Assembly: GCA_047519465.1 (NCBI GenBank)
Contig: JAPVTA010000262.1
Coordinates: forward strand, 11,220-75,219
Direction: 5' to 3'
Source: Thermodesulfobacteriota bacterium
Lineage (GTDB): Bacteria > Desulfobacterota > BSN033 > UBA1163
Length of the DNA: 64,000 nucleotides
Shown: in pieces, positions 1 through 64,000 of the stretch
Layout of the letters: every line of letters begins with the position of its first letter
Position numbering within the stretch: position 1 is the first letter of the stretch
The notes under the pieces: generated by a model
What the model was told of the DNA's origin: nothing
What the model saw: only the letters and a program-made list of their open reading frames with translations
The model's database searches: none
Made by a program: the position numbers and the translations under genes

Positions 1-441
1 GTCCCTGCGGCAACCATTTATCGTGAATTGGTTCCTTTCGGGGCGGCCTATCAAAACATCGTCGGCGATTTAGCCGTTTCACCCGAGGGCGTTTTGGCTC
101 ATCTTTCCGGCGGGAATTACGGAGCCGATGAAAATTTGCTTGGCTCGCCATTTCCCCTGGATGCGGCAATGCACGCCGCTTGTGTATGGGGACAACGTTT
201 CAGCGACATTGTCCCCTTTCCCGTAGGTTTTGAAAAGAGGTTGATTTATCAAAAGACAAAAAAAGGAGGCAGCTATCTTGGTCGGGTGGTGCCGGTGAGT
301 ATCGATTGTGAATCGCTCTTGTTCGATGCCTGGATTTATGATTTAAACGGTGTTATTTATGAAGCGATCAGCGGCATTAACATGCGGGATGTCACTCAAG
401 GCCGCCTGCGTCCGCCGCAATGGATTAAAGCAGAATTTTAA
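1..441 (+). CDS. 3' end of a gene running off the window start; hot-dog fold, PKS-type dehydratase-like C-terminal half (partial)
   Basis: Open frame from nt 1 to stop at 439-441; motifs PFPLDAAMHAA and VPFPVGFEKRL resemble the second hot-dog half of PKS/PUFA-type DH domains; no start in window. Confidence 0.4.
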   Translation, partial: VPAATIYRELVPFGAAYQNIVGDLAVSPEGVLAHLSGGNYGADENLLGSPFPLDAAMHAACVWGQRFSDIVPFPVGFEKRLIYQKTKKGGSYLGRVVPVSIDCESLLFDAWIYDLNGVIYEAISGINMRDVTQGRLRPPQWIKAEF

Positions 442-560
442 CCAGCGGGAAAAGCATTTTTGATTTGCCTTTTTGCTTGTTATGCGGGTTCCGTAGATTT
501 GGCTATTATTTTTTTGAACGAAACGTAAAGAGTGGATCATCTTGATCCTACTGGAATTTT

Positions 561-1769
561 TTGAAGAAAGGACTGGACGACGAGGAACTGATGGTGGATG
601 TTTTTGTAGGAGCCAGTAATGCGATCACATCCCTTGGCTTTTCCACAGCCAGGCATGTCGAGCAAGTAAAGGCCAATCAAATCGGTATCAGCATCTATCC
701 GGGCGGAGATCTCTACCCCACCGCTGTTCCGTTGTCTCTTGTTGATACTGGAGAATTACTTGATCTTTTCCAAAAATATCTTTGCAAGACAAGACCGGAT
801 CTTCAACCGGATTTGTTTACCCGCTCGGAAATGCTTCATATTCTGTCGATTTCAGATGTTTTGAAGAGCTCTGGAGTGGATATCACAGATCCTCGGACTC
901 TTATCATCCTGGCCACCCTTAAGGGCAATATGGACCTCATAGGGGGGAACAACCGCCTTCCGGCAATTGACCCAGACCGAGTTTATTTATGGAAATGGGG
1001 CGAGTTTCTCGGGTCTTTCTTTAATAGTTCGAACAAACCCCTTGTGGTTTCTAATGCCTGCATCTCCGGTGTGCTGGCGGTCCTCATTGGGTCACGGCTG
1101 ATCAAAGCCGGCAGGTATGATCACGTGATTGCGGCGGGAGGCGACATTTTGACGGAATTCGCGGTATCCGGCTTTCAATCGTTTCAGTCCCTCAGCCCCA
1201 AACCCTGTAAACCGTTCGATGCGGCCAGAGACGGACTCTCACTCGGCGAAGGCTGCGGTAGCATCGTGCTCAGTCGTGATCATTCATTGTGTGGTATACC
1301 GGAGAAGATCGTCGTTGCAGGAGGGTCTTGCACAAACGATGCCCATCACATCTCAGGCCCTCTCCGAACGGGCGAAAGCTTTTATGTTGCCATCCGCATA
1401 GCTCTGGGAGAGGCATCCTTAGACCCACTGGACATTGATTACATTTCTGCCCATGGAACGGGCACCGATTACTACGACGAGACGGAAGCGAAGGCCTTGT
1501 CATGGGCAGGCTTAGAAAAGGTTCCTGCTAACAGCTTTAAGGGTTATTTCGGACATACCCTCGGCGCAGCGGGAATCATTGAGTCAGCGCTTGCCATTGC
1601 TACAATGAGGAATAATGAATTATTCCGATCGGCAGGGTTTGAAAATCCCGGGACATCACAATCTATTAATATTTTAACGGATCATACGGTCAAAGAAGTG
1701 AATCATTGTTTGAAAACAGCCTCGGGTTTTGGAGGGTGCAATGCGGCGGTCGTCTATAAGAAAATTTAG
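561..1769 (+). CDS. beta-ketoacyl-ACP synthase (FabF/FabB-like elongating KS)
   Basis: 402 aa; Cys-His-His triad motifs NACISG, SAHGTGT, GHTLGAAG, C-terminal GFGGCNAAVV; TTG start at 561 (alternative ATG at 591). Confidence 0.85.
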   Translation: MKKGLDDEELMVDVFVGASNAITSLGFSTARHVEQVKANQIGISIYPGGDLYPTAVPLSLVDTGELLDLFQKYLCKTRPDLQPDLFTRSEMLHILSISDVLKSSGVDITDPRTLIILATLKGNMDLIGGNNRLPAIDPDRVYLWKWGEFLGSFFNSSNKPLVVSNACISGVLAVLIGSRLIKAGRYDHVIAAGGDILTEFAVSGFQSFQSLSPKPCKPFDAARDGLSLGEGCGSIVLSRDHSLCGIPEKIVVAGGSCTNDAHHISGPLRTGESFYVAIRIALGEASLDPLDIDYISAHGTGTDYYDETEAKALSWAGLEKVPANSFKGYFGHTLGAAGIIESALAIATMRNNELFRSAGFENPGTSQSINILTDHTVKEVNHCLKTASGFGGCNAAVVYKKI

Positions 1770-1807
1770 ATTGAGTCTGTCCATAGACTAAGGTTTTCAT
1801 AAGAAGT

Positions 1808-1877
1808 GTCATTCCGGCAAAAGCCGGAATCCAGTCTTTTCAATATCTCTGGATGCCGGATCAAGTCCGGCATGACG
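1808..1877. repeat. REP/MITE-like intergenic hairpin element, copy 1 (short form)
   Basis: GTCATTCCGGCAAAAGCCGGAATCCAGTCTTTT plus TGCCGGATCAAGTCCGGCA hairpin; shares modules with copies at 2839 and 4331. Confidence 0.7.
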
Positions 1878-1887
1878 GAAAAGACGC

Positions 1888-2541
1888 ATGGAATTATTGA
1901 TCACAAGATACATGAAGCTTCAAGACCATCGCGTGTCGCTCAACGGAATCGTTGAATATACATCGGAGGCGGAATCCGTGGATGCATTATTCCGTTCGGT
2001 TTACCGTTATTACAATATCGACTACCCGAAATTTTTCAAAATGGACAACCTCTGCAAGCTCGCTTTTCTGAGCGCCGAGATCTCACTCCAGGGTACTGAC
2101 GTTCTTCAGAAATATCCGGGTGAACAAATCGGGATCATTCTGGAAAATGCCAGCTCCTCACTGGAGTACGACCAAAGACACCAGGAATCCGTCCGTGACC
2201 GGAACCGGTACTTCCCGAGCCCATCCGTGTTCGTCTATACCATTCCAAATATCATGGTCGCCGAGATCGCCATACGGCATAAGGTGAAAGGGGAGAATAC
2301 CGTCTTCATCTCTGAGCAATTTGATCCAGAGTTGATTGATCACTATGTCTCTGAATTGTTCCGTAACCAACAGGTCAACTGTTGCCTCTCCGGCTGGATT
2401 GAATGTTATGTCAATCATTATCAGTCTTTTCTTTTCATTATTGAGCAGGAAGATAAGATCAAAAGATTTAAAGGACTTCAGGAATATGTTATTTTAAACA
2501 CCTTGAACATGGAAAAACTGTATAAAGGAAAATTCATATGA
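1888..2541 (+). CDS. small KS-N-terminal-like / chain-length-factor-like protein (inference)
   Basis: 217 aa, tightly linked between KS and ACP; the CLF-like call is contextual inference by analogy with small KS-N-terminal-like proteins of APE-type clusters, I did not identify a specific KS-like motif in it; translational coupling with ACP (stop overlaps ATG at 2538). Confidence 0.4.
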   Translation: MELLITRYMKLQDHRVSLNGIVEYTSEAESVDALFRSVYRYYNIDYPKFFKMDNLCKLAFLSAEISLQGTDVLQKYPGEQIGIILENASSSLEYDQRHQESVRDRNRYFPSPSVFVYTIPNIMVAEIAIRHKVKGENTVFISEQFDPELIDHYVSELFRNQQVNCCLSGWIECYVNHYQSFLFIIEQEDKIKRFKGLQEYVILNTLNMEKLYKGKFI

Positions 2542-2801
2542 TCGAAGATTTGATTCTCAAACTCAAGAAGGAGATTATTGAAGAACTGAATGTGGAAAAC
2601 ATCACACCGGAAGAGGTGGACGCGGACGCCCCTATTTTCGGGGAGGAGGGGTTAGGCCTTGATTCCATCGATGCGCTGGAGCTCGTGGTGTTACTGGATA
2701 AAAATTACGGTATCAAGATCCAGGCTTCCAAAGAAGGGCGTAAGATATTCCGCTCCGTAAAAACCATCGCCGAATATATACTGGAGCATCAAAAGAAATA
2801 A
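2538..2801 (+). CDS. acyl carrier protein
   Basis: 87 aa, phosphopantetheine attachment motif LGLDSIDALELV. Confidence 0.85.
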   Translation: MIEDLILKLKKEIIEELNVENITPEEVDADAPIFGEEGLGLDSIDALELVVLLDKNYGIKIQASKEGRKIFRSVKTIAEYILEHQKK

Positions 2802-2838
2802 AGCCAGTGTAGTGATTCAGACATTACTTTAGAGAGAC

Positions 2839-2950
2839 CGTCATTCCGGACCCGCCTTGCCGACCCGCAGGCGAGGCAGGCTTGATCCGGAATCCAGTCT
2901 TTTCACTTGGATTCCCGCCCCGTACTTGATACGGGGCGGGAATGACAACC
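2839..2950. repeat. REP/MITE-like intergenic hairpin element, copy 2
   Basis: Contains GTCATTCCGG…CCGGAATCCAGTCTTTTCACTTGGATTCCCGCCCCGTACTTGATACGGGGCGGGAATGACAACC; 3' 60 nt are the reverse complement of the 5' part of copy 3. Confidence 0.8.
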
Positions 2951-3000
2951 CTCATTATCATTGCAAAGAAATGTTAGATTCACTACACTAGTCACAGATT

Positions 3001-4263
3001 ATGAAGTTCACGCTCATTTACCCGAAATGGAAGAAACTCAGGGGCCAGACGGAATTCCACCTTCCTCCGCACGGCCCTGTTGTCTTTGCTGCGACACTGC
3101 CCAGAGACGTGGAAATTACTTTCACCGATGAGAACCTGGAGACAATCGATTTCAGCGATCGGGCAGATCTCATCGGGATCTCCATGATGCTGACGAGCCA
3201 ACTGAAACGGGGTTGGGAAATCGCGGAAGAGTACCGCAGGCGGGGCAGGAAGGTCATCTGCGGCGGCATTGCAACGATGCTTCATGCCGAAGAGACGTCC
3301 CTTCATGCCGATGCGGTCTTCCTCGGGGAGGCGGAAGGACGGATGGAGCAGGTCCTGGATGATTTTCGAAATAACCGACTCCGGAAGGTCTACGACTACC
3401 TGACAGACTTCCCACCCATCGCTTCCGTCGGCACGGCCCGGCGGGACATCCTGAAACGGCAGCTTTACTCCTACAAAGGAATCCAGATGGTCGATCTTTT
3501 TCATGCCTCGCGGGGGTGTCGGTTCGACTGCTACCCATGCTGCATGAGCTTCGTTGGAGGAAGGAAGTTCCGTCCCCGTCCTTTCGAGAAGGTGGTGGAG
3601 GAGCTGACGGCCATTGACAACAACCGTCTGTTTATCGTTGACAATTCTCTATCCCAGGATACGGCATGGCAAAAACAACTCTTCCGTGAGATGATTCCTT
3701 TGAAAAAAAAGTGGTGCTGCCACCCCATCGGGGACGACGATGAAGTCCTCAATCTGGCGGCCCAAGCCGGGGCGTGGTTCGTATATCATGCCATCTTCGA
3801 CACCTCGGACTTCATTCGCAACCGGGTCAAGCGCTATCACGACTTCGGGATCGGGGTGGAGGGAACAATCCTCCTGGGCCTCGACCGCCACACGGAGGAT
3901 TCTATCCACCGCCTCATCGATTTTCTCTTAGAGATAGAATTGGATCTGGCTGAGTTCACTGTATTGACCCCCTTTCCCCACACTCGCGCCTTTACGGACC
4001 TGCAGAGTGAGGGACGGATCCTTTCTTACAACTGGAACGACTATACCTGCGACCAGGTGGTGTTCCAGCCAAAAAAGATGAGCCCGGAGCGTCTTCAGCA
4101 GTTATACGATGAGGCATGGAAAATCTTCTATCGGGAGAAATCCCAACCCTACAGGATGTTCGAACTCTTCGAAAGGGTCATCGACAAGGAAATGGCGGAT
4201 GGTAGCTTCCAGCGGCAGCCTCGGACTCGGGGGAGCCGGAAGTTCGGCCGAGGCGAACCATGA
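3001..4263 (+). CDS. cobalamin(B12)-binding radical SAM enzyme
   Basis: 420 aa; N-terminal B12-binding Rossmann-like region; CxxxCxxC radical-SAM motif in SRGCRFDCYPCC. Confidence 0.85.
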   Translation: MKFTLIYPKWKKLRGQTEFHLPPHGPVVFAATLPRDVEITFTDENLETIDFSDRADLIGISMMLTSQLKRGWEIAEEYRRRGRKVICGGIATMLHAEETSLHADAVFLGEAEGRMEQVLDDFRNNRLRKVYDYLTDFPPIASVGTARRDILKRQLYSYKGIQMVDLFHASRGCRFDCYPCCMSFVGGRKFRPRPFEKVVEELTAIDNNRLFIVDNSLSQDTAWQKQLFREMIPLKKKWCCHPIGDDDEVLNLAAQAGAWFVYHAIFDTSDFIRNRVKRYHDFGIGVEGTILLGLDRHTEDSIHRLIDFLLEIELDLAEFTVLTPFPHTRAFTDLQSEGRILSYNWNDYTCDQVVFQPKKMSPERLQQLYDEAWKIFYREKSQPYRMFELFERVIDKEMADGSFQRQPRTRGSRKFGRGEP

Positions 4264-4330
4264 TGTTATGAAGGCTAAACGGAAACAGCAGTGTGGTTAA
4301 TCTAACAGTTTCTCTACAATAATAACGAAG

Positions 4331-4460
4331 GTTGTCATTCCCGCCCCGTATCAAGTACGGGGCGGGAAATCCAGAGTTGAAAGGACTGGATTTCCCCTTG
4401 TCAAGCACCCCGTGTCAAGCACGGGGCAGGCTAAGGCAGGCTTATCAAGTCCGGAAAGAC
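4331..4460. repeat. REP/MITE-like intergenic hairpin element, copy 3 (inverted relative to copy 2)
   Basis: GTTGTCATTCCCGCCCCGTATCAAGTACGGGGCGGGAAATCCAG… and GGCAGGCTTATCAAGTCCGG module. Confidence 0.8.
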
Positions 4461-4572
4461 AGTCTCGGTAAAGTAATTTTTGAATGACATCAGTAGCGAT
4501 TGGGAAAAATTGCTTAAGAGCTGGGGCAAAGATATCTCGCTGACTGTAATCACCTCATGGATGGTGTCATAA

Positions 4573-4815
4573 ATGCAAAAAGAGGAAGCCCTCAAAAAGG
4601 TATCCGAATATTTGGTGACACAATTTGAAATTCCTTCGGAAAAGATAAGTCCTGATGCAAACCTGTTTAAAGATCTCGAGATGGACAGTATTGATGCCTT
4701 AGATTGGTTCGCGGCAATGCAGTCGGAGATCGGTCTTCCTATTATCGAGAAAGAGCTCAAGAGGATAAGAACCGTTCAGGACGTGGTAGACTATGTGGTC
4801 CGGAATTTGAAATAA
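4573..4815 (+). CDS. acyl carrier protein (second copy)
   Basis: 80 aa, LEMDSIDALDW Ser-containing 4'-PP motif. Confidence 0.85.
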   Translation: MQKEEALKKVSEYLVTQFEIPSEKISPDANLFKDLEMDSIDALDWFAAMQSEIGLPIIEKELKRIRTVQDVVDYVVRNLK

Positions 4816-4816
4816 C

Positions 4817-5206
4817 ATGCCGATATCCCCCGAGAGATGGCTGCCTCTGAAGGATCTCCGGATGACCGCCGAAGGCCGTTGGGAATCCATGGTACGATTC
4901 GAACCCTCTTCGGAATGGTTCTCAGGTCACTTTGATGAATGCCCTCTGGTGCCTGGCGTGGCGCTCCTTGCCTTGGCGGCTGAAATGGTCAAAAGACAAG
5001 GTCTTGAGCAGGGACGTCGTATTGAGGTTTCCGGCTTTTCCAGGGTGAGGTTCAAGCAGTTAGTCTTTCCAGATGAGGAACTGCAAATCTCTGTGGCAGC
5101 CATGCCCTTAGGGCCCGAGGCAAAGCTTGATTTTCATATCACTTGCCGCGGAGATACAGTTGCCCAGGGTTTATTGAAAGCCCGTGAAGAAGTTCCCCGC
5201 CGATGA
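4817..5206 (+). CDS. FabA/FabZ-like 3-hydroxyacyl-ACP dehydratase (hot-dog)
   Basis: 129 aa; SGHFDECPLVPGVALLALAAEM matches FabZ/ApeI-type active-site region; start 1 nt after ACP stop. Confidence 0.75.
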   Translation: MPISPERWLPLKDLRMTAEGRWESMVRFEPSSEWFSGHFDECPLVPGVALLALAAEMVKRQGLEQGRRIEVSGFSRVRFKQLVFPDEELQISVAAMPLGPEAKLDFHITCRGDTVAQGLLKAREEVPRR

Positions 5207-5262
5207 AGAAGCGATAAAACAAATCCTGCGAAAACGGGTTCAGGTCGTCTGAGAGAGTAAGG

Positions 5263-6156
5263 ATGAAGGCTTTCGTTCACGAGACGCTCATCAGGGTTTC
5301 TCTTCTCCTGGGCTCCTGGCCCATCCGGTTCTTCGCCTGGTGGATCGCCACGGGATACTTCCTCTTTCTTTCTTCGAGGAGAAGATCAAGTATCTGCCTC
5401 TATGAAGTGATCTTTCCCGAAAAATCGCGATGGTATTATCTTTATTGCACCTGGCGCCAGTTTCACTCCTACGCAGCCACTTTTGCGGAGCGGATTGAGT
5501 TCGATAGAAATAAACGGCTAACCACCTCGACCCAGGGAAGGGAAAACCTAGTAGAGGTGGCCAGAAGAGGGAGAGGGGGAGTGATCCTCATGTCCCATCT
5601 GGGCAGTTTCGAGATTGCTGCAGGCGTGTTTCGAGAAGTGGGGCCCAAGCTTCTTTTGATCATGGGTGAAAAGGAAGCAAAACAGGTGGCCCGGGATCAG
5701 CGCGAAGCCATGAAGGCGCGAGGAATCCATATTCAGGTGGCCGCTGCAGGAGAGGAGTTTCCCTTCGCCGGGGTGGAGGCCATTCAGTTCGTGAGAGAAG
5801 GAGGCTTCGTCTCTGTCGCCGGTGACCTCGTTTGGACCGAACAGCGCTCCCGTCTGCCGGTAACTCTCTTCGGGCATGAGGTGGGCCTCTCCGCAGGTCC
5901 TCATCTCCTCGCCCTGGTTTCAAACGCGCCCCTCTTCACGATGTTTGCTTTTCGAGCTGAAAAAGGAAAATACCTGATCACGATGTCTTCTCCGAGGGAG
6001 GTGAAGGCAACATCCCGTTCTGAAAGAAGTGCGGCCCTCCAAGCGAGCGCACAGGCATACGCCAATGCTCTGGAAGAGATGGTGCGCCAGCACCCTTTCC
6101 AGTGGTACATCTTTGAGCCCTTCTTTGGACCCGTAGCGGCTGATACGAGGAAATAA
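5263..6156 (+). CDS. lysophospholipid/lipid A acyltransferase family (LpxL/HtrB-like)
   Basis: 297 aa; membrane N-terminus; C-terminal HPFQWYIFEPFF typical of LpxL-family (ApeD-like) acyltransferases. Confidence 0.7.
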   Translation: MKAFVHETLIRVSLLLGSWPIRFFAWWIATGYFLFLSSRRRSSICLYEVIFPEKSRWYYLYCTWRQFHSYAATFAERIEFDRNKRLTTSTQGRENLVEVARRGRGGVILMSHLGSFEIAAGVFREVGPKLLLIMGEKEAKQVARDQREAMKARGIHIQVAAAGEEFPFAGVEAIQFVREGGFVSVAGDLVWTEQRSRLPVTLFGHEVGLSAGPHLLALVSNAPLFTMFAFRAEKGKYLITMSSPREVKATSRSERSAALQASAQAYANALEEMVRQHPFQWYIFEPFFGPVAADTRK

Positions 6157-6202
6157 AGCTCCCCGCCCTAAAGGGCAGGGCTTTCCGGCAAGGTGGTTTG
6201 AT

Positions 6203-6250
6203 CATATTGTGCTCTTTGACCCCTTCCTGAAGGACAGGGCTTGCAGGGCA
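6203..6250. repeat. GC-rich about 48-nt dispersed repeat, copy 1 (CATATTGTGC…TTGACCCC…CTGAAGG…GGGCTTGC.GGG)
   Basis: About 80% identical to 51661-51709; a related shorter motif CCCCGCCCTAAAGGGCAGGGC lies at 6159-6185. Confidence 0.55.
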
Positions 6251-6339
6251 CTTTTCGGTCAAATCTGGGCTTTTTTAGCTTCGAATCCAGAAGAAGATTT
6301 GCGACGGCTCGGACGAGTGGAAAATAAGGAGTCATCTTA

Positions 6340-8511
6340 TTGGAACGTAGGCGGGTCTTTATCACTGGAATGGGAATCATAAGTTCTCTTGGCCAAGGGG
6401 TGGGCCGTCATGTCGATTCTTTGAAAAAGAATTGTTCCGGAATTGAACCGCTTGCACTATTCACCCCGTCGCCGGGCAATCTCCTTCCAGCCGGTGAAAT
6501 TCCCAATTTTAAGCAAACCCTGAACGTTCCTCGGACACACGAACTTGCTTTCCTGGCTGCCCAGGAGGCGCTTTCAACTACTCGGGTCATCCTCGATGCA
6601 ATCATCCTCGGCACGACGACTGGCGGCATGCCGTTTACTGAAGAGCTTTTGAGAAAAAATCAAAAAGATGCGGATCAATACAAATATCATTCAACCTCCT
6701 CAGTGGCTGAATTTCTTGCGGGCGTTCTGCGCTGCAGTGGTCTTGTCCTCACGATCACGACGGCGTGTTCATCGGGCGCGGTTGCGATCAAGCTAGCCTA
6801 TGAGCTGCTCTCCTCTGGCAAAGCGAATCGTGTGCTCGCCGGCGGTGCGGATGCACTCTGCCGGCTCACTTATTATGGATTCAATTCATTGCAGCTCATT
6901 GACCCTTCCGGTGCGCGTCCTCTTGACCTTGACAGAAACGGCATGACGGTGGGCGAAGGTGCTGCGATGCTCCTCTTGGAAGCGGGAGAATCAAGTCCTG
7001 ACAACGCGATTGCAGAGATTTTAGGCGGAGGGCTATCCTGCGACGCGTATCATCCCACAGCACCGCATCCAGAAGGCAAGGGAGCTCTCGCTGCTATGGA
7101 AAAGGCCTTAGAAGCCGCGGGCATTATTCCTGCGGATATCGAATATATCAATCTCCACGGAACCGGAACCAAGGACAATGACCTCGCCGAAGCAAAGGCG
7201 ATTCATTCCGTTTTTGGTGATCATCTTCCTCCCCTGTCATCAGTGAAAGGAGCTACCGGCCACTCCCTGGCAGCTTCAGGCGCGATCGAATCTGTCATCT
7301 GCGCGGCAGCCATTCAGGAAGGACTCATCCCGGCAAATACGGGCTGCGTTAACCCGGACCCGGAATTGAATTTAAAACCGGCTCTCGCTCCCCTTGAGCA
7401 GAAGGTTGCCGTAGCCCTGTCCAACTCCTTCGGGTTTGGTGGCAACAACGCTTGCCTTGTCCTGGCCGATCCTCGGTCCAAGCACGAAAGACAGAAGCGG
7501 GCCGTATCATTTGGATTTGAAGTTTTAGGGTGCGCTTGCGTCACCGGAGCAGGCAACCTGGAGCAGACATTGAAGAATTTAGATGAAGGAAAAACCTGCA
7601 GCGGAACTCTGCCTCTTGCTGATCTATCAAAGAAGCTCCCAGTCCGTGAGGTCCGTCGACTCAAGCGGTTACCAAGGCTTGCGCTTGCCCTGGCCACGGA
7701 AGCGTCTGAAAGCTCACGGCCATCTCAAACACCATCATCTATCTTCTTCGGCACATCATGGGGTCCGCTATCCGAGACATATCACTTTCTCACGAAGCTC
7801 TATGAATCAAATGAGCAGTTTGCGAGCCCCACCGAATTTGTCGGCTCAGTGCACAATGCTCCCGCAGGCCAGGTGGCGATGATGCTAAACGCAACCGGTC
7901 CCAACATCACCACCACCGGCGGCGATTACTCCTTTGAACAGGCGTTATTTGCCGCGTCCCTGGCTGTGTGCGCCAGCGATCACAGCGTGCTGGTCATGGG
8001 AGCTGACGAACACCACGAGATTTTGTCTCCACTGTTTGACAAATCGGTTTGGATCGGCTCGAATCCGTCCGACGGCGGCGGGGCGCTCATGATACGCAAA
8101 ACAGAAAAGGTATCCGGATTACGGATCGCGGTTATTTTTTTTGAAAATACCAGCAACAATCCGTCTATCGTTCAATCGCTCCTTCACCACCTTGGAGAAT
8201 CGGATGAGATCCGATCGAAATACGGTGCCGTTTTTGTCGGAATTCCTGCGGGAGAGCGAGCGAACTGTGAAAAGCAGGTCCGTGAAATTATTTCAGGCGC
8301 AGATTTCAACGGCCCGGTCGTTGATTTCCGTAAATTCACCGGTGAATTCGGGTCGGCCACTGCTGCGGCAGCGGCCCTTGCGGTAAGATTCGTACAGAAC
8401 GGGATAATCCCTGGCTATCTTTCAGGCGGCGCGGAAAGCCGCCTCAACGGAAGGGGAATACTCCTCCTGGGTCTGGGAAGGTTCCTCACCGCCGTCGAAG
8501 TGTTACCGTAA
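6340..8511 (+). CDS. fused ketosynthase - KS-like (CLF-type, Cys-less) two-domain protein
   Basis: 723 aa; N-domain has TACSSG / HGTGT / GHSLAASG; C-domain is KS-like (HNAPAGQVAMMLNATGPN) but active-site Cys replaced (TTTGGDYS); TTG start with AAGGAG RBS 8 nt upstream. Confidence 0.75.
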   Translation: MERRRVFITGMGIISSLGQGVGRHVDSLKKNCSGIEPLALFTPSPGNLLPAGEIPNFKQTLNVPRTHELAFLAAQEALSTTRVILDAIILGTTTGGMPFTEELLRKNQKDADQYKYHSTSSVAEFLAGVLRCSGLVLTITTACSSGAVAIKLAYELLSSGKANRVLAGGADALCRLTYYGFNSLQLIDPSGARPLDLDRNGMTVGEGAAMLLLEAGESSPDNAIAEILGGGLSCDAYHPTAPHPEGKGALAAMEKALEAAGIIPADIEYINLHGTGTKDNDLAEAKAIHSVFGDHLPPLSSVKGATGHSLAASGAIESVICAAAIQEGLIPANTGCVNPDPELNLKPALAPLEQKVAVALSNSFGFGGNNACLVLADPRSKHERQKRAVSFGFEVLGCACVTGAGNLEQTLKNLDEGKTCSGTLPLADLSKKLPVREVRRLKRLPRLALALATEASESSRPSQTPSSIFFGTSWGPLSETYHFLTKLYESNEQFASPTEFVGSVHNAPAGQVAMMLNATGPNITTTGGDYSFEQALFAASLAVCASDHSVLVMGADEHHEILSPLFDKSVWIGSNPSDGGGALMIRKTEKVSGLRIAVIFFENTSNNPSIVQSLLHHLGESDEIRSKYGAVFVGIPAGERANCEKQVREIISGADFNGPVVDFRKFTGEFGSATAAAAALAVRFVQNGIIPGYLSGGAESRLNGRGILLLGLGRFLTAVEVLP

Positions 8512-8663
8512 AAATAGGAAGGCTTTCCTCAGGTCAACAAATACCGTTAGAGTCCCCTATCCGGGACTTGACTATGTAACAGTAGCAAAGTTATTAAAAG
8601 GATGATTCATAAAGTTTGTGAAACCCAACGACTCCGAAACAGAGTGGTCAAATAGGATATAAC

Positions 8664-10403
8664 ATGTACGATAATCTGACGAAGGGCCTGGCCGCAGGCT
8701 ATGAAAGGATTGTGGCGTGGGCCGATATCCTTGACCGGATCAATGTCTATCCTGTACCCGACGGTGACACCGGCCGCAATCTTGTCATTACCCTGGGCGC
8801 CTGCAGGAATATCAACGAAAATCCCGATTCACTGAGCCGAGAGATCCTGCTTTCGGCCAGGGGTAATTCCGGAAACATTGCTGCCGGTTTTTTTGCAGGG
8901 TTCCTCACCTGCAAGGACTTGTCGTCTCTTCCCCTATCCGCCGAGGCCGGCCGTAATCTCGCGTACCGAGCTGTTCCCAACCCTCAACAAGGAACCATGA
9001 TCTCTCTGTTTGATACCCTGGTCGCATCTCTGAAGAAGACCCCTCCCGAAGAGACAGGGATATGGGTGGAATCAATAATCCATGACATGGAAGAGACGGT
9101 TAGGAATACCAGAGAACAATTGCTCGAACTCAGGGAGGCTGGGGTGGTTGATGCAGGAGCCCTCGGCATGCTCGTCTTCTTCGATCCTCTGTTGAATACT
9201 CTGGCTGGCCGCACGGTCAGGCCCTCTCTCTTCACGGATGATCTGAAGGATTCCTTCAACATCTCCGGAACGTGGCAGGACCGAAAATACCATGGCTACT
9301 GCCTTGACGTGTTGCTCAAGATCGAGCACGAAGAGCAGGAAGTTGTGAAGCATATCATGGATGTGGGAGAATCGTTGGTCGCCATGCCCCATGGCGAGTG
9401 CCTCAAAGTACACCTCCATGCCACGGACAGAGAGAGGGCAAGACAAGACCTCACCGCCGTCGGAGCCATCCTGAGCTGGGCCGAAGATGACCTTGCTCAG
9501 CAGACCTTCCGGTTCGGCGAAGCGAGAAAAAATCAGGCCATCCATATCATGACGGATGCGGCTGGCTCCATCACAAGGGATCTGGCTCAGAGCCTTGGAA
9601 TTACTCTCCTCAACAGTTATATCGCCATCGGGAATCGTTTTCTCCCTGAGACCTACGTAGATCCTTCCCAGCTCTTTGCCGCCATGAAGGCTGGAGCCAA
9701 AGTCTCTACGGGCCAAGCCTCAACCGTGGAGCGACAAGAGTGCTATAACAACGTCATGAAAATCCATGACCGCGTCCTCTATCTCTGTGTGGGCTCTTTC
9801 TACACCGGCAATTATGATGTGGCTATCAAATGGAAGGCTGAGAATGATCCCGATGACAGGATGACCATCATTGATACAGGGATCGCCTCGGGCAAGCTCG
9901 GTCTCGTAGCCAGGGCTGCTGCAGAACTCTCCCTCACTGTCAGCGACCCTTTAAAGGTCATCGCCTTCGCCAGGGGTGCGATTCAGAATGTACAGGAATA
10001 TATCTTCCTGGACACGCTGCAATTCTTAGCTGCCGGCGGTAGAATCTCAAAGACCAGTGCCTTTTTTGGCGATGTCCTTCGTATAAAACCGATCGTCAGT
10101 CCCTATCCTGACGGGGCTCGGAAGATCGGGGTAGTTAGAAACCTCAGAGATCAGGTAAAATTCGCCTTCCGTCGTCTTGAACAGGACATTTTAAAAGATC
10201 AAAGGGCGGCTCTGCTTCTCGAGTACTCAGACAACAAGGAGTGGCTTGAGGGGGAAATCAAACCGGAGATAGAGCGCAGGTTTCCTTTGATGCAAATCAT
10301 CGTACAACCTCTCTCCCTTACCACTGCTGCCCATGTGGGCCCGGGCTCCTGGGGCATGGCCTTTCTCAAAGAAGACTCCCAAAAAGGCGACCCATATGTA
10401 TGA
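8664..10403 (+). CDS. FakA-like fatty-acid kinase (DAK2 domain + DegV-like C-terminal domain)
   Basis: 579 aa; N-terminal INVYPVPDGDTGRNL matches DAK2 domain of FakA/YloV; C-terminal half DegV-like. Confidence 0.7.
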   Translation: MYDNLTKGLAAGYERIVAWADILDRINVYPVPDGDTGRNLVITLGACRNINENPDSLSREILLSARGNSGNIAAGFFAGFLTCKDLSSLPLSAEAGRNLAYRAVPNPQQGTMISLFDTLVASLKKTPPEETGIWVESIIHDMEETVRNTREQLLELREAGVVDAGALGMLVFFDPLLNTLAGRTVRPSLFTDDLKDSFNISGTWQDRKYHGYCLDVLLKIEHEEQEVVKHIMDVGESLVAMPHGECLKVHLHATDRERARQDLTAVGAILSWAEDDLAQQTFRFGEARKNQAIHIMTDAAGSITRDLAQSLGITLLNSYIAIGNRFLPETYVDPSQLFAAMKAGAKVSTGQASTVERQECYNNVMKIHDRVLYLCVGSFYTGNYDVAIKWKAENDPDDRMTIIDTGIASGKLGLVARAAAELSLTVSDPLKVIAFARGAIQNVQEYIFLDTLQFLAAGGRISKTSAFFGDVLRIKPIVSPYPDGARKIGVVRNLRDQVKFAFRRLEQDILKDQRAALLLEYSDNKEWLEGEIKPEIERRFPLMQIIVQPLSLTTAAHVGPGSWGMAFLKEDSQKGDPYV

Positions 10404-11604
10404 AAAAATCTTACGCGGCATGAAAGGTCTTCTGATGCTTGGACTTTTCGGCCTGTTTCTCCTCGGCATCTTCCTTGAATTACTGATCATTCTTCCGGTC
10501 CTCTGGGTCCTCAACAGAATCCTTGGGCCTAAGCATTACCGGATGCAGTGGACGATCCGTATCCTCGTCGGCCTGTGGCTCTTCTTCCTGAGAGCGTGCG
10601 GGCTACTCAAGGCGAGGGAGTTGAAAGGGAAGCCTTTCGATGGACCGTGTGTGATTGTTTCGAACCACCCCGGCCTCTTCGACGTGCTCTTCCTGATTCG
10701 GGATATCCCACGCATGTCTGTCATGGTCAAGCAATCCCTGGCAAGGAAGCTTCCCCTCGGCCCTGTCTTTCGCTCTGCAGGGTATGTCCTCTCCCCTGAC
10801 TTCGAGCAGAGGGGACCGTTCCAGTCCCTGGATGAGGCTATCGAGAAGATCGACATGGGGTACAAGTTCATGATCTTTCCTGAGGCCACTCGATCCCCTA
10901 AAGGAGACCTGGGCAGGTTCAGCGCCGGCCCCTTCATGCTTGCAAGGCTATCGAATGTCCCATTGCAGCCGGTGTTTGTCAGAAACGATCCACCTTTTCT
11001 CCCGAAGGAAGACAAATGGTACTTTCCTCCCTCCCGGGTCTCGACCCTTGAGATCGAATTCTGGGAGCCGACGGCCCCTCCGCAAGCAGGACAGGAGCGG
11101 CAGTTTGCCAGGGATCTCGAGGCTCGGTACAGGGAGGCGTTGGGCTTAACCTCTAACCAACTCTTTCCAGCTGAACCTTTGATCCCGCATCGTCTTGGCA
11201 TGAGGCTCATAGACCGGGTGAAGAGACCGACCTGGAACGCTTTGCAGGCTGAGACGATTGTTACTGAGGAATGGCCCTTGTACAACAACGGAGAGGTAAG
11301 TTCCATCCTATGTATTGAACTGGCCGCCCAAGCCATCTCTGCCCTGAGCACATGGCGTCGAGGTAAAGGGGCTGGACCGCGGGTCGGATTGCTCGTTGGC
11401 ATCAAAGAAGCGGAATTCTCAAGGTCGAGCGTTCCTGTAGGGACCAGACTCCACATCGAGATTGAGGAGCTTTCGCACGTTGGGGACTATGCCGTGTTTG
11501 AAGGCAAAGTAAGATCAGATTCGGACTCCTTGTGTAAAATCATTATCCAGGTGATGGAACCTGAAGAGACCCTATCGAACCTAAAGACCAGACAGAGAAT
11601 CTAA
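10396..11604 (+). CDS. PlsC-family acyltransferase fused to C-terminal hot-dog domain
   Basis: N-terminal TM helices; NHxxxxD motif (VSNHPGLFD), FPEATRS motif; C-terminal ~130 aa hot-dog-like; ATG overlaps FakA-like stop (ATGTATGA). Confidence 0.75.
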   Translation: MYEKILRGMKGLLMLGLFGLFLLGIFLELLIILPVLWVLNRILGPKHYRMQWTIRILVGLWLFFLRACGLLKARELKGKPFDGPCVIVSNHPGLFDVLFLIRDIPRMSVMVKQSLARKLPLGPVFRSAGYVLSPDFEQRGPFQSLDEAIEKIDMGYKFMIFPEATRSPKGDLGRFSAGPFMLARLSNVPLQPVFVRNDPPFLPKEDKWYFPPSRVSTLEIEFWEPTAPPQAGQERQFARDLEARYREALGLTSNQLFPAEPLIPHRLGMRLIDRVKRPTWNALQAETIVTEEWPLYNNGEVSSILCIELAAQAISALSTWRRGKGAGPRVGLLVGIKEAEFSRSSVPVGTRLHIEIEELSHVGDYAVFEGKVRSDSDSLCKIIIQVMEPEETLSNLKTRQRI

Positions 11605-11630
11605 CCCTGGGAGAAAGAGAGGGAGAATCG

Positions 11631-12365
11631 ATGCCTACGCTGTCTAAACAGATTGCCCTCGTGACGGGCGGGGGCCGGGGAATTGGACGCGCGATCTGCC
11701 TGGAGCTGGCAAAGAACGGCTGTTACGTGATTATCAATTTCCGCTCCAACACAAAGGCCGCTGAAGAGACCCTGGGGTTGATCCATCAAGTTGGAGGAAA
11801 GGGTGAGATCGTCCGTTTCGACGTCGCCAATCAGGAAGAAACTGAGCGAAACATCGAAACCCTCCTGACACGCCATGATGCGATCGATATTCTGGTAAAC
11901 AATGCAGGAGAAACTGCGGACGGTCTTTTTGTCTTGATGCCTCCCGACGAATGGGTGAAAGTGCTCAACACCTCCTTGCAAGGATTCTACAATGTGACGA
12001 AACCCGTTCTGATGAAGATGGTCAACAGAAAGCATGGTTTTATTGTTGCCATCTCTTCTGTGTCTGCAAGGCTCGGCCACCGTGGTCAGACAAATTACTC
12101 GGCAGCCAAGGCAGGTCTTGAAGGAGCCTGTCGATCCCTTGCCTCGGAGGTTGCTCGTCTTGGTATTCGGGTCAATGTCGTGGCGCCGGGCTTGATTGAA
12201 ACGGAGATGCTTCAGGCTGTTCCCAGGGATATGATAAAACAGATCATACCGATGGGCCGAGTAGGCCTGCCTGAAGAGGTAGCCAAGGTGGTTCGTTTCT
12301 TGTGCTCTGAGGATGCCTCTTACATTACCGGCCAGGTCATATCCGTCAATGGGGGAATGATCTAA
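11631..12365 (+). CDS. 3-oxoacyl-ACP reductase (FabG-like SDR)
   Basis: 244 aa; TGGGRGIGRAI NAD(P)-binding motif, Y-x3-K catalytic pair (NYSAAKAG). Confidence 0.9.
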   Translation: MPTLSKQIALVTGGGRGIGRAICLELAKNGCYVIINFRSNTKAAEETLGLIHQVGGKGEIVRFDVANQEETERNIETLLTRHDAIDILVNNAGETADGLFVLMPPDEWVKVLNTSLQGFYNVTKPVLMKMVNRKHGFIVAISSVSARLGHRGQTNYSAAKAGLEGACRSLASEVARLGIRVNVVAPGLIETEMLQAVPRDMIKQIIPMGRVGLPEEVAKVVRFLCSEDASYITGQVISVNGGMI

Positions 12366-12369
12366 AAAA

Positions 12370-12397
12370 GTAGGGAACGCATATATGCGTTCCCTAC
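12370..12397. promoter_or_regulatory. perfect 28-bp palindrome GTAGGGAACGCATAT/ATGCGTTCCCTAC at FabG-like stop / LolA-like start
   Basis: Exact inverted repeat with no spacer; right arm contains the LolA-like ATG (12385). Confidence 0.6.
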
Positions 12398-13023
12398 TGA
12401 AGGGATTGGCATTGAAAGGATTCCTTTCCATCACACTAGTAATAATAGCGGGAGTTTTCTTCGTCGAAACAGCATCGGCCCAGGATTGGACCTCTCTGAA
12501 AGAAACTTTCAGAAACATTCGATCCGTGAAGGCGGATTTCCTCCAGAAGAGATACCTCAAAATCCTAATAAGACCTCTCCTGTCTGAGGGAAAGCTCTTT
12601 TTTTATATCCCTGATTCTCTGAGATGGGAGTACCTCAACCCGCTGCGAAGCGTGATGCTGGAAAAGGGGAGTACCGTCCAGGTTTACAACTTCTCTGAGG
12701 GTACGTGGAAGCCAGAGATGACGCAGGCTGTTGAGGCAAGGCGGATGGTACTTGCGGAAGTCAGTCATTGGTTTCAGGGCCGTTTCGATGAAAGCACCGC
12801 ATTCAAGCACCTTTATTCTCCCGGACCTCCTGCGCGAGTCACGATGGTTCCTGGGGAAGGGATCAACAGGTTTATCCAGCGGATTGAGATCGTTCTGTCT
12901 GTGAGGCCAGGGGTCATTGATCGGGTGGAGATAGAGGAACCCGGAGGCTCCCGGACCACAATTGAATTCAGGAACGTGGAGATCAATTCCAGCTTCCCTT
13001 CAGAGGTCTTCGAGAAACCATGA
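12385..13023 (+). CDS. LolA-like outer-membrane lipoprotein carrier family protein
   Basis: 212 aa with signal peptide (…FFVETASA/QD); LolA-like size and context (APE-type clusters carry LolA-like genes). Confidence 0.55.
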   Translation: MRSLLKGLALKGFLSITLVIIAGVFFVETASAQDWTSLKETFRNIRSVKADFLQKRYLKILIRPLLSEGKLFFYIPDSLRWEYLNPLRSVMLEKGSTVQVYNFSEGTWKPEMTQAVEARRMVLAEVSHWFQGRFDESTAFKHLYSPGPPARVTMVPGEGINRFIQRIEIVLSVRPGVIDRVEIEEPGGSRTTIEFRNVEINSSFPSEVFEKP

Positions 13024-13676
13024 TTCGCGCCAAGGCCCTTGATGTCTGTCTTCTGGGATTTCTTGTCCTCTGCGTCGGGTGTGCCTCTCCATCCAAGAAA
13101 ACCCTGGGCCCGGGCTCACCGGATGACGTGCCAGGCTGTTATGCCGTTTTTCCGGGAGAGCCCTGGGAGTCGGTGCATCGGATTGAGGCCACCGTCAGAG
13201 GAGAAGGTTCTTCCTCGCTGCTTGGAGTCACCAAAGGCGAACCATCGGAGCGAAGGCTTCAGAGCCTTTTGCTCACCCCCGAAGGGTTCATCCTGTTCGA
13301 TGCGGAACTCTCGGGGGATGGAATCGCTGTCCGAAAGGCAATGGCTCCCTTCGATTCACCGGCTTTTGCCAGAGGGCTGATGGAGGATGTGTCTCTCCTC
13401 TTTCTCCCTCCGCAGGGCAAGCCCGCCGCATGGGCGAAGGAAACGGATGGAACGATGATTTGCAACTGGGAAAACCATGACGATTCCCATACCGAGATTT
13501 CGGGATCGATGGAGAGCGGCTGGCGAATCCTCCGCCAGAACAAAAATGGGAAGGTCATAAAGGAAATCGTCTTGAACGGACCTTTTGTCAACGGTCTTGC
13601 GTCGCGCATCGAGCTCCGCACATTCAGACCGGCGCCGTACAGGCTCAGGATGACTTTGGTCCAACCGTCTCCTTAA
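13020..13676 (+). CDS. lipoprotein of unknown function (LolB/DUF3261-like position)
   Basis: 218 aa; lipobox LVLCVGCAS; overlaps LolA-like stop (ATGA). Confidence 0.45.
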   Translation: MIRAKALDVCLLGFLVLCVGCASPSKKTLGPGSPDDVPGCYAVFPGEPWESVHRIEATVRGEGSSSLLGVTKGEPSERRLQSLLLTPEGFILFDAELSGDGIAVRKAMAPFDSPAFARGLMEDVSLLFLPPQGKPAAWAKETDGTMICNWENHDDSHTEISGSMESGWRILRQNKNGKVIKEIVLNGPFVNGLASRIELRTFRPAPYRLRMTLVQPSP

Positions 13677-13752
13677 ACGATTTTTGTTGAAGTGGCCGTT
13701 CAAAATGAGTAGGGTTTTATATTTGGGGGTTCCCGTGAAACTTTTGCCGACT

Positions 13753-15537
13753 ATGAACAGGTTGCTCGTCATTGTTTTGCCATTCATCCTTCTTTCTCTG
13801 GGCTGCAGCTCCCTGCATTCAGATCAACCGATACTCAAGAAAGGAGATTTTCCGGGTGCGGTAACGACGCTCGATACAATCATCAGGAATAACCTGAAGC
13901 GCTACCGGATCCACGGCGCGGCCGTCGCCCTGGTGCAGGACGGTAGGGTGATCTTCTCGCAATGCTATGGGTATGCGGATACCCAGAAAAAAGTTCCCAT
14001 TACAGAAGACACCTATTTTATGGCCGGTTCCCTGACAAAATCCTTTACGGCGCTGGCCGTCTTGAAATTAATAGAAGAGGGTAAAGTCGATCCTCATGCC
14101 GATATAAAAAAATATATCCCACATTTCTCCATCAGACACCTTTATGACGGTGAAGTCCCTATCACCGTAAACCATCTTCTCACGCATACGTCGGGACTCA
14201 TGATTGATTATTATGTTCGCTTTACCCGTGAAAGAAAACATCCCAACGCTGATCTTCTTTCGCAATTACGGAATGAATACCTCTGCTTTAAGCCGGGTTC
14301 TGCCTATAAGTATTCGAATATCGGATACCGGCTTCTCGGCATGATTATCGAACAAGTAACCGGTGAGCGGTTTGAAGACTATCTCGAAAAAGAAGTTTTC
14401 AAGCCTCTCGGCCTGAACAACTCCTTTTTCGATTATACGGCTGATATGGCCCCTCACATGTCTAAGGGCCACAATGGGGATGCGGAAACCTCCCGGATTG
14501 ACAACGAAGACACGTCTGCCAGCGGCCTGTTCAGCACGCTGAAGGATCTGACCGCATTCTTGAAATTTCTCTCCTCCAGAGCCGGCCAGTTACCCGGGGG
14601 AATCAAGAATGACAAAATCATCGATCTGATCATAAAAAACGCCGATCCCACGATCGATACGTTTTATGACAGCAAAAACATATACTCTTCCGGATGGTAT
14701 TTGAATTCCTATCAGTTCAACGGCATCCGTGAGGTACTCTCCAGCAGCGGAAATATCAACGGCTTTTCTACGGCGATAACTTACATCCCTGAAGAAAGAC
14801 TCGGAATAGTCCTCCTGACGAATTCATCTGTCGGATGGAAAGCCGACATGGACATCATCGCTCGAGGCCTTCTCGGCATAATAGATGTTTTCCGAGACGC
14901 CGGAACCCAGGAGCCTGATCGTAAAAATCAAAAGGATATTAAGCCAACGGAGGAATACGAGTCGTTGTGCGGACGGTATGTGGGTTTTGGTCCCATTGTC
15001 GATATTTTTAAGAAGAAAAATAAATTATACGCAAAGTTTAAAGGCCCTGCGGCTCGGCTTATTCCTGAAGGCGATGGCGTTTTCAAGCCGGTCCTCCGAA
15101 TCCTCTTTCTGGATATTGATGTGGCGAGATTTACCGACTATGAAAGGATACGGTTCAGGTTCAGCAAGAATCGGCAAGGCGAGAAATTCCTGTCTATGGA
15201 AGCACATGTGGCTGAATCGACGTTTCCAATACCCCTTCATTTTACTCAAAAAAACAATATCCCGAAGGCCTACAGCCGCTATTATGGAACCTGGGCTTTA
15301 GATAAAAATGAGACTTACCCGAATATCCTGAAGCTCTACCTGCCGACGGATCGATTAACTTTTTTTGAAAAAGATGGGTGGCCCATGATTCGAATAAATA
15401 CCTGGATGGGTGAAGGACTGCTGCTGCTCGAACCTTTGTCAGAAAACCTGGCCCGCATCGCCGGCTCGGGAGAAATTGTTTCAATGAATGATGATATAGT
15501 GAATTATATCGGGCTCCGTTTTAAGAAAGTCCGCTGA
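13753..15537 (+). CDS. beta-lactamase-family serine hydrolase (PBP/esterase type) lipoprotein with C-terminal extension
   Basis: SxxK motif SLTKSF, YxN motif YSNIGY; lipobox LSLGCSS; start chosen at MNRLL (ORF opens at 13684). Confidence 0.7.
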   Translation: MNRLLVIVLPFILLSLGCSSLHSDQPILKKGDFPGAVTTLDTIIRNNLKRYRIHGAAVALVQDGRVIFSQCYGYADTQKKVPITEDTYFMAGSLTKSFTALAVLKLIEEGKVDPHADIKKYIPHFSIRHLYDGEVPITVNHLLTHTSGLMIDYYVRFTRERKHPNADLLSQLRNEYLCFKPGSAYKYSNIGYRLLGMIIEQVTGERFEDYLEKEVFKPLGLNNSFFDYTADMAPHMSKGHNGDAETSRIDNEDTSASGLFSTLKDLTAFLKFLSSRAGQLPGGIKNDKIIDLIIKNADPTIDTFYDSKNIYSSGWYLNSYQFNGIREVLSSSGNINGFSTAITYIPEERLGIVLLTNSSVGWKADMDIIARGLLGIIDVFRDAGTQEPDRKNQKDIKPTEEYESLCGRYVGFGPIVDIFKKKNKLYAKFKGPAARLIPEGDGVFKPVLRILFLDIDVARFTDYERIRFRFSKNRQGEKFLSMEAHVAESTFPIPLHFTQKNNIPKAYSRYYGTWALDKNETYPNILKLYLPTDRLTFFEKDGWPMIRINTWMGEGLLLLEPLSENLARIAGSGEIVSMNDDIVNYIGLRFKKVR

Positions 15538-15755
15538 AGCGGCCCGAAGACACCAAATCTTCAATCAACGTTAATTATCCTATTTCGCTCTTTCTTCCTG
15601 TAAGCGTGTTTTTCTAACTTCATCTTACAATGTAACATTTCAAATGGAAGTCATTAGGGCAAAGAAATCCATTCTTTTCTCTTTCTTAAGTACTCATATT
15701 GCTTGAATTCATAGCAGGACATAGTTATTTTTAATTTAAAGGGGGAACAAGACCA

Positions 15756-16031
15756 ATGGGAAAGGAGATTAACCCGATGGCACTATATATGGACATCCAC
15801 AGGAATGTTGGAGAAATCCCAAAAGAGAAGATTGATGAAGCTCATAAAAAAGACCTTGCGGTGCAGGGGAAGCATGGAGTTCAGATCACCGACTTTTGGC
15901 ACAGCGAAAAAGATGGGGCTGTTTTCTGCCTTGCCGAAGCTCCCAGCAAGGAGGCCTTTGGAGCCGTCCACCGTGAGGCTCATGGCTTGGAAGCCGACGA
16001 GATTTTCGAAGTTATGGAAGGCCAGAAATAG
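15756..16031 (+). CDS. small DUF4242-like protein
   Basis: 91 aa, MALYMDIH… resembles DUF4242 family; AT-rich promoter region upstream. Confidence 0.35.
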   Translation: MGKEINPMALYMDIHRNVGEIPKEKIDEAHKKDLAVQGKHGVQITDFWHSEKDGAVFCLAEAPSKEAFGAVHREAHGLEADEIFEVMEGQK

Positions 16032-16909
16032 AGAGCTATAAAGTTCAGAGGGGTTCAGGCGATCCAGATAGGGTTTATGCCGCAGAGCGAGAGAGAATCT
16101 TTTTTTCTTCCAGCGACAAGATCATACAGAGTCCGTCCTAGGAAAATCAAGGAAGAGGCTGCTACAGCCTTCAAGTCGTAATCTTCGCCCTCAAAGATCA
16201 TGCTCGGATCAACAATCTACATAGCAGGTGAAAGTTTCAAAATTACCTTTTGCCGGAAAAATTTTGGGGAAGACTGAGAATAACTTCCTCCTACCATCAA
16301 TTCATAGTATAAACTCTGTATGGATCTAGAAACCCTTCGGTAGGTGCAGGAAGTGGCAAGATATGTTGCCTTATTCGGGCGCCGGGTTTCCCAGTATTTG
16401 CGAACCTGGATTTTCGCCATTTTTTCGTAAAATCGGATGATGCCGTTGTGGTCGTTAGCCGCCTTCCCGTCGACTTTCGTGTCTGCATGATTTCCATCAC
16501 TTGGCTGGGCATGGGTAGCGGTACACCTACCTCATGCGCGGTATCAATGGCATCAGCGAGGTCTTGGGGATGGTCCTCACTCGATCGTGAAGGAATGCCT
16601 CTTTACGATCCTGAAGCTGATGGGGCTTTTTGTCCAGGAGCTAAAGATTCATCTTGAATCAAAGATCTTTATCATTGCACTCAACCTTCACCTTAATCCA
16701 CGTCGATTTGCAGGGGAGGCTGTGGAACAATTCCTTTACCTATACGCAAGAAAGAAAAAAACAGGGATAAAACATCTCTTTATCCAGTTCTTCATTTCTA
16801 TAAGAAGGTCTCTCCTGTGAAAATACTAACAAGGTTTTTTTGTTCTTGACAGGGGTTTCCATTTATGATACGAAAACGGATACTGTCAGTTGACGCTTTT
16901 TAAGCAACA

Positions 16910-17473
16910 ATGGACGAAAAACAGATCATCAAGAACATCAAGAAATTTCGTATCAGCAAAAAGATGTCCCTTGACCGATTAGCCAAGCTGACAGGTTTGA
17001 CGAAAGGATATGTCTCTAAGATCGAGAATTCAGATAAGGCCCCGCCTTTTTCGACCCTCATTAAACTTGCGAATGCCCTCGACACAGATATTAGCTTTTT
17101 GATTGCGGAAGATTCCGAAGTGCCGGAAAATATCAACCTATGTATTGTGAGGCGGAGCGAGAGAAAAGAAGTCGTGACAAGAGGAACGCTCTACGGATAT
17201 CATTATGAAGCCTTGGCTCACAAGAAGATCGGGAAAAACATGGAACCGTATATCATCATACCCGCGTTTGATGAAAAAGGGATCTTCTCCCATGAGGGTG
17301 AAGAATTCATGTACATTCTTGAAGGAACACATGAGTTTATGTACGACGGCAAGAAATATTTGTTGAGGGAGGGGGACAGCATCTATTTCGATTCGATCAT
17401 CCCCCATAGCGGCCGAAGTGTTGGGAAGCAAAAAGCTAAGATTTTGGCGATCATGTATTCCTACAAGCGTTAA
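16910..17473 (+). CDS. XRE-family HTH transcriptional regulator with C-terminal cupin domain
   Basis: 187 aa; HTH_3 (LAKLTGLTKGYVSKIEN) plus cupin_2. Confidence 0.8.
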   Translation: MDEKQIIKNIKKFRISKKMSLDRLAKLTGLTKGYVSKIENSDKAPPFSTLIKLANALDTDISFLIAEDSEVPENINLCIVRRSERKEVVTRGTLYGYHYEALAHKKIGKNMEPYIIIPAFDEKGIFSHEGEEFMYILEGTHEFMYDGKKYLLREGDSIYFDSIIPHSGRSVGKQKAKILAIMYSYKR

Positions 17474-17680
17474 TATTCTTTTCGATAATCGTTTCCAATC
17501 TGGAAACGAAAATCTGATTAGTTCCCGGAGATTCCAAAACCGTTGAGGATCTGAGCAAAATCCCTTTTACCACAAGAGATGGAAAGCCAGAGAAGGATCC
17601 ACCTCAGGGGTCTCATGCGTAGGTCTTATAGATTAAAGCTATGAACTTTTGAAATTCCAACTTGATGATTAGGGAGATTT

Positions 17681-19654
17681 ATGGAAGAAAATAAAAGTAA
17701 TTTACTGTATTCACCGGGTGAAGGAAAGGTAAAGAAGACAAACATCATTAAGTTTATGAAATTTGTTAACGAGGCGTATAGTAAAAATATTTCCACGTAT
17801 GAAGAACTTTATCGCTGGTCTGTAGAGGACATACCCAACTTTTGGAGTGCTATATGGGAATTCTGTGGGGTAAAAGCATCTAAGAATTACGAAAAAGTTG
17901 TAGATGATATCACCAGATTTCCCGGTGCAAAATGGTTTATTGGCGCAAGATTGAATTATGCTGAGAATATATTAAGAAGAAGAGATGACCATATAGCTTT
18001 CATATTTAGGGGAGAGAATAAAAAACGAGCTAAGATGACTTATTTTGAACTTTATGACCAAGTAGCAGGTTTTTCAAAATCTTTAAGAGACATAGGGATC
18101 AAGTCAGGAGACAGGGTTGTGGGTTATCTTCCTAATCTAATGGAAGGTATAGTGGCTATGCTGGCTACCTCCAGTATTGGTGCCATATGGGCATCTTGTG
18201 GCCTTGAATTAGGGGTTCAGGGAGCATTGGATCGGTTTAGTCAGATTGAACCTAAGATACTGATCACTTCAGATGGTTATTACTTTAAAGGGAAGGCACT
18301 CAACGCATCTTCTAACGTTGCTCAAGTTGCCAGTGGCATCCCTTCTCTTGAAAAGATTGTGGTCATTCCCTATATAAGCGAAAAACCAAGTTTAAGCTCT
18401 ATTTCTAAGGCCATTTATTATGAAGATTTTATCTCAAAGGGAAAAAACTTAGAAATCCAATTTGAACAATTGCCACCTGATCATCCCCATATAATTCTAT
18501 TTTCCTCAGGAGTTACGGGCAAACCAAAGTGCATCGTCCATGGACTTGCAGGGACATTGATTGTCCATCTAAAGACACATATTTTACATTTCGATTTGTC
18601 GGAAGAGGACATCTCTCTTTTCATCTCAAGTCCAACTTGGATGGTATGGAACGTACAGGTCAGTGCACTTTCAACCAGAGGAAGCCTAGCGCTTTATGAC
18701 GGCAATCCATTTTATCCTGATCACAGCATTATGTGGAAGATCATCCAGGATGAAAAAGTAACATTCTTGGGATGTGGAGCTGGCTTTATCCTTGGATGTA
18801 TGCAACAGGGTATAAAACCTAAGGAGCTATATGATCTTTCAACTTTGAAAGGAATCTTTCAGAGTGGATCCATCCTTCCAGAAGAAGGATTTGAATATGT
18901 CTATAAGGAAGTGAAAGAAGATGTGTATTTTAATTCAGGCTTAGGCGGTACAGATGCCCAAGCTGGTCTTATCGAAGGCACGCCCATTCAACCCCTATAT
19001 TCTGGCGAGATGATGGGACCTGCCTTGGGATTTGCAACCAAAGTCTTCGATGAGAATGGAAATCCCATATACGATAAACCGGGTGAACTAGTCTGTGAAA
19101 AACCATTTCCCTCTGTGCCCTTATATTTCTGGAATGATCCAGATGGCACAAGGTTTATGGAAGCCTATTTTAGTCTATATCCAAATGTTTGGCGTCATGG
19201 GGATTATGTGATCCACCAGAGTAACACAGAGGGTATGACAGCCCTCGGTAGATCTGATTTTACTTTAAAGCCCTCTGGTATTAGATTAGGGCCAGCCGAG
19301 ATCTATAATGTTGTAGAAAAATTTAGTGAAATTTTAGACAGTATTGTGGTAGGACAGTATTGGAAAGGTGATCAGCGTATTCTTTTATTCGTAAAGTTGA
19401 AAGAGGGGTATAGTTTAACAGAGAGGTTGAAACAGGATATTAAATATGCATTAAGAACCCAGGCTTCGCCAAGGCATGTCCCGGATAAAATCATTGAAGT
19501 ACCAGATATCCCATATACCTTCAATATGAAGAAGGTGGAAAGTGCAGTTATGAATGCTGTAAATGGGAAGCCAGTTTTAAATCGGGAGGCATTAATTAAT
19601 CCATCGTGTTTAGACTATTTTGAAAAGATCACAAGGGAAGAATTACAATCCTGA
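17681..19654 (+). CDS. acetoacetyl-CoA synthetase-like AMP-forming ligase
   Basis: 657 aa; ANL superfamily, length and N-terminal region typical of acetoacetate-CoA ligase family. Confidence 0.7.
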   Translation: MEENKSNLLYSPGEGKVKKTNIIKFMKFVNEAYSKNISTYEELYRWSVEDIPNFWSAIWEFCGVKASKNYEKVVDDITRFPGAKWFIGARLNYAENILRRRDDHIAFIFRGENKKRAKMTYFELYDQVAGFSKSLRDIGIKSGDRVVGYLPNLMEGIVAMLATSSIGAIWASCGLELGVQGALDRFSQIEPKILITSDGYYFKGKALNASSNVAQVASGIPSLEKIVVIPYISEKPSLSSISKAIYYEDFISKGKNLEIQFEQLPPDHPHIILFSSGVTGKPKCIVHGLAGTLIVHLKTHILHFDLSEEDISLFISSPTWMVWNVQVSALSTRGSLALYDGNPFYPDHSIMWKIIQDEKVTFLGCGAGFILGCMQQGIKPKELYDLSTLKGIFQSGSILPEEGFEYVYKEVKEDVYFNSGLGGTDAQAGLIEGTPIQPLYSGEMMGPALGFATKVFDENGNPIYDKPGELVCEKPFPSVPLYFWNDPDGTRFMEAYFSLYPNVWRHGDYVIHQSNTEGMTALGRSDFTLKPSGIRLGPAEIYNVVEKFSEILDSIVVGQYWKGDQRILLFVKLKEGYSLTERLKQDIKYALRTQASPRHVPDKIIEVPDIPYTFNMKKVESAVMNAVNGKPVLNREALINPSCLDYFEKITREELQS

Positions 19655-19655
19655 G

Positions 19656-19828
19656 GATTGAAGTGGAATATGGAAAGGAAGCCATAGACCTTGAAGCGTT
19701 AAAGAAAGAGATCGAGGCCTGCTCAACGCGAGGCTCAGCTTCAGGGCGGCCCGTGCATCTGGTCCCGGAAGGATCTTTGCCCCGGTTTGAGATGAAGGCC
19801 CAGCTTATCAAAAAGCTTTGGGAAGCTT
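19656..19828 (+). pseudogene. remnant of C-terminus of a phenylacetate-CoA ligase (PaaK/F390-synthetase family)
   Basis: Frame encodes …VHLVPEGSLPRFEMKAQLIKKLWEA*, matching the conserved PaaK C-terminal tail (LPRxEGKA.R); no upstream start. Confidence 0.4.
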
Positions 19829-19867
19829 GATCTGGCCTTGGAATCTCATCAGTTTAAGGACTGTAAC

Positions 19868-20566
19868 ATGCCTGAAATAATCATTCCGGCTGAACCAGAA
19901 CCAATCCACATCGACCTTCTCAAGACGGCCGTAATGGTGGTCGATATGCAGAATGCCTTCGTCAGCAAAGGGGGTTACTTCGATCTCTTAGGCTATGACC
20001 TTTCGGCGGTTCAGAAGATTATTGAGCCTTGCAAGAAAATCATCAGCATCGCCCGTGAAAAGGGCAGCAAGATTGTATATCTGCAAATGGGATACAGCCC
20101 GGATCTTTCGAATGCAGGAAGCCCTGTTTCACCAAACTGGTTTAAATCACGGGGTTTAAAAATGATTCACCAGCATCCCGAATTGAAAGAGAAGCTTTAT
20201 ATCTACGGCACGTGGGGCGGCGACATCATCGAGGAACTGAAACCCCGGCAGGGGGATGTCATCGTCAAGAAACAGAAGCATGACGGGTTCATCGGAACCA
20301 ATCTGGACATCACCCTTAAGAATTTGGAGATCAAACATCTCGTTTTCGTTGGCACGGCGACAAACATCTGTGTGGAATCGACACTCAGGCATGCATTCTC
20401 ATCGGGATATTATTCCATTCTTGTTTCTGACGCAGTCAGTCAGATGGGGCCAATCCTTACTCAGGAGGCGACACTTTTCAATGTGAAGTCTACTTTCGGA
20501 TGGGTCACCACCTCTGAAAATCTTTTGGGTGCATTAAGAGGTGCTCCGGTTCGCCTCATCACGTAG
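19868..20566 (+). CDS. isochorismatase-family (cysteine hydrolase) protein
   Basis: ORF opens at 19838; start chosen at MPEII (internal ATG); isochorismatase-like fold motifs (VVDMQNAF, catalytic Cys region GTATNICV). Confidence 0.75.
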   Translation: MPEIIIPAEPEPIHIDLLKTAVMVVDMQNAFVSKGGYFDLLGYDLSAVQKIIEPCKKIISIAREKGSKIVYLQMGYSPDLSNAGSPVSPNWFKSRGLKMIHQHPELKEKLYIYGTWGGDIIEELKPRQGDVIVKKQKHDGFIGTNLDITLKNLEIKHLVFVGTATNICVESTLRHAFSSGYYSILVSDAVSQMGPILTQEATLFNVKSTFGWVTTSENLLGALRGAPVRLIT

Positions 20567-20587
20567 AGGGATTAACGGAGGTATGGA

Positions 20588-21613
20588 ATGTCTGAAAAAC
20601 ATGTATTCTGGTTTGAGGAGTTGGGTCAAGAAGATTGTGAGATCGTCGGGAAGAAGTGCGGTAACTTAGGGGAGATGTCGAAAATTGGATTACCGGTTCC
20701 CCCTGGGTTTGCGCTCTCTGTAGAGGCTTATAAGGATTTTATGATACAAACGAATGCGAGGCAGGAGATAGCGGACTATCTGCAACAGTTGAGTGGGGAC
20801 TTTGAAACCATCGAGCAATTCGATCAGGCCAGTAAGGATATTCGTCAGATTGTACAATCAAAAGATATGCCTAAGGCAATGGAAGATACAATTCTAGCCT
20901 TCTATGATGATTTATGCCGCAAATGCGATTGTATTGTCGCAGTTTCCACGAGGTCTGCTGGACCGGTCAGTCGTCCCGGTCAATACGAGACTTACCTCAA
21001 TGTGAAAGGGAAAGCAGACTTGTTAGAAAAGATTAAGAAGGTCTGGGCAAGTTCATTCAATCCCCGTTCTTTAGCTTTTCGAAAACGAAAAGGGCTGCCT
21101 CTGGAGAATGACCCAATTGGTGTGGCTGTCTTGAAGATGGTCAGTGCCCGCGCCGCAGGAATTATTTTTACCGCGGATCCAAATACGGGCGACATGGCAA
21201 GGATGATCATCGAAGCAAACTGGGGGTTGGGCGAGAGCGTGGTCAGCGGTGAGCTCATGCCAGATGTCTATGTCTTGAATAAACAGAATTTAGAAATAGT
21301 CGAAAGAAAACTGGGGAAGAAGTCGAGATATGTCACCTGTAAAGAATTGGGAGTGGCAGAAGAAGATTGTCCTGCCGATTTGAGTAACACCTTCTGTTTA
21401 AAGGACGAGGAGGCAAAAGAGATAGGGAGGTTGGGCGTTCTGTTGGAGAGGCACTTTGGTGCCCCGCAGGATGTCGAATGGGCGATAGAAGGAGACTTGA
21501 AATTGCCCGAGAGCATTATCCTGCTGCAGACTCGTCCCGCAGTCATTGCGCAGAAAAAGGCTCCAGTGGACCAGGTCGTTGACTTAATGCTGAACCTGTT
21601 TTCAAAGGGATGA
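20588..21613 (+). CDS. PEP-utilising enzyme, N-terminal ATP-binding (PPDK_N / PEP-synthase ATP-grasp) subunit
   Basis: 341 aa; matches N-terminal nucleotide-binding domain of PEP synthase; no swivel or PEP domain. Confidence 0.75.
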   Translation: MSEKHVFWFEELGQEDCEIVGKKCGNLGEMSKIGLPVPPGFALSVEAYKDFMIQTNARQEIADYLQQLSGDFETIEQFDQASKDIRQIVQSKDMPKAMEDTILAFYDDLCRKCDCIVAVSTRSAGPVSRPGQYETYLNVKGKADLLEKIKKVWASSFNPRSLAFRKRKGLPLENDPIGVAVLKMVSARAAGIIFTADPNTGDMARMIIEANWGLGESVVSGELMPDVYVLNKQNLEIVERKLGKKSRYVTCKELGVAEEDCPADLSNTFCLKDEEAKEIGRLGVLLERHFGAPQDVEWAIEGDLKLPESIILLQTRPAVIAQKKAPVDQVVDLMLNLFSKG

Positions 21614-21703
21614 AAACATATTACCAATCAAACAGAGAAGGGGAAAGTGATTTACAGTCTGAGTCTGTATCCAATCCATCCTAAATAGAAAGGAGAGACA
21701 AAT

Positions 21704-23386
21704 ATGTTGTTACCTGCTTATGATTTGAGTTTTTATGAATTTGATGAGGAAAATGATCCCAAGAACTATGGCGTCCTTTTATGCGATGTGGTCCACGGCA
21801 AACCGCCGATGAAGCCCCTCTACATCGGCATCGGTTGGTACTGGTATTACCATGGTATACGTTACGGGGCAGAAACCCTCTCTTTGCCCACCACCCATGG
21901 TTGGGATTCAAGGTTCGTCAAGGGCTATCCTTATATCACTGCGATCAGAACGACTGAGGCAGAGGCCAAGGCGCGTGAGCCTTTCTTCCGGGAAAAGATC
22001 AAGCCCTTTATTGAGGACTTTGACGGAGTGTGGAATCCATTGAAAGCAGAGCTGCTGGAAACATATAAAAAAGCCAAGGAGTCTAGGGGGCTTCGAAAAT
22101 GGGAAGACATCAGGAAGCTGAATAATCTCGATCTTCTATCCTTCTTCTTGGATTTTGTCTACATTATTAATCGAAAAGAAGGCGAGACCCACTTCATCAT
22201 GTTGATGGCGTCCTATTATATCAGCGGCTTATTCCAGCAGATGTGGCGTGAGCTCTTTGGAACTGAGGCACCCATAGACCCGAATTTTAATAAATTAATG
22301 GCTGGGTACGAAAGTCAGGATATTAAGGTCGTCAGGGAGCTGTGGCGTCTGAGCAGGCGCGCCGTTGAATTGGGATTAGGAGACGTCTTCACCACTACGG
22401 GAGACGAGAAAGTCATCGAAGAGTTAAAGAGAAGCAAGGCAGGGGCCCAGTGGCTGGACGAGTACGGAGCGTTCTTGGAGGAACACGGTTGGAGATGTGA
22501 GCGGATGCATGCCTATGACACACCCGCGTGGATTGAAAAGCCGAGTCAGGGCATTGGCCGGGTGAAGATACTGATGACAAAGGATGTTTTTCGACTAGAT
22601 ACCGAGAAAGGCCGGGTGATCGAAGAGCGAAAGAAAACGGAGCAGGAAGTTCTGGCCAAGGTGCCCGGAGGGCAACGGGACGCCTTTGCCGTCTTGATGA
22701 AGGCAGCGCAGAAATCTGGTTATTGGAGCGAGGATCATACCTATTTTTGCGATTTCTATATCGGCTCCATGGGACGCTGGATTGTAACTGAATTTGGGCG
22801 GCGCTTTGCCGAGGCTGGATGTATCGATAGTCCGGAAGATATCCATTTTTTGCATCCCAATGAAATTAGAAAAGCAGCCATCCCCATGGGAAGGATCAAC
22901 CTTCGTCCCTACGTCGAACCGAGGAAGAAAGCCTGGGAGGAGAATATGCAATCAGAACCCGTACCCTTCTTCGGAGACATCAGCCAAGCCCAGGCAGTGT
23001 TGAGAAGTGACGCAACGTTATCCGTATCCACTCAACTTCCTATTGTCAGAGAAGAGTTGAAAGCAGATCTCTATGGTGCCGCTGCCGCTCCCGGACTGGT
23101 AGAAGGGATTGCGCGGGTGGTTATGAGCGCAGATAAATTATCCGAAATCCGAATGGGAGAGATCTTAGTGGCCCCTGGAACCTCGGCTGCCTGGACCGTT
23201 GCCTTCAGCATCATCAAGGGTCTCGTCACGGATGGCGGAGGCGCGCTGTCTCACCCAGTGATCATGGCCCGCGAATCTGGCATCCCTTGCGTCGCCGGTT
23301 GTGTGGAGGCCACCGCGAAGATCAAATCCGGACAGAAGATAAGAGTGGATGGCAACCGCGGCGTCGTCTACATCCTTGACAAGTAG
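21704..23386 (+). CDS. PEP-utilising enzyme, central + phosphohistidine swivel-domain subunit (no PEP/pyruvate TIM domain)
   Basis: 560 aa; C-terminal mobile domain with GGALSHPVIMARESGIPCV phospho-His motif. Confidence 0.7.
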   Translation: MLLPAYDLSFYEFDEENDPKNYGVLLCDVVHGKPPMKPLYIGIGWYWYYHGIRYGAETLSLPTTHGWDSRFVKGYPYITAIRTTEAEAKAREPFFREKIKPFIEDFDGVWNPLKAELLETYKKAKESRGLRKWEDIRKLNNLDLLSFFLDFVYIINRKEGETHFIMLMASYYISGLFQQMWRELFGTEAPIDPNFNKLMAGYESQDIKVVRELWRLSRRAVELGLGDVFTTTGDEKVIEELKRSKAGAQWLDEYGAFLEEHGWRCERMHAYDTPAWIEKPSQGIGRVKILMTKDVFRLDTEKGRVIEERKKTEQEVLAKVPGGQRDAFAVLMKAAQKSGYWSEDHTYFCDFYIGSMGRWIVTEFGRRFAEAGCIDSPEDIHFLHPNEIRKAAIPMGRINLRPYVEPRKKAWEENMQSEPVPFFGDISQAQAVLRSDATLSVSTQLPIVREELKADLYGAAAAPGLVEGIARVVMSADKLSEIRMGEILVAPGTSAAWTVAFSIIKGLVTDGGGALSHPVIMARESGIPCVAGCVEATAKIKSGQKIRVDGNRGVVYILDK

Positions 23387-23424
23387 ATCACCCAATTAGA
23401 ACTTTTCAGAAAGGAGGAAGAAAC

Positions 23425-24885
23425 ATGGCCGTGAAAGAGTATAGGATGTACATTAACGGGGAGTGGGTTGGAGCCTTCGACGGCCAGGTCTACGATGATT
23501 TCAACCCTTACACAGGCGAAGTTTTTGCGCACGTTCCGTCGGGAAAGCGGGCTGATGCAAGGCGCGCGGTGGAGTCCGCCGCAGCGGCCTTTCCAGCATG
23601 GTCTCGAACGCTGCCCGCTGAACGTCAGGCGTTGTTCTTAAAGGCTGCTGACGTCCTCCAGAAGAAACAGGATGAGATTGTCACGATTCTCGCGGAGGAA
23701 ACCGGCTGCACGTTTGGCTTTGCGATGTTTCAGTCAATGTTTACCCCCGGTTTACTGCGCGAAGCTGCAGCCCAGGTGCACCAGGTGAGCGGAGAAGTCA
23801 TCCCGGCCGATCTGCCAGGTGCCTTCTATATGGCAGTACGCCAACCCGTGGGTGTGGTCGCTGGGATAGCACCGTGGAATGCACCGCTGATCCTATCGTT
23901 GCGTGCTATCTGCATGCCGATGGCTTACGGAAACACGGCCATTCTCAAGCCTTCAACGGAATCGGCCGTAGCAGGCGGCGTCGTCATTGCAGAGGTCTTT
24001 CATGAAGCGGGTTTCCCAAAAGGTGTTTTGAATCTCGTCACGAACGGGCCGGGGAGAAGCGATGAGATTGGGGACGAATTCATTGAAAACCCAAAGGTGC
24101 GCCGCATCAATTTTACCGGTTCGAGCGCCGTGGGCCGCCAATTTGCGGAAAAAGCAGGCCGGAACCTGAAGCGTGTCGCCCTGGAATTGGGTGGTCAAAA
24201 TCCGATGATCGTCCTGCGCGATGCCGATGTGGATTATGCGGTGAACGCTGCAGCCTTCGGCGGGTTCCTCCATCAGGGACAGATTTGCATGTCCACGCGC
24301 CGGGTCATCGTCGAAAAGCCGATTGCCAAGGAATTCTTGGGGAAATTCGTCAAGAAGGTTTCAACCTTCAAGGTTGGCAACCCGAAAGAACCCGACACGA
24401 TCATTGGACCCCTGATCAATAAGCACCAATTCAGCCAGGTCAAGAGCAGCGTGGACGCTGCTGTCAGAGACGGGGCGAAGATCTTGTACGGCGGGAAGTC
24501 TGAAGGGCCCTGTTACTATCCGACTGTGCTGACCGGGGTAAAGCCGGGCACACCCTTTTCGTTTGAGGAAACCTTCGGCCCAGTGGTCTCGGTGATCGAA
24601 GTCAAGGACGAGAACGAGGCCGTGAGCGTGGCGAACGATACGAGGTATGGGCTTTCGGCAGCTGTTTTCACGCGCGATTTCCCGAAGGGTCTGGCCATTG
24701 CCGAACGTATCGAATCAGGCATTGTTCACATCAACGATCAAACGGTTCACGATGAGCCACAGGTGCCGTTTGGCGGTGTGAAGGATAGCGGGTGGGGTCG
24801 GTTCGGCGGACACGCTGCATTGGAGGAATTCACCGAACTCCGTTGGATCAGTATGCAGCGCGCTCCGCGCCAGTATCCCTTTTAA
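23425..24885 (+). CDS. NAD(P)-dependent aldehyde dehydrogenase
   Basis: 486 aa; ELGG catalytic Glu motif (LELGGQNP) and catalytic Cys (GQICMS). Confidence 0.9.
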   Translation: MAVKEYRMYINGEWVGAFDGQVYDDFNPYTGEVFAHVPSGKRADARRAVESAAAAFPAWSRTLPAERQALFLKAADVLQKKQDEIVTILAEETGCTFGFAMFQSMFTPGLLREAAAQVHQVSGEVIPADLPGAFYMAVRQPVGVVAGIAPWNAPLILSLRAICMPMAYGNTAILKPSTESAVAGGVVIAEVFHEAGFPKGVLNLVTNGPGRSDEIGDEFIENPKVRRINFTGSSAVGRQFAEKAGRNLKRVALELGGQNPMIVLRDADVDYAVNAAAFGGFLHQGQICMSTRRVIVEKPIAKEFLGKFVKKVSTFKVGNPKEPDTIIGPLINKHQFSQVKSSVDAAVRDGAKILYGGKSEGPCYYPTVLTGVKPGTPFSFEETFGPVVSVIEVKDENEAVSVANDTRYGLSAAVFTRDFPKGLAIAERIESGIVHINDQTVHDEPQVPFGGVKDSGWGRFGGHAALEEFTELRWISMQRAPRQYPF

Positions 24886-25053
24886 TAGGAGGTGAGGGAT
24901 AGGGTTTGGGATTCATGAGATCTGCATTCAAGAAAGGAGGCGGGGACTATCACTCTTAAACGGAGGAGGTGGTGGGAGCGACGTTGGCATCGAAGTGTTT
25001 TTGCTTGTGCTAAAGGTCAACATATGCAACAAAATTCCCTAAGGAGGTCAGAG

Positions 25054-26277
25054 ATGAAGTGCAACGTGAAATGTTATAAGTTTGTGGTCTGCATCATCTT
25101 ACTGGTTTTCTTTGCTGTTTATCCGCTTACCGCTTTTTCTCAGACAAAGGATAAAATTCGAATAGGCAATGCCATCGCCCTGTCAGGCCCGTATGCACCC
25201 GGAGCAGGCATGACACAGATTCCCAATTACGATATGTGGGCTGAAGAAGTCAATGCCAAGGGCGGAATATTCGTAAAGAGCTACAACAAGCGTCTGCCTG
25301 TTGAAATCATCCGATATGACGACAAAAGCGATATCGGGACAGCGGTGAAGTTGGTGGAAAAATTGATTCTCGATGACAAGGTGGACCTTTTGCTCCCGCC
25401 CTGGGGAACGGCGATGCACTTTGCTGTGGCGCCGGTGGCCAATAAGTACGGCTATCCCTTAATCGGCCCCACAATTTCTTCAGAAAAACTCAGGGAAGTG
25501 GCGCCGACTATTCCATACTTCTTTGGAATACTGAATATGCCCCGGGAGCAAGGACCAGCTCTTGTATCCCTTCTTTCAGAGCTCAAAATCAAGAGAGTGG
25601 CCCTCATTTACGTTGGAGACGCCTATGGCATCGAGTGGACGGGCGTCGTCGCCCCTGCCCTTGGAATGGCCGGAATCGATACGGTCATATTGAAAAGTTA
25701 TCCCCTGGGCACAAAGGACCTCTCCCCGTTATTAAAAACGATTAAGGCGGCAAAGGTGGATGCTGTGCTCGGGATGTCTTATCCAGATGATACCTTCTTG
25801 ATCACGAAACAGGCCAAGGAACTAGGACTGAATCCAAAAGTTTTCTATCTGGGCGTTGGAGTTGCTTTCCCCATTTACAAACAGATGTTTGGGGGCCCCG
25901 CTGCCGTGGAGGGGATGATGGGCGCCGGCGCCTGGAACCCGAAGCTTCCTTACCCTGGTGCGAAAGAATATTTTGCGAGACACCTCAAGCGATGGAATAA
26001 GGAGCCTGATCGCTGGGGAAGTGCATTCGCTTACGCTTCGGTTCAAATTCTGGAGGCAGCTATCGAAAAAGTGGGGAGCCTTGACCGCGCAAAAATAAGA
26101 GACGTGATTGCTTCAGAGACCTTCCCGACAGTGATAGGCCCGGTAAGGTTTGAGGGTGGGTTCAACGTACAATCCCCCGGTGAGATTGGGCAATGGCAAA
26201 AGGGCGAGTTCGAAGTCGTTGCCGCCAAAGAAAAACGCACGGCAAGCCCAATATTTCCGAAACCCGCGTGGAAATAG
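25054..26277 (+). CDS. ABC transporter periplasmic substrate-binding protein (LivK/branched-chain amino acid type)
   Basis: Signal peptide; type I periplasmic-binding fold; AAGGAGG RBS before ATG at 25054 (ORF opens 25024). Confidence 0.8.
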   Translation: MKCNVKCYKFVVCIILLVFFAVYPLTAFSQTKDKIRIGNAIALSGPYAPGAGMTQIPNYDMWAEEVNAKGGIFVKSYNKRLPVEIIRYDDKSDIGTAVKLVEKLILDDKVDLLLPPWGTAMHFAVAPVANKYGYPLIGPTISSEKLREVAPTIPYFFGILNMPREQGPALVSLLSELKIKRVALIYVGDAYGIEWTGVVAPALGMAGIDTVILKSYPLGTKDLSPLLKTIKAAKVDAVLGMSYPDDTFLITKQAKELGLNPKVFYLGVGVAFPIYKQMFGGPAAVEGMMGAGAWNPKLPYPGAKEYFARHLKRWNKEPDRWGSAFAYASVQILEAAIEKVGSLDRAKIRDVIASETFPTVIGPVRFEGGFNVQSPGEIGQWQKGEFEVVAAKEKRTASPIFPKPAWK

Positions 26278-26417
26278 CGGCCTCCATCGATTTATACATG
26301 TGTCGCTCAAGTGAAAAAAGCTCGCACAAAACAACGGTAGAGGTTTGAGCATCGCCGAGCAGGCTGTCTAAAGATGAAAAGTAACCTTTTTTAGGCAGCC
26401 TGCTTATTATCGATCGA

Positions 26418-27299
26418 TTGGCGAATATGGAACTAACACTCCTTCTTGACATCGTGATTGGAGGCCTGATCATGGGAGGGCTTTATGCCCTCATCGCTCT
26501 TGGGCTTGGCCTTCAGTATGGCGTTGCCAGGGTACTGAACGTATCCCATGGTGAATTTATCATGCTGGGCGCCTTTGCAACTTACTCGCTCTACACCCTT
26601 TTTGGAATGGACCCTCTTCTCTCTCTTGTCATTACCGGTCCCTTCGTCTTGATCATCGGTTTTTTGATCCATCGGATTTTGTTTCAACGTCTCCGGAAGA
26701 TATCGCCATCCATGACCGCATTCGAAGGCAACTCTCTTCTGGCTGCTTTCGGTCTTCTGTTTATCATTCAGAATGCGGCCTTACTGGTCTACGGGCCGGA
26801 TATTAAGGGATACACTTATCTGGACCATACCCTCAACCTCTTTGAAGCCCTCTTTGCGGTCAATCGCCTGATCGCCCTCTTGTTTGCCGCGGTCATCGGA
26901 GCAGCCTTCTATCTCTTTCTTGTGAGGACTCGTCTTGGAAAAGCCATTCGAGCAGCCGCTCAGGATATGAATACCGCTCAACTGATGGGGGTGAATATTC
27001 ATACGGTTCTGGGTCTATGCTTTGGTCTGGGTGCCCTGATGGCAGGCCTCGCAGGCTCATTGATGAGCATGATGTTTGAAATCACGCCGATGATGGGTCT
27101 CCCCTATACGGTCATTGCCATCATTGCAGTGGTCTTGGGCGGGTTAGGCAATATCCTGGGCAGTTTGGTGGGAGGGTTAATTCTGGGTCTGGTCGGAAAC
27201 ATCGTCATGTACATCCATCCGGGCTTATCGTTGATCGCATACTATATTATTTTTCTTCTCTTGCTCTTGGTGAAGCCGACAGGCATCTTGGGAAAATAG
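26418..27299 (+). CDS. ABC transporter permease (LivH-like)
   Basis: 293 aa polytopic membrane protein, LivH family signature region. Confidence 0.85.
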   Translation: MANMELTLLLDIVIGGLIMGGLYALIALGLGLQYGVARVLNVSHGEFIMLGAFATYSLYTLFGMDPLLSLVITGPFVLIIGFLIHRILFQRLRKISPSMTAFEGNSLLAAFGLLFIIQNAALLVYGPDIKGYTYLDHTLNLFEALFAVNRLIALLFAAVIGAAFYLFLVRTRLGKAIRAAAQDMNTAQLMGVNIHTVLGLCFGLGALMAGLAGSLMSMMFEITPMMGLPYTVIAIIAVVLGGLGNILGSLVGGLILGLVGNIVMYIHPGLSLIAYYIIFLLLLLVKPTGILGK

Positions 27300-27303
27300 A
27301 GGC

Positions 27304-28266
27304 ATGGGTCGTATCCGCAGAAGCATTCCTAAGGGTTTCTCATTCACGGTCTCTCTTTTCTTAATGTTAATCCTGCTTACAACGGCTCCGTTGTACGTCT
27401 CGGCCTATCATATCATTTCATTGACCAGCGTGTTCATGTACATCGTTCTCACAGTGAGTTGGACTGTTTTCTCCGGACCCGCCCAATACATCTCCCTTGC
27501 CACGGCAGCTTTCTTTGGACTCGGCATCTATGTAACGGCCATCCTCGGGAAAATCCTATTCTTGCCAATTGTGATTGGCCTTGGAGGGCTAACCAGTTTT
27601 TTGCTCGCCCTTCTCGTAGGCTTATCAAGTCTCAGGTTAAGGGGAATGTACTTTACGATATTCACCTTCGGCCTCAGCGAGCTGATCAGACATTTCGTTT
27701 TATGGTGGGAGGTGAATGAGACAGGCACCGTTGGCAGATGGGTGGTCGGGGTAGATCCGAAAGTCGTTTATTACGTCATGCTCACCATCGTCTTAGCCAC
27801 TCTCGCGACGGCCTATCTCATCAAGCGGTCCAAGCTTGGTCTGGCCCTGCGAGGCATTGGCGAATCAGAAGAAGCGGCTGATCACATCGGTATCAATGTG
27901 AACGTCGTGAAAATCATCACCTTTGCGATCAGCACATTTTTTATGGGGGCAGCGGGCGCCATCATGGCCACCCGGTGGACCTATATCGACCCTTCCATTG
28001 CCTTCAACCCGCTCTACTCTTTCATGCCCGTTCTCATGGCCATTTTCGGAGGGATGGGGCAGATTTACGGCCAAATTTTAGGGGCGGCGATCCTTACGCT
28101 CTTAGCCGACCTGCTCCTCACAAAGTTCCCTTACTACTATATGCTTTTGTACGGGATCATATTGGTCAGCGTTATCCTGTTCCTGCCCAAGGGAATCATC
28201 GGGCTGGAAGAAAAGATTCAGAAGTGGCGGACTGCGGAGAGAACCAGGGAATATGCCGATCCTTGA
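27304..28266 (+). CDS. ABC transporter permease (LivM-like)
   Basis: 320 aa polytopic membrane protein. Confidence 0.85.
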   Translation: MGRIRRSIPKGFSFTVSLFLMLILLTTAPLYVSAYHIISLTSVFMYIVLTVSWTVFSGPAQYISLATAAFFGLGIYVTAILGKILFLPIVIGLGGLTSFLLALLVGLSSLRLRGMYFTIFTFGLSELIRHFVLWWEVNETGTVGRWVVGVDPKVVYYVMLTIVLATLATAYLIKRSKLGLALRGIGESEEAADHIGINVNVVKIITFAISTFFMGAAGAIMATRWTYIDPSIAFNPLYSFMPVLMAIFGGMGQIYGQILGAAILTLLADLLLTKFPYYYMLLYGIILVSVILFLPKGIIGLEEKIQKWRTAERTREYADP

Positions 28267-28972
28267 AGGAAAAGAGGTAAGAAAGTATTTTGGTGGGTTG
28301 GCCGCGGTGGACCGCGTTGACTTTTCAATCAACCGGGGCGAGATCGTAGGTTTAATCGGCCCCAACGGTGCCGGTAAAACGACCCTTTTTAACTTGATTT
28401 CAGGTTCTCTGGCCCCCACGTCTGGAATGATCAGATTCAAAAATGAAAACATTACCGGCTTGAAGCCTCATCGGATTTGTAAGAGAGGAATCGCAAGGAC
28501 TTTTCAACTCGTCAAACTCTTCGGCGAAATGACGGCCCTTGAGAATTCAATGCTCGGATTTCTATTCGGGACCAGAACAGGAGCAGACGAGTCAGAGGTG
28601 AAGGAAGCATCCTTGGAGCTATTAGACTTTGTGGGATTGTCGACCATGGAAAAAGTGCTGGGCAAAGAATTAACCGTTGCCAATCAAAAGCGCCTCGAGA
28701 TGGCCAGAGCCCTGGCGACCAAACCGGAACTGTTATTGCTCGACGAGGTGATGGCGGGTTTAACCCCAGCGGAGGTAGCCCAGGCGACCGAGTTAATTCG
28801 AAAGATAAGGGACAAGGGAATTACGATTTTTATGATCGAACATGTGATGAAGGCGATGATGGATGTTTCTGATCGAATCATCGTCCTCCATTATGGCGAA
28901 AAGATTGCAGAAGGTACCCCGAAGGAGATTGCCGCAAATTCGAAGGTGATCGAAGTATACTTGGGGGTGTAG
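28253..28972 (+). CDS. ABC transporter ATP-binding protein (LivG-like)
   Basis: Walker A GPNGAGKTT, signature and Walker B LLLDEVMAG. Confidence 0.9.
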   Translation: MPILEGKEVRKYFGGLAAVDRVDFSINRGEIVGLIGPNGAGKTTLFNLISGSLAPTSGMIRFKNENITGLKPHRICKRGIARTFQLVKLFGEMTALENSMLGFLFGTRTGADESEVKEASLELLDFVGLSTMEKVLGKELTVANQKRLEMARALATKPELLLLDEVMAGLTPAEVAQATELIRKIRDKGITIFMIEHVMKAMMDVSDRIIVLHYGEKIAEGTPKEIAANSKVIEVYLGV

Positions 28973-28977
28973 GTCCT

Positions 28978-29682
28978 ATGCTGAAGGTCAACAACCTGAA
29001 AACTTTTTACGGAAAGGTTGCGGTCTTGTGGGAAGTTTCCCTAAGGGTGAACGAGAGAGAGATCGTAGCCTTGGTCGGTTCGAACGGAGCTGGGAAGACG
29101 ACGATGTTGAATACCATTTCCGGCTTATTGCATCCCGCTTCCGGTACTCTGGAGTTCCTCGGAACAAGAATAGAAGGGATGTCTCCCCACCGGATCGTTC
29201 AACTCGGCATTTCTCACGTGCCGGAAGGAGGCAAACCCTTCCCGGAGATGACCGTGCATGAGAACTTGGAAATGGGGGCCTATGTTTCCGAAGCATGGAA
29301 AAGCAAGAAGGAAATGCTTGATCGCGTTTATCGAACTTTTCCCAGGCTGAAAGCAAGGGCAGGCCAGCTGGCCAGGACATTAAGCGGTGGGGAGCGACAA
29401 ATGTTGGCGATGGGACGAAGTCTGATGTCAAGGTCAAGACTGTGCATGTTTGACGAGCCATCATACGGCCTTGCTCCGTTATTGGTAAGGGAACTTTTTG
29501 ATATCATCAAGAGGCTATGCGAGCAGGGAATAACCATCTTGCTGGTCGAGCAAAACATTCGACATGCTTTGGAAGTTGCTGACCGGGGCTACGTTTTGGA
29601 GAACGGTCGAATCGTTCTCGAAGGAGAGAGCAAATGGCTTCTCCAAAACGATCATGTCAAGAAAGCCTATTTAGGTTTATAA
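28978..29682 (+). CDS. ABC transporter ATP-binding protein (LivF-like)
   Basis: Walker A GSNGAGKTT, LSGGERQ signature. Confidence 0.9.
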   Translation: MLKVNNLKTFYGKVAVLWEVSLRVNEREIVALVGSNGAGKTTMLNTISGLLHPASGTLEFLGTRIEGMSPHRIVQLGISHVPEGGKPFPEMTVHENLEMGAYVSEAWKSKKEMLDRVYRTFPRLKARAGQLARTLSGGERQMLAMGRSLMSRSRLCMFDEPSYGLAPLLVRELFDIIKRLCEQGITILLVEQNIRHALEVADRGYVLENGRIVLEGESKWLLQNDHVKKAYLGL

Positions 29683-29740
29683 TGGGTCAGTATGTCCAAG
29701 ACGAATTCATAATGACCTTCAGAAGGGAGAATGTCGCCAG

Positions 29741-31498
29741 ATGAACAAGATCGATTTTATCGATCAAACCTTACGAGACGCGCAACAGAGTCTCTGGGGT
29801 TATATGATGAGAACGGACCATATGACCCCGATTGCGGAAACGATGGATAAAGTTGGTTACCGAGCCATTGCGACGGTAGGCTCTCAGGCATTTACGGTCC
29901 AGGTTCGCAATCTCAATGAAGATCCCTGGGAGAGGATCAGGGTCCTTTCCAAGCTCATTACAAAAACCCCTCTTCGCGGGTCCTACCAGATCGGGAGCCT
30001 TTCATCCTTCGACCTCAGTACCCCGCGTGATATCATCACCCTCTGGATAAAACGATCGGTTGCCAATGGGATAAAAAGCTTCTGGATTTGCGATTACCAG
30101 TACGATATGGAGAAATTCATTTCCTTCGCGCGTATAGCCAAGGCTGAGGGAGGAGAGGTCGTACCGGCCTTGATGTATACCTCCAGCCCCGCCCATACGA
30201 ATGAGCACTGGGCGCAAAAGACCCAACGGTTGCTTGAAGCGAAAGATTACATTGATCGGATTATGATAGAGGATGCATCAGGAATTATCACGCCGGAAGG
30301 CACCCGGGAACTCGTATCCACCGTTCAGAAGAACTGCGAGGGACTACCCATCGAGTTTCACTCCCACTGCAATTCAGGACTTGCTCCTCTGTGTTATCTG
30401 GAAGCCATTCAATTAGGTGTCACAACCCTCCATACGGCAGTCGCACCTCTCGCCAATGGCACATCCCTGCCGGCCACGGAAACGGTCTTAAGGAATACCA
30501 GGCGTCTGGGCTTTTCGTCGGATCTGAATGAGGATGCGCTCGCAGCCGTGTCATCCTATTTTAGAAAGATTGCCGAACAGGAGGGGCTGCTAATCGGCGT
30601 TCCGATGGAATATGACCTCTTCCATTTTGAACATCAGGTTCCTGGCGGAATGATGACAAACCTGACCCGCCAGCTCAGGGAAGTGGGGATGGAACATCGT
30701 CTGGATGAGATCCTGGAGGAGGTTGTTCTGGTCCGCAAGGAGTTCGGGTATCCGGTGATGGCAACCCCCTATTCACAGATCGTAGGGGCCCAGGCCGTGG
30801 AGAACCTCGTTTCGGGTGAGCGGTACAAACAGGTAACGGATGAAGCGATCAAGTATGTTCTGGGGTATTATGGAGAGCCAGTTGCTCCGATAGATCAGAA
30901 CATCATGGACAGGGTCATGAGCTTGCCCAGGACCAAAGAATTTCTCAATTGGAAGCCTCAGGGATACGATAAATCCGTTGAAGAGATCCGTCGGGAAATC
31001 GGCCCGGAACTCTCCGATGATGATCTCTTGCTCAAAATCCTGATACCGGGAAAACCCGTGAAACGCGGCGAGCCTAAGAAGACGGTAGCGGCGCCATTAG
31101 TCAAAGCGACGGTTCCTGTTAGCCCTTCCGCTGAATTTCCTACCGAATTTATCGTAGATGTGGACGGAGAAGTATTCAACGTTAAGATCTCGCCCGTATG
31201 GGATGGGAACGGGAATAGGGAAACGACCATGCAGGCCGAGACATTACAGATACCAAAGGCAGCGAAGAAGCCCAAGGAATTACCTGCTGGGGCTGTGCCT
31301 TGCGGGATGGCTGGGCTAATACTTTCGATTGAAGCAAAGGTGGGAGACAGTGTGAAGGCAGGCGATCTCTTGGCAATGATCGAGGCCATGAAAATGAGGA
31401 GACGTGTCAACTCACCCCATAGCGGAGTGATCAAAGAGATTTTTGCCCGTGAAGGCGAGATGGTCAACCCTGAAGACATCTTGATGGTGGTGGGATGA
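29741..31498 (+). CDS. biotin-dependent carboxyltransferase subunit with C-terminal biotinyl (BCCP) domain (pyruvate/2-oxoglutarate carboxylase subunit B / OadA-like)
   Basis: 585 aa; HMGL-like carboxyltransferase TIM barrel N-terminus; C-terminal EAMKM biotin attachment motif. Confidence 0.8.
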   Translation: MNKIDFIDQTLRDAQQSLWGYMMRTDHMTPIAETMDKVGYRAIATVGSQAFTVQVRNLNEDPWERIRVLSKLITKTPLRGSYQIGSLSSFDLSTPRDIITLWIKRSVANGIKSFWICDYQYDMEKFISFARIAKAEGGEVVPALMYTSSPAHTNEHWAQKTQRLLEAKDYIDRIMIEDASGIITPEGTRELVSTVQKNCEGLPIEFHSHCNSGLAPLCYLEAIQLGVTTLHTAVAPLANGTSLPATETVLRNTRRLGFSSDLNEDALAAVSSYFRKIAEQEGLLIGVPMEYDLFHFEHQVPGGMMTNLTRQLREVGMEHRLDEILEEVVLVRKEFGYPVMATPYSQIVGAQAVENLVSGERYKQVTDEAIKYVLGYYGEPVAPIDQNIMDRVMSLPRTKEFLNWKPQGYDKSVEEIRREIGPELSDDDLLLKILIPGKPVKRGEPKKTVAAPLVKATVPVSPSAEFPTEFIVDVDGEVFNVKISPVWDGNGNRETTMQAETLQIPKAAKKPKELPAGAVPCGMAGLILSIEAKVGDSVKAGDLLAMIEAMKMRRRVNSPHSGVIKEIFAREGEMVNPEDILMVVG

Positions 31499-32979
31499 TG
31501 ATCAATAAGATTCTCATAGCCAATCGGGGTGAAATAGCCATCCGGATTATGCGAGCTTGCCGCGAGATGGGCATTGCTTCCGTGGCCGTCTATTCTGAAG
31601 CGGACAAGGAGGCACTATTTGCCAAGTATGCAGATGAAGCCTACTGCATCGGACCTCCACCAGCCGCCGTGAGCTATCTCGACATCCAAAAATTGATTCA
31701 AGTAGCAAAGGAAAGCGGGGCCGACGCTATCCATCCTGGTTACGGCTTCCTTGCTGAGAATCCGAAATTTGCCCGAGCCTGTGAAGAAGAAGGCGTAAAG
31801 TTCATCGGACCTTCGAGTAGGGTCCTTGAACTGGTGGGCGATAAAGTAGGTGCACGCCGGGAGATGGTAAAAGCGAGTATCCCTGTTGTTCCGGGCGCAG
31901 ATGAATGTGTGGCCGATCTTAAACAAGCAAGAGCAATTGCCAAAAAGATTGAATATCCTGTGATCATCAAACCTTCCGGCGGTGGAGGGGGGATCGGGAT
32001 GACCATTGTTGCTAATGAAGGGGAGTTGGCGAAGGCGCTGGAGTCCACGCAGGCAATCGCCAAGACCACCTTCGGTCTGCGTGATGTCTACATCGAAAAA
32101 TACTTATCCAACCCCCGTCATATCGAGTTTCAGATATTGGGAGATTCAGAGGGGAATGTCATCCACTTAGGGGAACGAGAATGCTCTATCCAACGAAGAT
32201 ACCAGAAGTTGATCGAGGAGTCTCCCTCGCCCGTGGTGACTCCTGCGATCCGCACCAAAATGGGATCGCTGGCCGCGAATGCCGCTAAATTTGTGGGTTA
32301 TGAAGGGGCAGGAACGGTAGAATTCCTTTTCTCGGATGGAAACTTCTACTTCCTCGAAGTAAATGCTCGAGTTCAAGTAGAGCACCCGGTGACAGAGATG
32401 GTGACAGGAGTGGATATTGTGAAAGAACAGATACAGATCGCCTCAGGACTTCCCCTCAGTATCAAACAAAAAGAAGTCCGGGTGAACGGTTGGGCCATTG
32501 AATGCCGAATCAACGCCGAGGACCCTTTCAACGATTTTGTCCCCTCACCCGGTAAACTCAGGGGTTATCATCCCCCGGGAGGGAACGGAATTCGGGTGGA
32601 TAGCGGCGTGTACACCCATTACACGATCCCCCCTTTCTACGACCCGATGATATCGAAACTCATCGTGTGGGGCAGGAGCCGCAACGAAGCGATCGTCAGA
32701 ATGCGGCGGGCCCTGTTCGAATACATCATCGTCGGAATCAAAAACAATATTCCATTCCATAAAGCCGTCATGGAAAACCCACGCTTTGTAAAGGGTGAAC
32801 TTGGAACTCATTTTATCGATAGAGAAGCCACCCTGCTCGATGATATGCGACAGATAATGGAGCGGGAGAAACCGTTGGAGGAAAAACTCTCACATCTATT
32901 TGAAGAGAAAAAGAGAATAGCGGCTATTGCTGCTGTGGCAGCGTTATCCCAGATGTATCATCACGGACAGACAGGGTAA
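31495..32979 (+). CDS. biotin carboxylase subunit (pyruvate carboxylase subunit A / AccC-like)
   Basis: 494 aa; ATP-grasp biotin carboxylase motifs; start overlaps upstream stop (ATGATGA). Confidence 0.9.
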   Translation: MMINKILIANRGEIAIRIMRACREMGIASVAVYSEADKEALFAKYADEAYCIGPPPAAVSYLDIQKLIQVAKESGADAIHPGYGFLAENPKFARACEEEGVKFIGPSSRVLELVGDKVGARREMVKASIPVVPGADECVADLKQARAIAKKIEYPVIIKPSGGGGGIGMTIVANEGELAKALESTQAIAKTTFGLRDVYIEKYLSNPRHIEFQILGDSEGNVIHLGERECSIQRRYQKLIEESPSPVVTPAIRTKMGSLAANAAKFVGYEGAGTVEFLFSDGNFYFLEVNARVQVEHPVTEMVTGVDIVKEQIQIASGLPLSIKQKEVRVNGWAIECRINAEDPFNDFVPSPGKLRGYHPPGGNGIRVDSGVYTHYTIPPFYDPMISKLIVWGRSRNEAIVRMRRALFEYIIVGIKNNIPFHKAVMENPRFVKGELGTHFIDREATLLDDMRQIMEREKPLEEKLSHLFEEKKRIAAIAAVAALSQMYHHGQTG

Positions 32980-32989
32980 TAACGAAGAT

Positions 32990-33070
32990 CATGGAGAAGA
33001 CAATCGTCATCCTGGGAACGCTGGATACCAAGGGTGACCACCCCCACCTGCTGAAGAAGACGAATCTTTA
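32990..33070 (+). pseudogene. N-terminal fragment of a UPF0261 (Tm-1-like) gene
   Basis: Encodes MEKTIVILGTLDTKGDHPHLL…*, paralogous to N-terminus of the intact UPF0261 at 33643 (MAHRKCIVLVGTLDTKGEEVGYL). Confidence 0.35.
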
Positions 33071-33098
33071 AGGAGGCACATAGATCGAGGAAAAGTAC

Positions 33099-33460
33099 TT
33101 GAATGAACGTGTGGAGACCATGTCTTTGTCCGAGCTTCGAGCGATACAGGAGCAGAAGTTTTTCAAGCAGCTGGATTATGTGCGGCAATGGTCCGCCTTT
33201 TATCAGGATAAGTTTCGGAGGCATGGCGTCGAGAGGGGTGACATAGCGACGCTGAGCGATCTTTCGAAGCTTCCGTTTACCGAAAAGGACGAGCTGAGGA
33301 AAAGCCAGGGAGAACCCCCCGTTTTGGCAACCACGTGGTAGCACCCCTTGAGGATATTATCAGACTTCATTCCTCTTCCGGCACAACAGGGGTACCAACA
33401 TTCATCGGAAATTTGCCGCTCCCGCCTACGTTGAATTGGGGAAAGCACTATTAGAGGGTT
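33099..33460 (+). pseudogene. frameshifted, truncated phenylacetate-CoA ligase (PaaK family) N-terminal remnant
   Basis: 33099-33341 encodes PaaK-like N-terminus (…TLSDLSKLPFTEKDELRKS…), then +1 frame gives …APLEDIIRLHSSSGTTGVPTFIG… (PaaK P-loop) before stop at ~33460. Confidence 0.55.
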
Positions 33461-33642
33461 CCGAACCGTAACGCATTCCGAGGTTCTCTGAGGAGATGGA
33501 AGATTTTTCATGAAGAGGGTTATACCTCGAAACATCGTATGACAAAAAATCCGGGATAAACTTGAAAGAGGAAGAACAGAGTTGTCACCTCTCTGAGAAA
33601 AGCTAATTTCTGCCAGGTCAAATTACATAGAGGGAGGAGAGA

Positions 33643-34881
33643 ATGGCGCATAGGAAATGCATCGTCCTTGTCGGTACCCTTGACACCAAAGGAGAAGAGG
33701 TCGGCTATCTAAGAGACCTCATACTTAAGCGAGGACACCAGCCTCTGATCATTGACATCGGCGCCGGGGGAAAGGCAAGACTAGATGCGGACATTACTGC
33801 TAACGAAGTGGCCCGAGCTGCCGGTACAGAGTTAGAAAAGCTATGGGGTTCCCGGGAAAGGCAGAAAGTGACCGAGGCGATGATTAAGGGGGCAGTAGCA
33901 AAACTGGTTGCTCTTTGCCGGACAGGTAAAGTGGAAGGGATGATTTCCATCGGCGGCATGACGAGCACGGTGATGGCCTCCAGCATCATGAGAGAGATGC
34001 CTTATAGCATTCCCAAACTGGTTGTCTCCAGTGCAGCCTCGATGCCGGGCTCCAACCGCTTCTTCGGTCCTACAGGGATAACCATGATGCATTCCCTGGT
34101 GGACGTTGGTGGCCTCAACAGCCTGCTCAAAGCTCAATTAAGCCGAGCGGCTGGGGCCATCTGCGGCATGGTGGAAGGCGAGATTTCTCAACCCGGTCTT
34201 GAGGTACGCAGGCCGATGGTCGCCATGTCTGTCTATGGATATGTTGAAAACTGTGCGCGGTACATCAGCGAGGCACTGACAGGGAAGTGGGAGCTTATCC
34301 GGTTCCATGCTACAGGCATACCTGAGATAACCATGGAGAAGCTCATCGAAGAAGGCTTCTTCTGCGGTGTCATTGACCTGGTACCTTCTAGCATCACTAA
34401 CGAGAAATTCGGCGGCTCTCGAAGCTCCTGGCCAAGAAGGTTGGAGGTGGCCGGCGAAAAGGGTATTCCGCAGGTAGTGGCTCCAGCGGGGGTGAACACC
34501 ATTTCCCGGGTTGGACTTACTGCTGAAGAATTAGCTCCTGAGCTCAAGATACGTAAACATTTTTTTATGGAAGCACTACGGGTTACCGTGTGGCTAAATG
34601 CCGAGGAACTAGTGAACATGGCCTCGATCTACGCTGAGAAACTCAATAAGGCAGTGGGGCCGACTAAGTTCCTCATCCCCAAACGAGGCTGGCTTTCCAT
34701 TGAAAAAGAAGGGAGCACCTTCTATGATCCGCAGAGTCTTCAGGCCTTTGTTGACAGGCTTAAAGAGAGGCTGAAAGACGGTATTGAAGTAAGGGAGGTG
34801 GACGCCAATATCGATGACCCGATTTTTGCCCGGGCGATCGTTAATGCATTCGAGGAAGTGATAAAACTGGGGAATAGATAA
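33643..34881 (+). CDS. UPF0261 family protein (Tm-1-like)
   Basis: 412 aa; characteristic N-terminus IVLVGTLDTKGEE…. Confidence 0.8.
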   Translation: MAHRKCIVLVGTLDTKGEEVGYLRDLILKRGHQPLIIDIGAGGKARLDADITANEVARAAGTELEKLWGSRERQKVTEAMIKGAVAKLVALCRTGKVEGMISIGGMTSTVMASSIMREMPYSIPKLVVSSAASMPGSNRFFGPTGITMMHSLVDVGGLNSLLKAQLSRAAGAICGMVEGEISQPGLEVRRPMVAMSVYGYVENCARYISEALTGKWELIRFHATGIPEITMEKLIEEGFFCGVIDLVPSSITNEKFGGSRSSWPRRLEVAGEKGIPQVVAPAGVNTISRVGLTAEELAPELKIRKHFFMEALRVTVWLNAEELVNMASIYAEKLNKAVGPTKFLIPKRGWLSIEKEGSTFYDPQSLQAFVDRLKERLKDGIEVREVDANIDDPIFARAIVNAFEEVIKLGNR

Positions 34882-34987
34882 AACAAGCGGGGCCCGCCGG
34901 GATATTCATCTATGTTGGGATGCCAGGCGCGGCTGCAACGTTTGGACTGAGAAAAAAATAGAAGGGAGATAGAGACAGGAGATCGTT

Positions 34988-35083
34988 ATGTCCGTCCTTT
35001 ACGAAAAAGAGAGTAGAATTGTGACCATTACGCTCAATCGGCCCGAGATGCTGAATCGCATTGATGTGCGCCCAGAGGCCTAG
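34988..35083 (+). pseudogene. N-terminal fragment of an enoyl-CoA hydratase (crotonase family)
   Basis: Encodes MSVLYEKESRIVTITLNRPEMLNRIDVRPEA*, the crotonase N-terminal signature, then stops. Confidence 0.35.
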
Positions 35084-35318
35084 CCTCGCAGTTCACTATC
35101 ATGGCTCGGCACATGAAATGATCTACATCTATAAAGGTGTAGGAGAACTGTATATCAATGGAGAGTGGGTAAAAGTATATCCTGGTGAGATTCATTTCTG
35201 CTCGCGAGGATACATCCACGGCATTCATCCGGCGGGTGATAGCGAGTTCAACATTTTTGCTGTTTTCACTCCGCCACAAGCGGGTGGTAGCGACAGAATA
35301 TTCGTAGATTTAAAGTAA
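35061..35318 (+). CDS. cupin-domain protein (possibly 5'-truncated)
   Basis: 85 aa; cupin motifs HYHGSAHEMIYIYKG…GEIHFCSRGYIHG. Confidence 0.45.
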   Translation: MMCAQRPSLAVHYHGSAHEMIYIYKGVGELYINGEWVKVYPGEIHFCSRGYIHGIHPAGDSEFNIFAVFTPPQAGGSDRIFVDLK

Positions 35319-35328
35319 GTAGATTTCT

Positions 35329-35398
35329 AATCAGCCCGAAGGGCAGAGTTGCACGGGCGTGGGCGCTTGCACACGGCCAACTCTCGTCGGGCTGATTA
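35329..35398 (+). terminator. long imperfect hairpin downstream of cupin ORF
   Basis: AATCAGCCCGAAGGGCAGAGTTG … CAACTCTCGTCGGGCTGATT arms around an internally palindromic GC loop. Confidence 0.35.
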
Positions 35399-35627
35399 TC
35401 GACTAAATTTTAAAGTCAAAAATCTCAATGATGCTGACTTTAGGGCGGCTGGTTCCTTCCCGTCCGGAATAAGTCTCCGATGGGTTACAATTAACCCTTG
35501 AGATTCTGGAAAAATTCGGTTACGGAAAAGATTCATGGTGGAAAGTGTTTAAACCATAGACATCGTGAATCGTGTCTCGTGACCGCACTTCACGGACACG
35601 AAGCACCTCATCTGAAAGAAGAAGGAG

Positions 35628-35813
35628 ATGCCAACCGTACAAATCAGTTTGCTTCCGGGGAGAACTCCGGAGAAGAAAGAAGAGCTCATCAAGAACGTCA
35701 CCCAAGCCATCGCCGATACGCTTCAGATTCCAAAAGACCGAGTTCATATCCTCCTCTACGAACTTCCAAAAGAGAATATAGCACATGGGGGCGTCCCGCT
35801 TTCGAAAAAATAG
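35628..35813 (+). CDS. 4-oxalocrotonate tautomerase family protein
   Basis: 61 aa; N-terminal Pro-1 (MPTVQISL), typical tautomerase length. Confidence 0.8.
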   Translation: MPTVQISLLPGRTPEKKEELIKNVTQAIADTLQIPKDRVHILLYELPKENIAHGGVPLSKK

Positions 35814-36010
35814 GGACACATCCCTCTAATCGTTAACCTCAAAGATTGTCTCAGGGTGAAGAATAGTAGGTGTTGTCGGCAAAAAAAAGAAAATCAATAT
35901 TCAGTTGTCAAAGAACAAGGTAGGGTCATCCGGTTCTGCCTTTATTGTTTCCGAAGAGTAATTCCTGAAATGTTGTTTTTCGATTTCTACTCTTCTATGC
36001 AACCGAAAAT

Positions 36011-36230
36011 CAGCGATAGGAGCAAAATTTCATGAGAAATTTTTTCCTTGACAGTCAACCTATTTAAGAGTATTTTCCAATCATTAGTTCCCACCTGTCT
36101 CTAATCAACCTCATAACCTAAGTTCTAACCTTGTGGGGTGGAGTATGGGGAATTGTCAGAAGATGCCCACACGATAGGCCCCAAGGGAGTTCAATATCCT
36201 CTTGGTGCTCCTTTCTTCGCCCTTCGGACG
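36011..36230 (+). promoter_or_regulatory. conserved promoter-leader element A (TTGACAGTCAA -35 palindrome, -10 TATTTT, leader with 11-codon uORF)
   Basis: -35 36048-36053, 17-nt spacer, -10 36071-36076; about 85% identical over about 100 nt to element B (43797-43912); leader shares blocks and uORF (36145-36177, MGNCQKMPTR) with element C. Confidence 0.55.
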
Positions 36231-36280
36231 CTGGAATTTATAATTGCTGTTAAACGATAATCAGTAAAAAGGAGGTTTAT

Positions 36281-36728
36281 ATGAAAGAGGAAGGCTCTAC
36301 CAAAGCGATCCCTCTCATCGGAGTGTGGAAACTTATCTCCTTTGAAGTCCGCAGAGAAGGTGAAGAACCCTCTTTCCCTTTTGGGAGAGATGCAGGGATT
36401 GTTGATTTATGCGGATGTTGGTCGTTTCTCCGCTCAGTTGATGCGCTCCAATCGACCTAAATTTATTTCCGGTGATCAATTAAAGGGAACCGTTGAGGAG
36501 ATAAATGAGTGTTTTAAGGGATGCATTTCCTATTTCGGAAGGTACGAATTCGATCCAAATGGCGGATTCGTTATTCATCATATTGAAAGTTCTCTATTCC
36601 CAAATTGGGAAGGAACACAAAAGCGATTTGTGGAGATGTCCGATAAACGGATTAGTGTGACTACTCCACCTTTAGAGTGGGGCGGGAAAGGAATTGCGAT
36701 TGGTGCTATGATTTGGGAACGTGTATAG
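36281..36728 (+). CDS. lipocalin-like domain protein, apparently frameshifted (possible pseudogene or sequencing error)
   Basis: Frame from 36281 gives LIGVWKLISFEV…SFPFGRDA then stops; downstream frame (ORF 36342-36728) continues GLLIYADVGRFSAQLM…; shift near 36385. Confidence 0.4.
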
Positions 36729-36864
36729 GTTGGAGTTTTCACTAAAGCCTTCATAATGGACTGAAGATCGAAACCCCGCTTCTCAAAAAGAAAGCGAAGT
36801 TTTCTGTTTTGGATGGAGGTCATTATTGGGGGTATGATTATTCCTAAGCATGAAGGAGGTAATC

Positions 36865-37896
36865 ATGGAAGAGATAAGCGGAAAGACGCAGATGGCAAAG
36901 ATCCGATCCTTCGAAAAAGGTTTTATAGGTATCCATCTTATCAACATTGGCGCCGAACTCGGAATATTTGAAGCGCTCAATAAGGAAAAAGATGGGCTAA
37001 CCGTATCGGACCTGGCTGTAAAGCTCAACCTTCACGAACCTTACCTGAAGATCTGGTGCCAGACTGCCTATCATTACGAAATTCTCGACGCCGATAAGCA
37101 GGGTCGGTTTAGACTTCAGCCTTTTCTTGATGAGATTCTGGGAGACAGAACTCATTTCAGAAACTACCTGGCCAACGTTTCTTTTGATGTCAAAGTCATA
37201 GGAGAAGGCTTTCCGATGGCAATTGAATTATTTCGAACGGGCGGGTACGCGGAAAGCTATAATTCGCCTGAGTTTTCCAAGAGGGCTTACGAACCAACAA
37301 AAAATATATACATGGCTTTTCTTTATATGATTCTCCCGAAAGCCGAGCATTTGAAACAAAGCCTCGAACAAGGAATCCGGTTCTTGGATATCGGCTGCGG
37401 CAATGGTAATTTGATTATCCAATTGGCCCAAGTTTTTGGGAACAGTACATTTGTTGGTGTGAATCCCGATGTGCACGGTATTCAATCAGCCAGATCGACC
37501 ATTTCTCGATTGGGCCTGGGGAACCGTGTGACCGTCGAACAGATGGGAGGGGAAGCGATGTCCTACAAAGACGAATTCGACATGGCGAGTATGGTGGTGA
37601 CACTTCATGAAATCCGACCGGCCGTACGAGAGGAAGTTGTTAAGAAAGCATATCATGCACTAAAAAGGGATGGGCGCCTCCTCATTCTCGACTTTCCTTA
37701 TCCCAGCAAATTGGAGGATTTTAGAAACCCGATATTCGACTTCGCCATAATAGATCAGTTCTGCGAATGTTTCGGAGGATTTATCCACCTCGACAATGAG
37801 CAGCAGAATGAAGTCATCTTGAATGCCGGATTTACAAATATCCAGCGCATGCCCATCGGCAAGGGGATGTTCGATTTCATCACGGCTATAAAATGA
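36865..37896 (+). CDS. class I SAM-dependent methyltransferase
   Basis: SAM-binding motif LDIGCGNGNL; AAGGAGG RBS before ATG 36865. Confidence 0.75.
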   Translation: MEEISGKTQMAKIRSFEKGFIGIHLINIGAELGIFEALNKEKDGLTVSDLAVKLNLHEPYLKIWCQTAYHYEILDADKQGRFRLQPFLDEILGDRTHFRNYLANVSFDVKVIGEGFPMAIELFRTGGYAESYNSPEFSKRAYEPTKNIYMAFLYMILPKAEHLKQSLEQGIRFLDIGCGNGNLIIQLAQVFGNSTFVGVNPDVHGIQSARSTISRLGLGNRVTVEQMGGEAMSYKDEFDMASMVVTLHEIRPAVREEVVKKAYHALKRDGRLLILDFPYPSKLEDFRNPIFDFAIIDQFCECFGGFIHLDNEQQNEVILNAGFTNIQRMPIGKGMFDFITAIK

Positions 37897-38170
37897 GGGA
37901 ACGAGGTCTTCAGGAGGCTCCTTGAGCCAAAGAAAAGATCATGGAAGGGGTGGTGCGGATGCGGTACATAGTTCACGAGTTGTTACTCTCTATTCGCTCC
38001 GCAATACTGAGTTTAAATGAATCCCCTTCACTGAACCGTTTCAGGTGCACTTCGCAAGCTCTTTTTTTGTGGACTGCTTCCTGAAGTCCTCAAGGCGCGT
38101 GCTTAGGCGGCTATGGCAGATTTCAGGTGATAATCCACAAAAAGATAATTTTCACAAAGCCTTTTTTTGA

Positions 38171-38347
38171 TTGACTTGTTCAACATTCTGTGCTACTTGT
38201 CTAATGAAAAATAACTCACCCTAAGTTCGGTAAACCCAACAACATAAACTTTAACCTTCTGGGGGAAGTCATGAGAAGGAGTTTCCAGAAAGTGCCGATA
38301 TAATGGCCCCAAGAGATTTTTGCATCTCTTCGGGGCCTTATTATTTT
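38171..38347 (+). promoter_or_regulatory. conserved leader element C with 10-codon uORF and intrinsic-terminator-like hairpin
   Basis: uORF 38271-38303 (MRRSFQKVPI*); hairpin GGCCCCAAGAGAT-TTTTGC-ATCTCTTCGGGGCC 38305-38337 followed by TTATTATTTT; leader blocks shared with element A. Confidence 0.5.
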
Positions 38348-38481
38348 AGCTCTCAATAAAACTCAACGAGTAATCGATTGGTAGATGAGAACGAAGATAG
38401 AAGTCCGGAGATGAGCCAGCAGGGGTGCGGTCCTATCAATAAAAGATACCCAGCCAAGAACGTTAGATAAGGAGGTGCAAA

Positions 38482-38823
38482 ATGCCAACTCTTTTTGCCA
38501 TATACAATCTGAAAAAAGGGAAAACACCGCAAGAATACGAGAACTTTCTGACCAAAACCAAAATTCCAGCGATGCGGGGAGAATCTTGGATTATTAAAGA
38601 TTTTAAAACCTGGAAGATAGACAAGGTTCTCGCACCTGCGGTTTCCGAGCCTGAGGGAAAGTTGCCCGGGGACCCTCCTTACCAGTATGTAGCTAAAATT
38701 GAGGTCTCGGACTTGAATGCCATGATGAATTTTCTTGGAACAGAGGGAGGCAAAAAACTTATAAAGTCTTGGAGCGAATATATGGATCCCGCAACAATCT
38801 TTACCCTGGGGCGTGAAATGTGA
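38482..38823 (+). CDS. hypothetical small protein
   Basis: 113 aa ORF with RBS (AAGGAGG) preceded by conserved leader element C. Confidence 0.4.
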   Translation: MPTLFAIYNLKKGKTPQEYENFLTKTKIPAMRGESWIIKDFKTWKIDKVLAPAVSEPEGKLPGDPPYQYVAKIEVSDLNAMMNFLGTEGGKKLIKSWSEYMDPATIFTLGREM

Positions 38824-39109
38824 CGACCTATGTACGAGTTTATGCTGAAGAAGGGCCGCACCGATTGTAAGTATTGTTGCTCAGGCAATTTGCCTTGAAG
38901 GTAAATTGTTCTGCTATGAACATTCTGTTTCCGACACCCCGAAAAAGCACGGATTTGGTCCCATATATTCACACGGGATACTTGATTTCTACCAGTAAAC
39001 TTCGGATCAAGATGTCATCGTTGAGCAACGACTCGTAGGTGTTATTTGCAGCGCAGCAGCAATCTTGGAACCGGCGTTGAAATGAAGTAGCGATTAATAT
39101 GAGGACTTT

Positions 39110-39700
39110 TCAAGGGTCGTCGCAGGTGATCAGAGTGATCACATGTCCATTCCCTTCGGCGTGTCTGACAGGGTAAGTCTTTTCTTGATACTTCATCATC
39201 CCATCTTCCTCTCCCACGCTAACTACCTCTACTTCCCGGATAGCTTGAAATAGATCAAGACCCAATGCCTTGGCTGCTGCCTCCTTGGTGGTCCAGGCGC
39301 GAGTGCCGGCCCTCTGAGGGCCCAAACCGGATAGTAAGATAAGGTCTCTTTCCCTAGGTGACATAAAGAGATGCTTCGTCCTTATTACTTTCTCTGAAAC
39401 CATCTCAAGGTCAACGCCAATCCGATGCCTGTACGCAACTGCTGCTATTAGCTGTCCACAATGGGAGACCGAGCAATAGATTCCGCTCTCGTTGAGGCAA
39501 GGCTTTACGTCATCAGGGCTAAGGGTTTCAATCGTCCGGTCAGGCCTGTCCTTTTCTACAAGGTTAAGTTGGCGGGCCAGTCTCTTCAGAGCGACTCTCG
39601 CCGCGGCAAATCCTTTCCGCCTTCGTGGACCCATTCTCATCGCCCTTGCGGCTTCGCGCGGCGTAAAGAGATTCTCCTCGATAAGGGAGATGGTTTCCAT
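39110..39700 (-). CDS. 4'-phosphopantetheinyl transferase (Sfp/EntD-type)
   Basis: Motifs SVSHCG…GVDLE and WTTKEAAAKALG; start assigned to internal Met (METISL) because the ORF N-terminal extension runs through a GC hairpin. Confidence 0.7.
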   Translation of the reverse strand: METISLIEENLFTPREAARAMRMGPRRRKGFAAARVALKRLARQLNLVEKDRPDRTIETLSPDDVKPCLNESGIYCSVSHCGQLIAAVAYRHRIGVDLEMVSEKVIRTKHLFMSPRERDLILLSGLGPQRAGTRAWTTKEAAAKALGLDLFQAIREVEVVSVGEEDGMMKYQEKTYPVRHAEGNGHVITLITCDDP

Positions 39701-39835
39701 ATCGAGGAGGACCATCCCAAGACAGGCCGCCCGCAGCCGCTCGATCCCAGGCCATATGGGGGAATCGTTCGTAAGAGAAGAAGCAGAAATAAAGTCTGGA
39801 CTTATTTCGTTCAAGGCCGAACTCAGCCTCCAGCA

Positions 39836-39882
39836 CCCCTCACCCTCCCCTCTCCCCACTGGGGAGAGGGGAGGGTGAGGGG
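39836..39882. other. perfect 22-bp-stem GC-rich hairpin (CCCCTCACCCTCCCCTCTCCCC-ACT-GGGGAGAGGGGAGGGTGAGGGG)
   Basis: Exact reverse-complement arms with 3-nt loop, in divergent intergenic region between PPTase (-) and thioesterase (+). Confidence 0.8.
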
Positions 39883-40312
39883 GAGCCGAGCCAAATGTCA
39901 AAATTGTTTCTGTGTTTCATCAGTAATGATAGCGATCGAGAGAGGGCCGTGTCAAGATCAGTCAAAGAGAACAGATCAGCGGAGGTAAATCCCGATTTAG
40001 AAAAGAAAGCCCTTTCATCAACGCGTCATTGCGAACACCTGAAAGGGGTGTGGCAGTCTTCGGGAAAAAGCGAGACTGCTTCGTTTCATTCGCAGAGACC
40101 GTTCCCTAAGTCGGGATGAGGGGGCTGCTGTCGCAATTGAAAAAGTATTTATGTTATGATATTTTTAGTTGCCGTTTTGGATGCGTACGTTTTAATACAG
40201 TGGCATTAAATAGAGGTCATTGTGAAGAGTTAAGTGAAGACAGTGGGATCGCTTACAATGATGATGTGAGGGGAATTAATGCGTTCGTTTTAGTTCCCAT
40301 TGAAAATTACTT

Positions 40313-40750
40313 GTGAGAAGAATGCCTCAATCTGTTTCGGCCAGTATCACGATGAAGGTGCCTTATCACGACGTGGACCTGATGCGGGTCGTCTGGCATG
40401 GGAACTACTTAAAATACTTCGAGGTGGCCCGGCAGGCACTTTTTAGAGAATACGGAGTGGACTTACAGCGCTACATGGAGGAGAAAAGGTACGTATTTCC
40501 GATAGTCCGCTCCACGATCAAGCATATCTGGCCTTTGAGATTCGATGAAGAGTTCACGTGCACGGCAATGCTCAAGGAAGCTCGCGTTAGGATCGTCTTA
40601 AATTTCGACATAAAGTTAACCTCTAACGGAAGACTCTGCGCCAAAGGCTGGACCGAGCAGGCAGCGGTTCTATTACCGGAGATGGAAATAGTCTTTCAGA
40701 TCCCCGAGGAAATCCAGAAGGCTTTCTACGAGGATGAACAACTGAAATGA
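40313..40750 (+). CDS. acyl-CoA/acyl-ACP thioesterase (4HBT/YbgC-like hot-dog)
   Basis: 145 aa; YHDVDLMRVVWHGNYLKYFE matches 4HBT active-site region. Confidence 0.75.
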   Translation: MRRMPQSVSASITMKVPYHDVDLMRVVWHGNYLKYFEVARQALFREYGVDLQRYMEEKRYVFPIVRSTIKHIWPLRFDEEFTCTAMLKEARVRIVLNFDIKLTSNGRLCAKGWTEQAAVLLPEMEIVFQIPEEIQKAFYEDEQLK

Positions 40751-40781
40751 GAACAGAGCGCACGCGGGAAATTTCATAAAA

Positions 40782-42017
40782 ATGGGAAATAAGAGAAGAG
40801 TTGTCGTTGTCGGCATGGGGATACGGTCTCCGATCGGCAATACTCCAAACGAATTAGTAAAATCGCTCAAGGAACGCCGAAGTGGCATCTCCATCATGTC
40901 CGAGTGGGAAGGCGTAAAGAATCTACGCACCCGTGTGGCCGGGTTGTGTGATATTGAAGGCGAGGAAGAATCAATCCAGCGGCAGTACCGGCGCAGCATG
41001 GGCAGGGTGGCCATGCTGGCAGCCCTCTCTGCCATCGACGCAGTGAAGGCATCCGGCCTGAGCGAAGAGGAGGTCGCTTCACCGGCCTGCGGCGTCTCTT
41101 ACGGATCGACCGAAGGGAGCGTCAGAAGTCAGATGGAATATATCGGTAACATGATTCAGAACCGCTCCCTCGAAGGCATACCTCCATCTTGGTACTTGAA
41201 ATGCATGAGTCACACGTGTGCAGGCAATCTTTCCATTCTATTCCATACGAGAGGGCCTTTCATAGCATCCTGCCCGGCCTGTGTTTCGGGTTCCCAGGGG
41301 ATCGGCTTCGGTTATGAGGCGATCAAGGCCGGAAAGGCGGACATCATGATCACAGGTGGGGCAGACGAGGTCGACATTCTCTCTGCCGCCGTGTTCGACC
41401 TGATGCTGGCCACATCATCCAATTACAATGACCGGCCGTCAGAAACTCCTCGGCCTTTTGATGAAAAGAGGGATGGCCTAGTCGTAGCCGAAGGGGGAGC
41501 AACGTTGATCCTTGAGGAGTACGAGCGGGCGAAGAAACGAGGGGCCCCCATTCTTGGTGAGATTGAAGGCTTCTGGACAAATGGAAGCGGCGTACACCTT
41601 ACAAACTCGGATGCCCGGTCTATGGAAGAGTGCTTGCTCGCTGCGTTAAAAGACGCCGGGCGCAGCCCGGATGAAATCCAGTATGTGAACGCGCATGCAA
41701 CCGGTACAATCCACGGAGACGAAGTCGAGGCAACGGTGATCAATAAGATCTACGGGCCGGGTGTCCCGACCGCCTCCCTCAAAGGCTACATGGGCCACAC
41801 CATGGGAGCCTGTGGAGCGATTGAAGCCATTGCCACTCTTCTCATGATGCGGGAAGGCTTCATCTCTTCTACCTTAAATCTTGAGAACCCAGACCCAGCC
41901 CTGCCGCCGTTAAACCATGTGATTGGCGAATCGCGCGACCAACGGTCTCGTCTTGCCGCCAGCAACAATTTCGCCTTTGGCGGAGTCAATACTTCCTTAG
42001 TTTTGAGATTGATCTAA
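40782..42017 (+). CDS. beta-ketoacyl-ACP synthase I/II (FabF/FabB-like)
   Basis: 411 aa; PACVSG, NAHATGT, GHTMGACG catalytic motifs. Confidence 0.9.
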   Translation: MGNKRRVVVVGMGIRSPIGNTPNELVKSLKERRSGISIMSEWEGVKNLRTRVAGLCDIEGEEESIQRQYRRSMGRVAMLAALSAIDAVKASGLSEEEVASPACGVSYGSTEGSVRSQMEYIGNMIQNRSLEGIPPSWYLKCMSHTCAGNLSILFHTRGPFIASCPACVSGSQGIGFGYEAIKAGKADIMITGGADEVDILSAAVFDLMLATSSNYNDRPSETPRPFDEKRDGLVVAEGGATLILEEYERAKKRGAPILGEIEGFWTNGSGVHLTNSDARSMEECLLAALKDAGRSPDEIQYVNAHATGTIHGDEVEATVINKIYGPGVPTASLKGYMGHTMGACGAIEAIATLLMMREGFISSTLNLENPDPALPPLNHVIGESRDQRSRLAASNNFAFGGVNTSLVLRLI

Positions 42018-42091
42018 GAGTAGGCTTTCTCCGTCATTCTTTGAACGAAGGCGTCTCTTCCTAACCCGGCATAGCCAGAACCAAACACGGG

Positions 42092-42230
42092 TTGAAATCC
42101 CAATTTCCAAATCCCAAATTCCAAATAATTTCCAATCACCAAATGACCAAATTCCGATTCAAATCCGTTTGGGTCATTCGAAATTTGAATTTGGATATTG
42201 CTTGGGATTTGGTGCTTCGACTGAAGTCTT
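42092..42230. repeat. low-complexity CCAAAT/ATTTGG-rich palindromic region between convergent genes (probable bidirectional terminator region)
   Basis: Multiple TCCCAAATTCCAAAT repeats mirrored by ATTTGAATTTGGAT…TTGGGATTTGG; internal hairpin TGACCAAA…TTTGGGTCA. Confidence 0.5.
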
Positions 42231-42956
42231 TTAATTCCTTCGCCTCGTGGGGACCAGCACCCTCATTGCGATCAGCCTGGCAAAAGTCTTAGTGTTACGC
42301 CAGAAATCGAGCCATGGCCGGAAATGGGAGACCCTCTCCTCACGAGGCCCATAGATGGCATGGACAGGCGCCTCGATAATGGGAATCCCATGCCAAACCG
42401 CAAGAACCAGAACCTCCACCTCAAACTGGTATCTCCTTGCCCTGGTCCCAAGGCGGAGGGTTTCAGGAAGAGGATAAACGCGAAATCCGGACTGCGCATC
42501 GGAAAGCCATCTTCCGCATGAGGTCCAGACCCAGAAGTTGGCAAATCTTCGGCCCCAGCGGCTGGTCCAAGGTACATTCCCTTTTCCCATCCCCACCCGT
42601 TTCCCTATCACCAGGGGGCGCTGCCCTTCTGGGACCGTGCAGATCAGGGAGATCAAGGAAGGAATATCTTCCGCATCGTGCTGTCCGTCGGCATCAATCG
42701 TGATCGCCCAATCCGCGAACTGGAGAGCTGCGGCAAACCCTGTAAGCAAAGAAGCTCCCTTTCCCTGATTCCTCTCATGGCGTATCACTGTGACACCAGA
42801 AAGGGAAGCGAGGACATCGGAAGTGGAGTCTGTCGATCCATCATCCACCACAATCACAGGCAGCCTGAGTTGGAGACACTTTTCAACGACCCCACGCACC
42901 CGTGTCCCATGGTTATAAGCAGGAATGACAATGGCACACCGAAAAGGTATATCCAT
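42231..42956 (-). CDS. family 2 glycosyltransferase (polyprenyl-phosphate / DPM1-ArnC-like, soluble short form)
   Basis: 241 aa; IVIPAYNH…VVDDGSTD and DADGQHD (DxD) motifs. Confidence 0.8.
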   Translation of the reverse strand: MDIPFRCAIVIPAYNHGTRVRGVVEKCLQLRLPVIVVDDGSTDSTSDVLASLSGVTVIRHERNQGKGASLLTGFAAALQFADWAITIDADGQHDAEDIPSLISLICTVPEGQRPLVIGKRVGMGKGNVPWTSRWGRRFANFWVWTSCGRWLSDAQSGFRVYPLPETLRLGTRARRYQFEVEVLVLAVWHGIPIIEAPVHAIYGPREERVSHFRPWLDFWRNTKTFARLIAMRVLVPTRRRN

Positions 42957-42977
42957 GAGATGATACAGCCAAACCTA

Positions 42978-43586
42978 TCAAAACGAGATCCCGAGAAGAA
43001 CGGTGTGTGTATTCAATCCTCTGTCACTTGTATCAAACGGTTCGGAGATATGGTACAAACGGTATTCTATTCTCAATGCGGTTCCCCGACCGATGTTAAA
43101 GAGCATGCCTGCACCTGCATTAACAAATCCTGCAAAATGCTGATCTCCTAGAAGAGGTGCCTCTGAACGGCCACGGTGAAGTCTTTCGCCAGCGCTATCA
43201 TAACCGAGCCCTCCCCCAATAAGGAGAAACAACGAACCCCACCTTTCTTGGATAGGCTTGAAAACAGTATTCTGACTGACCCCCAGAAAATAGACATCAT
43301 GCATCTTGGGGATGTCATAGTAAAAAAAGTTTCCTTCGAATTCTAAGTCCCAATACTTCCAATTTTTACGGAGAGGGAAACTAATACGGGGTAGAAATCC
43401 ATATTCCCTCATGTGGGTTTTAGTGTAGAATGCGTCACCCGTCCCCCCTAAAATGGAAAAACTCCACCTTATTTTTTTCTCCTCCTCCCCATATGAATAG
43501 GAGACTGTTGATCCAATGATCACAAGGAGGATTAAAGTGGAGACCAAATAACTCTTATACGAAACCCCAATGCAACTCTTTTTCAC
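42978..43586 (-). CDS. PagL-like outer-membrane acyloxyacyl hydrolase (lipid A deacylase family), tentative
   Basis: 202 aa; signal/TM N-terminus, beta-barrel-like alternating pattern, C-terminal YHISE…NTH…GISF resembling the PagL H-x-S catalytic region. Confidence 0.45.
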   Translation of the reverse strand: MKKSCIGVSYKSYLVSTLILLVIIGSTVSYSYGEEEKKIRWSFSILGGTGDAFYTKTHMREYGFLPRISFPLRKNWKYWDLEFEGNFFYYDIPKMHDVYFLGVSQNTVFKPIQERWGSLFLLIGGGLGYDSAGERLHRGRSEAPLLGDQHFAGFVNAGAGMLFNIGRGTALRIEYRLYHISEPFDTSDRGLNTHTVLLGISF

Positions 43587-43796
43587 TTACCCTCCCTTAA
43601 ATGAACGTGCCCATCATACAATAAATCGGGACTGACAGGCAATTGTATTTCCTGATTTTCCCCGCCCGTAGGGCGGGAGGCTTCAACCAGAATATATGAG
43701 CCGTCCCCGCAACATTCCCAATCAGGTTAGTGACACAATGTTCCTTCCTGTAATCGTGTTTTTCAATTTTTCCCATTCCATACAACATTTCAACTG

Positions 43797-43912
43797 CAAA
43801 TCAGCAATAGGAGTGAAATTTCAGAGAAAATTTTTACACAGAGAAAATTTTTGCCTTGACAGTCAACAAATTTAAGGGTATTTCCTAAGCATTGGTTTCC
43901 ACTTGTCTCTAA
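43797..43912 (+). promoter_or_regulatory. conserved promoter element B upstream of STAND-SARP regulator
   Basis: -35 TTGACA 43856-43861 in palindrome TTGACAGTCAA, 17-nt spacer, -10 TATTTC 43879-43884; tandem 15-nt duplication CAGAGAAAATTTTT x2 at 43821-43855. Confidence 0.55.
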
Positions 43913-43994
43913 TCTTATTGGAATCTGATGCTTCTCTTGAGTTCTTTTAATTGTGTTCTGAAATCATCCCAATAGGAACGGAAGCGGGTGAATC

Positions 43995-46900
43995 ATGGGC
44001 AAGCTAATCCGCCCTATCCTCACAGATGTCTTCTTAAGGAAGCGGCTGTTTCTTATGCTGAATCAGATGCGAAAACAGCCAGCTATATGGGTCTCCGGGC
44101 CCGCCGGTTGTGGGAAGACCACCCTGGTAAACAGCTACTTGGAGGTTCGAAGAATTCCTTGCCTGTGGTACGAGGTAGACGAGGGCGACTCCGATCTGGC
44201 AACTTTTTTCTATTACCTGGGTCAAGCTGTAAAAAAGGCTGAGCCCAGAAAAAGGATGGTCTTCCCCCTTCTTACATCCGAATATCTGCAAGATATCCCA
44301 ACTTTTACGAAGCGCTATTTTGAAAAGCTCTATGAAACGCTGCGAATCCCCAGTGTAGTTGTATTCGATAATTACCAAGAGGTATCTGCGGAATCACCAT
44401 TTCATGAGGCAATCCTGAAGGGCCTCTCCAATCTTCCACCGGGGATAAATGCCATAGTAATCAGCCGCAGCAGCCCCCCATCTCCCTTCGCCAGGCTCCG
44501 AGCTAATCATCTTATGGAAATTCTTGCCTGGAAAGAACTGCGCTTGACTGTAGAAGAGTCAGCTGGGATCGTCAAGCTGCGGAGTAAGCAGAAACTCTCC
44601 AAAGAGACAATGGCACAACTGCATAAGGCTGCGGACGGCTGGGCAGCGGGACTGGTGCTGATGTTGGAAAGATCTCAGATTGAAGATATTGAACCTCAAA
44701 AAGCTGGAGCAGTCAGGCCCGAAGAGGTCTTTGACTATTTTGCCAGTGAAATCTTCGATACAGCGGACAAGGAGGTTCAGGAATTTCTTCTGAAGACATC
44801 CATTTTGCCCAGGATGACCTCAAGGATGGCAGAAGAGCTGACCGGCCTCTCTTCGGCGAGTCGCCTCCTATCCATGCTAAGCCGCAATAACTACTTCACC
44901 GAGAAACGTATCCATTCCGAGCCTATCTACCAGTATCATCCGTTGTTCAGGGATTTTCTCCTTTCACGGGCCAAAGAAACATTTCCTCGAGAGAGTCTTT
45001 TGGCTTTGTTCCGTCGTGCGGCCTCCCTTCTTGACGACGATGGTCAGATCGAAGCTGCAGTTTCACTCCTTCACGAGGCTAGCGACTGGGAGGGAATGGT
45101 TCGTTTAATAATGAAGCATGCCCCATCGATGGTGGAGCAGGGACGAAGTCGCCCGCTCGAAGAGTGGCTGAATTGTCTTCCAAAAGAGATTATGGAGAAC
45201 AATCCCTGGCTTCTATTCTGGATGGGCATATGCAACCTGTCATTCTCTCCTCCCCAAAGTCAACCCTATTTTGAGGAAGCTTATCAGAGATTTGAAAGCC
45301 AAGGGGATACCGTCGGAATCATTCACGCCTGCTGGGGAATGGTTCAGTCGATCTATATTATGGAGGCCGATTATACACCTCTGGACCGTTGGATTTCTGT
45401 GCTTGAAGAACTTGGGCGTACAATCAAGGAGTTTCCTTCTGAAGAAATCGAACTTCGGTTTGCGTCTGCTATGTTTTCTGCACTGGTATGTAGACGACCC
45501 CAGCATCCTGAGATTGAGATATGGGCGAACCGCGCCGTTTCCCTTGCCGAACACTCTTCAGACCTAACCCTCAAATTTCAAACTATATCTACAGAGGCAA
45601 CCTATCGGATCAGCATCGGAGACTTCACGAAATCCCTGCTGGCCATGAACTCTCTGAAGAAAATGGCTCAATCCAGAGAGTCTTCCCCTTTAAATCAAAT
45701 TCTATTAGCCGTCTTGGAGGCTTACTATAATAACCTTTCGGGATTGCCTGAAAAATGCCTAAAGGCTGTATCCGATGTCTTGGAGTTATCCCGAACGACC
45801 GGCATCCACACGTTTGATAATGCTGTTCTATATCAAGGCGTATCGAGTGCGCTGATGATTAGCGATTACAAAACGGCTTCCAACTATCTGGAACAGATGG
45901 GTTCGTCTTTAAGCCATGCCAGGCCGTGGGATGTCGCCATTTACCACAGCATAAAAACCGATGAAGCTATGTTTCGGGAAGACATCGAACAAGCCGCGTA
46001 TCATATCGACCTTGGGACGAAAATGAGGCTTGAAATAGGATTTGCTCTCGTTACGGGCCGGTGTCATATGCAGAATGCCTACGTGATGCATGCCCTGGGA
46101 AGGCATCGAGAAGCGTCAGAGTATCTAGCCCATGCAGTTGATTTCAGCCGCAGCGTAAAGGGGCCAAACAACGAATATGCTGCAATGTTGTTTGAGTCAC
46201 TTTTTGCCTTCGATCAAGGGGAAGAAGAATCGGGGTCGGCTTTGCTCAGGAAGTCCTTTGCCCTTGGGAAGGAGAGAGGATATTTTGGCGCCTGGGGCCC
46301 CCTGCCTTCCGGGATGGCCAAGCTTTGTATCAAAGCCCTCCAGGCCGGGATCGAGGTCGAATACACGCAGGAACTCATTCGAAGGCTTCATATAGCTCCG
46401 GATCAATCTGCAATCCATTTAGAAAACTGGCCGTGGTATTTGAAAGTATTTACTCTAGGCCAGTTTGAACTGTTAAAAGATGGGAAACCAATCCAGTTTT
46501 CCAGAAAGATTCAGCAAAAACCTCTTTCGTTGCTCAAGGCATTAATTGCCTTGGGAGGACGAGAGGTGAAAGAAGAACAGATAGCGGATTTTCTTTGGCC
46601 GGAGCCAGATGGGGACGCTGCTCATAATGCTTTTCTTTCTGCCCTGCACCGGCTCCGACAGTTGGTTGGTTATGAAAAAGCTCTCCATTTAAGGGAAGGA
46701 AAACTGACCATGGACGATCGATACTTCTGGGTCGATGCCTGGGCACTGGAACGTATTTGGAAGCAGGCGGACGCCCAGAGGAAGGAAGGGCAGATCGACG
46801 TCGCCGTCCAAATGAACGAAAAAGCCGTCGAGATGTATAGGGGACATTTTCTTAGCGGAGAAATCGAGCAGCCTTGGATGGTATCCCTCCGTGAACGTTT

Positions 46901-47222
46901 GAGAAGCAAGTACTTGAGCTGTGTAAACCGTTTGGGCCAGCACTGGCTGCAAGTTGGAAATGGAGAAAAAGCCATAGAATGCTACCAGCGGGGTTTGGAT
47001 GCGGACGACCTGGCCGAAGAATTTTACCAGGGCCTCATGACTTGCTATCAACGCCTGAACCGAGAAACGGAAGCAAGGGCAGTCTACCATCGCTGCCGGA
47101 AAAACCTTTCCTCAGCCCTTGGAATCGAACCATCGGCAAAAACGGTAGCCATTTATGAATCCATAATAAAAAAGGACAATGTTCATGGTCAAATGGCAAG
47201 AGCGAATCAAAGGCTAAACTGA
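43995..47222 (+). CDS. large transcriptional regulator: N-terminal STAND/AAA ATPase, helical repeat region, C-terminal SARP module (OmpR-type wHTH + BTAD)
   Basis: 1075 aa; Walker A GPAGCGKTT near N-terminus; C-terminal VFTLGQFELLKDGKPIQF…ADFLWPE (wHTH) followed by BTAD-like region. Confidence 0.7.
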   Translation: MGKLIRPILTDVFLRKRLFLMLNQMRKQPAIWVSGPAGCGKTTLVNSYLEVRRIPCLWYEVDEGDSDLATFFYYLGQAVKKAEPRKRMVFPLLTSEYLQDIPTFTKRYFEKLYETLRIPSVVVFDNYQEVSAESPFHEAILKGLSNLPPGINAIVISRSSPPSPFARLRANHLMEILAWKELRLTVEESAGIVKLRSKQKLSKETMAQLHKAADGWAAGLVLMLERSQIEDIEPQKAGAVRPEEVFDYFASEIFDTADKEVQEFLLKTSILPRMTSRMAEELTGLSSASRLLSMLSRNNYFTEKRIHSEPIYQYHPLFRDFLLSRAKETFPRESLLALFRRAASLLDDDGQIEAAVSLLHEASDWEGMVRLIMKHAPSMVEQGRSRPLEEWLNCLPKEIMENNPWLLFWMGICNLSFSPPQSQPYFEEAYQRFESQGDTVGIIHACWGMVQSIYIMEADYTPLDRWISVLEELGRTIKEFPSEEIELRFASAMFSALVCRRPQHPEIEIWANRAVSLAEHSSDLTLKFQTISTEATYRISIGDFTKSLLAMNSLKKMAQSRESSPLNQILLAVLEAYYNNLSGLPEKCLKAVSDVLELSRTTGIHTFDNAVLYQGVSSALMISDYKTASNYLEQMGSSLSHARPWDVAIYHSIKTDEAMFREDIEQAAYHIDLGTKMRLEIGFALVTGRCHMQNAYVMHALGRHREASEYLAHAVDFSRSVKGPNNEYAAMLFESLFAFDQGEEESGSALLRKSFALGKERGYFGAWGPLPSGMAKLCIKALQAGIEVEYTQELIRRLHIAPDQSAIHLENWPWYLKVFTLGQFELLKDGKPIQFSRKIQQKPLSLLKALIALGGREVKEEQIADFLWPEPDGDAAHNAFLSALHRLRQLVGYEKALHLREGKLTMDDRYFWVDAWALERIWKQADAQRKEGQIDVAVQMNEKAVEMYRGHFLSGEIEQPWMVSLRERLRSKYLSCVNRLGQHWLQVGNGEKAIECYQRGLDADDLAEEFYQGLMTCYQRLNRETEARAVYHRCRKNLSSALGIEPSAKTVAIYESIIKKDNVHGQMARANQRLN

Positions 47223-47485
47223 TTTAACACTTCGATTTTCTTTGCATTTTAAACTTCCAAATCTACCAATTTTCTCTTCTTTCTAACTCGCTTTTCCAGC
47301 TCCCCAAGTCAATTATTTCCTCTTCTTGATCAAAAAATTTTTAATTTTCAGCGAATCCGTATGCAATCCGTATCTTCATAGGGGTTAGGCTTCCCCATAA
47401 AAATCAGGAACGATTCCCCTCATGAAAGAGTCTAAGCGCACCATATTCCGCAATCTGCATTGTTTGCTTTAATAGGAAAGTTTGC

Positions 47486-47671
47486 GTGAAGACTTACATC
47501 ATTCGTATCTATCGTTTCGAGGATGATAGTCCCTTAAACCTCGTGGGAGTTGTGGAAGAGGTGGGAGTAGAAGGGAGAAAGAAGTTTACCGGTTATCAAG
47601 AACTCTGGAGCATCTTGAAAACCTCGTCTTTTCCTTTTTCAGAGGAGGGCAAGGACAGAGAGGATTTGTAA
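47486..47671 (+). CDS. small hypothetical protein
   Basis: 61 aa ORF with alternative (GTG) start in AT-rich region; no recognised domain. Confidence 0.2.
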   Translation: MKTYIIRIYRFEDDSPLNLVGVVEEVGVEGRKKFTGYQELWSILKTSSFPFSEEGKDREDL

Positions 47672-47885
47672 GGAGAAAAATCAGAATGAAAGGATGTTAC
47701 GGATGAAAAAAAGTCAAAAGGGAACGAAAGATCCCAGCAAAAGATATTTTGAAATGTCCGTTCGATCCCCTCCCTCGTTAGGACTACATCATTACAGGCA
47801 AAATATTATCTAAACAAGAAAGGAGGAAATGTCACTTAACACTTTCTCGTTGTCTAAACAAAAATTATAGAAGGAGGACATTACT

Positions 47886-48368
47886 ATGAAACGGTCAACA
47901 AAATTCTTCGTGGTTCTAGTTGGGTTAGCCTTCTTGTTTTGTGGAGGGATTAAAGCTTACGGACAACAATATACACCCGAGCAAAAAGAAGTATGGAAGA
48001 TGGAAGAGGCGTCGTGGGAATTGTTCAAGCAGGGAGATGTACAGAAGTACCTCACACTATGGGATAAGAGTGCTGAGGTGTGGGGAAACGCATTAGAAGG
48101 GCCGACAACAAAGCAATCATATGAAAAAGGTTGTGGTGGGGAAGGAAAAAGTTTCTTTCCATTCCCTTCTGAGAAGATTCAAGGAAAAGATCTTTCTTAC
48201 AAACTGAGTCCTCCAAGCATCAATATCCATGACAATGTTGCCCTTGTTTTCTACCGCTGCACAATTAATGGAGTTGATGTCTCTCCTTTCGAGACCCGAG
48301 TTTTACACGTGTGGCAAAAACAGGGAGGGAAATGGTTGCTTATCGGCGGCATGAATATGAAAGAATAA
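47886..48368 (+). CDS. secreted SnoaL-like / DUF4440-like (NTF2 fold) protein
   Basis: 160 aa; signal peptide; GGAGG RBS. Confidence 0.45.
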   Translation: MKRSTKFFVVLVGLAFLFCGGIKAYGQQYTPEQKEVWKMEEASWELFKQGDVQKYLTLWDKSAEVWGNALEGPTTKQSYEKGCGGEGKSFFPFPSEKIQGKDLSYKLSPPSINIHDNVALVFYRCTINGVDVSPFETRVLHVWQKQGGKWLLIGGMNMKE

Positions 48369-48997
48369 TTCCGCAGGCAGATGGGCGGTACAGGTTATTT
48401 CAGGATTAGGGCTTGGGGATGGAATAAACAGAGAAAGCGACACAACTCCACCACAATCATTTACGATTCAATACGGATGCGTTGGTTTTAACACACAGCA
48501 CATGATGAGGAGGAAGGCAGGGCCATGTGGCTCTGCCTTCTTTTGTTTATTTCTTTCGGTAATCATCAACTCCGAGACGGATTCACTGTTGCAGAGTGGT
48601 ACGTTAAGTTCGCAATCGGGCATCAGGGTATCGATTGCTGAGATACATTTTCTCCACCCCTCTTTTAATGTAAAAAAGCTTTCATCCAAACTCTGAACAG
48701 CCTCCCTTATGTGTTCCGTTGAAAGGTGACTGCACCTCATTGTCATTCTCAAATCCTTGCGTGCAAGTAAGGTTTGGACGGTCCTTAAATTGACTCTTCC
48801 GATTAACTTTCAAACCTATCTCCAAAGTCAAGAAAATAATCGGTTCCATGCGTCGAGCATGCCAAAAATTTCTTGACAAAAATCCAAAAGAGTTTAAAGT
48901 TCTTGTAAATTAGGAGGATGAAGAACGCCGAAAAGACTCATATGGAGGCAATAACCCGCGGACTTCGCGTGGGCAACAAATGAGAAAGGATTCGTGA

Positions 48998-50488
48998 GTG
49001 GAATACCTTCCTGTTACTGTTGATAAAAGCCACCTCATTACCATCGGAGAAAGACTCTATTCGGAGAGCATTGAGCTCATCCGCGAGTTAGTAAACAATG
49101 CCTATGATGCGGACGCGACAGAGGTCGAAATCAAAATGACCGACGAATCCATCGAGGTCAAGGATAACGGGACAGGAATGGATCGGGAAGGGCTAAGACA
49201 ATATTTCAATATCGGCTCCCCAGAGAAGATCGTAAAGAATAAATCGCCCCTGTTTCATCGGGACCTTATCGGTCAGTTTGGCATCGGAAAGTTTGCAAGC
49301 CTTTCTGCCTGCGAATGTTTTGAGGTCTATACTCAAAGAGGTGATTTTGCGGCCAAGGTGACCTTTGACAAAACGGAGTGGGGAAAGGAGGGAGACGAGT
49401 GGAACTTACCGCTACAAATTTTGCCCGCCGATAGAGAGAGAGGAGATGGAACAACCGTCACCCTTCTTCGATTGATAAGAGCATTTGAACCTGAAGAAGT
49501 GGTCCGGAAGATTGTCGAAGGGACCCCCTTAAAAGTACAGAATTTCGTGGTCAGGCTCAACGGACTGAGAATTACGCCGAGGAGCCTCAGCGGACATCGA
49601 ATTCCCTTTCTCGAGGGCACAGACTTCGGTCCCGTCCACGGAGAGATCATCATCTTACCTTCTTCCACCGCCTCTCCGGAAGAGTTGGGGATTGAAGTGA
49701 AGGTGAAACAGGTCACGATTAAGAGAGAATTTTTTGGGTTGGAGCATTGGGGCAAGCTTGTTTCCAGAATTCGGGGAGAGGTACATGCCGATTTTCTCCC
49801 GGTCACCACAGATCGTTCAGGATTTGTTCAGGACAGCTCCCAGTACCAAGTTTTCCGAAAGATAATGGATAAGGTCGTCCAGGAGGTGGACGATATCCTT
49901 AAGCGGTTAGCAGGCCGCAAAGAGAAACAAAGGGCCGGTAAGGCGTTGAAGGAAGCCCTCCAGAGGGTTCATCGATCACTTGCTCTTAATCCAGATCTTT
50001 GCCCTTTCGGTGCTATTCCTTTGGCTGGCGAAGGTGAGGGGATGGGAGGTGCAGGGGTTCTGCCAAAAAAGTCAGATCAAGATGGAGGGAGAAATGTTCA
50101 AACGAAGGAAGAGGCGAAGACCGAAGGAGAGGTTGGAGAAACTGAAGCACCAAAGAAAGTAAGAAAGAAATCCCCCAAGGTTAAGCGTCTAACTCCCAAT
50201 GCGATCGTTCAGAGAATGAAATTTGGAGAAACAGGGATCTCTGTCTGTGTTGACGATTTTGGCGAGAATGAGCCAGAATGTTTTACGGAAGGGACGGTGA
50301 TTTATGTTAACCGACAGCACCCCCTGTATCAAAGAGAAGCCAAGAAGCAAGAGACCTATATCTTAAACGTCACAAGGCTGATTACCCAGGAGATCTCATT
50401 GATGAAAGATACGAAAAACCCACGGCTTGCTTTTTCGAGACAGAGCAAACTCCTCAGGGATGCCTTCATCGAGAATCCTCCGCGCTGA
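48998..50488 (+). CDS. GHKL-superfamily ATPase (HATPase_c, MORC/Hsp90-like), stand-alone
   Basis: Bergerat-fold motifs ELVNNAYDA (N box), VKDNGTGM (G1), GQFGIGKFAS (G2); long charged linker. Confidence 0.75.
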   Translation: MEYLPVTVDKSHLITIGERLYSESIELIRELVNNAYDADATEVEIKMTDESIEVKDNGTGMDREGLRQYFNIGSPEKIVKNKSPLFHRDLIGQFGIGKFASLSACECFEVYTQRGDFAAKVTFDKTEWGKEGDEWNLPLQILPADRERGDGTTVTLLRLIRAFEPEEVVRKIVEGTPLKVQNFVVRLNGLRITPRSLSGHRIPFLEGTDFGPVHGEIIILPSSTASPEELGIEVKVKQVTIKREFFGLEHWGKLVSRIRGEVHADFLPVTTDRSGFVQDSSQYQVFRKIMDKVVQEVDDILKRLAGRKEKQRAGKALKEALQRVHRSLALNPDLCPFGAIPLAGEGEGMGGAGVLPKKSDQDGGRNVQTKEEAKTEGEVGETEAPKKVRKKSPKVKRLTPNAIVQRMKFGETGISVCVDDFGENEPECFTEGTVIYVNRQHPLYQREAKKQETYILNVTRLITQEISLMKDTKNPRLAFSRQSKLLRDAFIENPPR

Positions 50489-50534
50489 TAGGTGGGCCGT
50501 TCCTTTGGAAATAGTAGAAATGGAAGGAGAAGAA

Positions 50535-50963
50535 ATGAGGCATTATAGAACGTTTACGATGATGGGGTCTGTATTAGTAACTGCTTTATTTGCAGGAGTC
50601 GCCCTGTTGGTTTTCTCTTGTGCGACGGCGCCAAGCGCGCCACTTGCTCCGGGCGAGGTGAAATTGATAAAATTAGATATCCCGCGCGAGGAGAGTATCA
50701 TAAGAAATTTGCCGTTTGTGGTGACTATTCAATTCGAAGCAGATGGCAAACCCGAGATTAAAAGAGCTTGTTTTTATTGGTCGGGTGACGGGCCGTACTG
50801 TTTTAAGGTGGCGGATGTAGGTTATGGCTCCCCGGGGACGATTAGAGTCGAGCCCCGTGCTAAAGGCTCCGGAACGTATGCATTGGAAGCTTATGTTCTA
50901 TATATCCGAGACGGGAAGACGCAACCGACCAAAGCGATAGGCACTCGTGTCCTGGTTCCGTAA
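50535..50963 (+). CDS. lipoprotein of unknown function
   Basis: Lipobox LVFSCAT; AAGGAGAAG RBS before ATG 50535 (ORF opens earlier at 50427). Confidence 0.45.
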   Translation: MRHYRTFTMMGSVLVTALFAGVALLVFSCATAPSAPLAPGEVKLIKLDIPREESIIRNLPFVVTIQFEADGKPEIKRACFYWSGDGPYCFKVADVGYGSPGTIRVEPRAKGSGTYALEAYVLYIRDGKTQPTKAIGTRVLVP

Positions 50964-51059
50964 TAAAAAGACCCGTGGAAAAGGAGATGGCTTACAGGAC
51001 GCCTTTGGAAAAAGAAAGGTTGATTTGTTACCGTTGCATCAGCCGGACGAGATCGTTTA

Positions 51060-51659
51060 TTAGGACTCTGTTTTTATTCGAAGATTGGGATCGTCTTTCT
51101 CGAAGAGATGCATCTTATCGAGGTCTAAGGCAAGCTCGATCACCTGGTGGACTCGAACCGAGGTCTGCACACCCACCACCGCCACAAAATTATGTCTACC
51201 CGATGTGACATTCAAATGGATCTCCGACCCTAACGGCTCGATCACATCGACGACTGCCTTTATGCGATTTCCCTTGAGGCGCCCGGGTGCATACTGCAGA
51301 TCATAGATATCGTTGGGCCGTATTCCACAAATGACTTCTGAGCCTACCATCGGTTTATAAGACAGAGCTTTTTTCTCAGGCATGGGCAGCTGGAATGTTC
51401 CTGCATCGATGAACACAACATTATCTCTCGAAAGCAACCGAGAAGGGAAAAAGTTAATCACAGGACTTCCGATAAATCCTGCCACAAACATATTCACCGG
51501 ATGATGGTAACCCTCCAGAGGGGCTCCGATCTGCTGAATCACCCCATCCTTCATGACGACAATCTTCGTTCCCATCGTCATCGCTTCCACCTGATCATGG
51601 GTCACATAGATGATCGTCGTCTGAAGCCGATCGTGTAGCTTCGAAAGTTCAGCGTGCAT
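51060..51659 (-). pseudogene. 5'-truncated ABC transporter ATPase (MalK/UgpC-like) remnant: only the C-terminal half
   Basis: Begins at …LHDRLQTTIIYVTHDQVEAM (post-Walker-B H-loop) with C-terminal MalK-type regulatory domain; no Walker A; 5' end abuts a GC-rich repeat (51661-51709). Confidence 0.6.
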
Positions 51660-51660
51660 C

Positions 51661-51709
51661 CATATTGTGCCCCTTGACCCCGCCCTGAAGGGAGGGGCTT
51701 GCGGGGTAC
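51661..51709. repeat. GC-rich about 48-nt dispersed repeat, copy 2, abutting truncated MalK-like fragment
   Basis: CATATTGTGCCCCTTGACCCCGCCCTGAAGGGAGGGGCTTGCGGGGTAC. Confidence 0.55.
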
Positions 51710-51789
51710 GGACCGGTCAATCCCTCAGAAAGGATCAAAACTGGCTTAAAAGGTCTGTAAGACGGCAGAATAGAATATTTTCAGCAACT

Positions 51790-52326
51790 CTATTCTGAAT
51801 GACTATGGAATTCCGAGACCTGTCGGAGCCCCTTGACGATAGGGCCATCCTCTTTCCAGAGATGGCAGGTATTTATGAATTTTTTTATGGTCTGTTCGGG
51901 AAGACCTGGTTTCCTTACAAAGGTCCCGTAAGCAGCCCAATATCCCTGGACAGCAGACTCCCCCATGGCAATGACGAGGCTTGTCAGGTGTGCACAACCT
52001 TTTGTCCTGCCAATCACCTTCTTTACTTTCATACTATAGCCTGGGGCAATCTCCAGCCCCTCCAAATGACGGATCTGAGGAAGCATCTCCGGGCATTCTT
52101 TCCTTGGATGATGAGGCATTGCGGCCTCTGCCTGTTCGATCAACATCCCAGGGCCCTTGACCTTTAATCGGACAACCATATGGTGCACAAGCTGGGATTC
52201 CTTCGAACCTTCCTCTTGTCTCGGCGGATACCGATGGTCTATGAGGCTGCCTTCTACAAGGATGTAATGATCCCCCAAGTCAGAAGTTCGCATCGAAATT
52301 TCCCTGGTGTGAACAAGTTTCTCCAT
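51790..52326 (-). CDS. DUF2889-like hypothetical protein
   Basis: 178 aa; family resemblance only. Confidence 0.35.
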   Translation of the reverse strand: MEKLVHTREISMRTSDLGDHYILVEGSLIDHRYPPRQEEGSKESQLVHHMVVRLKVKGPGMLIEQAEAAMPHHPRKECPEMLPQIRHLEGLEIAPGYSMKVKKVIGRTKGCAHLTSLVIAMGESAVQGYWAAYGTFVRKPGLPEQTIKKFINTCHLWKEDGPIVKGLRQVSEFHSHSE

Positions 52327-52398
52327 GTGTCCCCTCTCTTATAAAAGAAGCTGAACTCAAAGTCAACCGCATGGAGGCGGCGGCAGGGACTCCTAACC

Positions 52399-52428
52399 TT
52401 GACAGATTAAGGAGATTCCGCGTATATT
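52399..52428 (+). promoter_or_regulatory. sigma70-like promoter (TTGACA-18-TATATT) about 370 nt upstream of HD-GYP regulator
   Basis: -35 52399-52404, -10 52423-52428. Confidence 0.4.
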
Positions 52429-52464
52429 ACGACCTGTTCAAAAAGATTTATTCCGTTTGCTGAT

Positions 52465-52500
52465 CCCCTACACCCTTCCCCTCCCCACTTGGAGGCTGTG
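52465..52500. repeat. partial second copy of the 39836 GC-rich element
   Basis: CCCCTACACCCTTCCCCTCCCCACTTGGAGG resembles left arm + loop of the 39836 hairpin; right arm degenerate. Confidence 0.4.
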
Positions 52501-52800
52501 TCGTAATCGCAGTCTTGACGGGAAAGAGACAGTCGGGTTTCCAAGCTTCGGAATGCGGTCTTTTAGGAATGGCTAATCGGCGCTTATGGAAAATGAAGTC
52601 ATCTCAAGGATATGGAACGTATGAATCTCACATGTAGAAGGTTGCCGCTCCGAAGACTTTGGGAAGCGAGGCCGCTTCCCGGCAAGCCGCCCAACATCCC
52701 CGACCGTCTCTTCCGTCTTGCCTTGAACCGGCCTTTATGATTGTGGCACAGTCTCTTGAGGGGGAGGGATGGGCGGGGAGACACCCTGAAAGGAGAGAGA

Positions 52801-53844
52801 ATGCCAAAAATCCTTATCGCAGACGATGATCCGGTCCTCCTGAAGTACCTCAGTGCCGTGTTAGAAAAACAGGACTACCAGTATACCGCTGCAAGGAATG
52901 GGATTGAGGCCATCGAAAAGGTGAAAACCTACAGTCCCGATCTCATGTTGCTTGACGTCATGATGCCTGAAATGGATGGGCTGGAGGTTTGCAAGAAGTT
53001 GAAGAATGACCCGGCCACGCGCCACATCCCCATCATCCTCATCACCGGGTCGACAGACAGGGAACTGAGAATTAATGGGCTTTCGGCGGGGGCAAACGAT
53101 TTTCTTACAAAGCCAATCGACAGACCGGAGCTGATCGCAAGAATTAGAAACCTGCTTCGAATAAAGGAATTCGAGGATTTTCTAAGCAATCATAATGAGT
53201 TGCTCAAAAGAGAAGTGGAGGACAAGATAAGGCAGATACGGGAGGGATACATTGATACCATCATCAGGCTTACAACTGTGGCAGAATATAAGGATGAAGA
53301 AACGGCAGCTCATATCCGCAGAGTCGGCCATTACTGTCAACAGATGGCAAAACATCTTGGATGGTCAGAAGAAGACCAAGAGACAATCCTGTATGCCAGC
53401 CCCATGCATGATATAGGCAAGGTGGAGATCCCTCTCGAGATCCTGCTGAAAAGTACGAAACTGACCCCTGAAGAATTTGCATTGATAAAAACCCACACCC
53501 TCATCGGAGCGGATATCCTCCACGATTCGAAATCGAGGTACCTCCGGATGGCGGAAACAATTGCGCTGACCCACCACGAAAGGTGGAACGGTACCGGATA
53601 TCCGCGAGGTCTCAGAGCGGAAGAAATTCCCTTGGCAGGAAGAATCATGAATATTGTTGACCAGTATGATGCCCTTCGAGGCAGAAGGCCATACAAGTCC
53701 CCTTTAGACCACGAAGTGGCAGTGAAGATCATCGTAGAGGGCGATGGAAGAACATCTCCTGAACATTTTGACCCGAATCTGAGAGAAGCTTTCGTAGAGC
53801 TTGTCCCGGTCTTTAAAGACATATTTGAGAGACTCGAAGGGTGA
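52801..53844 (+). CDS. response regulator with HD-GYP domain (c-di-GMP phosphodiesterase, RpfG-like)
   Basis: REC domain (DDDP…LLDVMMPEMDG) + HD…HHERWNGTGYP motif; start at MPKIL with GGAGAG RBS. Confidence 0.85.
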   Translation: MPKILIADDDPVLLKYLSAVLEKQDYQYTAARNGIEAIEKVKTYSPDLMLLDVMMPEMDGLEVCKKLKNDPATRHIPIILITGSTDRELRINGLSAGANDFLTKPIDRPELIARIRNLLRIKEFEDFLSNHNELLKREVEDKIRQIREGYIDTIIRLTTVAEYKDEETAAHIRRVGHYCQQMAKHLGWSEEDQETILYASPMHDIGKVEIPLEILLKSTKLTPEEFALIKTHTLIGADILHDSKSRYLRMAETIALTHHERWNGTGYPRGLRAEEIPLAGRIMNIVDQYDALRGRRPYKSPLDHEVAVKIIVEGDGRTSPEHFDPNLREAFVELVPVFKDIFERLEG

Positions 53845-53907
53845 CGGCTGGGCGGTGAGGGGAGGTACCGACCGCTCTTGTCAAGTGGCCCGTCGTTTTT
53901 ACGGGGT

Positions 53908-54681
53908 TTACAGATACGGCTTCATCCAACTCAGTCCTTCCTCGGTTGTTTTGAGGGGCCTATATTCGCAGCCGATAAATCCTTTGTAGCCCGCTTCATC
54001 GATGAAACGAAAGAGATTTTGATAGTTAATCTCCCCTGTTCCGGGCTCGTGCCGTCCCGGATTATCAGCGATCTGAATATGACCTATTTTATCGAGGTTA
54101 TTTCTGATCGTTTCGGTAAGGTTCCCTTCCATAACCTGCATATGGTAGACATCATACTGGTAGAATAGGTTGGGATGATCTACTTCCATTATCAACGATA
54201 GGGCTTGTCCTGTGGAAGAAAGATAAAAACCCGGAATATCCCTCGTGTTGATCGACTCAACGAGAAGGCGGATGTTCTCCTGGGCCAGCATTTTAGAGGC
54301 GAACCGCAGGTTGTCCACCAATGTTTTCCGTATCCTTTTTTCGGGCAGCTTCGGGGTCAACCCGACAAGACAGTTGATCCGCGAGCACTTCAACGCCCTG
54401 GCATATTCAATGGCATGTCTCACGCCTTCTTGAAATTCCCCCACTCTGTCGGGCAGACACGCGATACCCCGCTCCCCCGCCTCCCACCTGCCAGCGGGGA
54501 GGTTGAAGAGAGCCTGCGTAAGACCGTGCCGTTCCAACTTTGCAGCCAATTCGCCAGCCTCATAGGCATAGGGAGACATGAATTCGACAGCGGTAAATCC
54601 GGCTTCCGCGGCCCGTGCGAAGCGGTCCAAGAAATCGACTTCTGTGAAGAGCATAGTGAGATTTGCGTCGAAATGAGGCAC
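53908..54681 (-). CDS. hydroxypyruvate isomerase-like (xylose-isomerase TIM barrel) protein
   Basis: FDANLTMLFTEVDFLDRFARAAEAGF matches Hyi N-terminus; probable GTG start (ORF opens at 54783). Confidence 0.7.
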   Translation of the reverse strand: MPHFDANLTMLFTEVDFLDRFARAAEAGFTAVEFMSPYAYEAGELAAKLERHGLTQALFNLPAGRWEAGERGIACLPDRVGEFQEGVRHAIEYARALKCSRINCLVGLTPKLPEKRIRKTLVDNLRFASKMLAQENIRLLVESINTRDIPGFYLSSTGQALSLIMEVDHPNLFYQYDVYHMQVMEGNLTETIRNNLDKIGHIQIADNPGRHEPGTGEINYQNLFRFIDEAGYKGFIGCEYRPLKTTEEGLSWMKPYL

Positions 54682-54724
54682 TTGGTTTCTCCTTTGGATG
54701 AAGTAAGAAAACCACGAAAAAGGC

Positions 54725-54753
54725 TTGACACTTGAGATAATTGTATCATATAA
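54725..54753 (+). promoter_or_regulatory. sigma70-like promoter (TTGACA-17-ATATAA)
   Basis: -35 54725-54730, -10 54748-54753, immediately upstream of 54765 ORF and the Liv-like operon. Confidence 0.5.
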
Positions 54754-54764
54754 GCTGATATCAT

Positions 54765-55073
54765 ATGAAGACGATAAGATCAAGCGATGTGGTGATTAAG
54801 TTTCCACTGGACTTGGTCATGGAGGGTGAAGTCAGATATCAGCAGTCCGCGATCAACGATCTTCCCAACGTCATCCGGAGTTCATCCGTCGGCCACAAAG
54901 AGATCCTCAATGCCATCAGAGCGGGAGATCGGGATTTGGCGGCTCAGGTCATGACCAAACATATCACGGAAGTGATCGAGGCTTGGAAGAAGCATATGGG
55001 CCCCGTTCAGGAAAGGAAACGGAAGAATAGAAACAGGACATACAAAAATCCAATTCATAGGAGGCTAAGATGA
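54765..55073 (+). pseudogene. possible remnant: C-terminal FCD domain of a GntR-family regulator without HTH
   Basis: 102 aa; …GHKEILNAIRAGDRDLAAQVMTKHI… typical of FadR C-terminal domain end; N-terminal wHTH absent. Confidence 0.35.
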
Positions 55074-56332
55074 AAGCAAAAGGACCGGTCGTAGTTTGTT
55101 TATCTGTTTTGACGGTTTTTGTTTTGTCAGTCCCACTTTTTGCCCAGCCGTCCAAGGTGATTAGAATTGGGGCCATCTATCCCTTAACGGGGAATTTGGC
55201 AACGACGGGTTTGGACTGCAAACGGGGAGTTGAGATGGCCGTCGATATCATCAACGGCAAATATGATCTTAATCTCCCCTTAGCTAAGACAGAAGGACTG
55301 CCAAATTTGGGGGGTGCCAAGATTGAGATGATCTTTGCGGACAGCAAAGGAGATCCTAAGAACGGCATGGCCGAGGCAGAAAGACTCGTCACCCAGGAGA
55401 AAGTGGTTGCTGTGATTGGAGCTTATCAAAGTGCAGTAACCAAAACGGCGAGCCAGGCTACAGAAAGGTTGAAGATCCCGTACGTTTGTTCTGACTCTAC
55501 TTCTCCGACCTTAACCGAAAGAGGATTTAAGTATTTCTTCAGGGCCGAATGCACGGATACGATCTTTGCCAAGAATCAGTTTGAATTCTTGGAGGATATA
55601 AAGAAAAAGACAAAAAGCAAGATCGAGACAGTCGCCCTCCTGTACGAAAACACCGAATGGGGTGCCAATGTGGGAAAAGAAGAGCAGAAGTATGCAAAAG
55701 AGTTTAAGTACAAAGTCGTTGCTGATATTCCGTATTCACAAAACGCCACGGATGTATCGAGCGAAGCGGGGGTTTTGATTAAAAACAAACCCGACGTATT
55801 ACTCCATGCTTCGTATATTACCGATGCCATTCTGTACACGAAGACCTTCAAGGAGTTAGGGTTTTCTCCTAAAGGATTCCTCACCATGGCCGGATATCTT
55901 GAACCGGGTTATCTCGGCACGGTGAAGGCCGATGGAAATTACATGGTCGTTCGGTCGACCTTTGCGTTAGATCTTGCCAAAAGGAAACCCCTCGTCGCCC
56001 AAGTCAACGACCTTTACAAGAAGAAATACGGAATGGAAATGAGCGGCAACGCCGCTCGCAGCTTTACGGCACCCTTTGTCGTTGCCGAGGCGATTAACAG
56101 GGCCAAGTCTACAGAGGCGGAAGCGGTGACGAAAGCCCTGATGGGAACGAATATCGGGGGAGACCAGATCATTAACCCGTGGAAAGGGGTTAAATTCGAC
56201 CCTCAAACTCACCAAAACATTTATGCGACGGGGATCCTTGTGCAAATCCAGGGGGAGCAGTACCATACCGTATGGCCCTTTGACATGGCCTCCAAAGACG
56301 TGATCTGGCCTTTCCCCGGATGGAAAAAGTAA
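55070..56332 (+). CDS. ABC transporter periplasmic substrate-binding protein (LivK-like)
   Basis: 420 aa; signal peptide; type I PBP fold. Confidence 0.8.
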   Translation: MKAKGPVVVCLSVLTVFVLSVPLFAQPSKVIRIGAIYPLTGNLATTGLDCKRGVEMAVDIINGKYDLNLPLAKTEGLPNLGGAKIEMIFADSKGDPKNGMAEAERLVTQEKVVAVIGAYQSAVTKTASQATERLKIPYVCSDSTSPTLTERGFKYFFRAECTDTIFAKNQFEFLEDIKKKTKSKIETVALLYENTEWGANVGKEEQKYAKEFKYKVVADIPYSQNATDVSSEAGVLIKNKPDVLLHASYITDAILYTKTFKELGFSPKGFLTMAGYLEPGYLGTVKADGNYMVVRSTFALDLAKRKPLVAQVNDLYKKKYGMEMSGNAARSFTAPFVVAEAINRAKSTEAEAVTKALMGTNIGGDQIINPWKGVKFDPQTHQNIYATGILVQIQGEQYHTVWPFDMASKDVIWPFPGWKK

Positions 56333-56402
56333 ACGGACTTCGATAAGAAGAGGAGGAGCTTCACCCAAGCTTCTCCTCTCTTCGTTCGCAAGGGAAGAGA
56401 TC

Positions 56403-57263
56403 ATGACGGATCAACTCGTGCAACAGGTTGTCAATGGATTATTGATTGGGTTTATCTATTCACTGATCGCCATCGGCCTGACTCTCATCTGGGGGGTCAT
56501 GAACATCGTCAACTTCGCCCACGGCGATTTTTTGATGGTCGGCATGTTTACGTCTTTTTGGCTTTACACCCTATATGGTGTCGATCCACTCTTTTCCATT
56601 CCGGTCTGCACAGCCCTCTTATTCATCTTAGGTCTTCTGATCTATCGCTTCATTGTCAGTAAGGTGATGAAGGGACCGATGCTCGCCCAGCTGGTCGTCA
56701 CCTTCGGGGTGAGCATCTTTCTCGCCAATCTGGCTGTATTCTTGTGGACTCCTGATTTCCGTCTCATTGAAAAACCGCTCCTTCACGGAACCTGGGACAT
56801 CGGGGAGATTAAGCTGAGCGTCCCCAAATTTGTTGCCACGATTGGAAGTGTGATCGCCTCTCTTTTTGTTTTCCTTTTCTTGAAAACAACCAAAACAGGA
56901 AAGGCGATCCTTGCTACCGAGATGGACCGGGAGGCAGCGTTACTGATGGGGATCAATACGGAACGCATCAACTCTATCTCTTTTGCACTGGGTTCAGCGC
57001 TGGTGGGCATCGCCGGCGCTTTCTTATCGACCTATTATTATATCTATCCTCAGGTAGGAGGCACTTTCGGACTGATTGCCTTTTGCGTTGTGGCCCTGGG
57101 AGGCTTTGGCAGCATCGAGGGAGCTTTTATTGCGGGCATCATTGTGGGCCTGGCCCAAACTCTCGGAGGCTTCTTCATCGACCCGGCTTACAAGTTTGCC
57201 ATCGTCTTCTTGATCTATCTCATTACCGTCTGGATAAGGCCCGAAGGTCTTCTCGGGTGGTAA
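56403..57263 (+). CDS. ABC transporter permease (LivH-like)
   Basis: 286 aa polytopic. Confidence 0.85.
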   Translation: MTDQLVQQVVNGLLIGFIYSLIAIGLTLIWGVMNIVNFAHGDFLMVGMFTSFWLYTLYGVDPLFSIPVCTALLFILGLLIYRFIVSKVMKGPMLAQLVVTFGVSIFLANLAVFLWTPDFRLIEKPLLHGTWDIGEIKLSVPKFVATIGSVIASLFVFLFLKTTKTGKAILATEMDREAALLMGINTERINSISFALGSALVGIAGAFLSTYYYIYPQVGGTFGLIAFCVVALGGFGSIEGAFIAGIIVGLAQTLGGFFIDPAYKFAIVFLIYLITVWIRPEGLLGW

Positions 57264-57266
57264 GGT

Positions 57267-58232
57267 ATGCGAAATTTATCGTTTAAACAGATCTGTCTTT
57301 GCATCGCTGTCTTGATTCTGGTCGTCCTGTTTCCTCTGGCTTTTTCCAAGCCTTTTCCACAGCATGTGATGATCCTCATCTTCATGTTCGGAACGATGGC
57401 AGTGGCATGGAATATCATGGGCGGATACGCCGGGATGTTTTCCTTCGGCCAGGTCGCTTTTTTTGGAATCGGGGCCTACACCTCGTCTTTTTTCTTAATC
57501 ACCTATCACGTCAATCCCTGGCTGGGACTGATCGTTGGCGGGTTGATCGCCGCTTTGGTTGGGGCAGCCATCGGGTACCCCTGTTCCAACTTAAGGGGTC
57601 ATTACTTTGCGATTGCCAGCATTGCCTTCGGTGAGATCGTTCGAACCCATTTTAATAACTGGAAGCTCATCGGGGCGGCTGAAGGGATGACCCTTCCGAT
57701 GATGGAGGAATCTTTTGAGAACTTCATGTTCCATTCTTCAAAGATACCCTATTATTACATCATGCTCGCTTTTCTTGTTATCTCCCTGCTCGTCTGTTAC
57801 TTTGTGGCAACTTCAAAGATGGGGTATTATTTTCGTGCCATCAAAGAGAGTCACGATGTGGCGAAGGTCTTGGGGATCAATGTGGTCTGGTACCGTCTGA
57901 TCGCAATTATGATCAGTGCCTTTTTGACCGCCATGGCTGGAACTTTTTATGCTCAATACGTCTTGTATCTCGACCCGGAGAGTGTCCTAATTCTCCCCAT
58001 ATCGGTACAGATCGTGCTGATCTCCATGCTCGGTGGGGCTGGTTCCATCATGGGACCTGTCATCGGCGCCGCCATCTTAATGCCTGTCTCTGAAGTCACC
58101 CGAGTGATGTTGGGCCATAAAGGTACGGGAATTGATATGATCATTTATGGGACTTTGATCACCCTGATTTCAGTTTATCAGCCCAAAGGGGTATGGGGTC
58201 TGTTTTCGAATATCGGAAAGAGGATGAAATGA
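57267..58232 (+). CDS. ABC transporter permease (LivM-like)
   Basis: 321 aa polytopic. Confidence 0.85.
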   Translation: MRNLSFKQICLCIAVLILVVLFPLAFSKPFPQHVMILIFMFGTMAVAWNIMGGYAGMFSFGQVAFFGIGAYTSSFFLITYHVNPWLGLIVGGLIAALVGAAIGYPCSNLRGHYFAIASIAFGEIVRTHFNNWKLIGAAEGMTLPMMEESFENFMFHSSKIPYYYIMLAFLVISLLVCYFVATSKMGYYFRAIKESHDVAKVLGINVVWYRLIAIMISAFLTAMAGTFYAQYVLYLDPESVLILPISVQIVLISMLGGAGSIMGPVIGAAILMPVSEVTRVMLGHKGTGIDMIIYGTLITLISVYQPKGVWGLFSNIGKRMK

Positions 58233-58969
58233 AGAAGGTTCCGTGTTTAGAGGTTAATGGTGTGACCAAACGATTTGGAGGGCTTTTCGCAAACGACGAT
58301 ATCCATTTCAGCGTCGAAGAAGGAGAGATCGTAAGTATTATTGGACCCAATGGAGCTGGGAAGTCTACGCTCTTTAATTGCGTTACGGGCTTCTATCATC
58401 CCAATAGTGGAAAAGTCTCCTTTATGGGCGAGGAAATCACGAGCTATCGGGCTGACAGGATTTGCAAGATGGGAGTGGCGAGGACGTTTCAGATCGTCCA
58501 GATCATCAGCGATATGAGCGTTTTGGAAAATGTGATGACGGGGGCACTGTTGCGTTTTAACAAAATCCGGCCTGCTGTTGAGAAGGCAGAGGAGGTCTTG
58601 ACCTTTACCGGTCTCATCGATAAGAGGAACCTCTCAGCAACAGAACTCACCATTGCCGATAAAAAGAGACTTGAGGTGTCGATGGCCTTAGCGACCCGGC
58701 CCAAGCTGCTGATGCTCGACGAATCCATGGCAGGCCTGACGAGGGTCGAGTTGCGGGGGATGATCGATTTAATCAGAAAGATCAGAGAGAAAGGGATCAC
58801 GCTGGTCGTCGTTGAGCATGTGATGGAAGCGGTCATGGAAATATCGGACAGGGTGATCGTACTTAATTCGGGCCGAAAGATCATGGAAGGTTCTCCCCAG
58901 GAGGTAGTGGTCAACAGAGAGGTGATCCAGGCCTATTTAGGGGAAAAGTACAATGTTGTCGGTTCATAA
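58229..58969 (+). CDS. ABC transporter ATP-binding protein (LivG-like)
   Basis: Walker A GPNGAGKST; start ATG overlaps LivM-like stop (ATGA). Confidence 0.9.
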   Translation: MKKVPCLEVNGVTKRFGGLFANDDIHFSVEEGEIVSIIGPNGAGKSTLFNCVTGFYHPNSGKVSFMGEEITSYRADRICKMGVARTFQIVQIISDMSVLENVMTGALLRFNKIRPAVEKAEEVLTFTGLIDKRNLSATELTIADKKRLEVSMALATRPKLLMLDESMAGLTRVELRGMIDLIRKIREKGITLVVVEHVMEAVMEISDRVIVLNSGRKIMEGSPQEVVVNREVIQAYLGEKYNVVGS

Positions 58970-59657
58970 GATCTCTGTCGGGTATAAAGAGCTTTTGGCT
59001 GTTGAGAAAGTTTCCTTTGAAGTCAAAGAAGGGGAGGTGGTCAGCCTGGTAGGTTCCAACGGGGCGGGGAAGTCGACCGTCATCAAAACCATTGCGGGTC
59101 TCCTCCATCCCAAAGACGGCGAGATCTATTTCAACAAAGAGCCGCTTCACGCCACCCCTCCGTACGAGATCGTGAGGAAAAAGATTTCAATGATTCCTGA
59201 AGGTCGACGACTCTTCGGCCGGTTATCCACTTTAGACAATCTCCTCCTCGGGTCTTACGCTCTTGACTCGAAAGGAGAAATCCAGAAGGCCCTTGAGAGT
59301 GTGTTCGGGCTCTTTCCTATTTTAAGAGAGAGGAGGAGCCAGCGGGCAGATACCTTAAGCGGCGGGGAGCAGCAGCAGTTGGCGATTGCCCGCGGCCTGA
59401 TGTCCCAACCCTCTCTTTTGATGTTGGATGAACCTTCCCTGGGATTGATGCCTAAGCTTGTCTCCGAGATCTTCAGAATTATTCAAGAGATCAGCCGGAA
59501 CGGGGTGACCGTGTTATTGGTCGAACAGAATGTTTTTGAAGCCCTGCAGATATCGCATCGAGCCTACGTCCTTCAGACAGGCCGTGTCGTCTTGGAGGGA
59601 AAGGGGGACGAACTCATTAAATCCGACCTTGTCAGAAAAGCCTATCTCGGCATGTGA
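58953..59657 (+). CDS. ABC transporter ATP-binding protein (LivF-like)
   Basis: Walker A GSNGAGKST, LSGGEQQ. Confidence 0.9.
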   Translation: MLSVHKISVGYKELLAVEKVSFEVKEGEVVSLVGSNGAGKSTVIKTIAGLLHPKDGEIYFNKEPLHATPPYEIVRKKISMIPEGRRLFGRLSTLDNLLLGSYALDSKGEIQKALESVFGLFPILRERRSQRADTLSGGEQQQLAIARGLMSQPSLLMLDEPSLGLMPKLVSEIFRIIQEISRNGVTVLLVEQNVFEALQISHRAYVLQTGRVVLEGKGDELIKSDLVRKAYLGM

Positions 59658-59722
59658 TGTCACCAGGACCGTTGACCCCTAAAGGGTGTCCTCACCCGAC
59701 AGCCTATTTCAAGAGGTAACGA

Positions 59723-61033
59723 ATGCAGATTACGATGAAATACGGAAGAAAGGGGTTGCCGATTGAACTCCCGGACGGTCTCAAAGTAGATGTGATCCGG
59801 AAAAAGGCAATGCCCATCCTCGAGGATCCAGCGGCAGCTGTAAAATTCGGCATATCGCACCCTGTGGGGTGTCGTCCCCTGGCGAAAGAGGTTAAGGGAG
59901 CAAAAAGCATCTGCATCGCGATCTGTGATATCACGAGACCCGTCCCTAACGGAATCGTGTTGCCCGTCCTCATTCGAGAATTGATCGACGCCGGCGTGAA
60001 ACCTGCTTCGATCACGTTGCTCATTGCCACAGGCCTTCACCGCCCCAACGAAGGGGAAGAGGTCCGGGAGCTGGTCGGGAGCGATTGGGTCCTTGAGACC
60101 GTGCGCATCGTAAACCACTTTGCAAAAAATGACGAAGACCACGTCGATCTTGGGACGACTGCGCGAGGAATGCCGGTCAAGATAGACAAGCGATTTGTGG
60201 ACGCGGAGGTGCGAATCGCTGTTGGGTTGGTTGAGCCTCATTTTATGGCGGGCTACTCGGGGGGAAGAAAAGTGGTTGTGCCCGGGATCGCACATCAGGA
60301 TACCATTCGGGTGCTGCACTCGACGAGGATGCTCAAGGATGAAGGTGTGGCCAACTGCAGACTGGAGGGGAATCCAATCCACGAGGAGCAAATGGCCGTC
60401 GTCCGGATGCTGGGCAAAAGTCTGACGCTCAACACAATAATCGGTGAAGACCGTCGACTATCTTTTGTAAATTTTGGCGACATCGAAAAGAGTTATCTTG
60501 ACGCCGTTGCCTTTGGCAGGCCCTTTTTTGAAATCCCTGTGGCACGAAGATACAATACGGTGATCACCAGTTCGGCAGGCTACCCATTGGATAGGAACTA
60601 TTACCAAACAGTAAAAGGCATGGTGGGTGTGGCGGATATCGTCGAGCCGGGGGGCAATCTGTTCATCGTCTCCGAATGCTCCGAGGGGTTGGGCACCCCG
60701 GAATATGTCGAGTCACAAGCGAGGTTGGTCCGTGTCGGGATGGAGAGATTCCTTGAGGAGACCTCGCAGAGAGAGTTCGCGTCTATCGATGAATGGGAAT
60801 CCATTATGCAAATTAAGGCCATGAAGGCCGGGACCATACACCTCTTCAGCGAATGCCTCACGAAAGAAGAACGGGGCCTGACAGGCGTTAAGATGGTCAC
60901 CTCCCTGACCGAAGCCATCCAAAGAAGCGTGGAAGAGAAAAAGGACAACCGTGTGGCCGTCGTCCCTGAGGGGCCTTACGTCATCTCTGTTTACAGACCG
61001 AAAAGGAATAAGGGATACAGCCGGAGCGACTGA
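59723..61033 (+). CDS. LarA-like nickel-pincer-dependent 2-hydroxyacid racemase/epimerase family (DUF2088)
   Basis: 436 aa; N-terminal region and DITRP motif consistent with LarA family. Confidence 0.7.
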   Translation: MQITMKYGRKGLPIELPDGLKVDVIRKKAMPILEDPAAAVKFGISHPVGCRPLAKEVKGAKSICIAICDITRPVPNGIVLPVLIRELIDAGVKPASITLLIATGLHRPNEGEEVRELVGSDWVLETVRIVNHFAKNDEDHVDLGTTARGMPVKIDKRFVDAEVRIAVGLVEPHFMAGYSGGRKVVVPGIAHQDTIRVLHSTRMLKDEGVANCRLEGNPIHEEQMAVVRMLGKSLTLNTIIGEDRRLSFVNFGDIEKSYLDAVAFGRPFFEIPVARRYNTVITSSAGYPLDRNYYQTVKGMVGVADIVEPGGNLFIVSECSEGLGTPEYVESQARLVRVGMERFLEETSQREFASIDEWESIMQIKAMKAGTIHLFSECLTKEERGLTGVKMVTSLTEAIQRSVEEKKDNRVAVVPEGPYVISVYRPKRNKGYSRSD

Positions 61034-61152
61034 CGGAACCTCTTTTTGCTTTGGGGGTAGGCGATCTTCAGGAAATCATGGTCATCAAGACCCGAACGGA
61101 TAGCAGCCAGAACCCGCTTGCTGGAAAGAAGCGATCGGGCGTCAACGTAATC

Positions 61153-61602
61153 TTAGGAGCTTAATAAGAGCCCCCACTCAACCTCCGGATCTTTCTCAAA
61201 TCGCTTGGTCATCAGGGTTTCAAGAATCATATGGTGCTTCTTCTCATCTTCCCATATCTGCTCGAAGATATACTGAAGCGCCGGTGTCTTCGTCAGGTAT
61301 TTAATTTCAGCAACAAATTCCCTGTGCTTTTTTTCCATGTCGCTGTGTTTTTCTAATAAATCCCACACCTCTTTTCTTTCCCTTGCCCCCACCACTCTTT
61401 TAAACCCGAGGATTTCGAGAGCGGCTCGGCCAAAATCGGCATGCTTACGCGAATCATGCTGAATGGCTTGCAGCAAATATTTTACGGTCGCATTTTCAGC
61501 TTTGTTGATTGCCTTTTCTGTCAGAGCAACGACCTCCTCCTCCGTTTGAATGAGTTGATTCACCGCCTTCTTCAGTTTTTCACTCCTTTGTTCAGTACCC
61601 AT
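61153..61602 (-). CDS. ferritin-like domain protein
   Basis: 149 aa helical, E…H / EDEKKHH metal-ligand-like pairs. Confidence 0.35.
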   Translation of the reverse strand: MGTEQRSEKLKKAVNQLIQTEEEVVALTEKAINKAENATVKYLLQAIQHDSRKHADFGRAALEILGFKRVVGARERKEVWDLLEKHSDMEKKHREFVAEIKYLTKTPALQYIFEQIWEDEKKHHMILETLMTKRFEKDPEVEWGLLLSS

Positions 61603-61635
61603 ACAAATCGCCCCCTTTCCTCATGTCCTTAGCCG

Positions 61636-62049
61636 CTACGCGGCGGCTCGCGCACTATCCGAACCATTCGGATTAAAACCTTTTTCTAAAAGAATGATCT
61701 TGACCAGCTTGAAAATCTCTTCCGTCGCTACGGAGCTCTTCGAAAGGAAATAATCGGCCTTATATCGGATGGCTGCTTCTCGATATTCCGGAAAATTGTG
61801 GCTTGTAAAAATGATGATGGTGATCTCGGGATGATCTGTCTTTATCCTTTTGGCCAACTCAAGCCCGTTTTCTCCGCGCAACCTGATGTCCATAAAGATG
61901 AGCTGTGGAGGAAGCGCGCCAATTTCTTTCAATGCCTCTTCGGAGCCCCCTGCTTCAGTGATAGCCATTGAAGGGAATCGGGACTTAAGGCCTTCTTTGA
62001 AGACAGTTCTAAACGGAGAGTTATCCTCAATCAGCATTGTCTTAAACAT
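61636..62049 (-). CDS. single-domain response regulator receiver (CheY-like)
   Basis: 137 aa; Asp pocket (IEDN…MDIRL) REC fold. Confidence 0.8.
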   Translation of the reverse strand: MFKTMLIEDNSPFRTVFKEGLKSRFPSMAITEAGGSEEALKEIGALPPQLIFMDIRLRGENGLELAKRIKTDHPEITIIIFTSHNFPEYREAAIRYKADYFLSKSSVATEEIFKLVKIILLEKGFNPNGSDSARAAA

Positions 62050-62345
62050 TTCGTCTCTATTCCTCCTCTCCCGCAGCGCCAGTCGCTGATAATGTTCTCT
62101 TATAATGCAAGTTTACTGAAAATGATATGGGTCGTAAATGGGGTGTAGATTGTATTTTAGGACGGAAAAAGCAGTATTTCGAGGCCAACCTGGAAGGAGA
62201 CCGGGGAAAAAGTGCAGAACGGAAGCGACGGCCTGCGTCTTAAATCGGGTGAGGGGGAGCAAAAATATAGAATTAATGGTACAAAGAGAAATCCCTAGCG
62301 ACCGGAAGACGACAATAACTCGGGTCAGTCAGACCGTCAGGGAGG

Positions 62346-62732
62346 TCATAGAAAACTTGAGGAAAAATTTTTCAACTTGCTCATATCTTCCGGAGAGATA
62401 TCGACGAATCTCACTCCTGATCGATAATGTTTTTCCCCTTCTACTGCCTGGATATTCACCCAGACCACTTGAACAAGCATTTCAATTGCATTCAACTGAG
62501 ACTCAGAAGAGAAAAAAAGTTTCAACTTGAGGTTTTGGCCGATCTCCACCCGTTCAGGGAAAAGGATCTGCAATCCGCCTTCGCTGGCATCAAGAGCCTG
62601 GCCAGGTTGATTGCCTGGCGAGTCAGCCCGGTAATACTCTATCGGGAGACGCATTGGAAATCTCCGGTAGGTTCTTCTTTCAAAATTAGCGATCCCATAG
62701 CGGGGCTTGGCTCCTTTTTCTGCTGCTCTCAT
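62346..62732 (-). CDS. PilZ-domain c-di-GMP-binding protein
   Basis: RRTYRR (RxxxR) and DASEGG (D/NxSxxG) motifs. Confidence 0.7.
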   Translation of the reverse strand: MRAAEKGAKPRYGIANFERRTYRRFPMRLPIEYYRADSPGNQPGQALDASEGGLQILFPERVEIGQNLKLKLFFSSESQLNAIEMLVQVVWVNIQAVEGEKHYRSGVRFVDISPEDMSKLKNFSSSFL

Positions 62733-63083
62733 TTTGACCCCCTAATAGAATATTGGAAAATATGAAACAGTTCATAGCAACCTACTAAATTTCGCCTGCA
62801 AGGTCAAGAAAAATTTAACGGCCGGTAGGCCCGGTCGCCGTGCCTTTGCGGCCTCCGCAGCCGTTTCCACACTGGAACCGACTTTTTTAGACCCGCTTGC
62901 GGACGTTTCCATTTTAAATTAGAATAGCTCACACGTCATGCGGAGTTTTCTTAGGATGGTGTCATTTCTCTTGCTGTGAAAAGAAAGGAACAGAAATGAA
63001 TCGGTTCACGAGTTTGACGGGACATCGAAGGGCCCCTCGTCAATAAAAACAGTGCGTCTGAAACACTTGCGGAGGACCAGATC

Positions 63084-64000
63084 ATGCCAAAGATAGCCGT
63101 TGTTCAAAAACCTCCAAAATTTCTGGATCGAGAAAAGACTATTCAGGATGCGGTTTCGCTGATTGGCGAAGCGGTTTCCTCCGGAGCTTCTTTGGTTGTT
63201 TTTCCGGAAGCGTACATCCCGGGCTATCCTGTGTGGATTTGGCGGCTTCGACCGGGGAGCGACTATGCCTTGAGCGGGGACCTTCATGCCCGACTGGTGA
63301 AAAATTCGGTAACCCTTGACGGTGAAGACCTTCTGCCCCTGTGTGAAGCGGCGAAGCAACACCGTGTCACGGTCGTGTGCGGGATGGACGAACGCGATCA
63401 TGAGCTGAGCCGTGGAACGCTTTACAACACGGTCGTCGTGATCGGACCCAACGGCGAAGTATTGAACAGGCACCGTAAACTCATGCCGACAGATCCCGAG
63501 CGCATGGTGTGGGGTCTCGGCGATGCTTCCGGTCTGAAGGTCGTTGAGACACCGTGCGGGCGGATCGGAACGCTAATCTGCTGGGAGAACTACATGCCGC
63601 TTTCGCGATATGCCCTGTACGCTCAAGGGGTCGAAGTGTACATCGCCCCTACTTACGACTACGGGGATGGTTGGGTTGGCACCCTTCAGCACATTGCCCG
63701 GGAAGGCCGTTGCTGGGTTATTGGAAGCGGTACCGTTCTGAGAGCACGCGACATTCCAGAGACATTCCCGAAGAAGATCAGTCTCTACCCCGACCCGGAA
63801 GAGTGGATTAACCCGGGAGACTCTGTCGTGATCAAACCGGGGGGAAAAATTGTTTCAGGGCCCATGCGAAAGGAAGAAGGTATTCTCTACGGAGAGATCG
63901 ATTCTGACCGTGTGGCAGCTTCCCGTCGCACCCTTGATGTGGCAGGACACTACGCCAGGCCAGACATCTTTCAGCTACATATCAATCGGAAGCCACTCAA
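63084..64000 (+). CDS. nitrilase/cyanide-hydratase family protein (3' end beyond window)
   Basis: E-K-C triad context: FPEAYIPGYP, RKLMPT, LICWENYMP; no stop before window end. Confidence 0.8.
   Translation, partial: MPKIAVVQKPPKFLDREKTIQDAVSLIGEAVSSGASLVVFPEAYIPGYPVWIWRLRPGSDYALSGDLHARLVKNSVTLDGEDLLPLCEAAKQHRVTVVCGMDERDHELSRGTLYNTVVVIGPNGEVLNRHRKLMPTDPERMVWGLGDASGLKVVETPCGRIGTLICWENYMPLSRYALYAQGVEVYIAPTYDYGDGWVGTLQHIAREGRCWVIGSGTVLRARDIPETFPKKISLYPDPEEWINPGDSVVIKPGGKIVSGPMRKEEGILYGEIDSDRVAASRRTLDVAGHYARPDIFQLHINRKPL

Follow-up and report, generated by a model that had tools for sequence, protein, structure and literature searches.

The left end of the window, by which we mean the whole 64,000-nt stretch of DNA analysed, belongs to an uncultured Thermodesulfobacteriota bacterium and encodes, with a probability of roughly 0.6, the larger part of an APEL-type pathway that would make conjugated polyenoyl chains, anchor them and move them to the outer membrane. 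The core of the block matches the aryl-polyene (APE) and APEL systems part by part, mapping one-to-one both onto a published APE gene table (PMC8253772) and onto the published structure and pathway of APELs (bioRxiv 10.1101/2020.12.19.423268). The likely product is a conjugated polyenoyl glyco/phospholipid that would be formed partly via an acyl-phosphate before its export to the outer membrane. The APE-like, type II PKS/FAS layout proposed in the initial annotation, including genes for lipid anchoring and Lol-like export, was borne out.

Extent and conservation of the cluster

The ORF list places 15 ORFs in positions 1-15537, all on the plus strand and with short gaps or overlaps. All 15 lay where they had been placed. 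Gene-by-gene Pfam and NCBIfam searches upheld their domain calls, with weak support for a small "CLF-like" protein. The full cluster spans ~25 kb; the block makes up its right-hand two thirds and is cut by the left edge of the window. In the nearest relatives, where upstream gene content was read from loci L146, L006 and L001, the part missing here starts with a divergent MMPL-methyltransferase exporter, continues through a polysaccharide deacetylase, an ACP, two small radical-SAM genes and two ketosynthase (KS) genes, and ends with a thioesterase and a double-hotdog dehydratase. Thus, the earlier observation that the window has no MMPL gene was correct, but the exporter is not missing from the system: in the closest relatives (L146, L001), it lies just past the left edge, fused to a methyltransferase.

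As also observed initially, no adenylating starter enzyme or ammonia-lyase was found within the window. Its sole AMP-binding gene, at 17681-19654, encodes an acetoacetate-CoA ligase (811 bits versus a cut-off of 639). The left flanks of L146 and L006 similarly contained no starter enzyme, and the window and its close relatives are without ApeH, ammonia-lyase and ApeG, which weighs against the pathway reading. A tyrosine/aromatic ammonia-lyase and an ApeH-like ligase do occur in relatives that are further removed, so the family as a whole is aryl-polyene-like, with the window holding a variant without starter genes.

Dozens of independent genomes share this gene set, which is beyond chance. The genes for the radical-SAM enzyme, kinase fusion, ketoreductase, LolA-like carrier, lipoprotein, GT2, thioesterase and KS co-occur in 34 full-length loci from different orders, and the set is still present in L156, the most divergent family member. 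The close relatives L096, L102, L116, L127 and L129 retain the kinase, acyltransferases, ketoreductase and dehydratases; no KS gene occurs in the ~10 kb read downstream of their deacetylase gene. In those genomes, the chain may originate elsewhere, which counts against the pathway reading.

The possibility that these are housekeeping fab genes was rejected, as no fabD, fabH, fabI, plsX or rpmF was found among the scanned window ORFs, which comprised most, not all, of the large ones. The suggestion that the system is undescribed goes too far. Related deltaproteobacterial clusters were compared with anammox ladderane clusters in 2009 (PMC2649909), and antiSMASH gives 'ladderane' clusters in Desulfobacterota (PMC9902471), but no product or enzyme has been characterised for clusters of this type.

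Enzymes of chain synthesis

The window contains two KS/CLF systems. The KS of the first (561-1769) has Pfam N- and C-terminal KS domains and keeps its Cys-His-His triad intact; its first 150 aa are divergent. Its nearest NCBIfam model is PRK09185, under cut-off, and its top PDB matches are 9s5h_B and ApeO (6qsp), the latter one of the closest solved relatives. The second system is a KS-CLF fusion (6340-8511) with the same two top PDB matches. Its KS half has Cys-His-His and is read as active; in the Ketoacyl-synt_2 domain, Asp replaces Cys and both His residues are missing. The 723-aa fusion likewise occurs in L156 and L027.

The partner of the first KS, encoded at 1888-2541, is tentatively a truncated KS-like chain-length factor. 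It matched no family in the Pfam search. Using NCBIfam, it aligned with residues 65-157 of FabF, in the N-terminal half (E=5e-4), and a PDB profile search returned only FabF and the Iga12 CLF (E=0.35-0.6). Local alignment with the CLF half of 6340-8511 by hhalign gave E=0.008 but a probability of just 5%. Gln occupies the aligned position of the catalytic Cys, and some homologues carry the NCBI name 3-oxoacyl-ACP synthase. The CLF assignment falls below family cut-offs. The gene overlaps by 4 nt the start of that for the first ACP (2538-2801; PF00550; PRK09184, 78 bits versus a cut-off of 70). The second ACP is encoded at 4573-4815 (PF00550, 41.8 bits; PRK05350, 80 bits versus a cut-off of 65).

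The block further encodes one ketoreductase, three dehydratases and two acyltransferases, of LpxL and PlsC type. The FabG/ApeQ/FlxB-like 3-oxoacyl-ACP reductase (11631-12365) scored 306.7 bits for NF004200 against a cut-off of 273, and 298 bits for FlxB, under the cut-off of 340. The window edge cuts the first dehydratase gene (1-441), leaving the C-terminal half of a PKS-type double-hotdog protein of ~288 aa when whole (PF14765 PS-DH, 27.6 bits); it is 88% identical to the corresponding half of L006:6920-7786, which adds a PKS_DH_N domain. The second, an ApeI/FabZ-like single-hotdog protein (4817-5206), scored 25 bits as FabA-like and 17.9 bits, below cut-off, as ApeI-like. Precomputed annotation assigns PF22818 to its L001 homologue, and its top PDB matches are 3esi and ApeI (6qsr), the latter again one of the closest solved relatives. 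The third is the hotdog domain described below. Domain searches of the gene set revealed no enoyl reductase, because 11631-12365 passes the FabG cut-off. KS/CLF pairs, a ketoreductase and dehydratases without an enoyl reductase point to polyenes rather than saturated chains.

Acyltransferases and the kinase fusion

The LpxL/HtrB-family acyltransferase (5263-6156; PF03279, Lip_A_acyltrans, 53.6 bits) has, by eye, the H-x4-E motif HLGSFE. The PlsC-type (HX4D) enzyme, with the motif NHPGLFD (PF01553, 58.7 bits), is fused to an ApeP-like hotdog dehydratase (10333-11604; 18.6 bits, below cut-off). These parts correspond to ApeD and ApeP of APE, which are separate genes in relatives. Alignment of L001 and L006 over the junction revealed two overlapping genes, joined here by a 43-nt deletion relative to both, and in L096, L102 and L116 the two parts are separate tblastn segments. 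Accordingly, the fusion flagged as non-canonical is real and private to this genome, but each of its domains is canonical. Its true start is likely the ATG at about 10396, giving an 8-nt overlap with the stop of the kinase gene.

That gene (8664-10403) encodes a single-chain fatty-acid-kinase-like protein in which FakA N-terminal (Dak2; PF02734) and middle (PF21645, FakA-like_M) domains are fused to a DegV/FakB domain (PF02645). YloV matched at model positions 5-338 only, and TIGR00762 (DegV) scored 148.8 bits versus a cut-off of 99.7. In PDB comparisons, residues 12-186 matched FakA_N and 293-569 DegV/FakB. The motifs PVPDGDTG, T-x-Q-x-S, GGRISK and H-x-GPG are retained, and the DegV domain is full-length with conserved DegV motifs. 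All of the 120 best homologues share this architecture. The name FakA-like kinase fits the first two domains but misses the genuine fused DegV/FakB domain; like the radical-SAM gene, the kinase gene is not a canonical APE part, as originally proposed. Among 55 cases, its usual upstream neighbours were genes for a thioesterase (16), an ammonia-lyase (13) or an LpxL-like enzyme (13); downstream, it was usually followed by GT2 (24) or PlsC (17).

Radical-SAM enzyme

The radical-SAM enzyme (3001-4263) has an N-terminal B12-binding-like Rossmann domain and a CxxxCxxC motif (C173/C177/C180). Both domains originally described are present, but cobalamin dependence rests on a borderline Pfam match (B12-binding, 33.2 bits, cut-off 32.1); Radical_SAM scored 24.6 bits, below its 29.5 cut-off, and the Pfam and NCBIfam matches were weak throughout. 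Relatives occur in 374 species-level genomes, the best 80 being 68-93% identical across orders. The family has just two full-length 50%-identity representatives, after which identity drops to ≤44%. Wherever flanks were readable, relatives of at least 52% identity, including that of L156 (52%), lay in such clusters, whereas a 39% relative did not. The gene thus represents a discrete, highly conserved family tied to these clusters. Here the two ACP genes stand on either side of it, and ACP genes adjoin it in the window's clade, in L156 and in L013. Identity with the anammox "ladderane" TIGR04072 enzyme was rejected (43.7 bits versus a cut-off of 360). The nearest solved relative by sequence, and the nearest fold for a low-confidence structure model (pLDDT 62), is AprD4, a diol dehydratase and not a methylase.

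The gene is flanked by two copies of a palindrome-rich, MITE-like repeat. The left copy (2803-2989) was inserted in this genome alone; at the corresponding place, L001 has a gap of just 16 nt. The second (4290-4497) is inverted and has 60-nt arms that are 92% complementary. The copies share 103 nt at 88% identity (blastn).

Export genes and possible satellites

The LolA-like periplasmic carrier (12385-13023; PF03548; LolA2_flexi, 75 bits, below cut-off) resembles ApeL and has a signal peptide read from its sequence. It is followed by a lipoprotein gene (13020-13676), as in 20-39 related loci; the protein, probably a LolB-like equivalent of ApeN, has an N-terminal signal peptide with Cys and a sole Pfam match to DUF3261 (E=0.046). 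The Beta-lactamase/PBP-family serine hydrolase lipoprotein (13684-15537; PF00144, 231 bits) was seen only in L001-L006 and L102 and, being restricted to the closest relatives, is probably not core.

Four further parts of the cluster likely lie at 39.1-43.0 kb: an Sfp/EntD-type phosphopantetheinyl transferase (39110-39901, minus strand; PF01648, PF17837; weak EntD and HetI matches), which is a possible satellite; an ApeK-like 4HBT/YbgC-type thioesterase (40313-40750, plus strand), 47-49% identical to that of related clusters; a stand-alone KS with a Cys-His-His triad (40782-42017, plus strand; PRK09116, 427.5 bits, below the 470 cut-off), which is a possible ApeR equivalent; and a GT2 glycosyltransferase (42231-42956, minus strand). 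The GT2 is 54% identical to that following the kinase gene in related clusters, and its nearest named family, far under cut-off, is PpgS (polyprenyl-phospho-GalNAc synthase). As they are 25 kb distant, the GT2, thioesterase and third KS may instead be unrelated to the pathway.

Proposed pathway

In the APEL-type pathway proposed here, the chain would probably start by malonyl-ACP decarboxylation, given the lack of aromatic starter genes and the likely Gln-type CLF. Such a start would yield a polyene without an aryl group, similar to the C26:5 conjugated fatty acyl chain found in Xenorhabdus APELs. While ACP-bound, the chain would probably undergo oxygen-independent tailoring by the radical-SAM enzyme. 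Methylation would be the likeliest such reaction; against it stands the function of AprD4, and the structure model is weak.

The FakA-DegV fusion is predicted to bind a free carboxylic acid, either product that the thioesterase has set free or an ordinary fatty acid, and phosphorylate it to an acyl-phosphate. This could enter assembly of the glycerolipid anchor via PlsY, where present, or the translationally coupled PlsC-like enzyme. Against this, use of acyl-phosphate is not known for PlsC-family enzymes, and the window has no PlsY. PlsY-type glycerol-3-phosphate acyltransferases, a class known to use acyl-phosphate (PMC5700162), occur in 7 of the 34 full-length loci and adjoin the deacetylase gene in L133 and L140.

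In the published APEL pathway, a conjugated fatty acyl chain has a second ACP of its own, sn-2 is acylated by ApeD, and ApeJ attaches first GalNAc, to the phosphate, and then the polyene (bioRxiv 10.1101/2020.12.19.423268). In the variant proposed here, the PpgS-like GT2 may attach a hexosamine to the phosphate of the lipid, with the deacetylase freeing the amine and the LpxL-like enzyme adding the second polyenoyl chain. Polyenoyl chains on a glycerol-phosphate/amino-sugar anchor would then reach the outer membrane. The ApeI-like, ApeP-like, DUF3261 and CLF assignments, all below family cut-offs, temper this reading. Overall, the cluster of this relative of anaerobic sulfate reducers resembles the widespread aryl-polyene pathway for outer-membrane pigments, with the highly conserved radical-SAM enzyme and the fused fatty-acid kinase as additions.

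Organization of the gene cluster

Fifteen co-oriented ORFs, overlapping or separated by short gaps, span 1-15537 on the + strand, and Pfam and NCBIfam scans recovered every domain that the initial annotation had named among them. The first ORF (1-441) codes for a double-hotdog dehydratase of the PKS type, of which only the C-terminal half is present, and shares 88% identity with the end of a gene in L006, a locus from a related genome, that encodes 288 aa. It is followed by genes for a KS (561-1769), a small protein (1888-2541), an ACP (2538-2801), a radical-SAM enzyme (3001-4263), another ACP (4573-4815), a FabZ/ApeI-like hotdog protein (4817-5206), an LpxL-family protein (5263-6156), a KS fused to a Ketoacyl-synt_2 domain (6340-8511), a protein combining Dak2, FakA-middle and DegV domains (8664-10403), a PlsC acyltransferase joined to an ApeP-like hotdog (10333-11604), a FabG-type KR (11631-12365), a LolA-like protein (12385-13023), a lipoprotein (13020-13676) and a beta-lactamase-family hydrolase (13684-15537). 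Both ACPs scored above their family cut-off. The KR reached 306.7 bits against the FabG equivalog model (cut-off 273) and 298 bits against FlxB, the LolA-like protein scored 44.6 bits against LolA, and the sole Pfam match of the lipoprotein was DUF3261 (E = 0.046). The LolA-like and lipoprotein genes are kept as a pair in at least 20 loci; the hydrolase gene was found, among the relatives, in the closest ones only. The Pfam and NCBIfam scans detected no enoyl reductase domain in any cluster ORF.

By alignment, a Cys-His-His triad is present in both KS domains of the window (561-1769 and 6340-8511). The C-terminal half of 6340-8511 matched PF13723 (54 bits); Asp takes the place of Cys there, and the His residues are missing. 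The closest NCBIfam model of both KS genes was PRK09185, at 199 bits for 561-1769 and 318 bits for 6340-8511 (cut-off 407). ApeO (6qsp) was among the top PDB matches of both genes, and the first match of each was 9s5h_B, which we suspect to be the anammox FabF2/FabFmut heterodimer of bioRxiv 10.64898/2026.05.19.726425. The small protein encoded by 1888-2541 has Gln aligned at the Cys position and matched FabF across residues 65-157 (E = 5e-4). Its other matches were weak: hhalign aligned 39 columns to the CLF half of 6340-8511 with 5% probability, a profile of 23 sequences matched FabF and the Iga12 CLF in the PDB at E = 0.35-0.6, and the single-sequence AlphaFold model had a pLDDT of 31. The assignment of 1888-2541 as a second CLF is therefore tentative.

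Both dehydratase hotdogs fell below their model cut-offs, the ApeI-like one at 17.9 bits (cut-off 28.5) and the ApeP-like one at 18.6 bits (cut-off 27). Their homologues in L001 carry PF22818 and PF22817 in precomputed Pfam annotation, and ApeI (6qsr) matched 4817-5206 at E = 4e-4. When aligned over the junction, L001 and L006 encode the acyltransferase and the ApeP-like dehydratase as separate overlapping genes in different frames; in L096, L102 and L116, the two likewise formed separate tblastn segments. Relative to L006 and L001, 43 nt are missing from the window at the junction (11143-11175) within 10333-11604. This deletion removes the acyltransferase stop codon and the dehydratase start codon and thus creates an in-frame PlsC-ApeP fusion, which is real and private to this genome. 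The initial annotation had considered the PlsC-hotdog protein non-canonical. That description suits the fusion, but the domains themselves correspond to ApeD and, putatively, ApeP, canonical parts of aryl-polyene (APE) pathways.

A perfect palindrome with a 13-bp stem (AGTAGGGAACGCATATATGCGTTCCCTACT) lies at 12369-12398, across the 20-nt gap between the KR and LolA-like genes and the first LolA-like codons. Rfam and tRNA scans gave no matches, and promoter and terminator scans returned roughly chance numbers of candidates and no operon boundary. The G+C content is ~0.52 within the cluster versus 0.42-0.45 just past it, at 14000-20000; this stretch comprises the 3' half of the hydrolase gene, an HTH-cupin regulator gene (16910-17473) and an acetoacetate-CoA ligase gene (17681-19654). 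The regulator, the ligase and an isochorismatase, all encoded to the right of the cluster, look unrelated to it. The ligase had grouped with the ligases of relatives by single-linkage clustering, but its NCBIfam assignment is acetoacetate-CoA ligase, and it was rejected as an ApeH-like enzyme.

Extent of the cluster and a possible satellite locus

No exact-sequence record of the window's KS or radical-SAM protein was found. Homologues with 93-95% identity come from uncultured Thermodesulfobacteriota, and our comparisons were built on these relatives. The gene order of the window is common to L006 and L146, two loci that reveal the region left of position 1. Specifically, they carry, in order, a divergent 1030-aa MMPL-methyltransferase fusion, a polysaccharide deacetylase, a third ACP, two small radical-SAM genes (a pair also present in L156), two KS genes predicted to be active, a 4HBT thioesterase and the double-hotdog dehydratase. 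Based on these upstream genes, 1-15537 represents about two thirds of a cluster of ~25 kb. The window ORFs scanned included no MMPL/RND transporter gene. The MMPL-methyltransferase gene very probably lies just past the left edge of the window, as judged from its divergent upstream position in L146, L001 and L086, where the copies are 88-92% identical to one another.

Four further genes at 39.1-43.0 kb encode an Sfp-type PPTase (- strand), a 4HBT thioesterase (+ strand; 47-49% identity to the thioesterase of the cluster family), a stand-alone KS that is predicted to be active (+ strand; 427 bits to PRK09116, cut-off 470) and a PpgS-like GT2 (- strand; 54% identity to the GT2 encoded just after the kinase in relatives). 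A gene for an outer-membrane beta-barrel protein (- strand) lies beside that of the GT2, within 39110-43586. Homologues of the satellite thioesterase and GT2 lie within the cluster in other genomes, and the genes at 39110-43586 may be detached parts of the pathway. The satellite adjoins a gene for a 1075-aa MalT/AfsR-like (STAND-type) regulator (43995-47222). Elsewhere in the window, at 25024-29682 and 55070-59657, lie two ABC importer operons of the Liv type (branched-chain amino-acid-like) that are paralogous to each other. Each comprises a periplasmic binding protein gene, permease-size ORFs and two ATPase genes; one permease, in the 25024-29682 operon, was confirmed by Pfam.

Gene content of related loci

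Gene shares were determined for 34 loci with full 10-kb flanks around the radical-SAM gene. KS and ApeH-like AMP-ligase genes each occurred in 65% of these loci, and the KR in ~65% by tblastn. The FakA-DegV fusion, the lipoprotein and GT2 each occurred in 62%, the 4HBT thioesterase in 53%, and the LolA-like protein and an aromatic-amino-acid ammonia-lyase each in 47%. Less frequent were the LpxL-like protein and MMPL-methyltransferase (29% each), PlsC (26%) and a PlsY-type G3P acyltransferase (21%). Additional B12 radical-SAM paralogues and phytoene-desaturase-like genes were seen as well. The most frequent gene order was ApeP-KR-LolA-lipoprotein-radical SAM-ammonia-lyase-thioesterase-FakA/DegV-GT2.

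Among the close relatives compared within the window's clade, the cluster is modular and its distribution patchy. L118 is without the radical-SAM gene, and in L133 and L140 the PlsY gene (11248-11772 in L140) adjoins that of the deacetylase. Five loci (L096, L102, L116, L127 and L129) keep the deacetylase, two ACPs, ApeI, LpxL, FakA-DegV, PlsC, ApeP, KR, LolA and lipoprotein genes. These five have an ACP and an AMP-ligase in place of the KS/radical-SAM genes, and the sequence read on this flank of the deacetylase contained neither a KS nor a 3001-4263-type gene. The retained genes seem to form an anchoring and export platform able to take chains made or activated differently.

Two further fusions were observed among the relatives. 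In L156, the most divergent of the clusters, 2223-3773 (- strand) encodes a double-hotdog dehydratase fused to a 4'-phosphopantetheinyl transferase domain. In L044, 7848-9839 (663 aa, from a greedy ORF call) appears to encode an ammonia-lyase with a C-terminal 4HBT thioesterase; residues 535-661 are 49% identical to the satellite thioesterase of the window.

Comparison with aryl-polyene lipid pathways

The cluster was compared with the APE and aryl-polyene-lipid (APEL) pathways of E. coli CFT073 and Xenorhabdus doucetiae (apeA-R). Of the parts of these pathways, the cluster has the KS and CLF, the pair of ACPs, the FabG-type KR and putative dehydratases of the ApeI and ApeP types. These parts are shared with flexirubin clusters as well and are likewise unaccompanied by an enoyl reductase. 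Further parts correspond individually: the PlsC-type protein to ApeD, the LpxL-type protein and GT2 to the two halves of ApeJ, the 4HBT thioesterase to ApeK, the LolA-like protein to ApeL, the LolB-like lipoprotein to ApeN, the RND/MMPL exporter to ApeM and the SAM methyltransferase to ApeB. The gene set of the cluster can be matched, one part at a time, to the E. coli APE gene table (PMC8253772) and to the structure and pathway of the Xenorhabdus APEL (bioRxiv 10.1101/2020.12.19.423268). The APEL backbone is glycerol-phosphate-GalNAc and bears one saturated acyl chain. The second ACP serves the synthesis of a conjugated C26:5 acyl chain, which ApeD attaches; the aryl polyene is put on the sugar by ApeJ, and export involves ApeM, ApeL and ApeN (bioRxiv 10.1101/2020.12.19.423268).

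The differences from APE concern chain initiation, gene fusions and accessory enzymes. Genes for aryl starter supply and loading were not found in the window, nor, among the ORFs scanned, was an MMPL transporter gene. In agreement with the initial annotation, the window contains no ammonia-lyase gene. Its sole AMP-binding gene is that of the acetoacetate-CoA ligase; ApeG is also absent from this variant. More distant relatives share the tyrosine/aromatic ammonia-lyase (as FlxA) and the ApeH-like ligase with APE and flexirubin clusters, and L156 as well as Syntrophales-type relatives have both genes. Unlike in APE clusters, exporter and methyltransferase form one fusion protein, as do one KS and its CLF. 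Beyond the APE set, the cluster has a B12-like radical-SAM enzyme, the FakA-DegV kinase, a polysaccharide deacetylase, a module of one ACP, two KS and two radical-SAM genes and, in some relatives, PlsY. Finally, the host belongs to the Thermodesulfobacteriota and is strictly anaerobic, whereas APE hosts are aerobic Proteobacteria or Bacteroidetes.

Overall, we read the cluster as probably encoding an APEL-type pathway, to which we assign a probability of roughly 0.6; single steps are less certain than the whole. By analogy with the Xenorhabdus lipid, two KS/CLF systems and two ACPs would make two conjugated chains, and the presence of a KR and dehydratases together with the absence of an enoyl reductase fits polyenes. 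The chains would probably start by malonyl-ACP decarboxylation and carry no aryl head, because starter genes are absent and a Gln-type CLF is likely. The thioesterase and FakA-DegV would then turn the free acid into an acyl-phosphate for PlsY/PlsC-type acylation of glycerol phosphate, PlsY being a known acyl-phosphate user (PMC5700162). The PpgS-like GT2 would put a hexosamine on the phosphate, the deacetylase would free its amine and the LpxL-like enzyme would add the second chain. The MMPL-methyltransferase, LolA-like and LolB-like proteins would carry the lipid to the outer membrane. The radical-SAM enzyme would tailor an ACP-bound intermediate, for which oxygen is not needed.

The FakA-DegV kinase fusion

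PF02734 (55.5 bits) and PF21645 (31.3 bits) each exceeded their cut-off in the protein encoded by 8664-10403. Residues 12-186 matched the FakA N-terminal structures 8vip and 7rm7 at E = 4e-24, and residues 293-569 gave a full-length alignment to DegV/FakB structures, including 1pzx and 2dt8. The DegV model TIGR00762 scored 148.8 bits (cut-off 99.7). The YloV model reaches the first ~316 residues and the FakA model the first ~254. Since DegV fills the C-terminal half, the FakB-docking C-terminal domain of FakA is replaced by the ligand-binding partner itself, and neither that docking domain nor an arrangement with a separate FakB subunit was found in 8664-10403.

The protein resembles FakA/FakB of Firmicutes in its Dak2 domain with the Mg/ATP motif PVPDGDTG, its FakA middle domain and its DegV/FakB fold with the carboxylate-binding motifs; the DegV motifs T-x-Q-x-S, GGRISK and H-x-GPG are all kept. 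In Firmicutes, FakA and FakB are two subunits that serve host fatty-acid scavenging, whereas 8664-10403, from a didermic anaerobe, encodes a single polypeptide and is part of a specialised lipid cluster. The best 120 homologues have the same architecture and are annotated merely as 'DegV family protein'. A literature search found no link of DegV or FakA to aryl-polyene clusters.

The neighbours of the kinase gene bear on its role. Among 55 copies, the downstream neighbour encodes GT2 in 24 and PlsC in 17; upstream, it encodes the thioesterase in 16, the ammonia-lyase in 13 and the LpxL-like protein in 13. In the window, the kinase stop codon overlaps the probable PlsC start. The usual position, between the thioesterase gene and a GT2, PlsC or PlsY gene, suggests an acyl-phosphate route by which a specialised acid is activated again for its own lipid anchor. 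We know of no such logic described in natural-product lipidation.

The fusion could instead be a starter activator in the role of ApeH, converting a fatty acid or p-coumarate to an acyl-phosphate and then to an acyl-ACP for KS/CLF extension rather than for anchor assembly. PlsX interconverts acyl-phosphate and acyl-ACP, but a PlsX-like gene is absent from all clusters examined. The window is without an adenylating enzyme for starter activation, yet in many loci the kinase fusion coexists with an ApeH-like ligase. Similarly, the kinase gene in many relatives follows the ammonia-lyase gene, either directly or with one thioesterase gene in between, but its usual downstream partner is GT2 or PlsC, not a KS or ACP, and KS-less variants retain it. 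We consider a starter-activating role unlikely and retain acyl-phosphate formation for the lipid anchor as the preferred one.

The radical-SAM family

The B12-binding Pfam match of 3001-4263 was borderline (33.2 bits, cut-off 32.1) and its Radical_SAM match was sub-threshold; the protein contains a CxxxCxxC motif. A genome scan detected relatives in at least 374 species-level genomes. The best 80 of these 374 have 68-93% identity and belong to Syntrophales, Smithellaceae, Desulfobacterales, Desulfocapsaceae and a few Spirochaetota bins, the Desulfobacterales carriers including the cultured Desulfosarcina widdelii PP31. Only two full-length proteins exceeded 50% identity (68% and 52%) in a set of 1.84 billion 50%-identity representatives, and the next were at most 44% identical. 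Based on this fall from 52% to ≤44%, the family is, at the sequence level, discrete. The 52% relative, in L156, lies in the same kind of cluster, which encodes two ACPs, a KS-CLF fusion of 723 aa, an amine oxidase, an ammonia-lyase, a thioesterase and a Dak2-DegV protein. A divergent module in that cluster holds two genes each for radical-SAM and KS proteins, along with a thioesterase and a dehydratase gene. A 39% relative lies in an unrelated context. The median identity was 71% for the radical-SAM protein versus 30-61% for the neighbouring genes.

Inverted copies of a palindrome-rich repeat of ~190 nt lie on either side of the radical-SAM gene, at 2803-2989 and 4290-4497. The repeat has the core ATTCCCGCCCCGTA...TACGGGGCGGGAAT and 60-nt arms that are 92% complementary. 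In L001, the same gaps are just 16 and ~100 nt, which identifies both copies as insertions private to this genome. L127 has a third copy, between its KR and LolA genes (19036-19178). The element looks like a MITE.

AprD4 is a radical SAM 1,2-diol dehydratase, and MgmA, TsrM and CysS are class B radical-SAM methylases. These best matches share with 3001-4263 an N-terminal Rossmann (B12-like) domain and a CxxxCxxC radical-SAM barrel, but at no more than 19% identity, and scores to named families were all far below cut-offs. The sole PDB match by sequence was AprD4 (6fd2; E = 1e-6), and Foldseek on a mediocre model (pLDDT 62, pTM 0.62) also ranked AprD4 first (E = 2e-12, TM 0.5), followed by MgmA, TsrM, MiaB and CysS. 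The enzyme could thus be read as AprD4-like, catalysing a dehydration or other rearrangement of an amino-sugar head or hydroxylated intermediate rather than cobalamin-dependent methylation. The borderline B12-binding match agrees with this, and the deacetylase and PpgS-like GT2 of the family imply an amino-sugar head group. However, the sequence match has 19% identity and is confined to residues 283-362, the pLDDT of the model is low, and the methylases are close behind in the fold ranking. Moreover, the radical-SAM gene adjoins ACP genes in the window's clade and in L156, lipoprotein and ammonia-lyase genes elsewhere, and never sugar-handling genes. An AprD4-like rearrangement of this kind is improbable in our view; the substrate is presumably an acyl- or polyenoyl-ACP.

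Ladderane-type and housekeeping pathways as alternatives

The radical-SAM genes also bring to mind the 'extended FASII' that Rattray et al. (2009) related to ladderanes and anaerobic PUFA or hydrocarbon synthesis. On that account, KS paralogues and radical-SAM enzymes would make a cyclised, cross-linked or polyunsaturated chain for the bulk membrane, not an outer-membrane pigment lipid. Gene types common to Kuenenia, Desulfotalea psychrophila, Geobacter and Pelobacter have been listed (PMC2649909). Compared by gene type, the left-flank module of L006 and L146 agrees with that listed for Kuenenia and D. psychrophila, and the phytoene-desaturase-like and F390-synthetase-like genes of the relatives are on the same list. 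The anammox clusters (Kuenenia kuste3603-3608, 3335-3352 and 2802-2805, with their D. psychrophila counterparts) likewise combine FAS-like genes with several radical-SAM enzymes, and also have KS/CLF-like pairs, a gene resembling polysaccharide deacetylases, a membrane protein for lipid transport and a GT. They further include a small radical-SAM pair, Kuste3342/3343 (DP1853/DP1855 in D. psychrophila), of which the small pair in L006, L146 and L156 would be a candidate counterpart. The suspected anammox identity of 9s5h_B, the top PDB match of both KS genes, points the same way, and antiSMASH now labels some radical-SAM-bearing relatives in Desulfobacterota 'ladderane' (PMC9902471).

The radical-SAM enzyme of the window nevertheless belongs to another family than the Kuste2803-type 'ladderane' enzyme, scoring 43.7 bits to TIGR04072 (cut-off 360). 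A genuine TIGR04072 paralogue (382.5 bits) does lie ~3.3 kb from a 3001-4263-type gene in L079, from Desulfosarcina widdelii PP31 (NZ_AP021875.1, around 2.89-2.91 Mb), but there is none in 1-15.5 kb and, unlike in anammox clusters, no amine-oxidase gene among the window ORFs scanned. D. psychrophila is without ladderanes, and PMC2649909 makes no mention of Lol-like genes, LpxL-like genes or the kinase fusion for the anammox clusters. The host itself, unlike Kuenenia, is not an anammox organism. Since the LolA/LolB-like, MMPL, LpxL-like, GT2 and ammonia-lyase genes favour an exported, anchored lipid of the APE type, we give little credence to a bulk-membrane ladderane-type product and keep to the APEL-type pathway.

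Finally, housekeeping type II fatty-acid synthesis can be excluded despite the KS, ACP, FabZ-like and FabG-like genes: the companions by which the initial annotation would have recognized it (fabD, fabH, plsX and rpmF) were not found among the window ORFs scanned, nor was FabI; both KS genes scored under the FabF and FabB cut-offs; and the cluster contains CLF domains, Lol-like export genes and radical-SAM genes and is patchy and modular among close relatives.

Implications

The initial annotation had put the cluster forward as a candidate for an undescribed system. The kind of cluster is in fact known, both from APE/APEL pathways and from the radical-SAM-bearing relatives in anaerobes noted in 2009; the product and enzyme of this variant are uncharacterised. 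A literature search found nothing specific on arylpolyenes with radical SAM in Desulfobacterota. According to a 2026 review, ladderanes and the product of Jaw5 are the sole ketoacyl lipids thought to be radical-SAM-modified (PMC13459092). It would be a long shot, but the 3001-4263 family and the small radical-SAM pair might perform C-C bond-forming or skeletal chemistry on ACP-bound polyenes in non-anammox anaerobes, through cyclisation, cross-linking or methylation of unactivated carbons. The results would be a new class of rigidified envelope lipids, mechanistically related to ladderanes, with FakA-DegV providing a new acyl-phosphate route that joins a natural-product acid to a glycerolipid.

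Anaerobic, radical-SAM-bearing relatives of APE clusters are common in Desulfobacterota genomes. They offer two leads for enzymology: a conserved radical-SAM family, encoded beside ACP genes here and in some relatives, and a single-chain FakA-FakB kinase. A cultured carrier of the radical-SAM family, Desulfosarcina widdelii PP31, is on hand. The product, if solved, could clarify the role of the shared genes in anammox ladderane clusters.

Follow-up and report, generated by a model that had tools for sequence, protein, structure and literature searches.

MITEs derived from IS630/Tc1-mariner transposons occur in bacteria, for example the Correia elements of Neisseria and the Nezha elements of cyanobacteria. 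Another class of dispersed repeats, the REPIN-RAYT systems, was reportedly described by Bertels and Rainey in 2011. The NTS repeats of Neisseria have the consensus CGTCATTCCCGCGMAVGCGGGAATCYRG, and a search pattern for the Ssn-related motif (SRM) has been published as well (Nat Commun 2025, PMC11893778). SsnA is a GIY-YIG nuclease that cuts the NTS/Ssn-related motif as single-stranded DNA, and the GTC before the palindrome and the C after it are positions critical for cleavage and binding by SsnA (PMC11893778).

The stretch of DNA analysed here (the window, 64 kb) contains an operon of the order KS-CLF-ACP-rSAM-ACP-DH-acyltransferase-KS, which is a lipid synthesis operon of the aryl-polyene-like type, and its B12-binding radical-SAM gene (rSAM) is bracketed by inverted copies of a hairpin repeat. 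With a probability of roughly 80%, the operon already contained the rSAM gene when three of its spacers were colonised by mobile hairpins with an NTS core, two of which (elements B and C) are MITE-like.

Repeat elements in the operon spacers

The repeats flanking rSAM are real and exceed chance expectation by far. Exactly two sites of the window carry the 33-mer CCCGCCCCGTACTTGATACGGGGCGGGAATGAC, 2914-2946 on the plus strand and 4334-4366 on the minus strand (0.00 expected in shuffles), and inverted arms of 60 nt with 92% complementarity (2912-2971 versus 4309-4368) were returned by a repeat finder, which bears out the opposite orientation of the left and right copies described in an earlier note on this DNA. 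The gene calls for a B12-binding radical-SAM gene between two ACP genes were also correct in that note. The 17-mer GGAATCCAGTCTTTTCA gave four matches with up to three mismatches, versus 0.37 expected, including exact sites at 1826 and 2889 and a site with two mismatches at 4378-4394 on the minus strand. The copies had been placed at 2839-2950 and 4331-4460; their presence as inverted members of one family stood, but their extent had to be redrawn, the inverted similarity filling nearly both rSAM-flanking spacers (~2803-2991 versus 4289-4495, with 154 of 178 aligned positions identical). Elements B and C share a perfect run of 37 nt, CCCGCCCCGTACTTGATACGGGGCGGGAATGACAACC, the first 33 nt of which were confirmed by exact search, and each of the two is a long imperfect palindrome on its own. 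The inverted orientation of B versus C carries no statistical weight, because there are only two copies and the prior is 50%.

Table 1. Repeat elements, their units and the neighbouring genes, with positions in the 64-kb window
Feature	Position	Strand	Description
Element A	1770-1887	+	KS-CLF spacer; outer left arm TTGAGTCTGTCCATAGAC (1771-1788) and NTS doublet
NTS/SRM unit A1	1807-1834	+	TGTCAT-TCCGGC-AAAA-GCCGGA-ATCCAG
NTS-like unit A2	1849-1877	-	CGTCAT-GCCGGA-CTTGA-TCCGGC-ATCCAG; predicted hairpin
ACP1 gene	2538-2801		gene call confirmed
Element B	2807-2988	+	182 nt; ACP1-rSAM spacer
NTS-like unit B1	2839-2897	+	CGTCAT-TCCGGA-(31-nt nested hairpin and TTGA)-TCCGGA-ATCCAG
Spacer TCTTTTCA	2898-2905	+	directly after unit B1; exact 17-mer at 2889-2905
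NTS-like unit B2	2906-2947	-	TGTCAT-TCCCGCCCCGTA-TCAAG-TACGGGGCGGGA-ATCCAAG; predicted hairpin
B12-binding radical-SAM gene	3001-4263	+	Pfam B12-binding and Radical_SAM
Element C	4291-4493	-	203 nt; rSAM-ACP2 spacer; inverted relative to B
NTS-like unit C1	4333-4374	+	TGTCAT-TCCCGCCCCGTA-TCAAG-TACGGGGCGGGA-AATCCAG
NTS-like unit C2	4386-4461	-	TGTCTT-TCCGGA-(expanded loop, two CTTGA-loop hairpins)-GGGGAA-ATCCAG
ACP2 gene	4573-4815		gene call confirmed

A third, truncated relative of the repeats, absent from the earlier note, was found in the KS-CLF spacer (element A), and all three copies lie inside 2.7 kb of the window, a clustering that could reflect permissive sites, local hopping or selection. 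Tail-to-tail doublets of units are present in all three elements (Table 1). Element A lacks its right outer arm and adjoins the KS stop codon TAG (1767-1769); it is 93% identical to locus L114 over 84 nt and 94% identical to L053 of Desulfosarcina widdelii over 71 nt, and its arm type, TAGAGTCTGTCCATAAAC, is found again in many loci. The terminal inverted repeats of element B are 2807-2832 (GTGTAGTGATTCAGACATTACTTTAG) and 2963-2988 (GCAAAGAAATGTTAGATTCACTACAC), flanked by the dinucleotides CA (2805-2806) and TA (2989-2990); its spacer is predicted to fold into a single RNA hairpin (-87 kcal/mol, z = -8.7), and in aligned columns it is ~90% identical to copies in the unrelated metagenome contigs L174 and L229. 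Unit B2 holds the exact 33-mer common to element C. Element C starts at its inner end with GTGTGGTTAATCTAACAG from 4291, has a degenerate outer end, ...GAATGACATCAG, finishing at 4493, and is flanked by CA (4289-4290) and TA (4494-4495), while its unit C2 aligns with unit B1.

The spacer ORFs are chance frames that overlap, and the elements have no coding capacity. Rfam gave no match in the window at gathering thresholds and, at an E-value threshold, only FtrB at chance level (E = 0.88, 23.5 bits versus a cut-off of 66), and a tRNA/tmRNA scan of the window returned nothing relevant. The counts of a promoter and terminator scan equalled the shuffled expectation, the hairpin of unit A1 with its T-run being the sole noteworthy item; this unit, read with the subsequent TCTTTT, was flagged as terminator-like.

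The rSAM gene in relatives without the repeats

An exact look-up of the rSAM protein of the window returned no record. More than 120 homologues of the rSAM gene were found (identity 71-94%), and the order KS-CLF-ACP-rSAM-ACP-DH is kept in relatives with an 86-94% identical rSAM. The gene occupies the same position, with these repeats absent, in L001-L004 (94%), L251 (90%), L005 (88%) and L247, L248 and L252 (86-88%), and the ACP and rSAM genes are still adjacent in the more distant L006 and L249 (80-82% identity). The closest relative, L001, lacks all three inserts, and its ACP1-rSAM and rSAM-ACP2 spacers are 16 nt and 101 nt long, respectively. The megablast alignment of the window with L001, at 92% nucleotide identity, is interrupted precisely at 1773-1887, 2807-2991 and 4273-4532, with 106 unrelated nt in L001 in place of the first of these intervals. 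The elements of the window are likewise missing from L251, L005 and L247, and unrelated hairpin inserts are present in the same spacers of L005 and L247/L252. Divergence from L001 is similar along the operon, with 92.3% nucleotide identity in rSAM versus 91-93% in the flanking genes.

These filled and empty sites amount to a presence/absence polymorphism of the elements around an unchanging gene order. The earlier note had proposed that rSAM (± ACP2) was inserted into a pre-existing KS-CLF-ACP-DH operon, and had named the comparison of orthologous clusters as one way to refute it; repeat-free clusters carry rSAM at the same position, and the cassette idea fails. The rSAM gene is an old, fixed member of the operon, bracketed by the elements but outside any mobile unit. 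The bracket arose as a by-product of selfish DNA and does not mark a gene cassette. Since rSAM is ancestral and highly conserved in the pathway, and no recent add-on, its chemistry should be regarded as an integral feature of the product. In annotation work, a gene of a biosynthetic cluster that lies between inverted repeats should not be called a cassette until orthologous loci have been checked.

Insertion footprints and ends of the family

The MAFFT alignment of the right spacer left the gap position ambiguous, after which the footprints were determined by an explicit excision scan. The best excision was 184 nt for element B (182 + 2, versus L001) and 205 nt for element C (203 + 2), the latter leaving a sequence that aligns without gaps to the empty L251 spacer; the empty site of element C in L005 and L251 is a single TAG. 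A separate +2-nt footprint for each element fits two insertions, not one composite event. The outer layer carries terminal inverted repeats of 26 nt, GTGTAGTG...CACTACAC, and members of the family are 130-260 nt in size. Among 19 full-length copies on other contigs, TA adjoins 32 of 37 scorable ends, often within CTAG, and the base outside the family ends was C for 10 of 16 left ends and G for 12 of 16 right ends. The outer layer is MITE-like, with a target of the IS630/Tc1 type. The TA duplication in the window rests on length arithmetic and family statistics, because one TA per copy reads CA.

According to these results, the MITE part of the geometry proposed in the earlier note stands on MITE-like ends and TA flanks; the separate footprints speak against the composite part. 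The target-site duplications that it suggested looking for were recovered as a 2-nt footprint of each element, but not as an intact TA on both sides. Its alternative was right in that the repeats are mobile hairpins of the MITE/REP type.

As TA within CTAG is the habitual target of IS630/Tc1-mariner transposons, the enzyme that moved the elements was probably a transposase of this type supplied in trans. No matching transposase gene was found in the 64-kb window, and a search of 250 loci for an autonomous partner with GTGTAGTG ends and a DDE transposase returned only one spurious pair. The absence of such a partner lowers the claim that the elements are members of the IS630/Tc1 MITEs, not the claim that they behave alike.

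The NTS core and its link to GIY-YIG genes

The core of the elements consists of two inverted copies of (C/T)GTCATTCC-hairpin-GGAATCCAG with TCTTTTCA between them, and its sequence is that of the NTS/Ssn-related motif known from Neisseria. Unit A1 fits the published SRM pattern and differs from the Neisseria NTS consensus by four mismatches, two of which form a compensatory pair. This is the only one of the six units in the window that matches the strict SRM pattern; the remaining five keep GTCAT...ATCCAG, but expanded stems or loops put them outside it. In every one of the six, GTC precedes the palindrome and C follows it. Identity with the motif is complete in five related loci that contain the exact NTS consensus, and 72 sites in 64 loci match it with at most two mismatches. 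Among simple units, 195 of 275 have a fully paired 6-bp stem, and the 25 stem variants include all Watson-Crick types at three positions; the stem covaries, and the hairpin is probably under selection.

Small GIY-YIG genes accompany the motif in related loci. A 99-aa GIY-YIG ORF in L054 has inverted copies of the 17-mer on both sides, and a 105-aa ORF in L102 adjoins the motif on one side; both were assigned at the level of the Pfam family GIY-YIG (E-values of 1.7e-17 and 6e-15, respectively). A tblastn search with an approximate GIY-YIG consensus gave matches in L054, L102, L128 and L208, and the same query detected no GIY-YIG gene in the 64-kb window. A PDB sequence search with the L102 protein gave no match. 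The units of the window may be cut by an Ssn of the host, if it has one.

Distribution of the family

The 17-mer was counted in at least 120 genome stretches and a 25-mer in at least 120 metagenome contigs, with Thermodesulfobacteriota, Nitrospirota and other groups as hosts. The distribution is intergenic, 113 of 122 copies lying outside long open frames, and copies occur in co-directional, convergent and divergent gene contexts, with no strand preference with respect to the direction of transcription (19 copies sense, 15 antisense). The repeat is a DNA-level element rather than an RNA gene. The core is better conserved than the terminal repeats and sits in many different outer shells, which is unusual for a simple MITE. 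Matches of the 17-mer in viral contigs (n = 16), 15 of them at one site of a conserved sequence and one unrelated, are coincidental, because none has the GTCATTCC context. A literature search for MITEs in Deltaproteobacteria returned no papers.

The present data extend the family of NTS/Ssn-related motifs to Thermodesulfobacteriota, Nitrospirota and other groups, and the motif is seen here in REPIN-like doublets that lie within MITE shells with TA flanks. Clean pairs of filled and empty sites are provided as well, along with material for testing whether Ssn spreads its own repeats and how the hairpins affect operon expression or recombination.

Origin of the bracket around rSAM

In the explanation favoured here, a non-autonomous mobile hairpin element would have colonised each of the three operon spacers, later than the split from the closest sampled relative. 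Elements B and C would be full-length members of one MITE-like family with ~26-nt ends, inserted at TA with a 2-bp duplication and preferably within CTAG. The core would be an NTS-ssn-NTS unit reduced to a gene-less doublet, much as REPINs accompany a RAYT, and the same core module flanks the small GIY-YIG (putatively Ssn-type) genes of related loci. Two independent insertions lie in inverted orientation with a probability of 50%, so the geometry around rSAM is most simply a coincidence. The elements could affect the operon through strong mRNA hairpins, an occluded rSAM start region or a long-range B-C duplex.

A composite transposon or cassette, with the inverted copies as its ends and rSAM (± ACP2) carried into a KS-CLF-ACP-DH operon, would account for the copies on both sides of the gene and for the TA or CA that adjoins the outer ends of both. 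However, this reading is refuted by the repeat-free orthologous clusters that carry rSAM: all close relatives examined have the gene between the two ACP genes and spacers down to 16 nt, the ACP-rSAM adjacency persists at 80-82% identity, and the divergence of rSAM from L001 tracks that of its neighbours. In addition, the +2-nt footprint is a separate one for each element, at both ends, and the left copy is ~90% identical to copies on unrelated contigs versus 87% to the right copy, so that a cassette is extremely improbable. The inverted pair might instead act as a unit, either as a DNA inversion switch that flips rSAM by homologous recombination or as a long-range RNA duplex that loops out the rSAM ORF for excision by RNase III, given that the ~190-nt copies have most aligned positions and the perfect 37-nt run in common and that their RNA co-fold is predicted at -238 kcal/mol with 138 intermolecular pairs (local hairpins, -86 and -74 kcal/mol). 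We consider this very unlikely: no invertase or recombinase gene was found nearby, the orientation of rSAM is that seen in all relatives, the local hairpins form first during transcription, and the co-fold ignores ribosomes and the closure cost of a 1.3-kb loop.

E. coli REP sequences and the Correia elements of Neisseria alter mRNA stability and processing, which offers a precedent for intra-operon RNA hairpins selected for stabilising the mRNA as REP sequences do, for partial termination or as sites of RNase III, which would set the ACP:rSAM:ACP ratio. Folding predicts highly stable structures (-87 kcal/mol, z = -8.7; -76 kcal/mol, z = -3.9), unit A1 together with its T-run has a terminator-like score, hairpin B extends at its base from 2 nt past the ACP1 stop to ~8 nt before the rSAM AUG, and other hairpin elements stand in the same spacers of L005 and L247/L252. 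However, the closest relatives have the same operon without the elements, the orientation of the family is random with respect to transcription, many copies are situated between genes that converge or diverge, and B and C, being in opposite orientation, present different strands in the RNA. Absence from the closest relative and the lack of strand bias argue against a conserved RNA function; a selected role in the mRNA, including the differential stability proposed in the earlier note, is unlikely. It is similarly doubtful, though conceivable, that Ssn mobilises or seeds its own repeats, the doublets landing in the centre of palindromic MITEs, which would explain one core in many TA-flanked shells. 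If so, gene-less NTS doublets would be MITE-like derivatives of an IS-like NTS-ssn-NTS unit, a GIY-YIG analogue of RAYT-REPIN, and the inverted pair around rSAM would be an NTS-gene-NTS unit, cut on both sides when single-stranded, or alternatively a ~140-bp mRNA duplex allowing excision of the rSAM message by RNase III.

Comparison with known systems

A close likeness is found in the NTS/SRM repeats (dRS3/NTS) of Neisseria (PMC11893778), which have the same core, GTCATTCC-stem-loop-stem-GGAATCCAG, and the exact consensus of which recurs in the related loci. Both are hairpins with oriented, non-palindromic flanks, intergenic and clustered around genes ('NTS-gene-NTS'), and in both the motif flanks small single-domain GIY-YIG genes, here in the related loci L054 and L102. 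Unlike the Neisseria repeats, the units of the window are tail-to-tail doublets with a conserved TCTTTTCA spacer and loops that often contain nested hairpins, and they lie inside a TA-flanked shell of terminal inverted repeats that moved as a unit. The hosts also differ, Thermodesulfobacteriota, Nitrospirota and others being unmentioned in the main text of PMC11893778, and no ssn gene was found in the 64-kb window.

With the IS630/Tc1 MITEs, the elements share a size of 130-260 nt, the non-coding nature, terminal inverted repeats of ~26 nt, a whole-element hairpin if transcribed, TA ends, a 2-bp footprint, a CTAG preference and intergenic insertion, including inside operons. There is no sequence similarity to Correia or Nezha beyond a vague TAGTG start, and the interior is here more conserved than the ends and common to families with different ends. 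The REPIN-RAYT systems resemble the elements in that two inverted short palindromic units form one larger hairpin, dispersed and intergenic, and in that a small nuclease- or transposase-like gene is itself flanked by units. However, the associated gene here encodes a GIY-YIG nuclease, whereas RAYT is a Y1 (IS200/IS605-like) transposase; the conserved 5' bases are GTCA here and GTAG in REPINs; and the limits of the insertions coincide with the outer shell rather than with the doublet. The elements are not members of REPIN-RAYT and are analogous only. The locus shares with composite transposons and cassettes a gene that has a mobile repeat on either side, the two copies being inverted, but here the gene predates the repeats, and the repeats are non-autonomous and were separately inserted. 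The elements are ordinary mobile repeats.

Gene Cluster and Its Repeats

An aryl-polyene-like lipid cluster occupies the first 10 kb of the window (see table); in it, a B12-binding radical SAM gene (rSAM) lies between two ACP genes. The rSAM protein is unusually conserved: metagenome bins of Thermodesulfobacteriota contain at least 120 homologues (71-94% identity), and those with names belong to Desulfobacca, Syntrophales, and 'Deltaproteobacteria'. The substrate of rSAM is presumably an ACP-bound lipid. At 80% identity or more (loci L006 and L249), rSAM adjoins an ACP within aryl-polyene-like clusters, with an MMPL transporter next; in L250 (74%), a gene lacking any Pfam match lies upstream of rSAM, and a thioesterase lies downstream.

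Features of the window and of the GIY-YIG unit in a Cloacimonadota bin (L054)
Feature	Position	Remark
PS-DH fragment	28-441	
Ketosynthase (KS)	561-1769	
Element A	1770-1887	KS-CLF spacer
CLF-like protein	1888-2541	without Pfam match
ACP (ACP1)	2538-2801	
Element B	2807-2988	ACP1-rSAM (left) spacer
B12-binding radical SAM	3001-4263	
Element C	4291-4493	rSAM-ACP2 (right) spacer
ACP (ACP2)	4573-4815	
FabA/ApeI-like dehydratase (DH)	4817-5206	
Lipid-A-type acyltransferase	5263-6156	
Double ketosynthase	6340-8511	
FakA/DegV	8664-10403	
70-nt direct repeat	36037-36106, 43845-43914	86% identical, with TTGACA
Methyltransferase	36850-37896	
Phosphopantetheinyl-transferase ORF	39110-39901	minus strand
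23-nt palindrome	39836-39882	CCCCTCACCCTCCCCTCTCCCCA / TGGGGAGAGGGGAGGGTGAGGGG
AAA/TPR/BTAD regulator	43995-47222	
L054 unit	L054:4893-5340	
L054 left hairpin	L054:4893-4969	with GGAATCCAGTCTTTTCA
L054 GIY-YIG ORF	L054:5002-5301	
L054 inverted 17-mer and hairpin	L054:5302-5340	

The repeats that the earlier note described on both sides of rSAM are real: an exact 33-mer is present at 2914-2946 (+) and 4334-4366 (-), for which the chance expectation is zero, and the repeat finder detected flanking 60-nt arms that are 92% complementary. According to the spacer alignment, the inverted similarity of B and C spans nearly the full spacers (~2803-2991 and 4289-4495). Both spacers are long imperfect palindromes in themselves; the left one is predicted to fold into one 190-nt hairpin (-87 kcal/mol, z = -8.7), and the predicted fold of the right one is less clean (-76 kcal/mol, z = -3.9). 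The KS-CLF spacer holds a shorter family relative, element A. The 17-mer GGAATCCAGTCTTTTCA occurs exactly at 1826 and 2889, and with two mismatches at 4378-4394 on the minus strand. All three elements are located within 2.7 kb, and the remaining 60 kb of the window contain none.

Farther along the window, a perfect 23-nt palindrome with a 1-nt loop sits at the 5' end of the phosphopantetheinyl-transferase ORF; it probably represents a terminator or a repeat element of another kind. The copies of a 70-nt direct repeat, found ~745 nt upstream of the methyltransferase gene and ~80 nt upstream of the large regulator gene, look like a shared promoter/operator region.

Insertion Polymorphism around rSAM

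Gene neighbourhoods were compared for ten of the rSAM homologues. The closest relative among those compared (L001-L004; 94% protein and ~92% nucleotide identity) has identical gene order and an operon free of the repeats, with ACP1-rSAM and rSAM-ACP2 spacers of 16 and 101 nt. The order ACP-rSAM-ACP-DH-acyltransferase is also found in L251 (90%), L005 (88%), and L247/L248/L252 (86-88%). Relatives at 80-82% identity keep the ACP-rSAM adjacency, and an MMPL gene follows. When the window is aligned to L001 by Megablast, the match is interrupted precisely at the three elements (1773-1887, 2807-2991, and 4273-4532); rSAM has diverged from L001 to the same degree as its neighbours (92.3% versus 91-93% identity). 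Because rSAM occupies the same place in relatives that lack these repeats, an outcome that the earlier note itself had named as fatal to its proposal, the idea that the B/C pair delivered rSAM as a cassette into an older operon is refuted. The inverted arrangement of B and C around the gene is best read as coincidence.

Every possible excision was scanned against the relatives' empty spacers. The best right excision (205 nt, 4289-4493) leaves a spacer that aligns gap-free to the empty spacer of L251, and the best left excision (184 nt) leaves 15 nt, versus 16 nt in L001. The lengths defined by terminal repeats are 203 nt for C and 182 nt for B, so each insertion equals the element plus 2 nt. 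In a metagenome scan, a 25-mer taken from the hairpin common to B and C matched at least 120 contigs; among these contigs and the genome loci, 19 contain full-length copies bounded by the same ends (GTGTAGTG..TCAGAAAT..CTTTAC ... GTAAAG..GTTAGA..CACTACAC). In these copies TA adjoins 32 of 37 scorable ends, usually with C beyond it at the left and G at the right, giving a CTAG context. The empty sites of L005 (cccTAGcgattgg) and L251 (atatTAGcaattggg) have one TA exactly at the insertion point, and in both B and C one of the two flanking TAs is now CA. Over aligned columns, B shares ~90% identity with copies from the unrelated contigs L174 and L229, and 87% with C, so B and C are ordinary members of an active family and not a special pair. 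No autonomous partner with the same ends was found among the loci examined.

Element A starts right at the KS stop codon (TAG followed by ATTGAGTCTG in the window, 1765-1790; TAA in L001:4960-4975), and its insertion may have hit the TA of this codon, re-creating a stop. The 39 nt 5' of the CLF start as called in L001 have no window counterpart.

The spacers flanking rSAM were hit repeatedly across relatives (L005, L247/L252), which may mean only that a tightly packed operon offers few non-coding sites. L005 carries an unrelated 214-nt palindromic insert with its own inverted ends (ctcctcttctcc...ggagaggagg) in the ACP1-rSAM spacer (L005:5787-6000). In L247/L252, the rSAM-ACP2 spacer (271 nt) contains a different hairpin element of GTCATTGCGAG...GCAATGAC type (L247:6300-6425; L252:1697-1967), with the repeat GTCATTGCGAGG...GCTTGCAATGAC and a GTCAT...ATGAC frame as in the NTS family described below.

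Conserved Core and the NTS/SRM Family

Within its outer shell, each element contains a doublet: a unit of 28-60 nt, (C/T)GTCAT-stem-loop-stem-ATCCAG, is present twice, tail to tail, arranged as the unit, TCTTTTCA plus a few bases, and the inverse unit. A genome scan with the 17-mer returned at least 120 stretches; nearly all of those listed contain the same doublet, and they come from Thermodesulfobacteriota (Syntrophales, Desulfobacterales, Desulfatiglandaceae), Nitrospirota/Thermodesulfovibrionia, some Gammaproteobacteria, Gallionella, and Cloacimonadota. Matches in 16 viral contigs (L254-L269) were rejected as chance, since none of the 16 has hairpin context; 15 share one site in one conserved sequence, and L255 is unrelated.

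A search of full texts with GTCATTCC turned up a 2025 study of Ssn nucleases (PMC11893778), which describes the Neisseria Transformation Sequence (NTS, CGTCATTCCCGCGMAVGCGGGAATCYRG), extending the dRS3 repeat, and a degenerate Ssn-related motif (SRM). SsnA, a single-domain GIY-YIG protein of 94 aa, recognises the motif solely as single-stranded DNA, for both binding and cleavage, for which GTC before the palindrome and C after it are critical; NTS repeats cluster around genes, and NTS-ssnA-NTS resembles an insertion sequence (PMC11893778). Judged by sequence, the window units appear to belong to the NTS/SRM family, because unit A1 (the first of element A) fits the SRM pattern, five related loci hold the exact NTS consensus, 72 sites in 64 loci match it with two or fewer mismatches, and the GTC and C are retained in each of the six window units. 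The 6-bp stem is perfect in 195 of 275 simple units; its 25 variants show full Watson-Crick covariation at three positions, so the hairpin itself is under selection. Loops of these units are GNRA-like or CTTGA. Elsewhere in the family, nested small hairpins with CTTGA/TCAAG loops are frequent within the hairpin loops (e.g., CCCCGTACTTGATACGGGG).

L054 holds a complete unit, in which the same hairpin and 17-mer, inverted, stand on either side of a 99-aa GIY-YIG ORF; this unit resembles a gene-bearing parent of the window doublets. In L102, a 105-aa GIY-YIG ORF adjoins one motif copy. The window doublets would then be the remainder of an NTS-GIY-YIG-NTS unit minus its gene.

Over 71 nt, the element A core shares 94% identity with a copy on the chromosome of Desulfosarcina widdelii PP31 (L053:1248-1318), a cultivated species of a different order. 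This is far above what housekeeping-gene divergence would suggest, and indicates that the repeat is either strongly constrained or has spread horizontally.

DNA Element or RNA Function

Of 122 exact 17-mer matches in the genome-scan loci, just nine lie in long open frames; 19 are sense and 15 antisense between co-directional genes, 14 lie between convergent and 15 between divergent genes. Together with the lack of any Rfam match for the repeats, this scarcity in open frames and mixed orientation and context give the profile of a DNA-level selfish repeat. An effect on this operon is nevertheless plausible from position and predicted folding. Hairpin B is predicted to extend from 2 nt past the ACP1 stop codon to ~8 nt before the rSAM AUG, so the start region would be sequestered, and unit A1 is followed by a T-run, resembling a terminator. 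If present in one transcript, B and C could pair with each other: co-folding gave -238 kcal/mol and 138 intermolecular pairs, compared with local hairpins at -86 and -74 kcal/mol, in a calculation that ignores loop-closure cost, co-transcriptional folding, and ribosomes.

Relation to Known Systems

The earlier note's alternative to a cassette, REP/MITE-type hairpins, named the right kind of element: an NTS/SRM doublet is enclosed by MITE-like shells that target TA, and the elements are additional members of kinds already known. They matter chiefly for their link to the Ssn/NTS system and for a clean insertion polymorphism. TA targeting, duplication of 2 bp, and a CTAG preference are typical of IS630/Tc1-mariner elements and their MITEs, such as Correia elements, and the family of B and C resembles them in these respects. 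An outer inverted repeat encloses 49 of 98 doublets (0 of 98 in the shuffled control); these outer repeats are of many unrelated sequence types (e.g., GATGGTCTCGTAAAAAGTCG..., TAGAGTCTGTCCATAAAC..., TATACAYGACGACATAAG..., AGTCCATAATTG... in loci from L007 to L246), whereas the core is nearly constant across phyla. In ordinary MITE families the pattern is the opposite of this more conserved interior. The doublet may prefer to insert into the middle of palindromic elements, or else an interaction such as Ssn binding may conserve the core. The window doublets relate to GIY-YIG units as REPINs relate to RAYT genes.

Follow-up and report, generated by a model that had tools for sequence, protein, structure and literature searches.

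The gene at 3001-4263 of the 64,000-nucleotide stretch of DNA analysed here (the window) encodes a radical SAM protein with a B12-type domain. It belongs to a gene cluster that spans positions 1-13676 of the window, with all of its genes on the forward strand (Table 1). The initial annotation had placed this gene between two ACP genes, and both neighbours bear this out, as each is a PP-binding protein with the DSI serine motif.

Table 1. Features of the gene cluster, of the repeats within it and of a satellite gene group in the window
Feature	Position	Strand	Basis
Polysaccharide-deacetylase-like protein, PS-DH-like tail (3' part, cut by window edge)	1..441	+	ORF 28-441 matches PS-DH
Ketosynthase KS1	561..1769	+	ketoacyl-synt N/C domains; Cys/His/His active-site residues present
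Short KS-like protein, 217 aa	1888..2541	+	Weak fabF match alone; adjoins KS1 in L083/L085 too
ACP1	2538..2801	+	PP-binding, DSI serine motif; NF006617 78 bits (cut-off 70)
Intergenic repeat of ~200 nt, left copy, inverted relative to right copy	2802..3000		
Radical SAM protein with B12-type domain, clade A, 420 aa	3001..4263	+	Pfam, alignment, AF2, Foldseek
Intergenic repeat, right copy, reverse complement of left copy	4264..4500		
ACP2	4573..4815	+	PP-binding, DSI serine motif; NF003757 80 bits (cut-off 65)
Hot-dog dehydratase, FabA/ApeI type	4817..5206	+	FabA 25 bits, weak ApeI-like match; PF22818 in orthologues
Lipid A-type (LPLAT) acyltransferase	5263..6156	+	Lip_A_acyltrans
KS + CLF-like fusion, 723 aa	6340..8511	+	ketoacyl-synt, Ketoacyl-synt_2
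Dak2-DegV fusion, FakA/FakB fatty acid kinase-like arrangement	8664..10403	+	Profile matches
PlsC-type acyltransferase + ApeP-like dehydratase, single ORF	10333..11604	+	Two overlapping genes in relatives
Ketoreductase (SDR)	11631..12365	+	Domain match
LolA-like carrier	12385..13023	+	Best NCBIfam match LolA2_flexi, under cut-off
Predicted lipoprotein, 218 aa	13020..13676	+	Signal peptide, lipobox-like Cys
Sfp-type PPTase, satellite group	39110-39901	-	
4HBT thioesterase, satellite group	40313-40750	+	
KS, satellite group	40782-42017	+	
GT2, satellite group	42231-42956	-	

In its components the cluster is of the aryl-polyene (APE) type. Its biosynthetic core consists of KS/CLF pairs of type II, two ACPs, a ketoreductase (KR) and dehydratases of the ApeI and ApeP types. 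The ApeI- and ApeP-like matches are weak in the window, and those of the orthologues are on record at E <= 1e-5. The best NCBIfam match of KS1 is PRK09185, under the cut-off, and the 217-residue protein beside it, which overlaps the start of ACP1 by 4 nt, is probably its chain-length-factor partner. None of the cluster's ORFs was recognised as an enoyl reductase. The gene cut by the window edge has a full orthologue of 409 residues in L083 and L085, which carries Polysacc_deac_1.

A set of genes for export and anchoring is also present, with LolA, lipoprotein and LPLAT genes in the cluster, MMPL upstream in relatives and GT2 in the satellite group. Close relatives have a divergent MMPL-methyltransferase fusion a short way upstream of the point where the window starts. 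The predicted lipoprotein has no match among domain and family profiles; elsewhere its orthologue is the commonest upstream neighbour of the radical SAM gene (35 of 77 loci). The satellite genes, at 39110..42956, probably serve the same pathway as the cluster. They are 45-54% identical to Syntrophales cluster genes (tblastn), and their counterparts lie within the cluster in L087 and L093. Genes for an aryl starter occur in the orthologous Syntrophales and Desulfocapsaceae clusters, but neither an ammonia-lyase nor a hydroxybenzoate route nor an AMP-ligase was found in or beside the window's cluster, so that an aryl head group is unproven for the window's genome.

The gaps between the radical SAM gene and the two ACP genes measure 199 nt (ACP1) and 309 nt (ACP2) and are filled by the two inverted copies of the repeat. 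The translational proximity to the ACP genes that had been proposed for this gene is therefore not borne out in the window. The repeat copies are 92% complementary over a 60-nt core and 88% identical over a 103-nt block. The repeat is absent from L002 and L083-L085, and in close relatives that lack it the gaps are 17 and 102 nt long. We considered the repeats as a vehicle that moved the radical SAM gene to this place and found no support for the idea, as relatives keep the gene order without them.

The radical SAM protein and its family

The ORF has more than 6000 homologues (top match E 7e-274) and coincides exactly with the annotated gene. Its CxxxCxxC motif, which reads CRFDCYPC (C173, C177 and C180), is invariant in a 67-sequence alignment of the family that includes both of its clades. 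No other cysteine is invariant in this alignment, which argues for one [4Fe-4S] site and no auxiliary cluster. A G88 G89 pair and L64 are invariant as well. The Pfam B12-binding model (PF02310) gives a marginal pass: the score is 33.2 bits and the cut-off 32.1. The same model has a precomputed match for almost every family member listed; the score with Radical_SAM, 24.6 bits, is under the cut-off of 29.5. From its motif, its barrel core and its matches to radical SAM structures, the protein is a member of the radical SAM superfamily, and the original identification of a radical SAM gene with a B12-type domain stands.

Sequence comparison places the protein in an unnamed, tight and very conserved family of two clades. 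Among representatives chosen at 50% identity, one is 68% and one 52% identical to the window's protein, and the remainder are at most 39% identical. Clade A, which includes the window's protein, spans Syntrophales, Desulfobacterales, Desulfocapsaceae and some Spirochaetota MAGs at an identity of at least 68%. Members of clade B share about 50% identity with the window's protein and come mostly from Desulfobacterota, with one from Elusimicrobia. A metagenome scan with a clade B protein returned only one partial locus. The family lacks a curated name, and its setting is almost always a lipid or pigment cluster of anaerobes.

A phylogenetic placement had been proposed as a check on the annotation, and by its profile scores the protein falls into no characterised non-lipid clade. 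No NCBIfam cut-off is reached by the window's protein, by clade B or by the nearest outgroups. Membership of BchE (37.9 bits, cut-off 481), of HpnJ (51.1 bits, cut-off 578) and of the AprD4 family NF033070 (36.2 bits over a C-terminal stretch only, cut-off 500) was rejected, and so was that of HpnR, PhpK-type, QCMT, TsrM-type, TIGR04013 and other NCBIfam families, all with scores far under their cut-offs. None of the curated methylase families among the NCBIfam profiles was matched. The family TIGR04072 (rSAM_ladder_B12) was likewise rejected (43.7 bits, cut-off 360). As a positive control, a bona fide member from Desulforhopalus (L086, 3535-4881) reaches 386 bits with this model; its identity to the window's protein is 22%. 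Given these scores and this identity, we regard the two as separate families.

What do solved structures add to this? An AF2 model built on the 67-sequence, two-clade alignment has a pLDDT of 92.7, with a Rossmann fold at residues 1-133 followed by the radical SAM barrel. It replaced an earlier run on 33 close orthologues, which had a pLDDT of 64 and an unreliable C-terminal half. In a Foldseek search of the PDB the clear top match is AprD4 (6FD2; TM-score 0.78/0.72, E 5e-21). The next matches are QCMT/MgmA, TsrM, MiaB, CysS, OxsB and TokK, with TM-scores of 0.54-0.67, and cobalamin enzymes reach at most 0.65. When the family profile is compared with PDB sequences AprD4 is again best (E 2.5e-13), over the core and the C-terminal domain. 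The N-terminal domain behaves differently: residues 55-205 match the cobalamin domain of QCMT/MgmA (E 3e-5), and the match to AprD4 is poor, at 2.2 bits. The core thus looks more like that of a cobalamin-free enzyme, and the N-terminal domain appears closer to a genuine B12 domain.

AprD4, a diol dehydratase of the radical SAM superfamily, binds no cobalamin despite its Rossmann-like domain (PMC12931638, PMC5461906), and together with ArsL it illustrates that a B12-type domain can occur without cobalamin (PMC12931638). It resembles the window's protein in size (about 420-450 residues) and in its succession of N-terminal Rossmann-like domain, radical SAM barrel and C-terminal domain. However, the two are only about 20% identical and their N-terminal domains match poorly. 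Furthermore, the substrate of AprD4 is an aminoglycoside (apramycin biosynthesis), and its genomic context is wholly unlike the one described here. The class B methylases QCMT/MgmA, TsrM, CysS and TokK share the domain order, the CxxxCxxC motif and the B12-binding match with the window's protein, but differ from it in fold (TM-scores 0.54-0.64) and in sequence (identities of 14-17%). One of them, the B12 radical SAM methylase CysS, has been crystallised with a pantetheinylated substrate, which illustrates that class B methylases are able to accept pantetheine-linked substrates. The cobalamin dependence named in the initial annotation is an annotation-level inference from a domain match. Cobalamin use by the window's protein is plausible from its N-terminal domain. 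That said, since the closest solved relative is the cobalamin-independent AprD4, "cobalamin-dependent methylase" is a leading guess only.

Cluster linkage in orthologous loci

Linkage was counted over 46 distinct orthologue loci that extend for 5 kb or more on each side of the gene. At least two types of APE or ladderane-like lipid-cluster genes lie within reach of the radical SAM gene in 43 of them, and these loci come from several orders and phyla. The nearest outgroup, at 39% identity, is found outside any lipid-cluster context. The family is thus tied genomically to ACP, KS/CLF, dehydratase, acyltransferase and export genes, and this context supports a role in a lipid cluster. The initial annotation had argued for a lipid role and had named a non-lipid clade with sporadic linkage as grounds for doubting it; we find no such clade, and the linkage is consistent, which supports a lipid or polyketide role.

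The other three loci lack a typical cluster context. L003 has no cluster gene within 10 kb and only Mfd- and PmbA-type neighbours, L070 has just DakDegV, 4HBT and GT2 genes near the radical SAM gene, and L069 has just distant LPLAT, PlsY and MMPL genes. In clade B, no lipid-cluster genes lie within 8 kb of the gene in L092.

The position of the gene differs between the clades. In most clade A genomes it does not adjoin an ACP gene and is located after the export genes and before an aromatic ammonia-lyase gene. The usual order is ApeP-type dehydratase, KR, LolA, lipoprotein, radical SAM, then an aromatic ammonia-lyase (TAL), AMP-ligase or 4HBT gene, followed by Dak2-DegV and GT2. A Dak2-DegV gene is near the radical SAM gene in 32 of the 46 loci. 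The slot between two ACP genes is found only in the window's lineage (the window, L001, L002 and L083-L085), and we rejected it as a family-wide feature.

Clade B presents a more compact picture. The gene orders are rSAM-ACP-ACP-KS/CLF-PDH-TAL in L087, ACP-DH-rSAM-ACP-KS/CLF with PlsY and a deacetylase in L089, rSAM-ACP-KS/CLF-PDH with a 3-nt gap between the first two genes in L090, and rSAM-ACP-KS/CLF-deacetylase with a 20-nt overlap of the first two genes in L094. The gene directly downstream of the rSAM-ACP pair in this clade is the counterpart of the window's KS/CLF fusion. Because clade B repeats the order rSAM-ACP-KS/CLF, once with overlapping genes, the enzyme would be dedicated to the cluster and probably works with an ACP. 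The suggestion that it acts on an ACP-tethered intermediate is therefore plausible on the strength of the clade B operons, whereas the ACP1/ACP2 slot on which it was first based is confined to the window's lineage.

A good example of a composite arrangement is the Desulforhopalus locus L086. Here a phytoene-dehydrogenase-like gene (PDH), the TIGR04072 radical SAM gene, KS/CLF and ACP lie back to back with a second block, in which ApeP, KR, LolA and lipoprotein genes are followed by the orthologue of the window's radical SAM gene, an AMP ligase, Dak2/DegV, GT2 and LPLAT. Because both radical SAM proteins coexist in this genome, the two families would not be interchangeable.

Related lipid clusters

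The APE and flexirubin clusters of Proteobacteria and Bacteroidota have two ACPs, KS/CLF pairs, ApeI/ApeP dehydratases and a KR in common with the window. They further share the LPLAT, the LolA-like protein, MMPL and the lipoprotein, and an ammonia-lyase with a ligase occurs in the window's relatives. In the literature searched, the characterised APE clusters are not known to have a radical SAM gene, a Dak2-DegV fusion or PlsY.

A second set of relatives is found around TIGR04072, a family described as "lipid biosynthesis B12-binding/radical SAM protein", which stands side by side with the window's family in L086. TIGR04072 is the radical SAM family of ladderane-type clusters, and Kuste2803 belongs to it. 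The neighbourhood of TIGR04072 genes is like that of the window's family, with ACP, KS/CLF, a phytoene-desaturase-like oxidase and a hot-dog dehydratase. Clusters of this kind, FAS-like and with radical SAM genes, are common in anaerobes and are routinely called "aryl polyene" or "ladderane". None of them has a known product or a radical SAM enzyme of known function, and this includes the anammox ladderane cluster, a long-standing open problem.

The initial annotation knew of no APE-type cluster in which such a step had been characterised. Our reading of the literature agrees in that we found no characterised radical SAM enzyme in APE-type clusters or in Desulfobacterota. However, FAS-like clusters with radical SAM genes were already described in Deltaproteobacteria in 2009, in a study of the Desulfotalea psychrophila and Kuenenia stuttgartiensis clusters (Rattray et al., PMC2649909); the radical SAM proteins named there are DP1853/DP1855 and Kuste3342/3343 (PMC2649909). 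Genome mining has since flagged "ladderane" clusters in Desulfobacterota, whose product is unreported (PMC9902471). The radical SAM proteins of such FAS-like clusters, those of anammox bacteria included, are uncharacterised (PMC13459092; PMC10139942; bioRxiv 10.64898/2026.05.19.726425).

The Desulfotalea and Kuenenia FAS clusters have the same components as L086, namely SAM radical enzymes, a "phenylacetyl-CoA ligase", a glycosyltransferase, atypical KS paralogues and a gene of the phytoene-dehydrogenase type. The cluster in the window is a variant of this kind that lacks the PDH and TIGR04072 genes.

The family studied here recurs in minimal operons, three or four genes long, in which an ACP and a KS/CLF pair accompany it. 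Members are also present in cultured strains, among them Desulfosarcina widdelii PP31 and Desulforhopalus sp. 52FAK. Such compact rSAM-ACP-KS/CLF operons in non-anammox hosts, together with the cultured members, could make the family a tractable model for the radical SAM enzymes of ladderane-type FAS clusters. Once its reaction is defined, a widespread step of lipid tailoring would have a name, and it would be clear whether the B12-type domain of a protein with the cobalamin-free AprD4 as its nearest solved relative really uses cobalamin.

Candidate reactions

Our favoured explanation is that the radical SAM protein is a pathway-dedicated tailoring enzyme of a type II FAS/PKS-like lipid cluster, both APE-like and ladderane-like, with C-methylation as the favoured chemistry. 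We give this reading a probability of roughly 40%. The 5'-deoxyadenosyl radical would attack an unactivated carbon of the chain by hydrogen abstraction, while the chain, built by the KS/CLF pair, would be held on the neighbouring ACP. Cobalamin-mediated methylation could then yield a branched chain, which would be handed to LPLAT or glycerolipid acyltransferases. An acyl-phosphate route is suggested by the presence of PlsY and Dak2-DegV, and the product may be exported through the LolA and MMPL proteins.

Most characterised radical SAM enzymes with a B12 domain are methylases (PMC12931638). The relatives of the window's cluster carry a class I methyltransferase as well, fused to the MMPL exporter, so a radical methylase would cover unactivated positions rather than duplicate an existing activity. 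For the same reason we discarded the idea that the radical SAM protein is a mere substitute for an ApeB-type methyltransferase.

In favour of our explanation are the B12-type N-terminal domain, the linkage to lipid-cluster genes and the precedent of CysS; coupling to an ACP, moreover, spans the deepest split of the family, as it is seen both in the window's lineage and in clade B. Against it are the standing of AprD4 as the nearest relative by sequence and by fold, the marginal B12-binding score next to a Radical_SAM score below cut-off, and the location of most clade A genes away from an ACP gene, along with the atypical contexts of L003, L070, L069 and L092.

A bolder proposal, which we consider rather doubtful at present, is that an undescribed radical reaction on a KS/CLF-made, ACP-bound chain leads to an unrecognised class of (outer-)membrane lipids that is widespread in anaerobic Desulfobacterota. 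The reaction may be a desaturation, a ring closure or the introduction of a methyl branch at an unactivated carbon.

How does C-methylation compare with other chemistries? The rival that survives best, unlikely as we judge it, is a cobalamin-independent enzyme of the AprD4 kind. It would abstract a hydrogen beside a hydroxyl group and bring about elimination of water or a redox-neutral rearrangement, with the B12-like domain in a purely structural role. The substrate would be the sugar or glycerol head group of a lipid, or a hydroxyacyl chain. AprD4 is the best match by sequence and fold, with a TM-score of 0.78 against at most 0.65 for the cobalamin enzymes, and it binds no cobalamin (PMC12931638). 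GT2, polysaccharide-deacetylase-like and SDR reductase genes recur in the clusters, and they mirror the pairing of the dehydratase AprD4 with the reductase AprD3 (PMC5461906). However, the identity is about 20%, the NF033070 score falls far below its cut-off, and the N-terminal domain, with 2.2 bits to AprD4, is better matched by a true cobalamin domain. The tightest recurrent neighbours are, moreover, ACP and KS/CLF rather than sugar genes.

The second rival keeps the cobalamin and drops the methylation. Here the enzyme would form or rearrange C-C bonds (cyclisation, ring formation or coupling) on an ACP-bound unsaturated chain, which parallels the role proposed for the B12 radical SAM protein of the anammox ladderane cluster. 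We think this, too, an unlikely account, and place it after the first. L090 and L087 share a module of radical SAM, ACP, KS/CLF and amine oxidase (phytoene-desaturase-like) genes, and in L090 a hot-dog dehydratase and a further ACP are close by. These are the same parts as those of the anammox "Cluster I", which consists of ACP, FabZ, a KS/CLF pair, PDH and a B12 radical SAM protein (PMC10139942; bioRxiv 10.64898/2026.05.19.726425), and B12 radical SAM enzymes that do not methylate are known, e.g. OxsB and GrsA/B (PMC12931638, PMC13459092). That said, the distance from TIGR04072 in both identity and score counts against it, and so does the coexistence of the two radical SAM proteins in L086. 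No cyclised lipid is known from the hosts, and Desulfotalea psychrophila gave acyclic polyunsaturated hydrocarbons (PMC2649909).

A third possibility is that an aromatic starter (a tyrosine- or coumarate-derived head group) is modified instead of the chain, for example by C-methylation of the ring before loading. An aromatic ammonia-lyase gene is immediately downstream of the radical SAM gene in 31 of 73 loci, and an AMP-ligase or 4HBT thioesterase gene takes this place in 8 more. However, the window's lineage, L089, L090 and L094 keep the radical SAM gene without a nearby ammonia-lyase or aryl-acid ligase. Radical methylation is not needed ortho to a phenol, and a class I methyltransferase is already there, and we hold this reading to be improbable.

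Finally, it is very improbable that the protein is a housekeeping radical SAM enzyme brought next to the clusters by chance or operon shuffling: isolated copies (L003, L092) and a variable position within the clusters speak for it, but the gene is cluster-linked in nearly all loci across several orders and phyla, its nearest outgroup is without that context, and the ACP gene overlaps it in L094 and lies 3 nt away from it in L090.

Repeat copies beside the radical SAM gene

A repeat some 200 nt long occupies both of the intergenic gaps beside the B12-domain radical SAM gene, with its copies inverted between the two sides of the gene. The 60-nt core of the repeat is 92% complementary between these two copies, and a GC-rich hairpin of 11 bp (CCCGCCCCGTA...TACGGGGCGGG) is contained in each. 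The closest relatives, whose gene order matches that of the window, lack the repeat. The repeat may represent a REP-like or MITE-like element; its inverted copies might permit inversion of the radical SAM gene.

Features of the window, by position
Feature	Position
Repeat copy, partial (third)	1770-1887
Repeat copy, left of radical SAM gene	2802-3000
Repeat copy, right of radical SAM gene, inverted relative to left copy	4264-4500
Dak2-DegV fusion	8664-10403
HTH-cupin regulator; acetyl-CoA-synthetase-like AMP-binding enzyme; isochorismatase-family protein; split PPDK-like proteins; aldehyde dehydrogenase	16910-24885
Satellite genes: Sfp-type PPTase (-); 4HBT thioesterase; KS; GT2 (-); OMP beta-barrel-like ORF (-), weak	39110-43586

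Acyl transfer genes of the cluster

The Dak2-DegV protein resembles FakA and FakB joined in a single chain. The fusion is recurrent in clusters that carry the radical SAM gene (32 of 46 distinct orthologue loci with at least 5 kb on both sides). PlsY, an acyl-phosphate-dependent glycerol-3-phosphate acyltransferase, adjoins or lies near the radical SAM gene in several loci; outside the window, Dak2-DegV or PlsY occurrence is cited at L008 9042-9638 and L089 6861-7481 (L numbers denote orthologue-bearing loci of other genomes). Taken together, these suggest an acyl-phosphate route into glycerolipid.

A PlsC-type acyltransferase and an ApeP-like dehydratase form one 423-aa ORF (window 10333-11604); the gene calls of L083-L085 give them as two genes that overlap. 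The start given for this ORF runs 71 nt into the end of the Dak2-DegV gene, therefore the true start may be further downstream.

Genes outside the main cluster and in relatives

The satellite group is about 25 kb away from the main lipid cluster. In other genomes the cluster itself contains homologues of the satellite PPTase, 4HBT thioesterase, KS and GT2, so this genome seems to have its pathway genes divided between two places. The HTH-cupin to aldehyde dehydrogenase genes lie downstream of the main cluster; near 16-20 kb, GC content is down to about 0.42.

In related clusters there are as many as three additional radical SAM families, namely a true TIGR04072 (ladderane-type) member, a BchE/HpnJ-like B12 enzyme of about 490 aa and small non-B12 enzymes that occur as a pair (L086 3535-4881, the bona fide TIGR04072 member; L081 17478-18941; L008 7557-9041; L087 6728-8938; L002 about 1750-2840). 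None of the three is found within the window. Relatives also encode large proteins in which an MMPL/RND-type exporter is fused to a class I methyltransferase (L083 2846-5938, L094 16607-17263), and in L094 to a GT2 as well. The genes for these fusions are outside the window, and are oriented divergently from the cluster or opposite to it.
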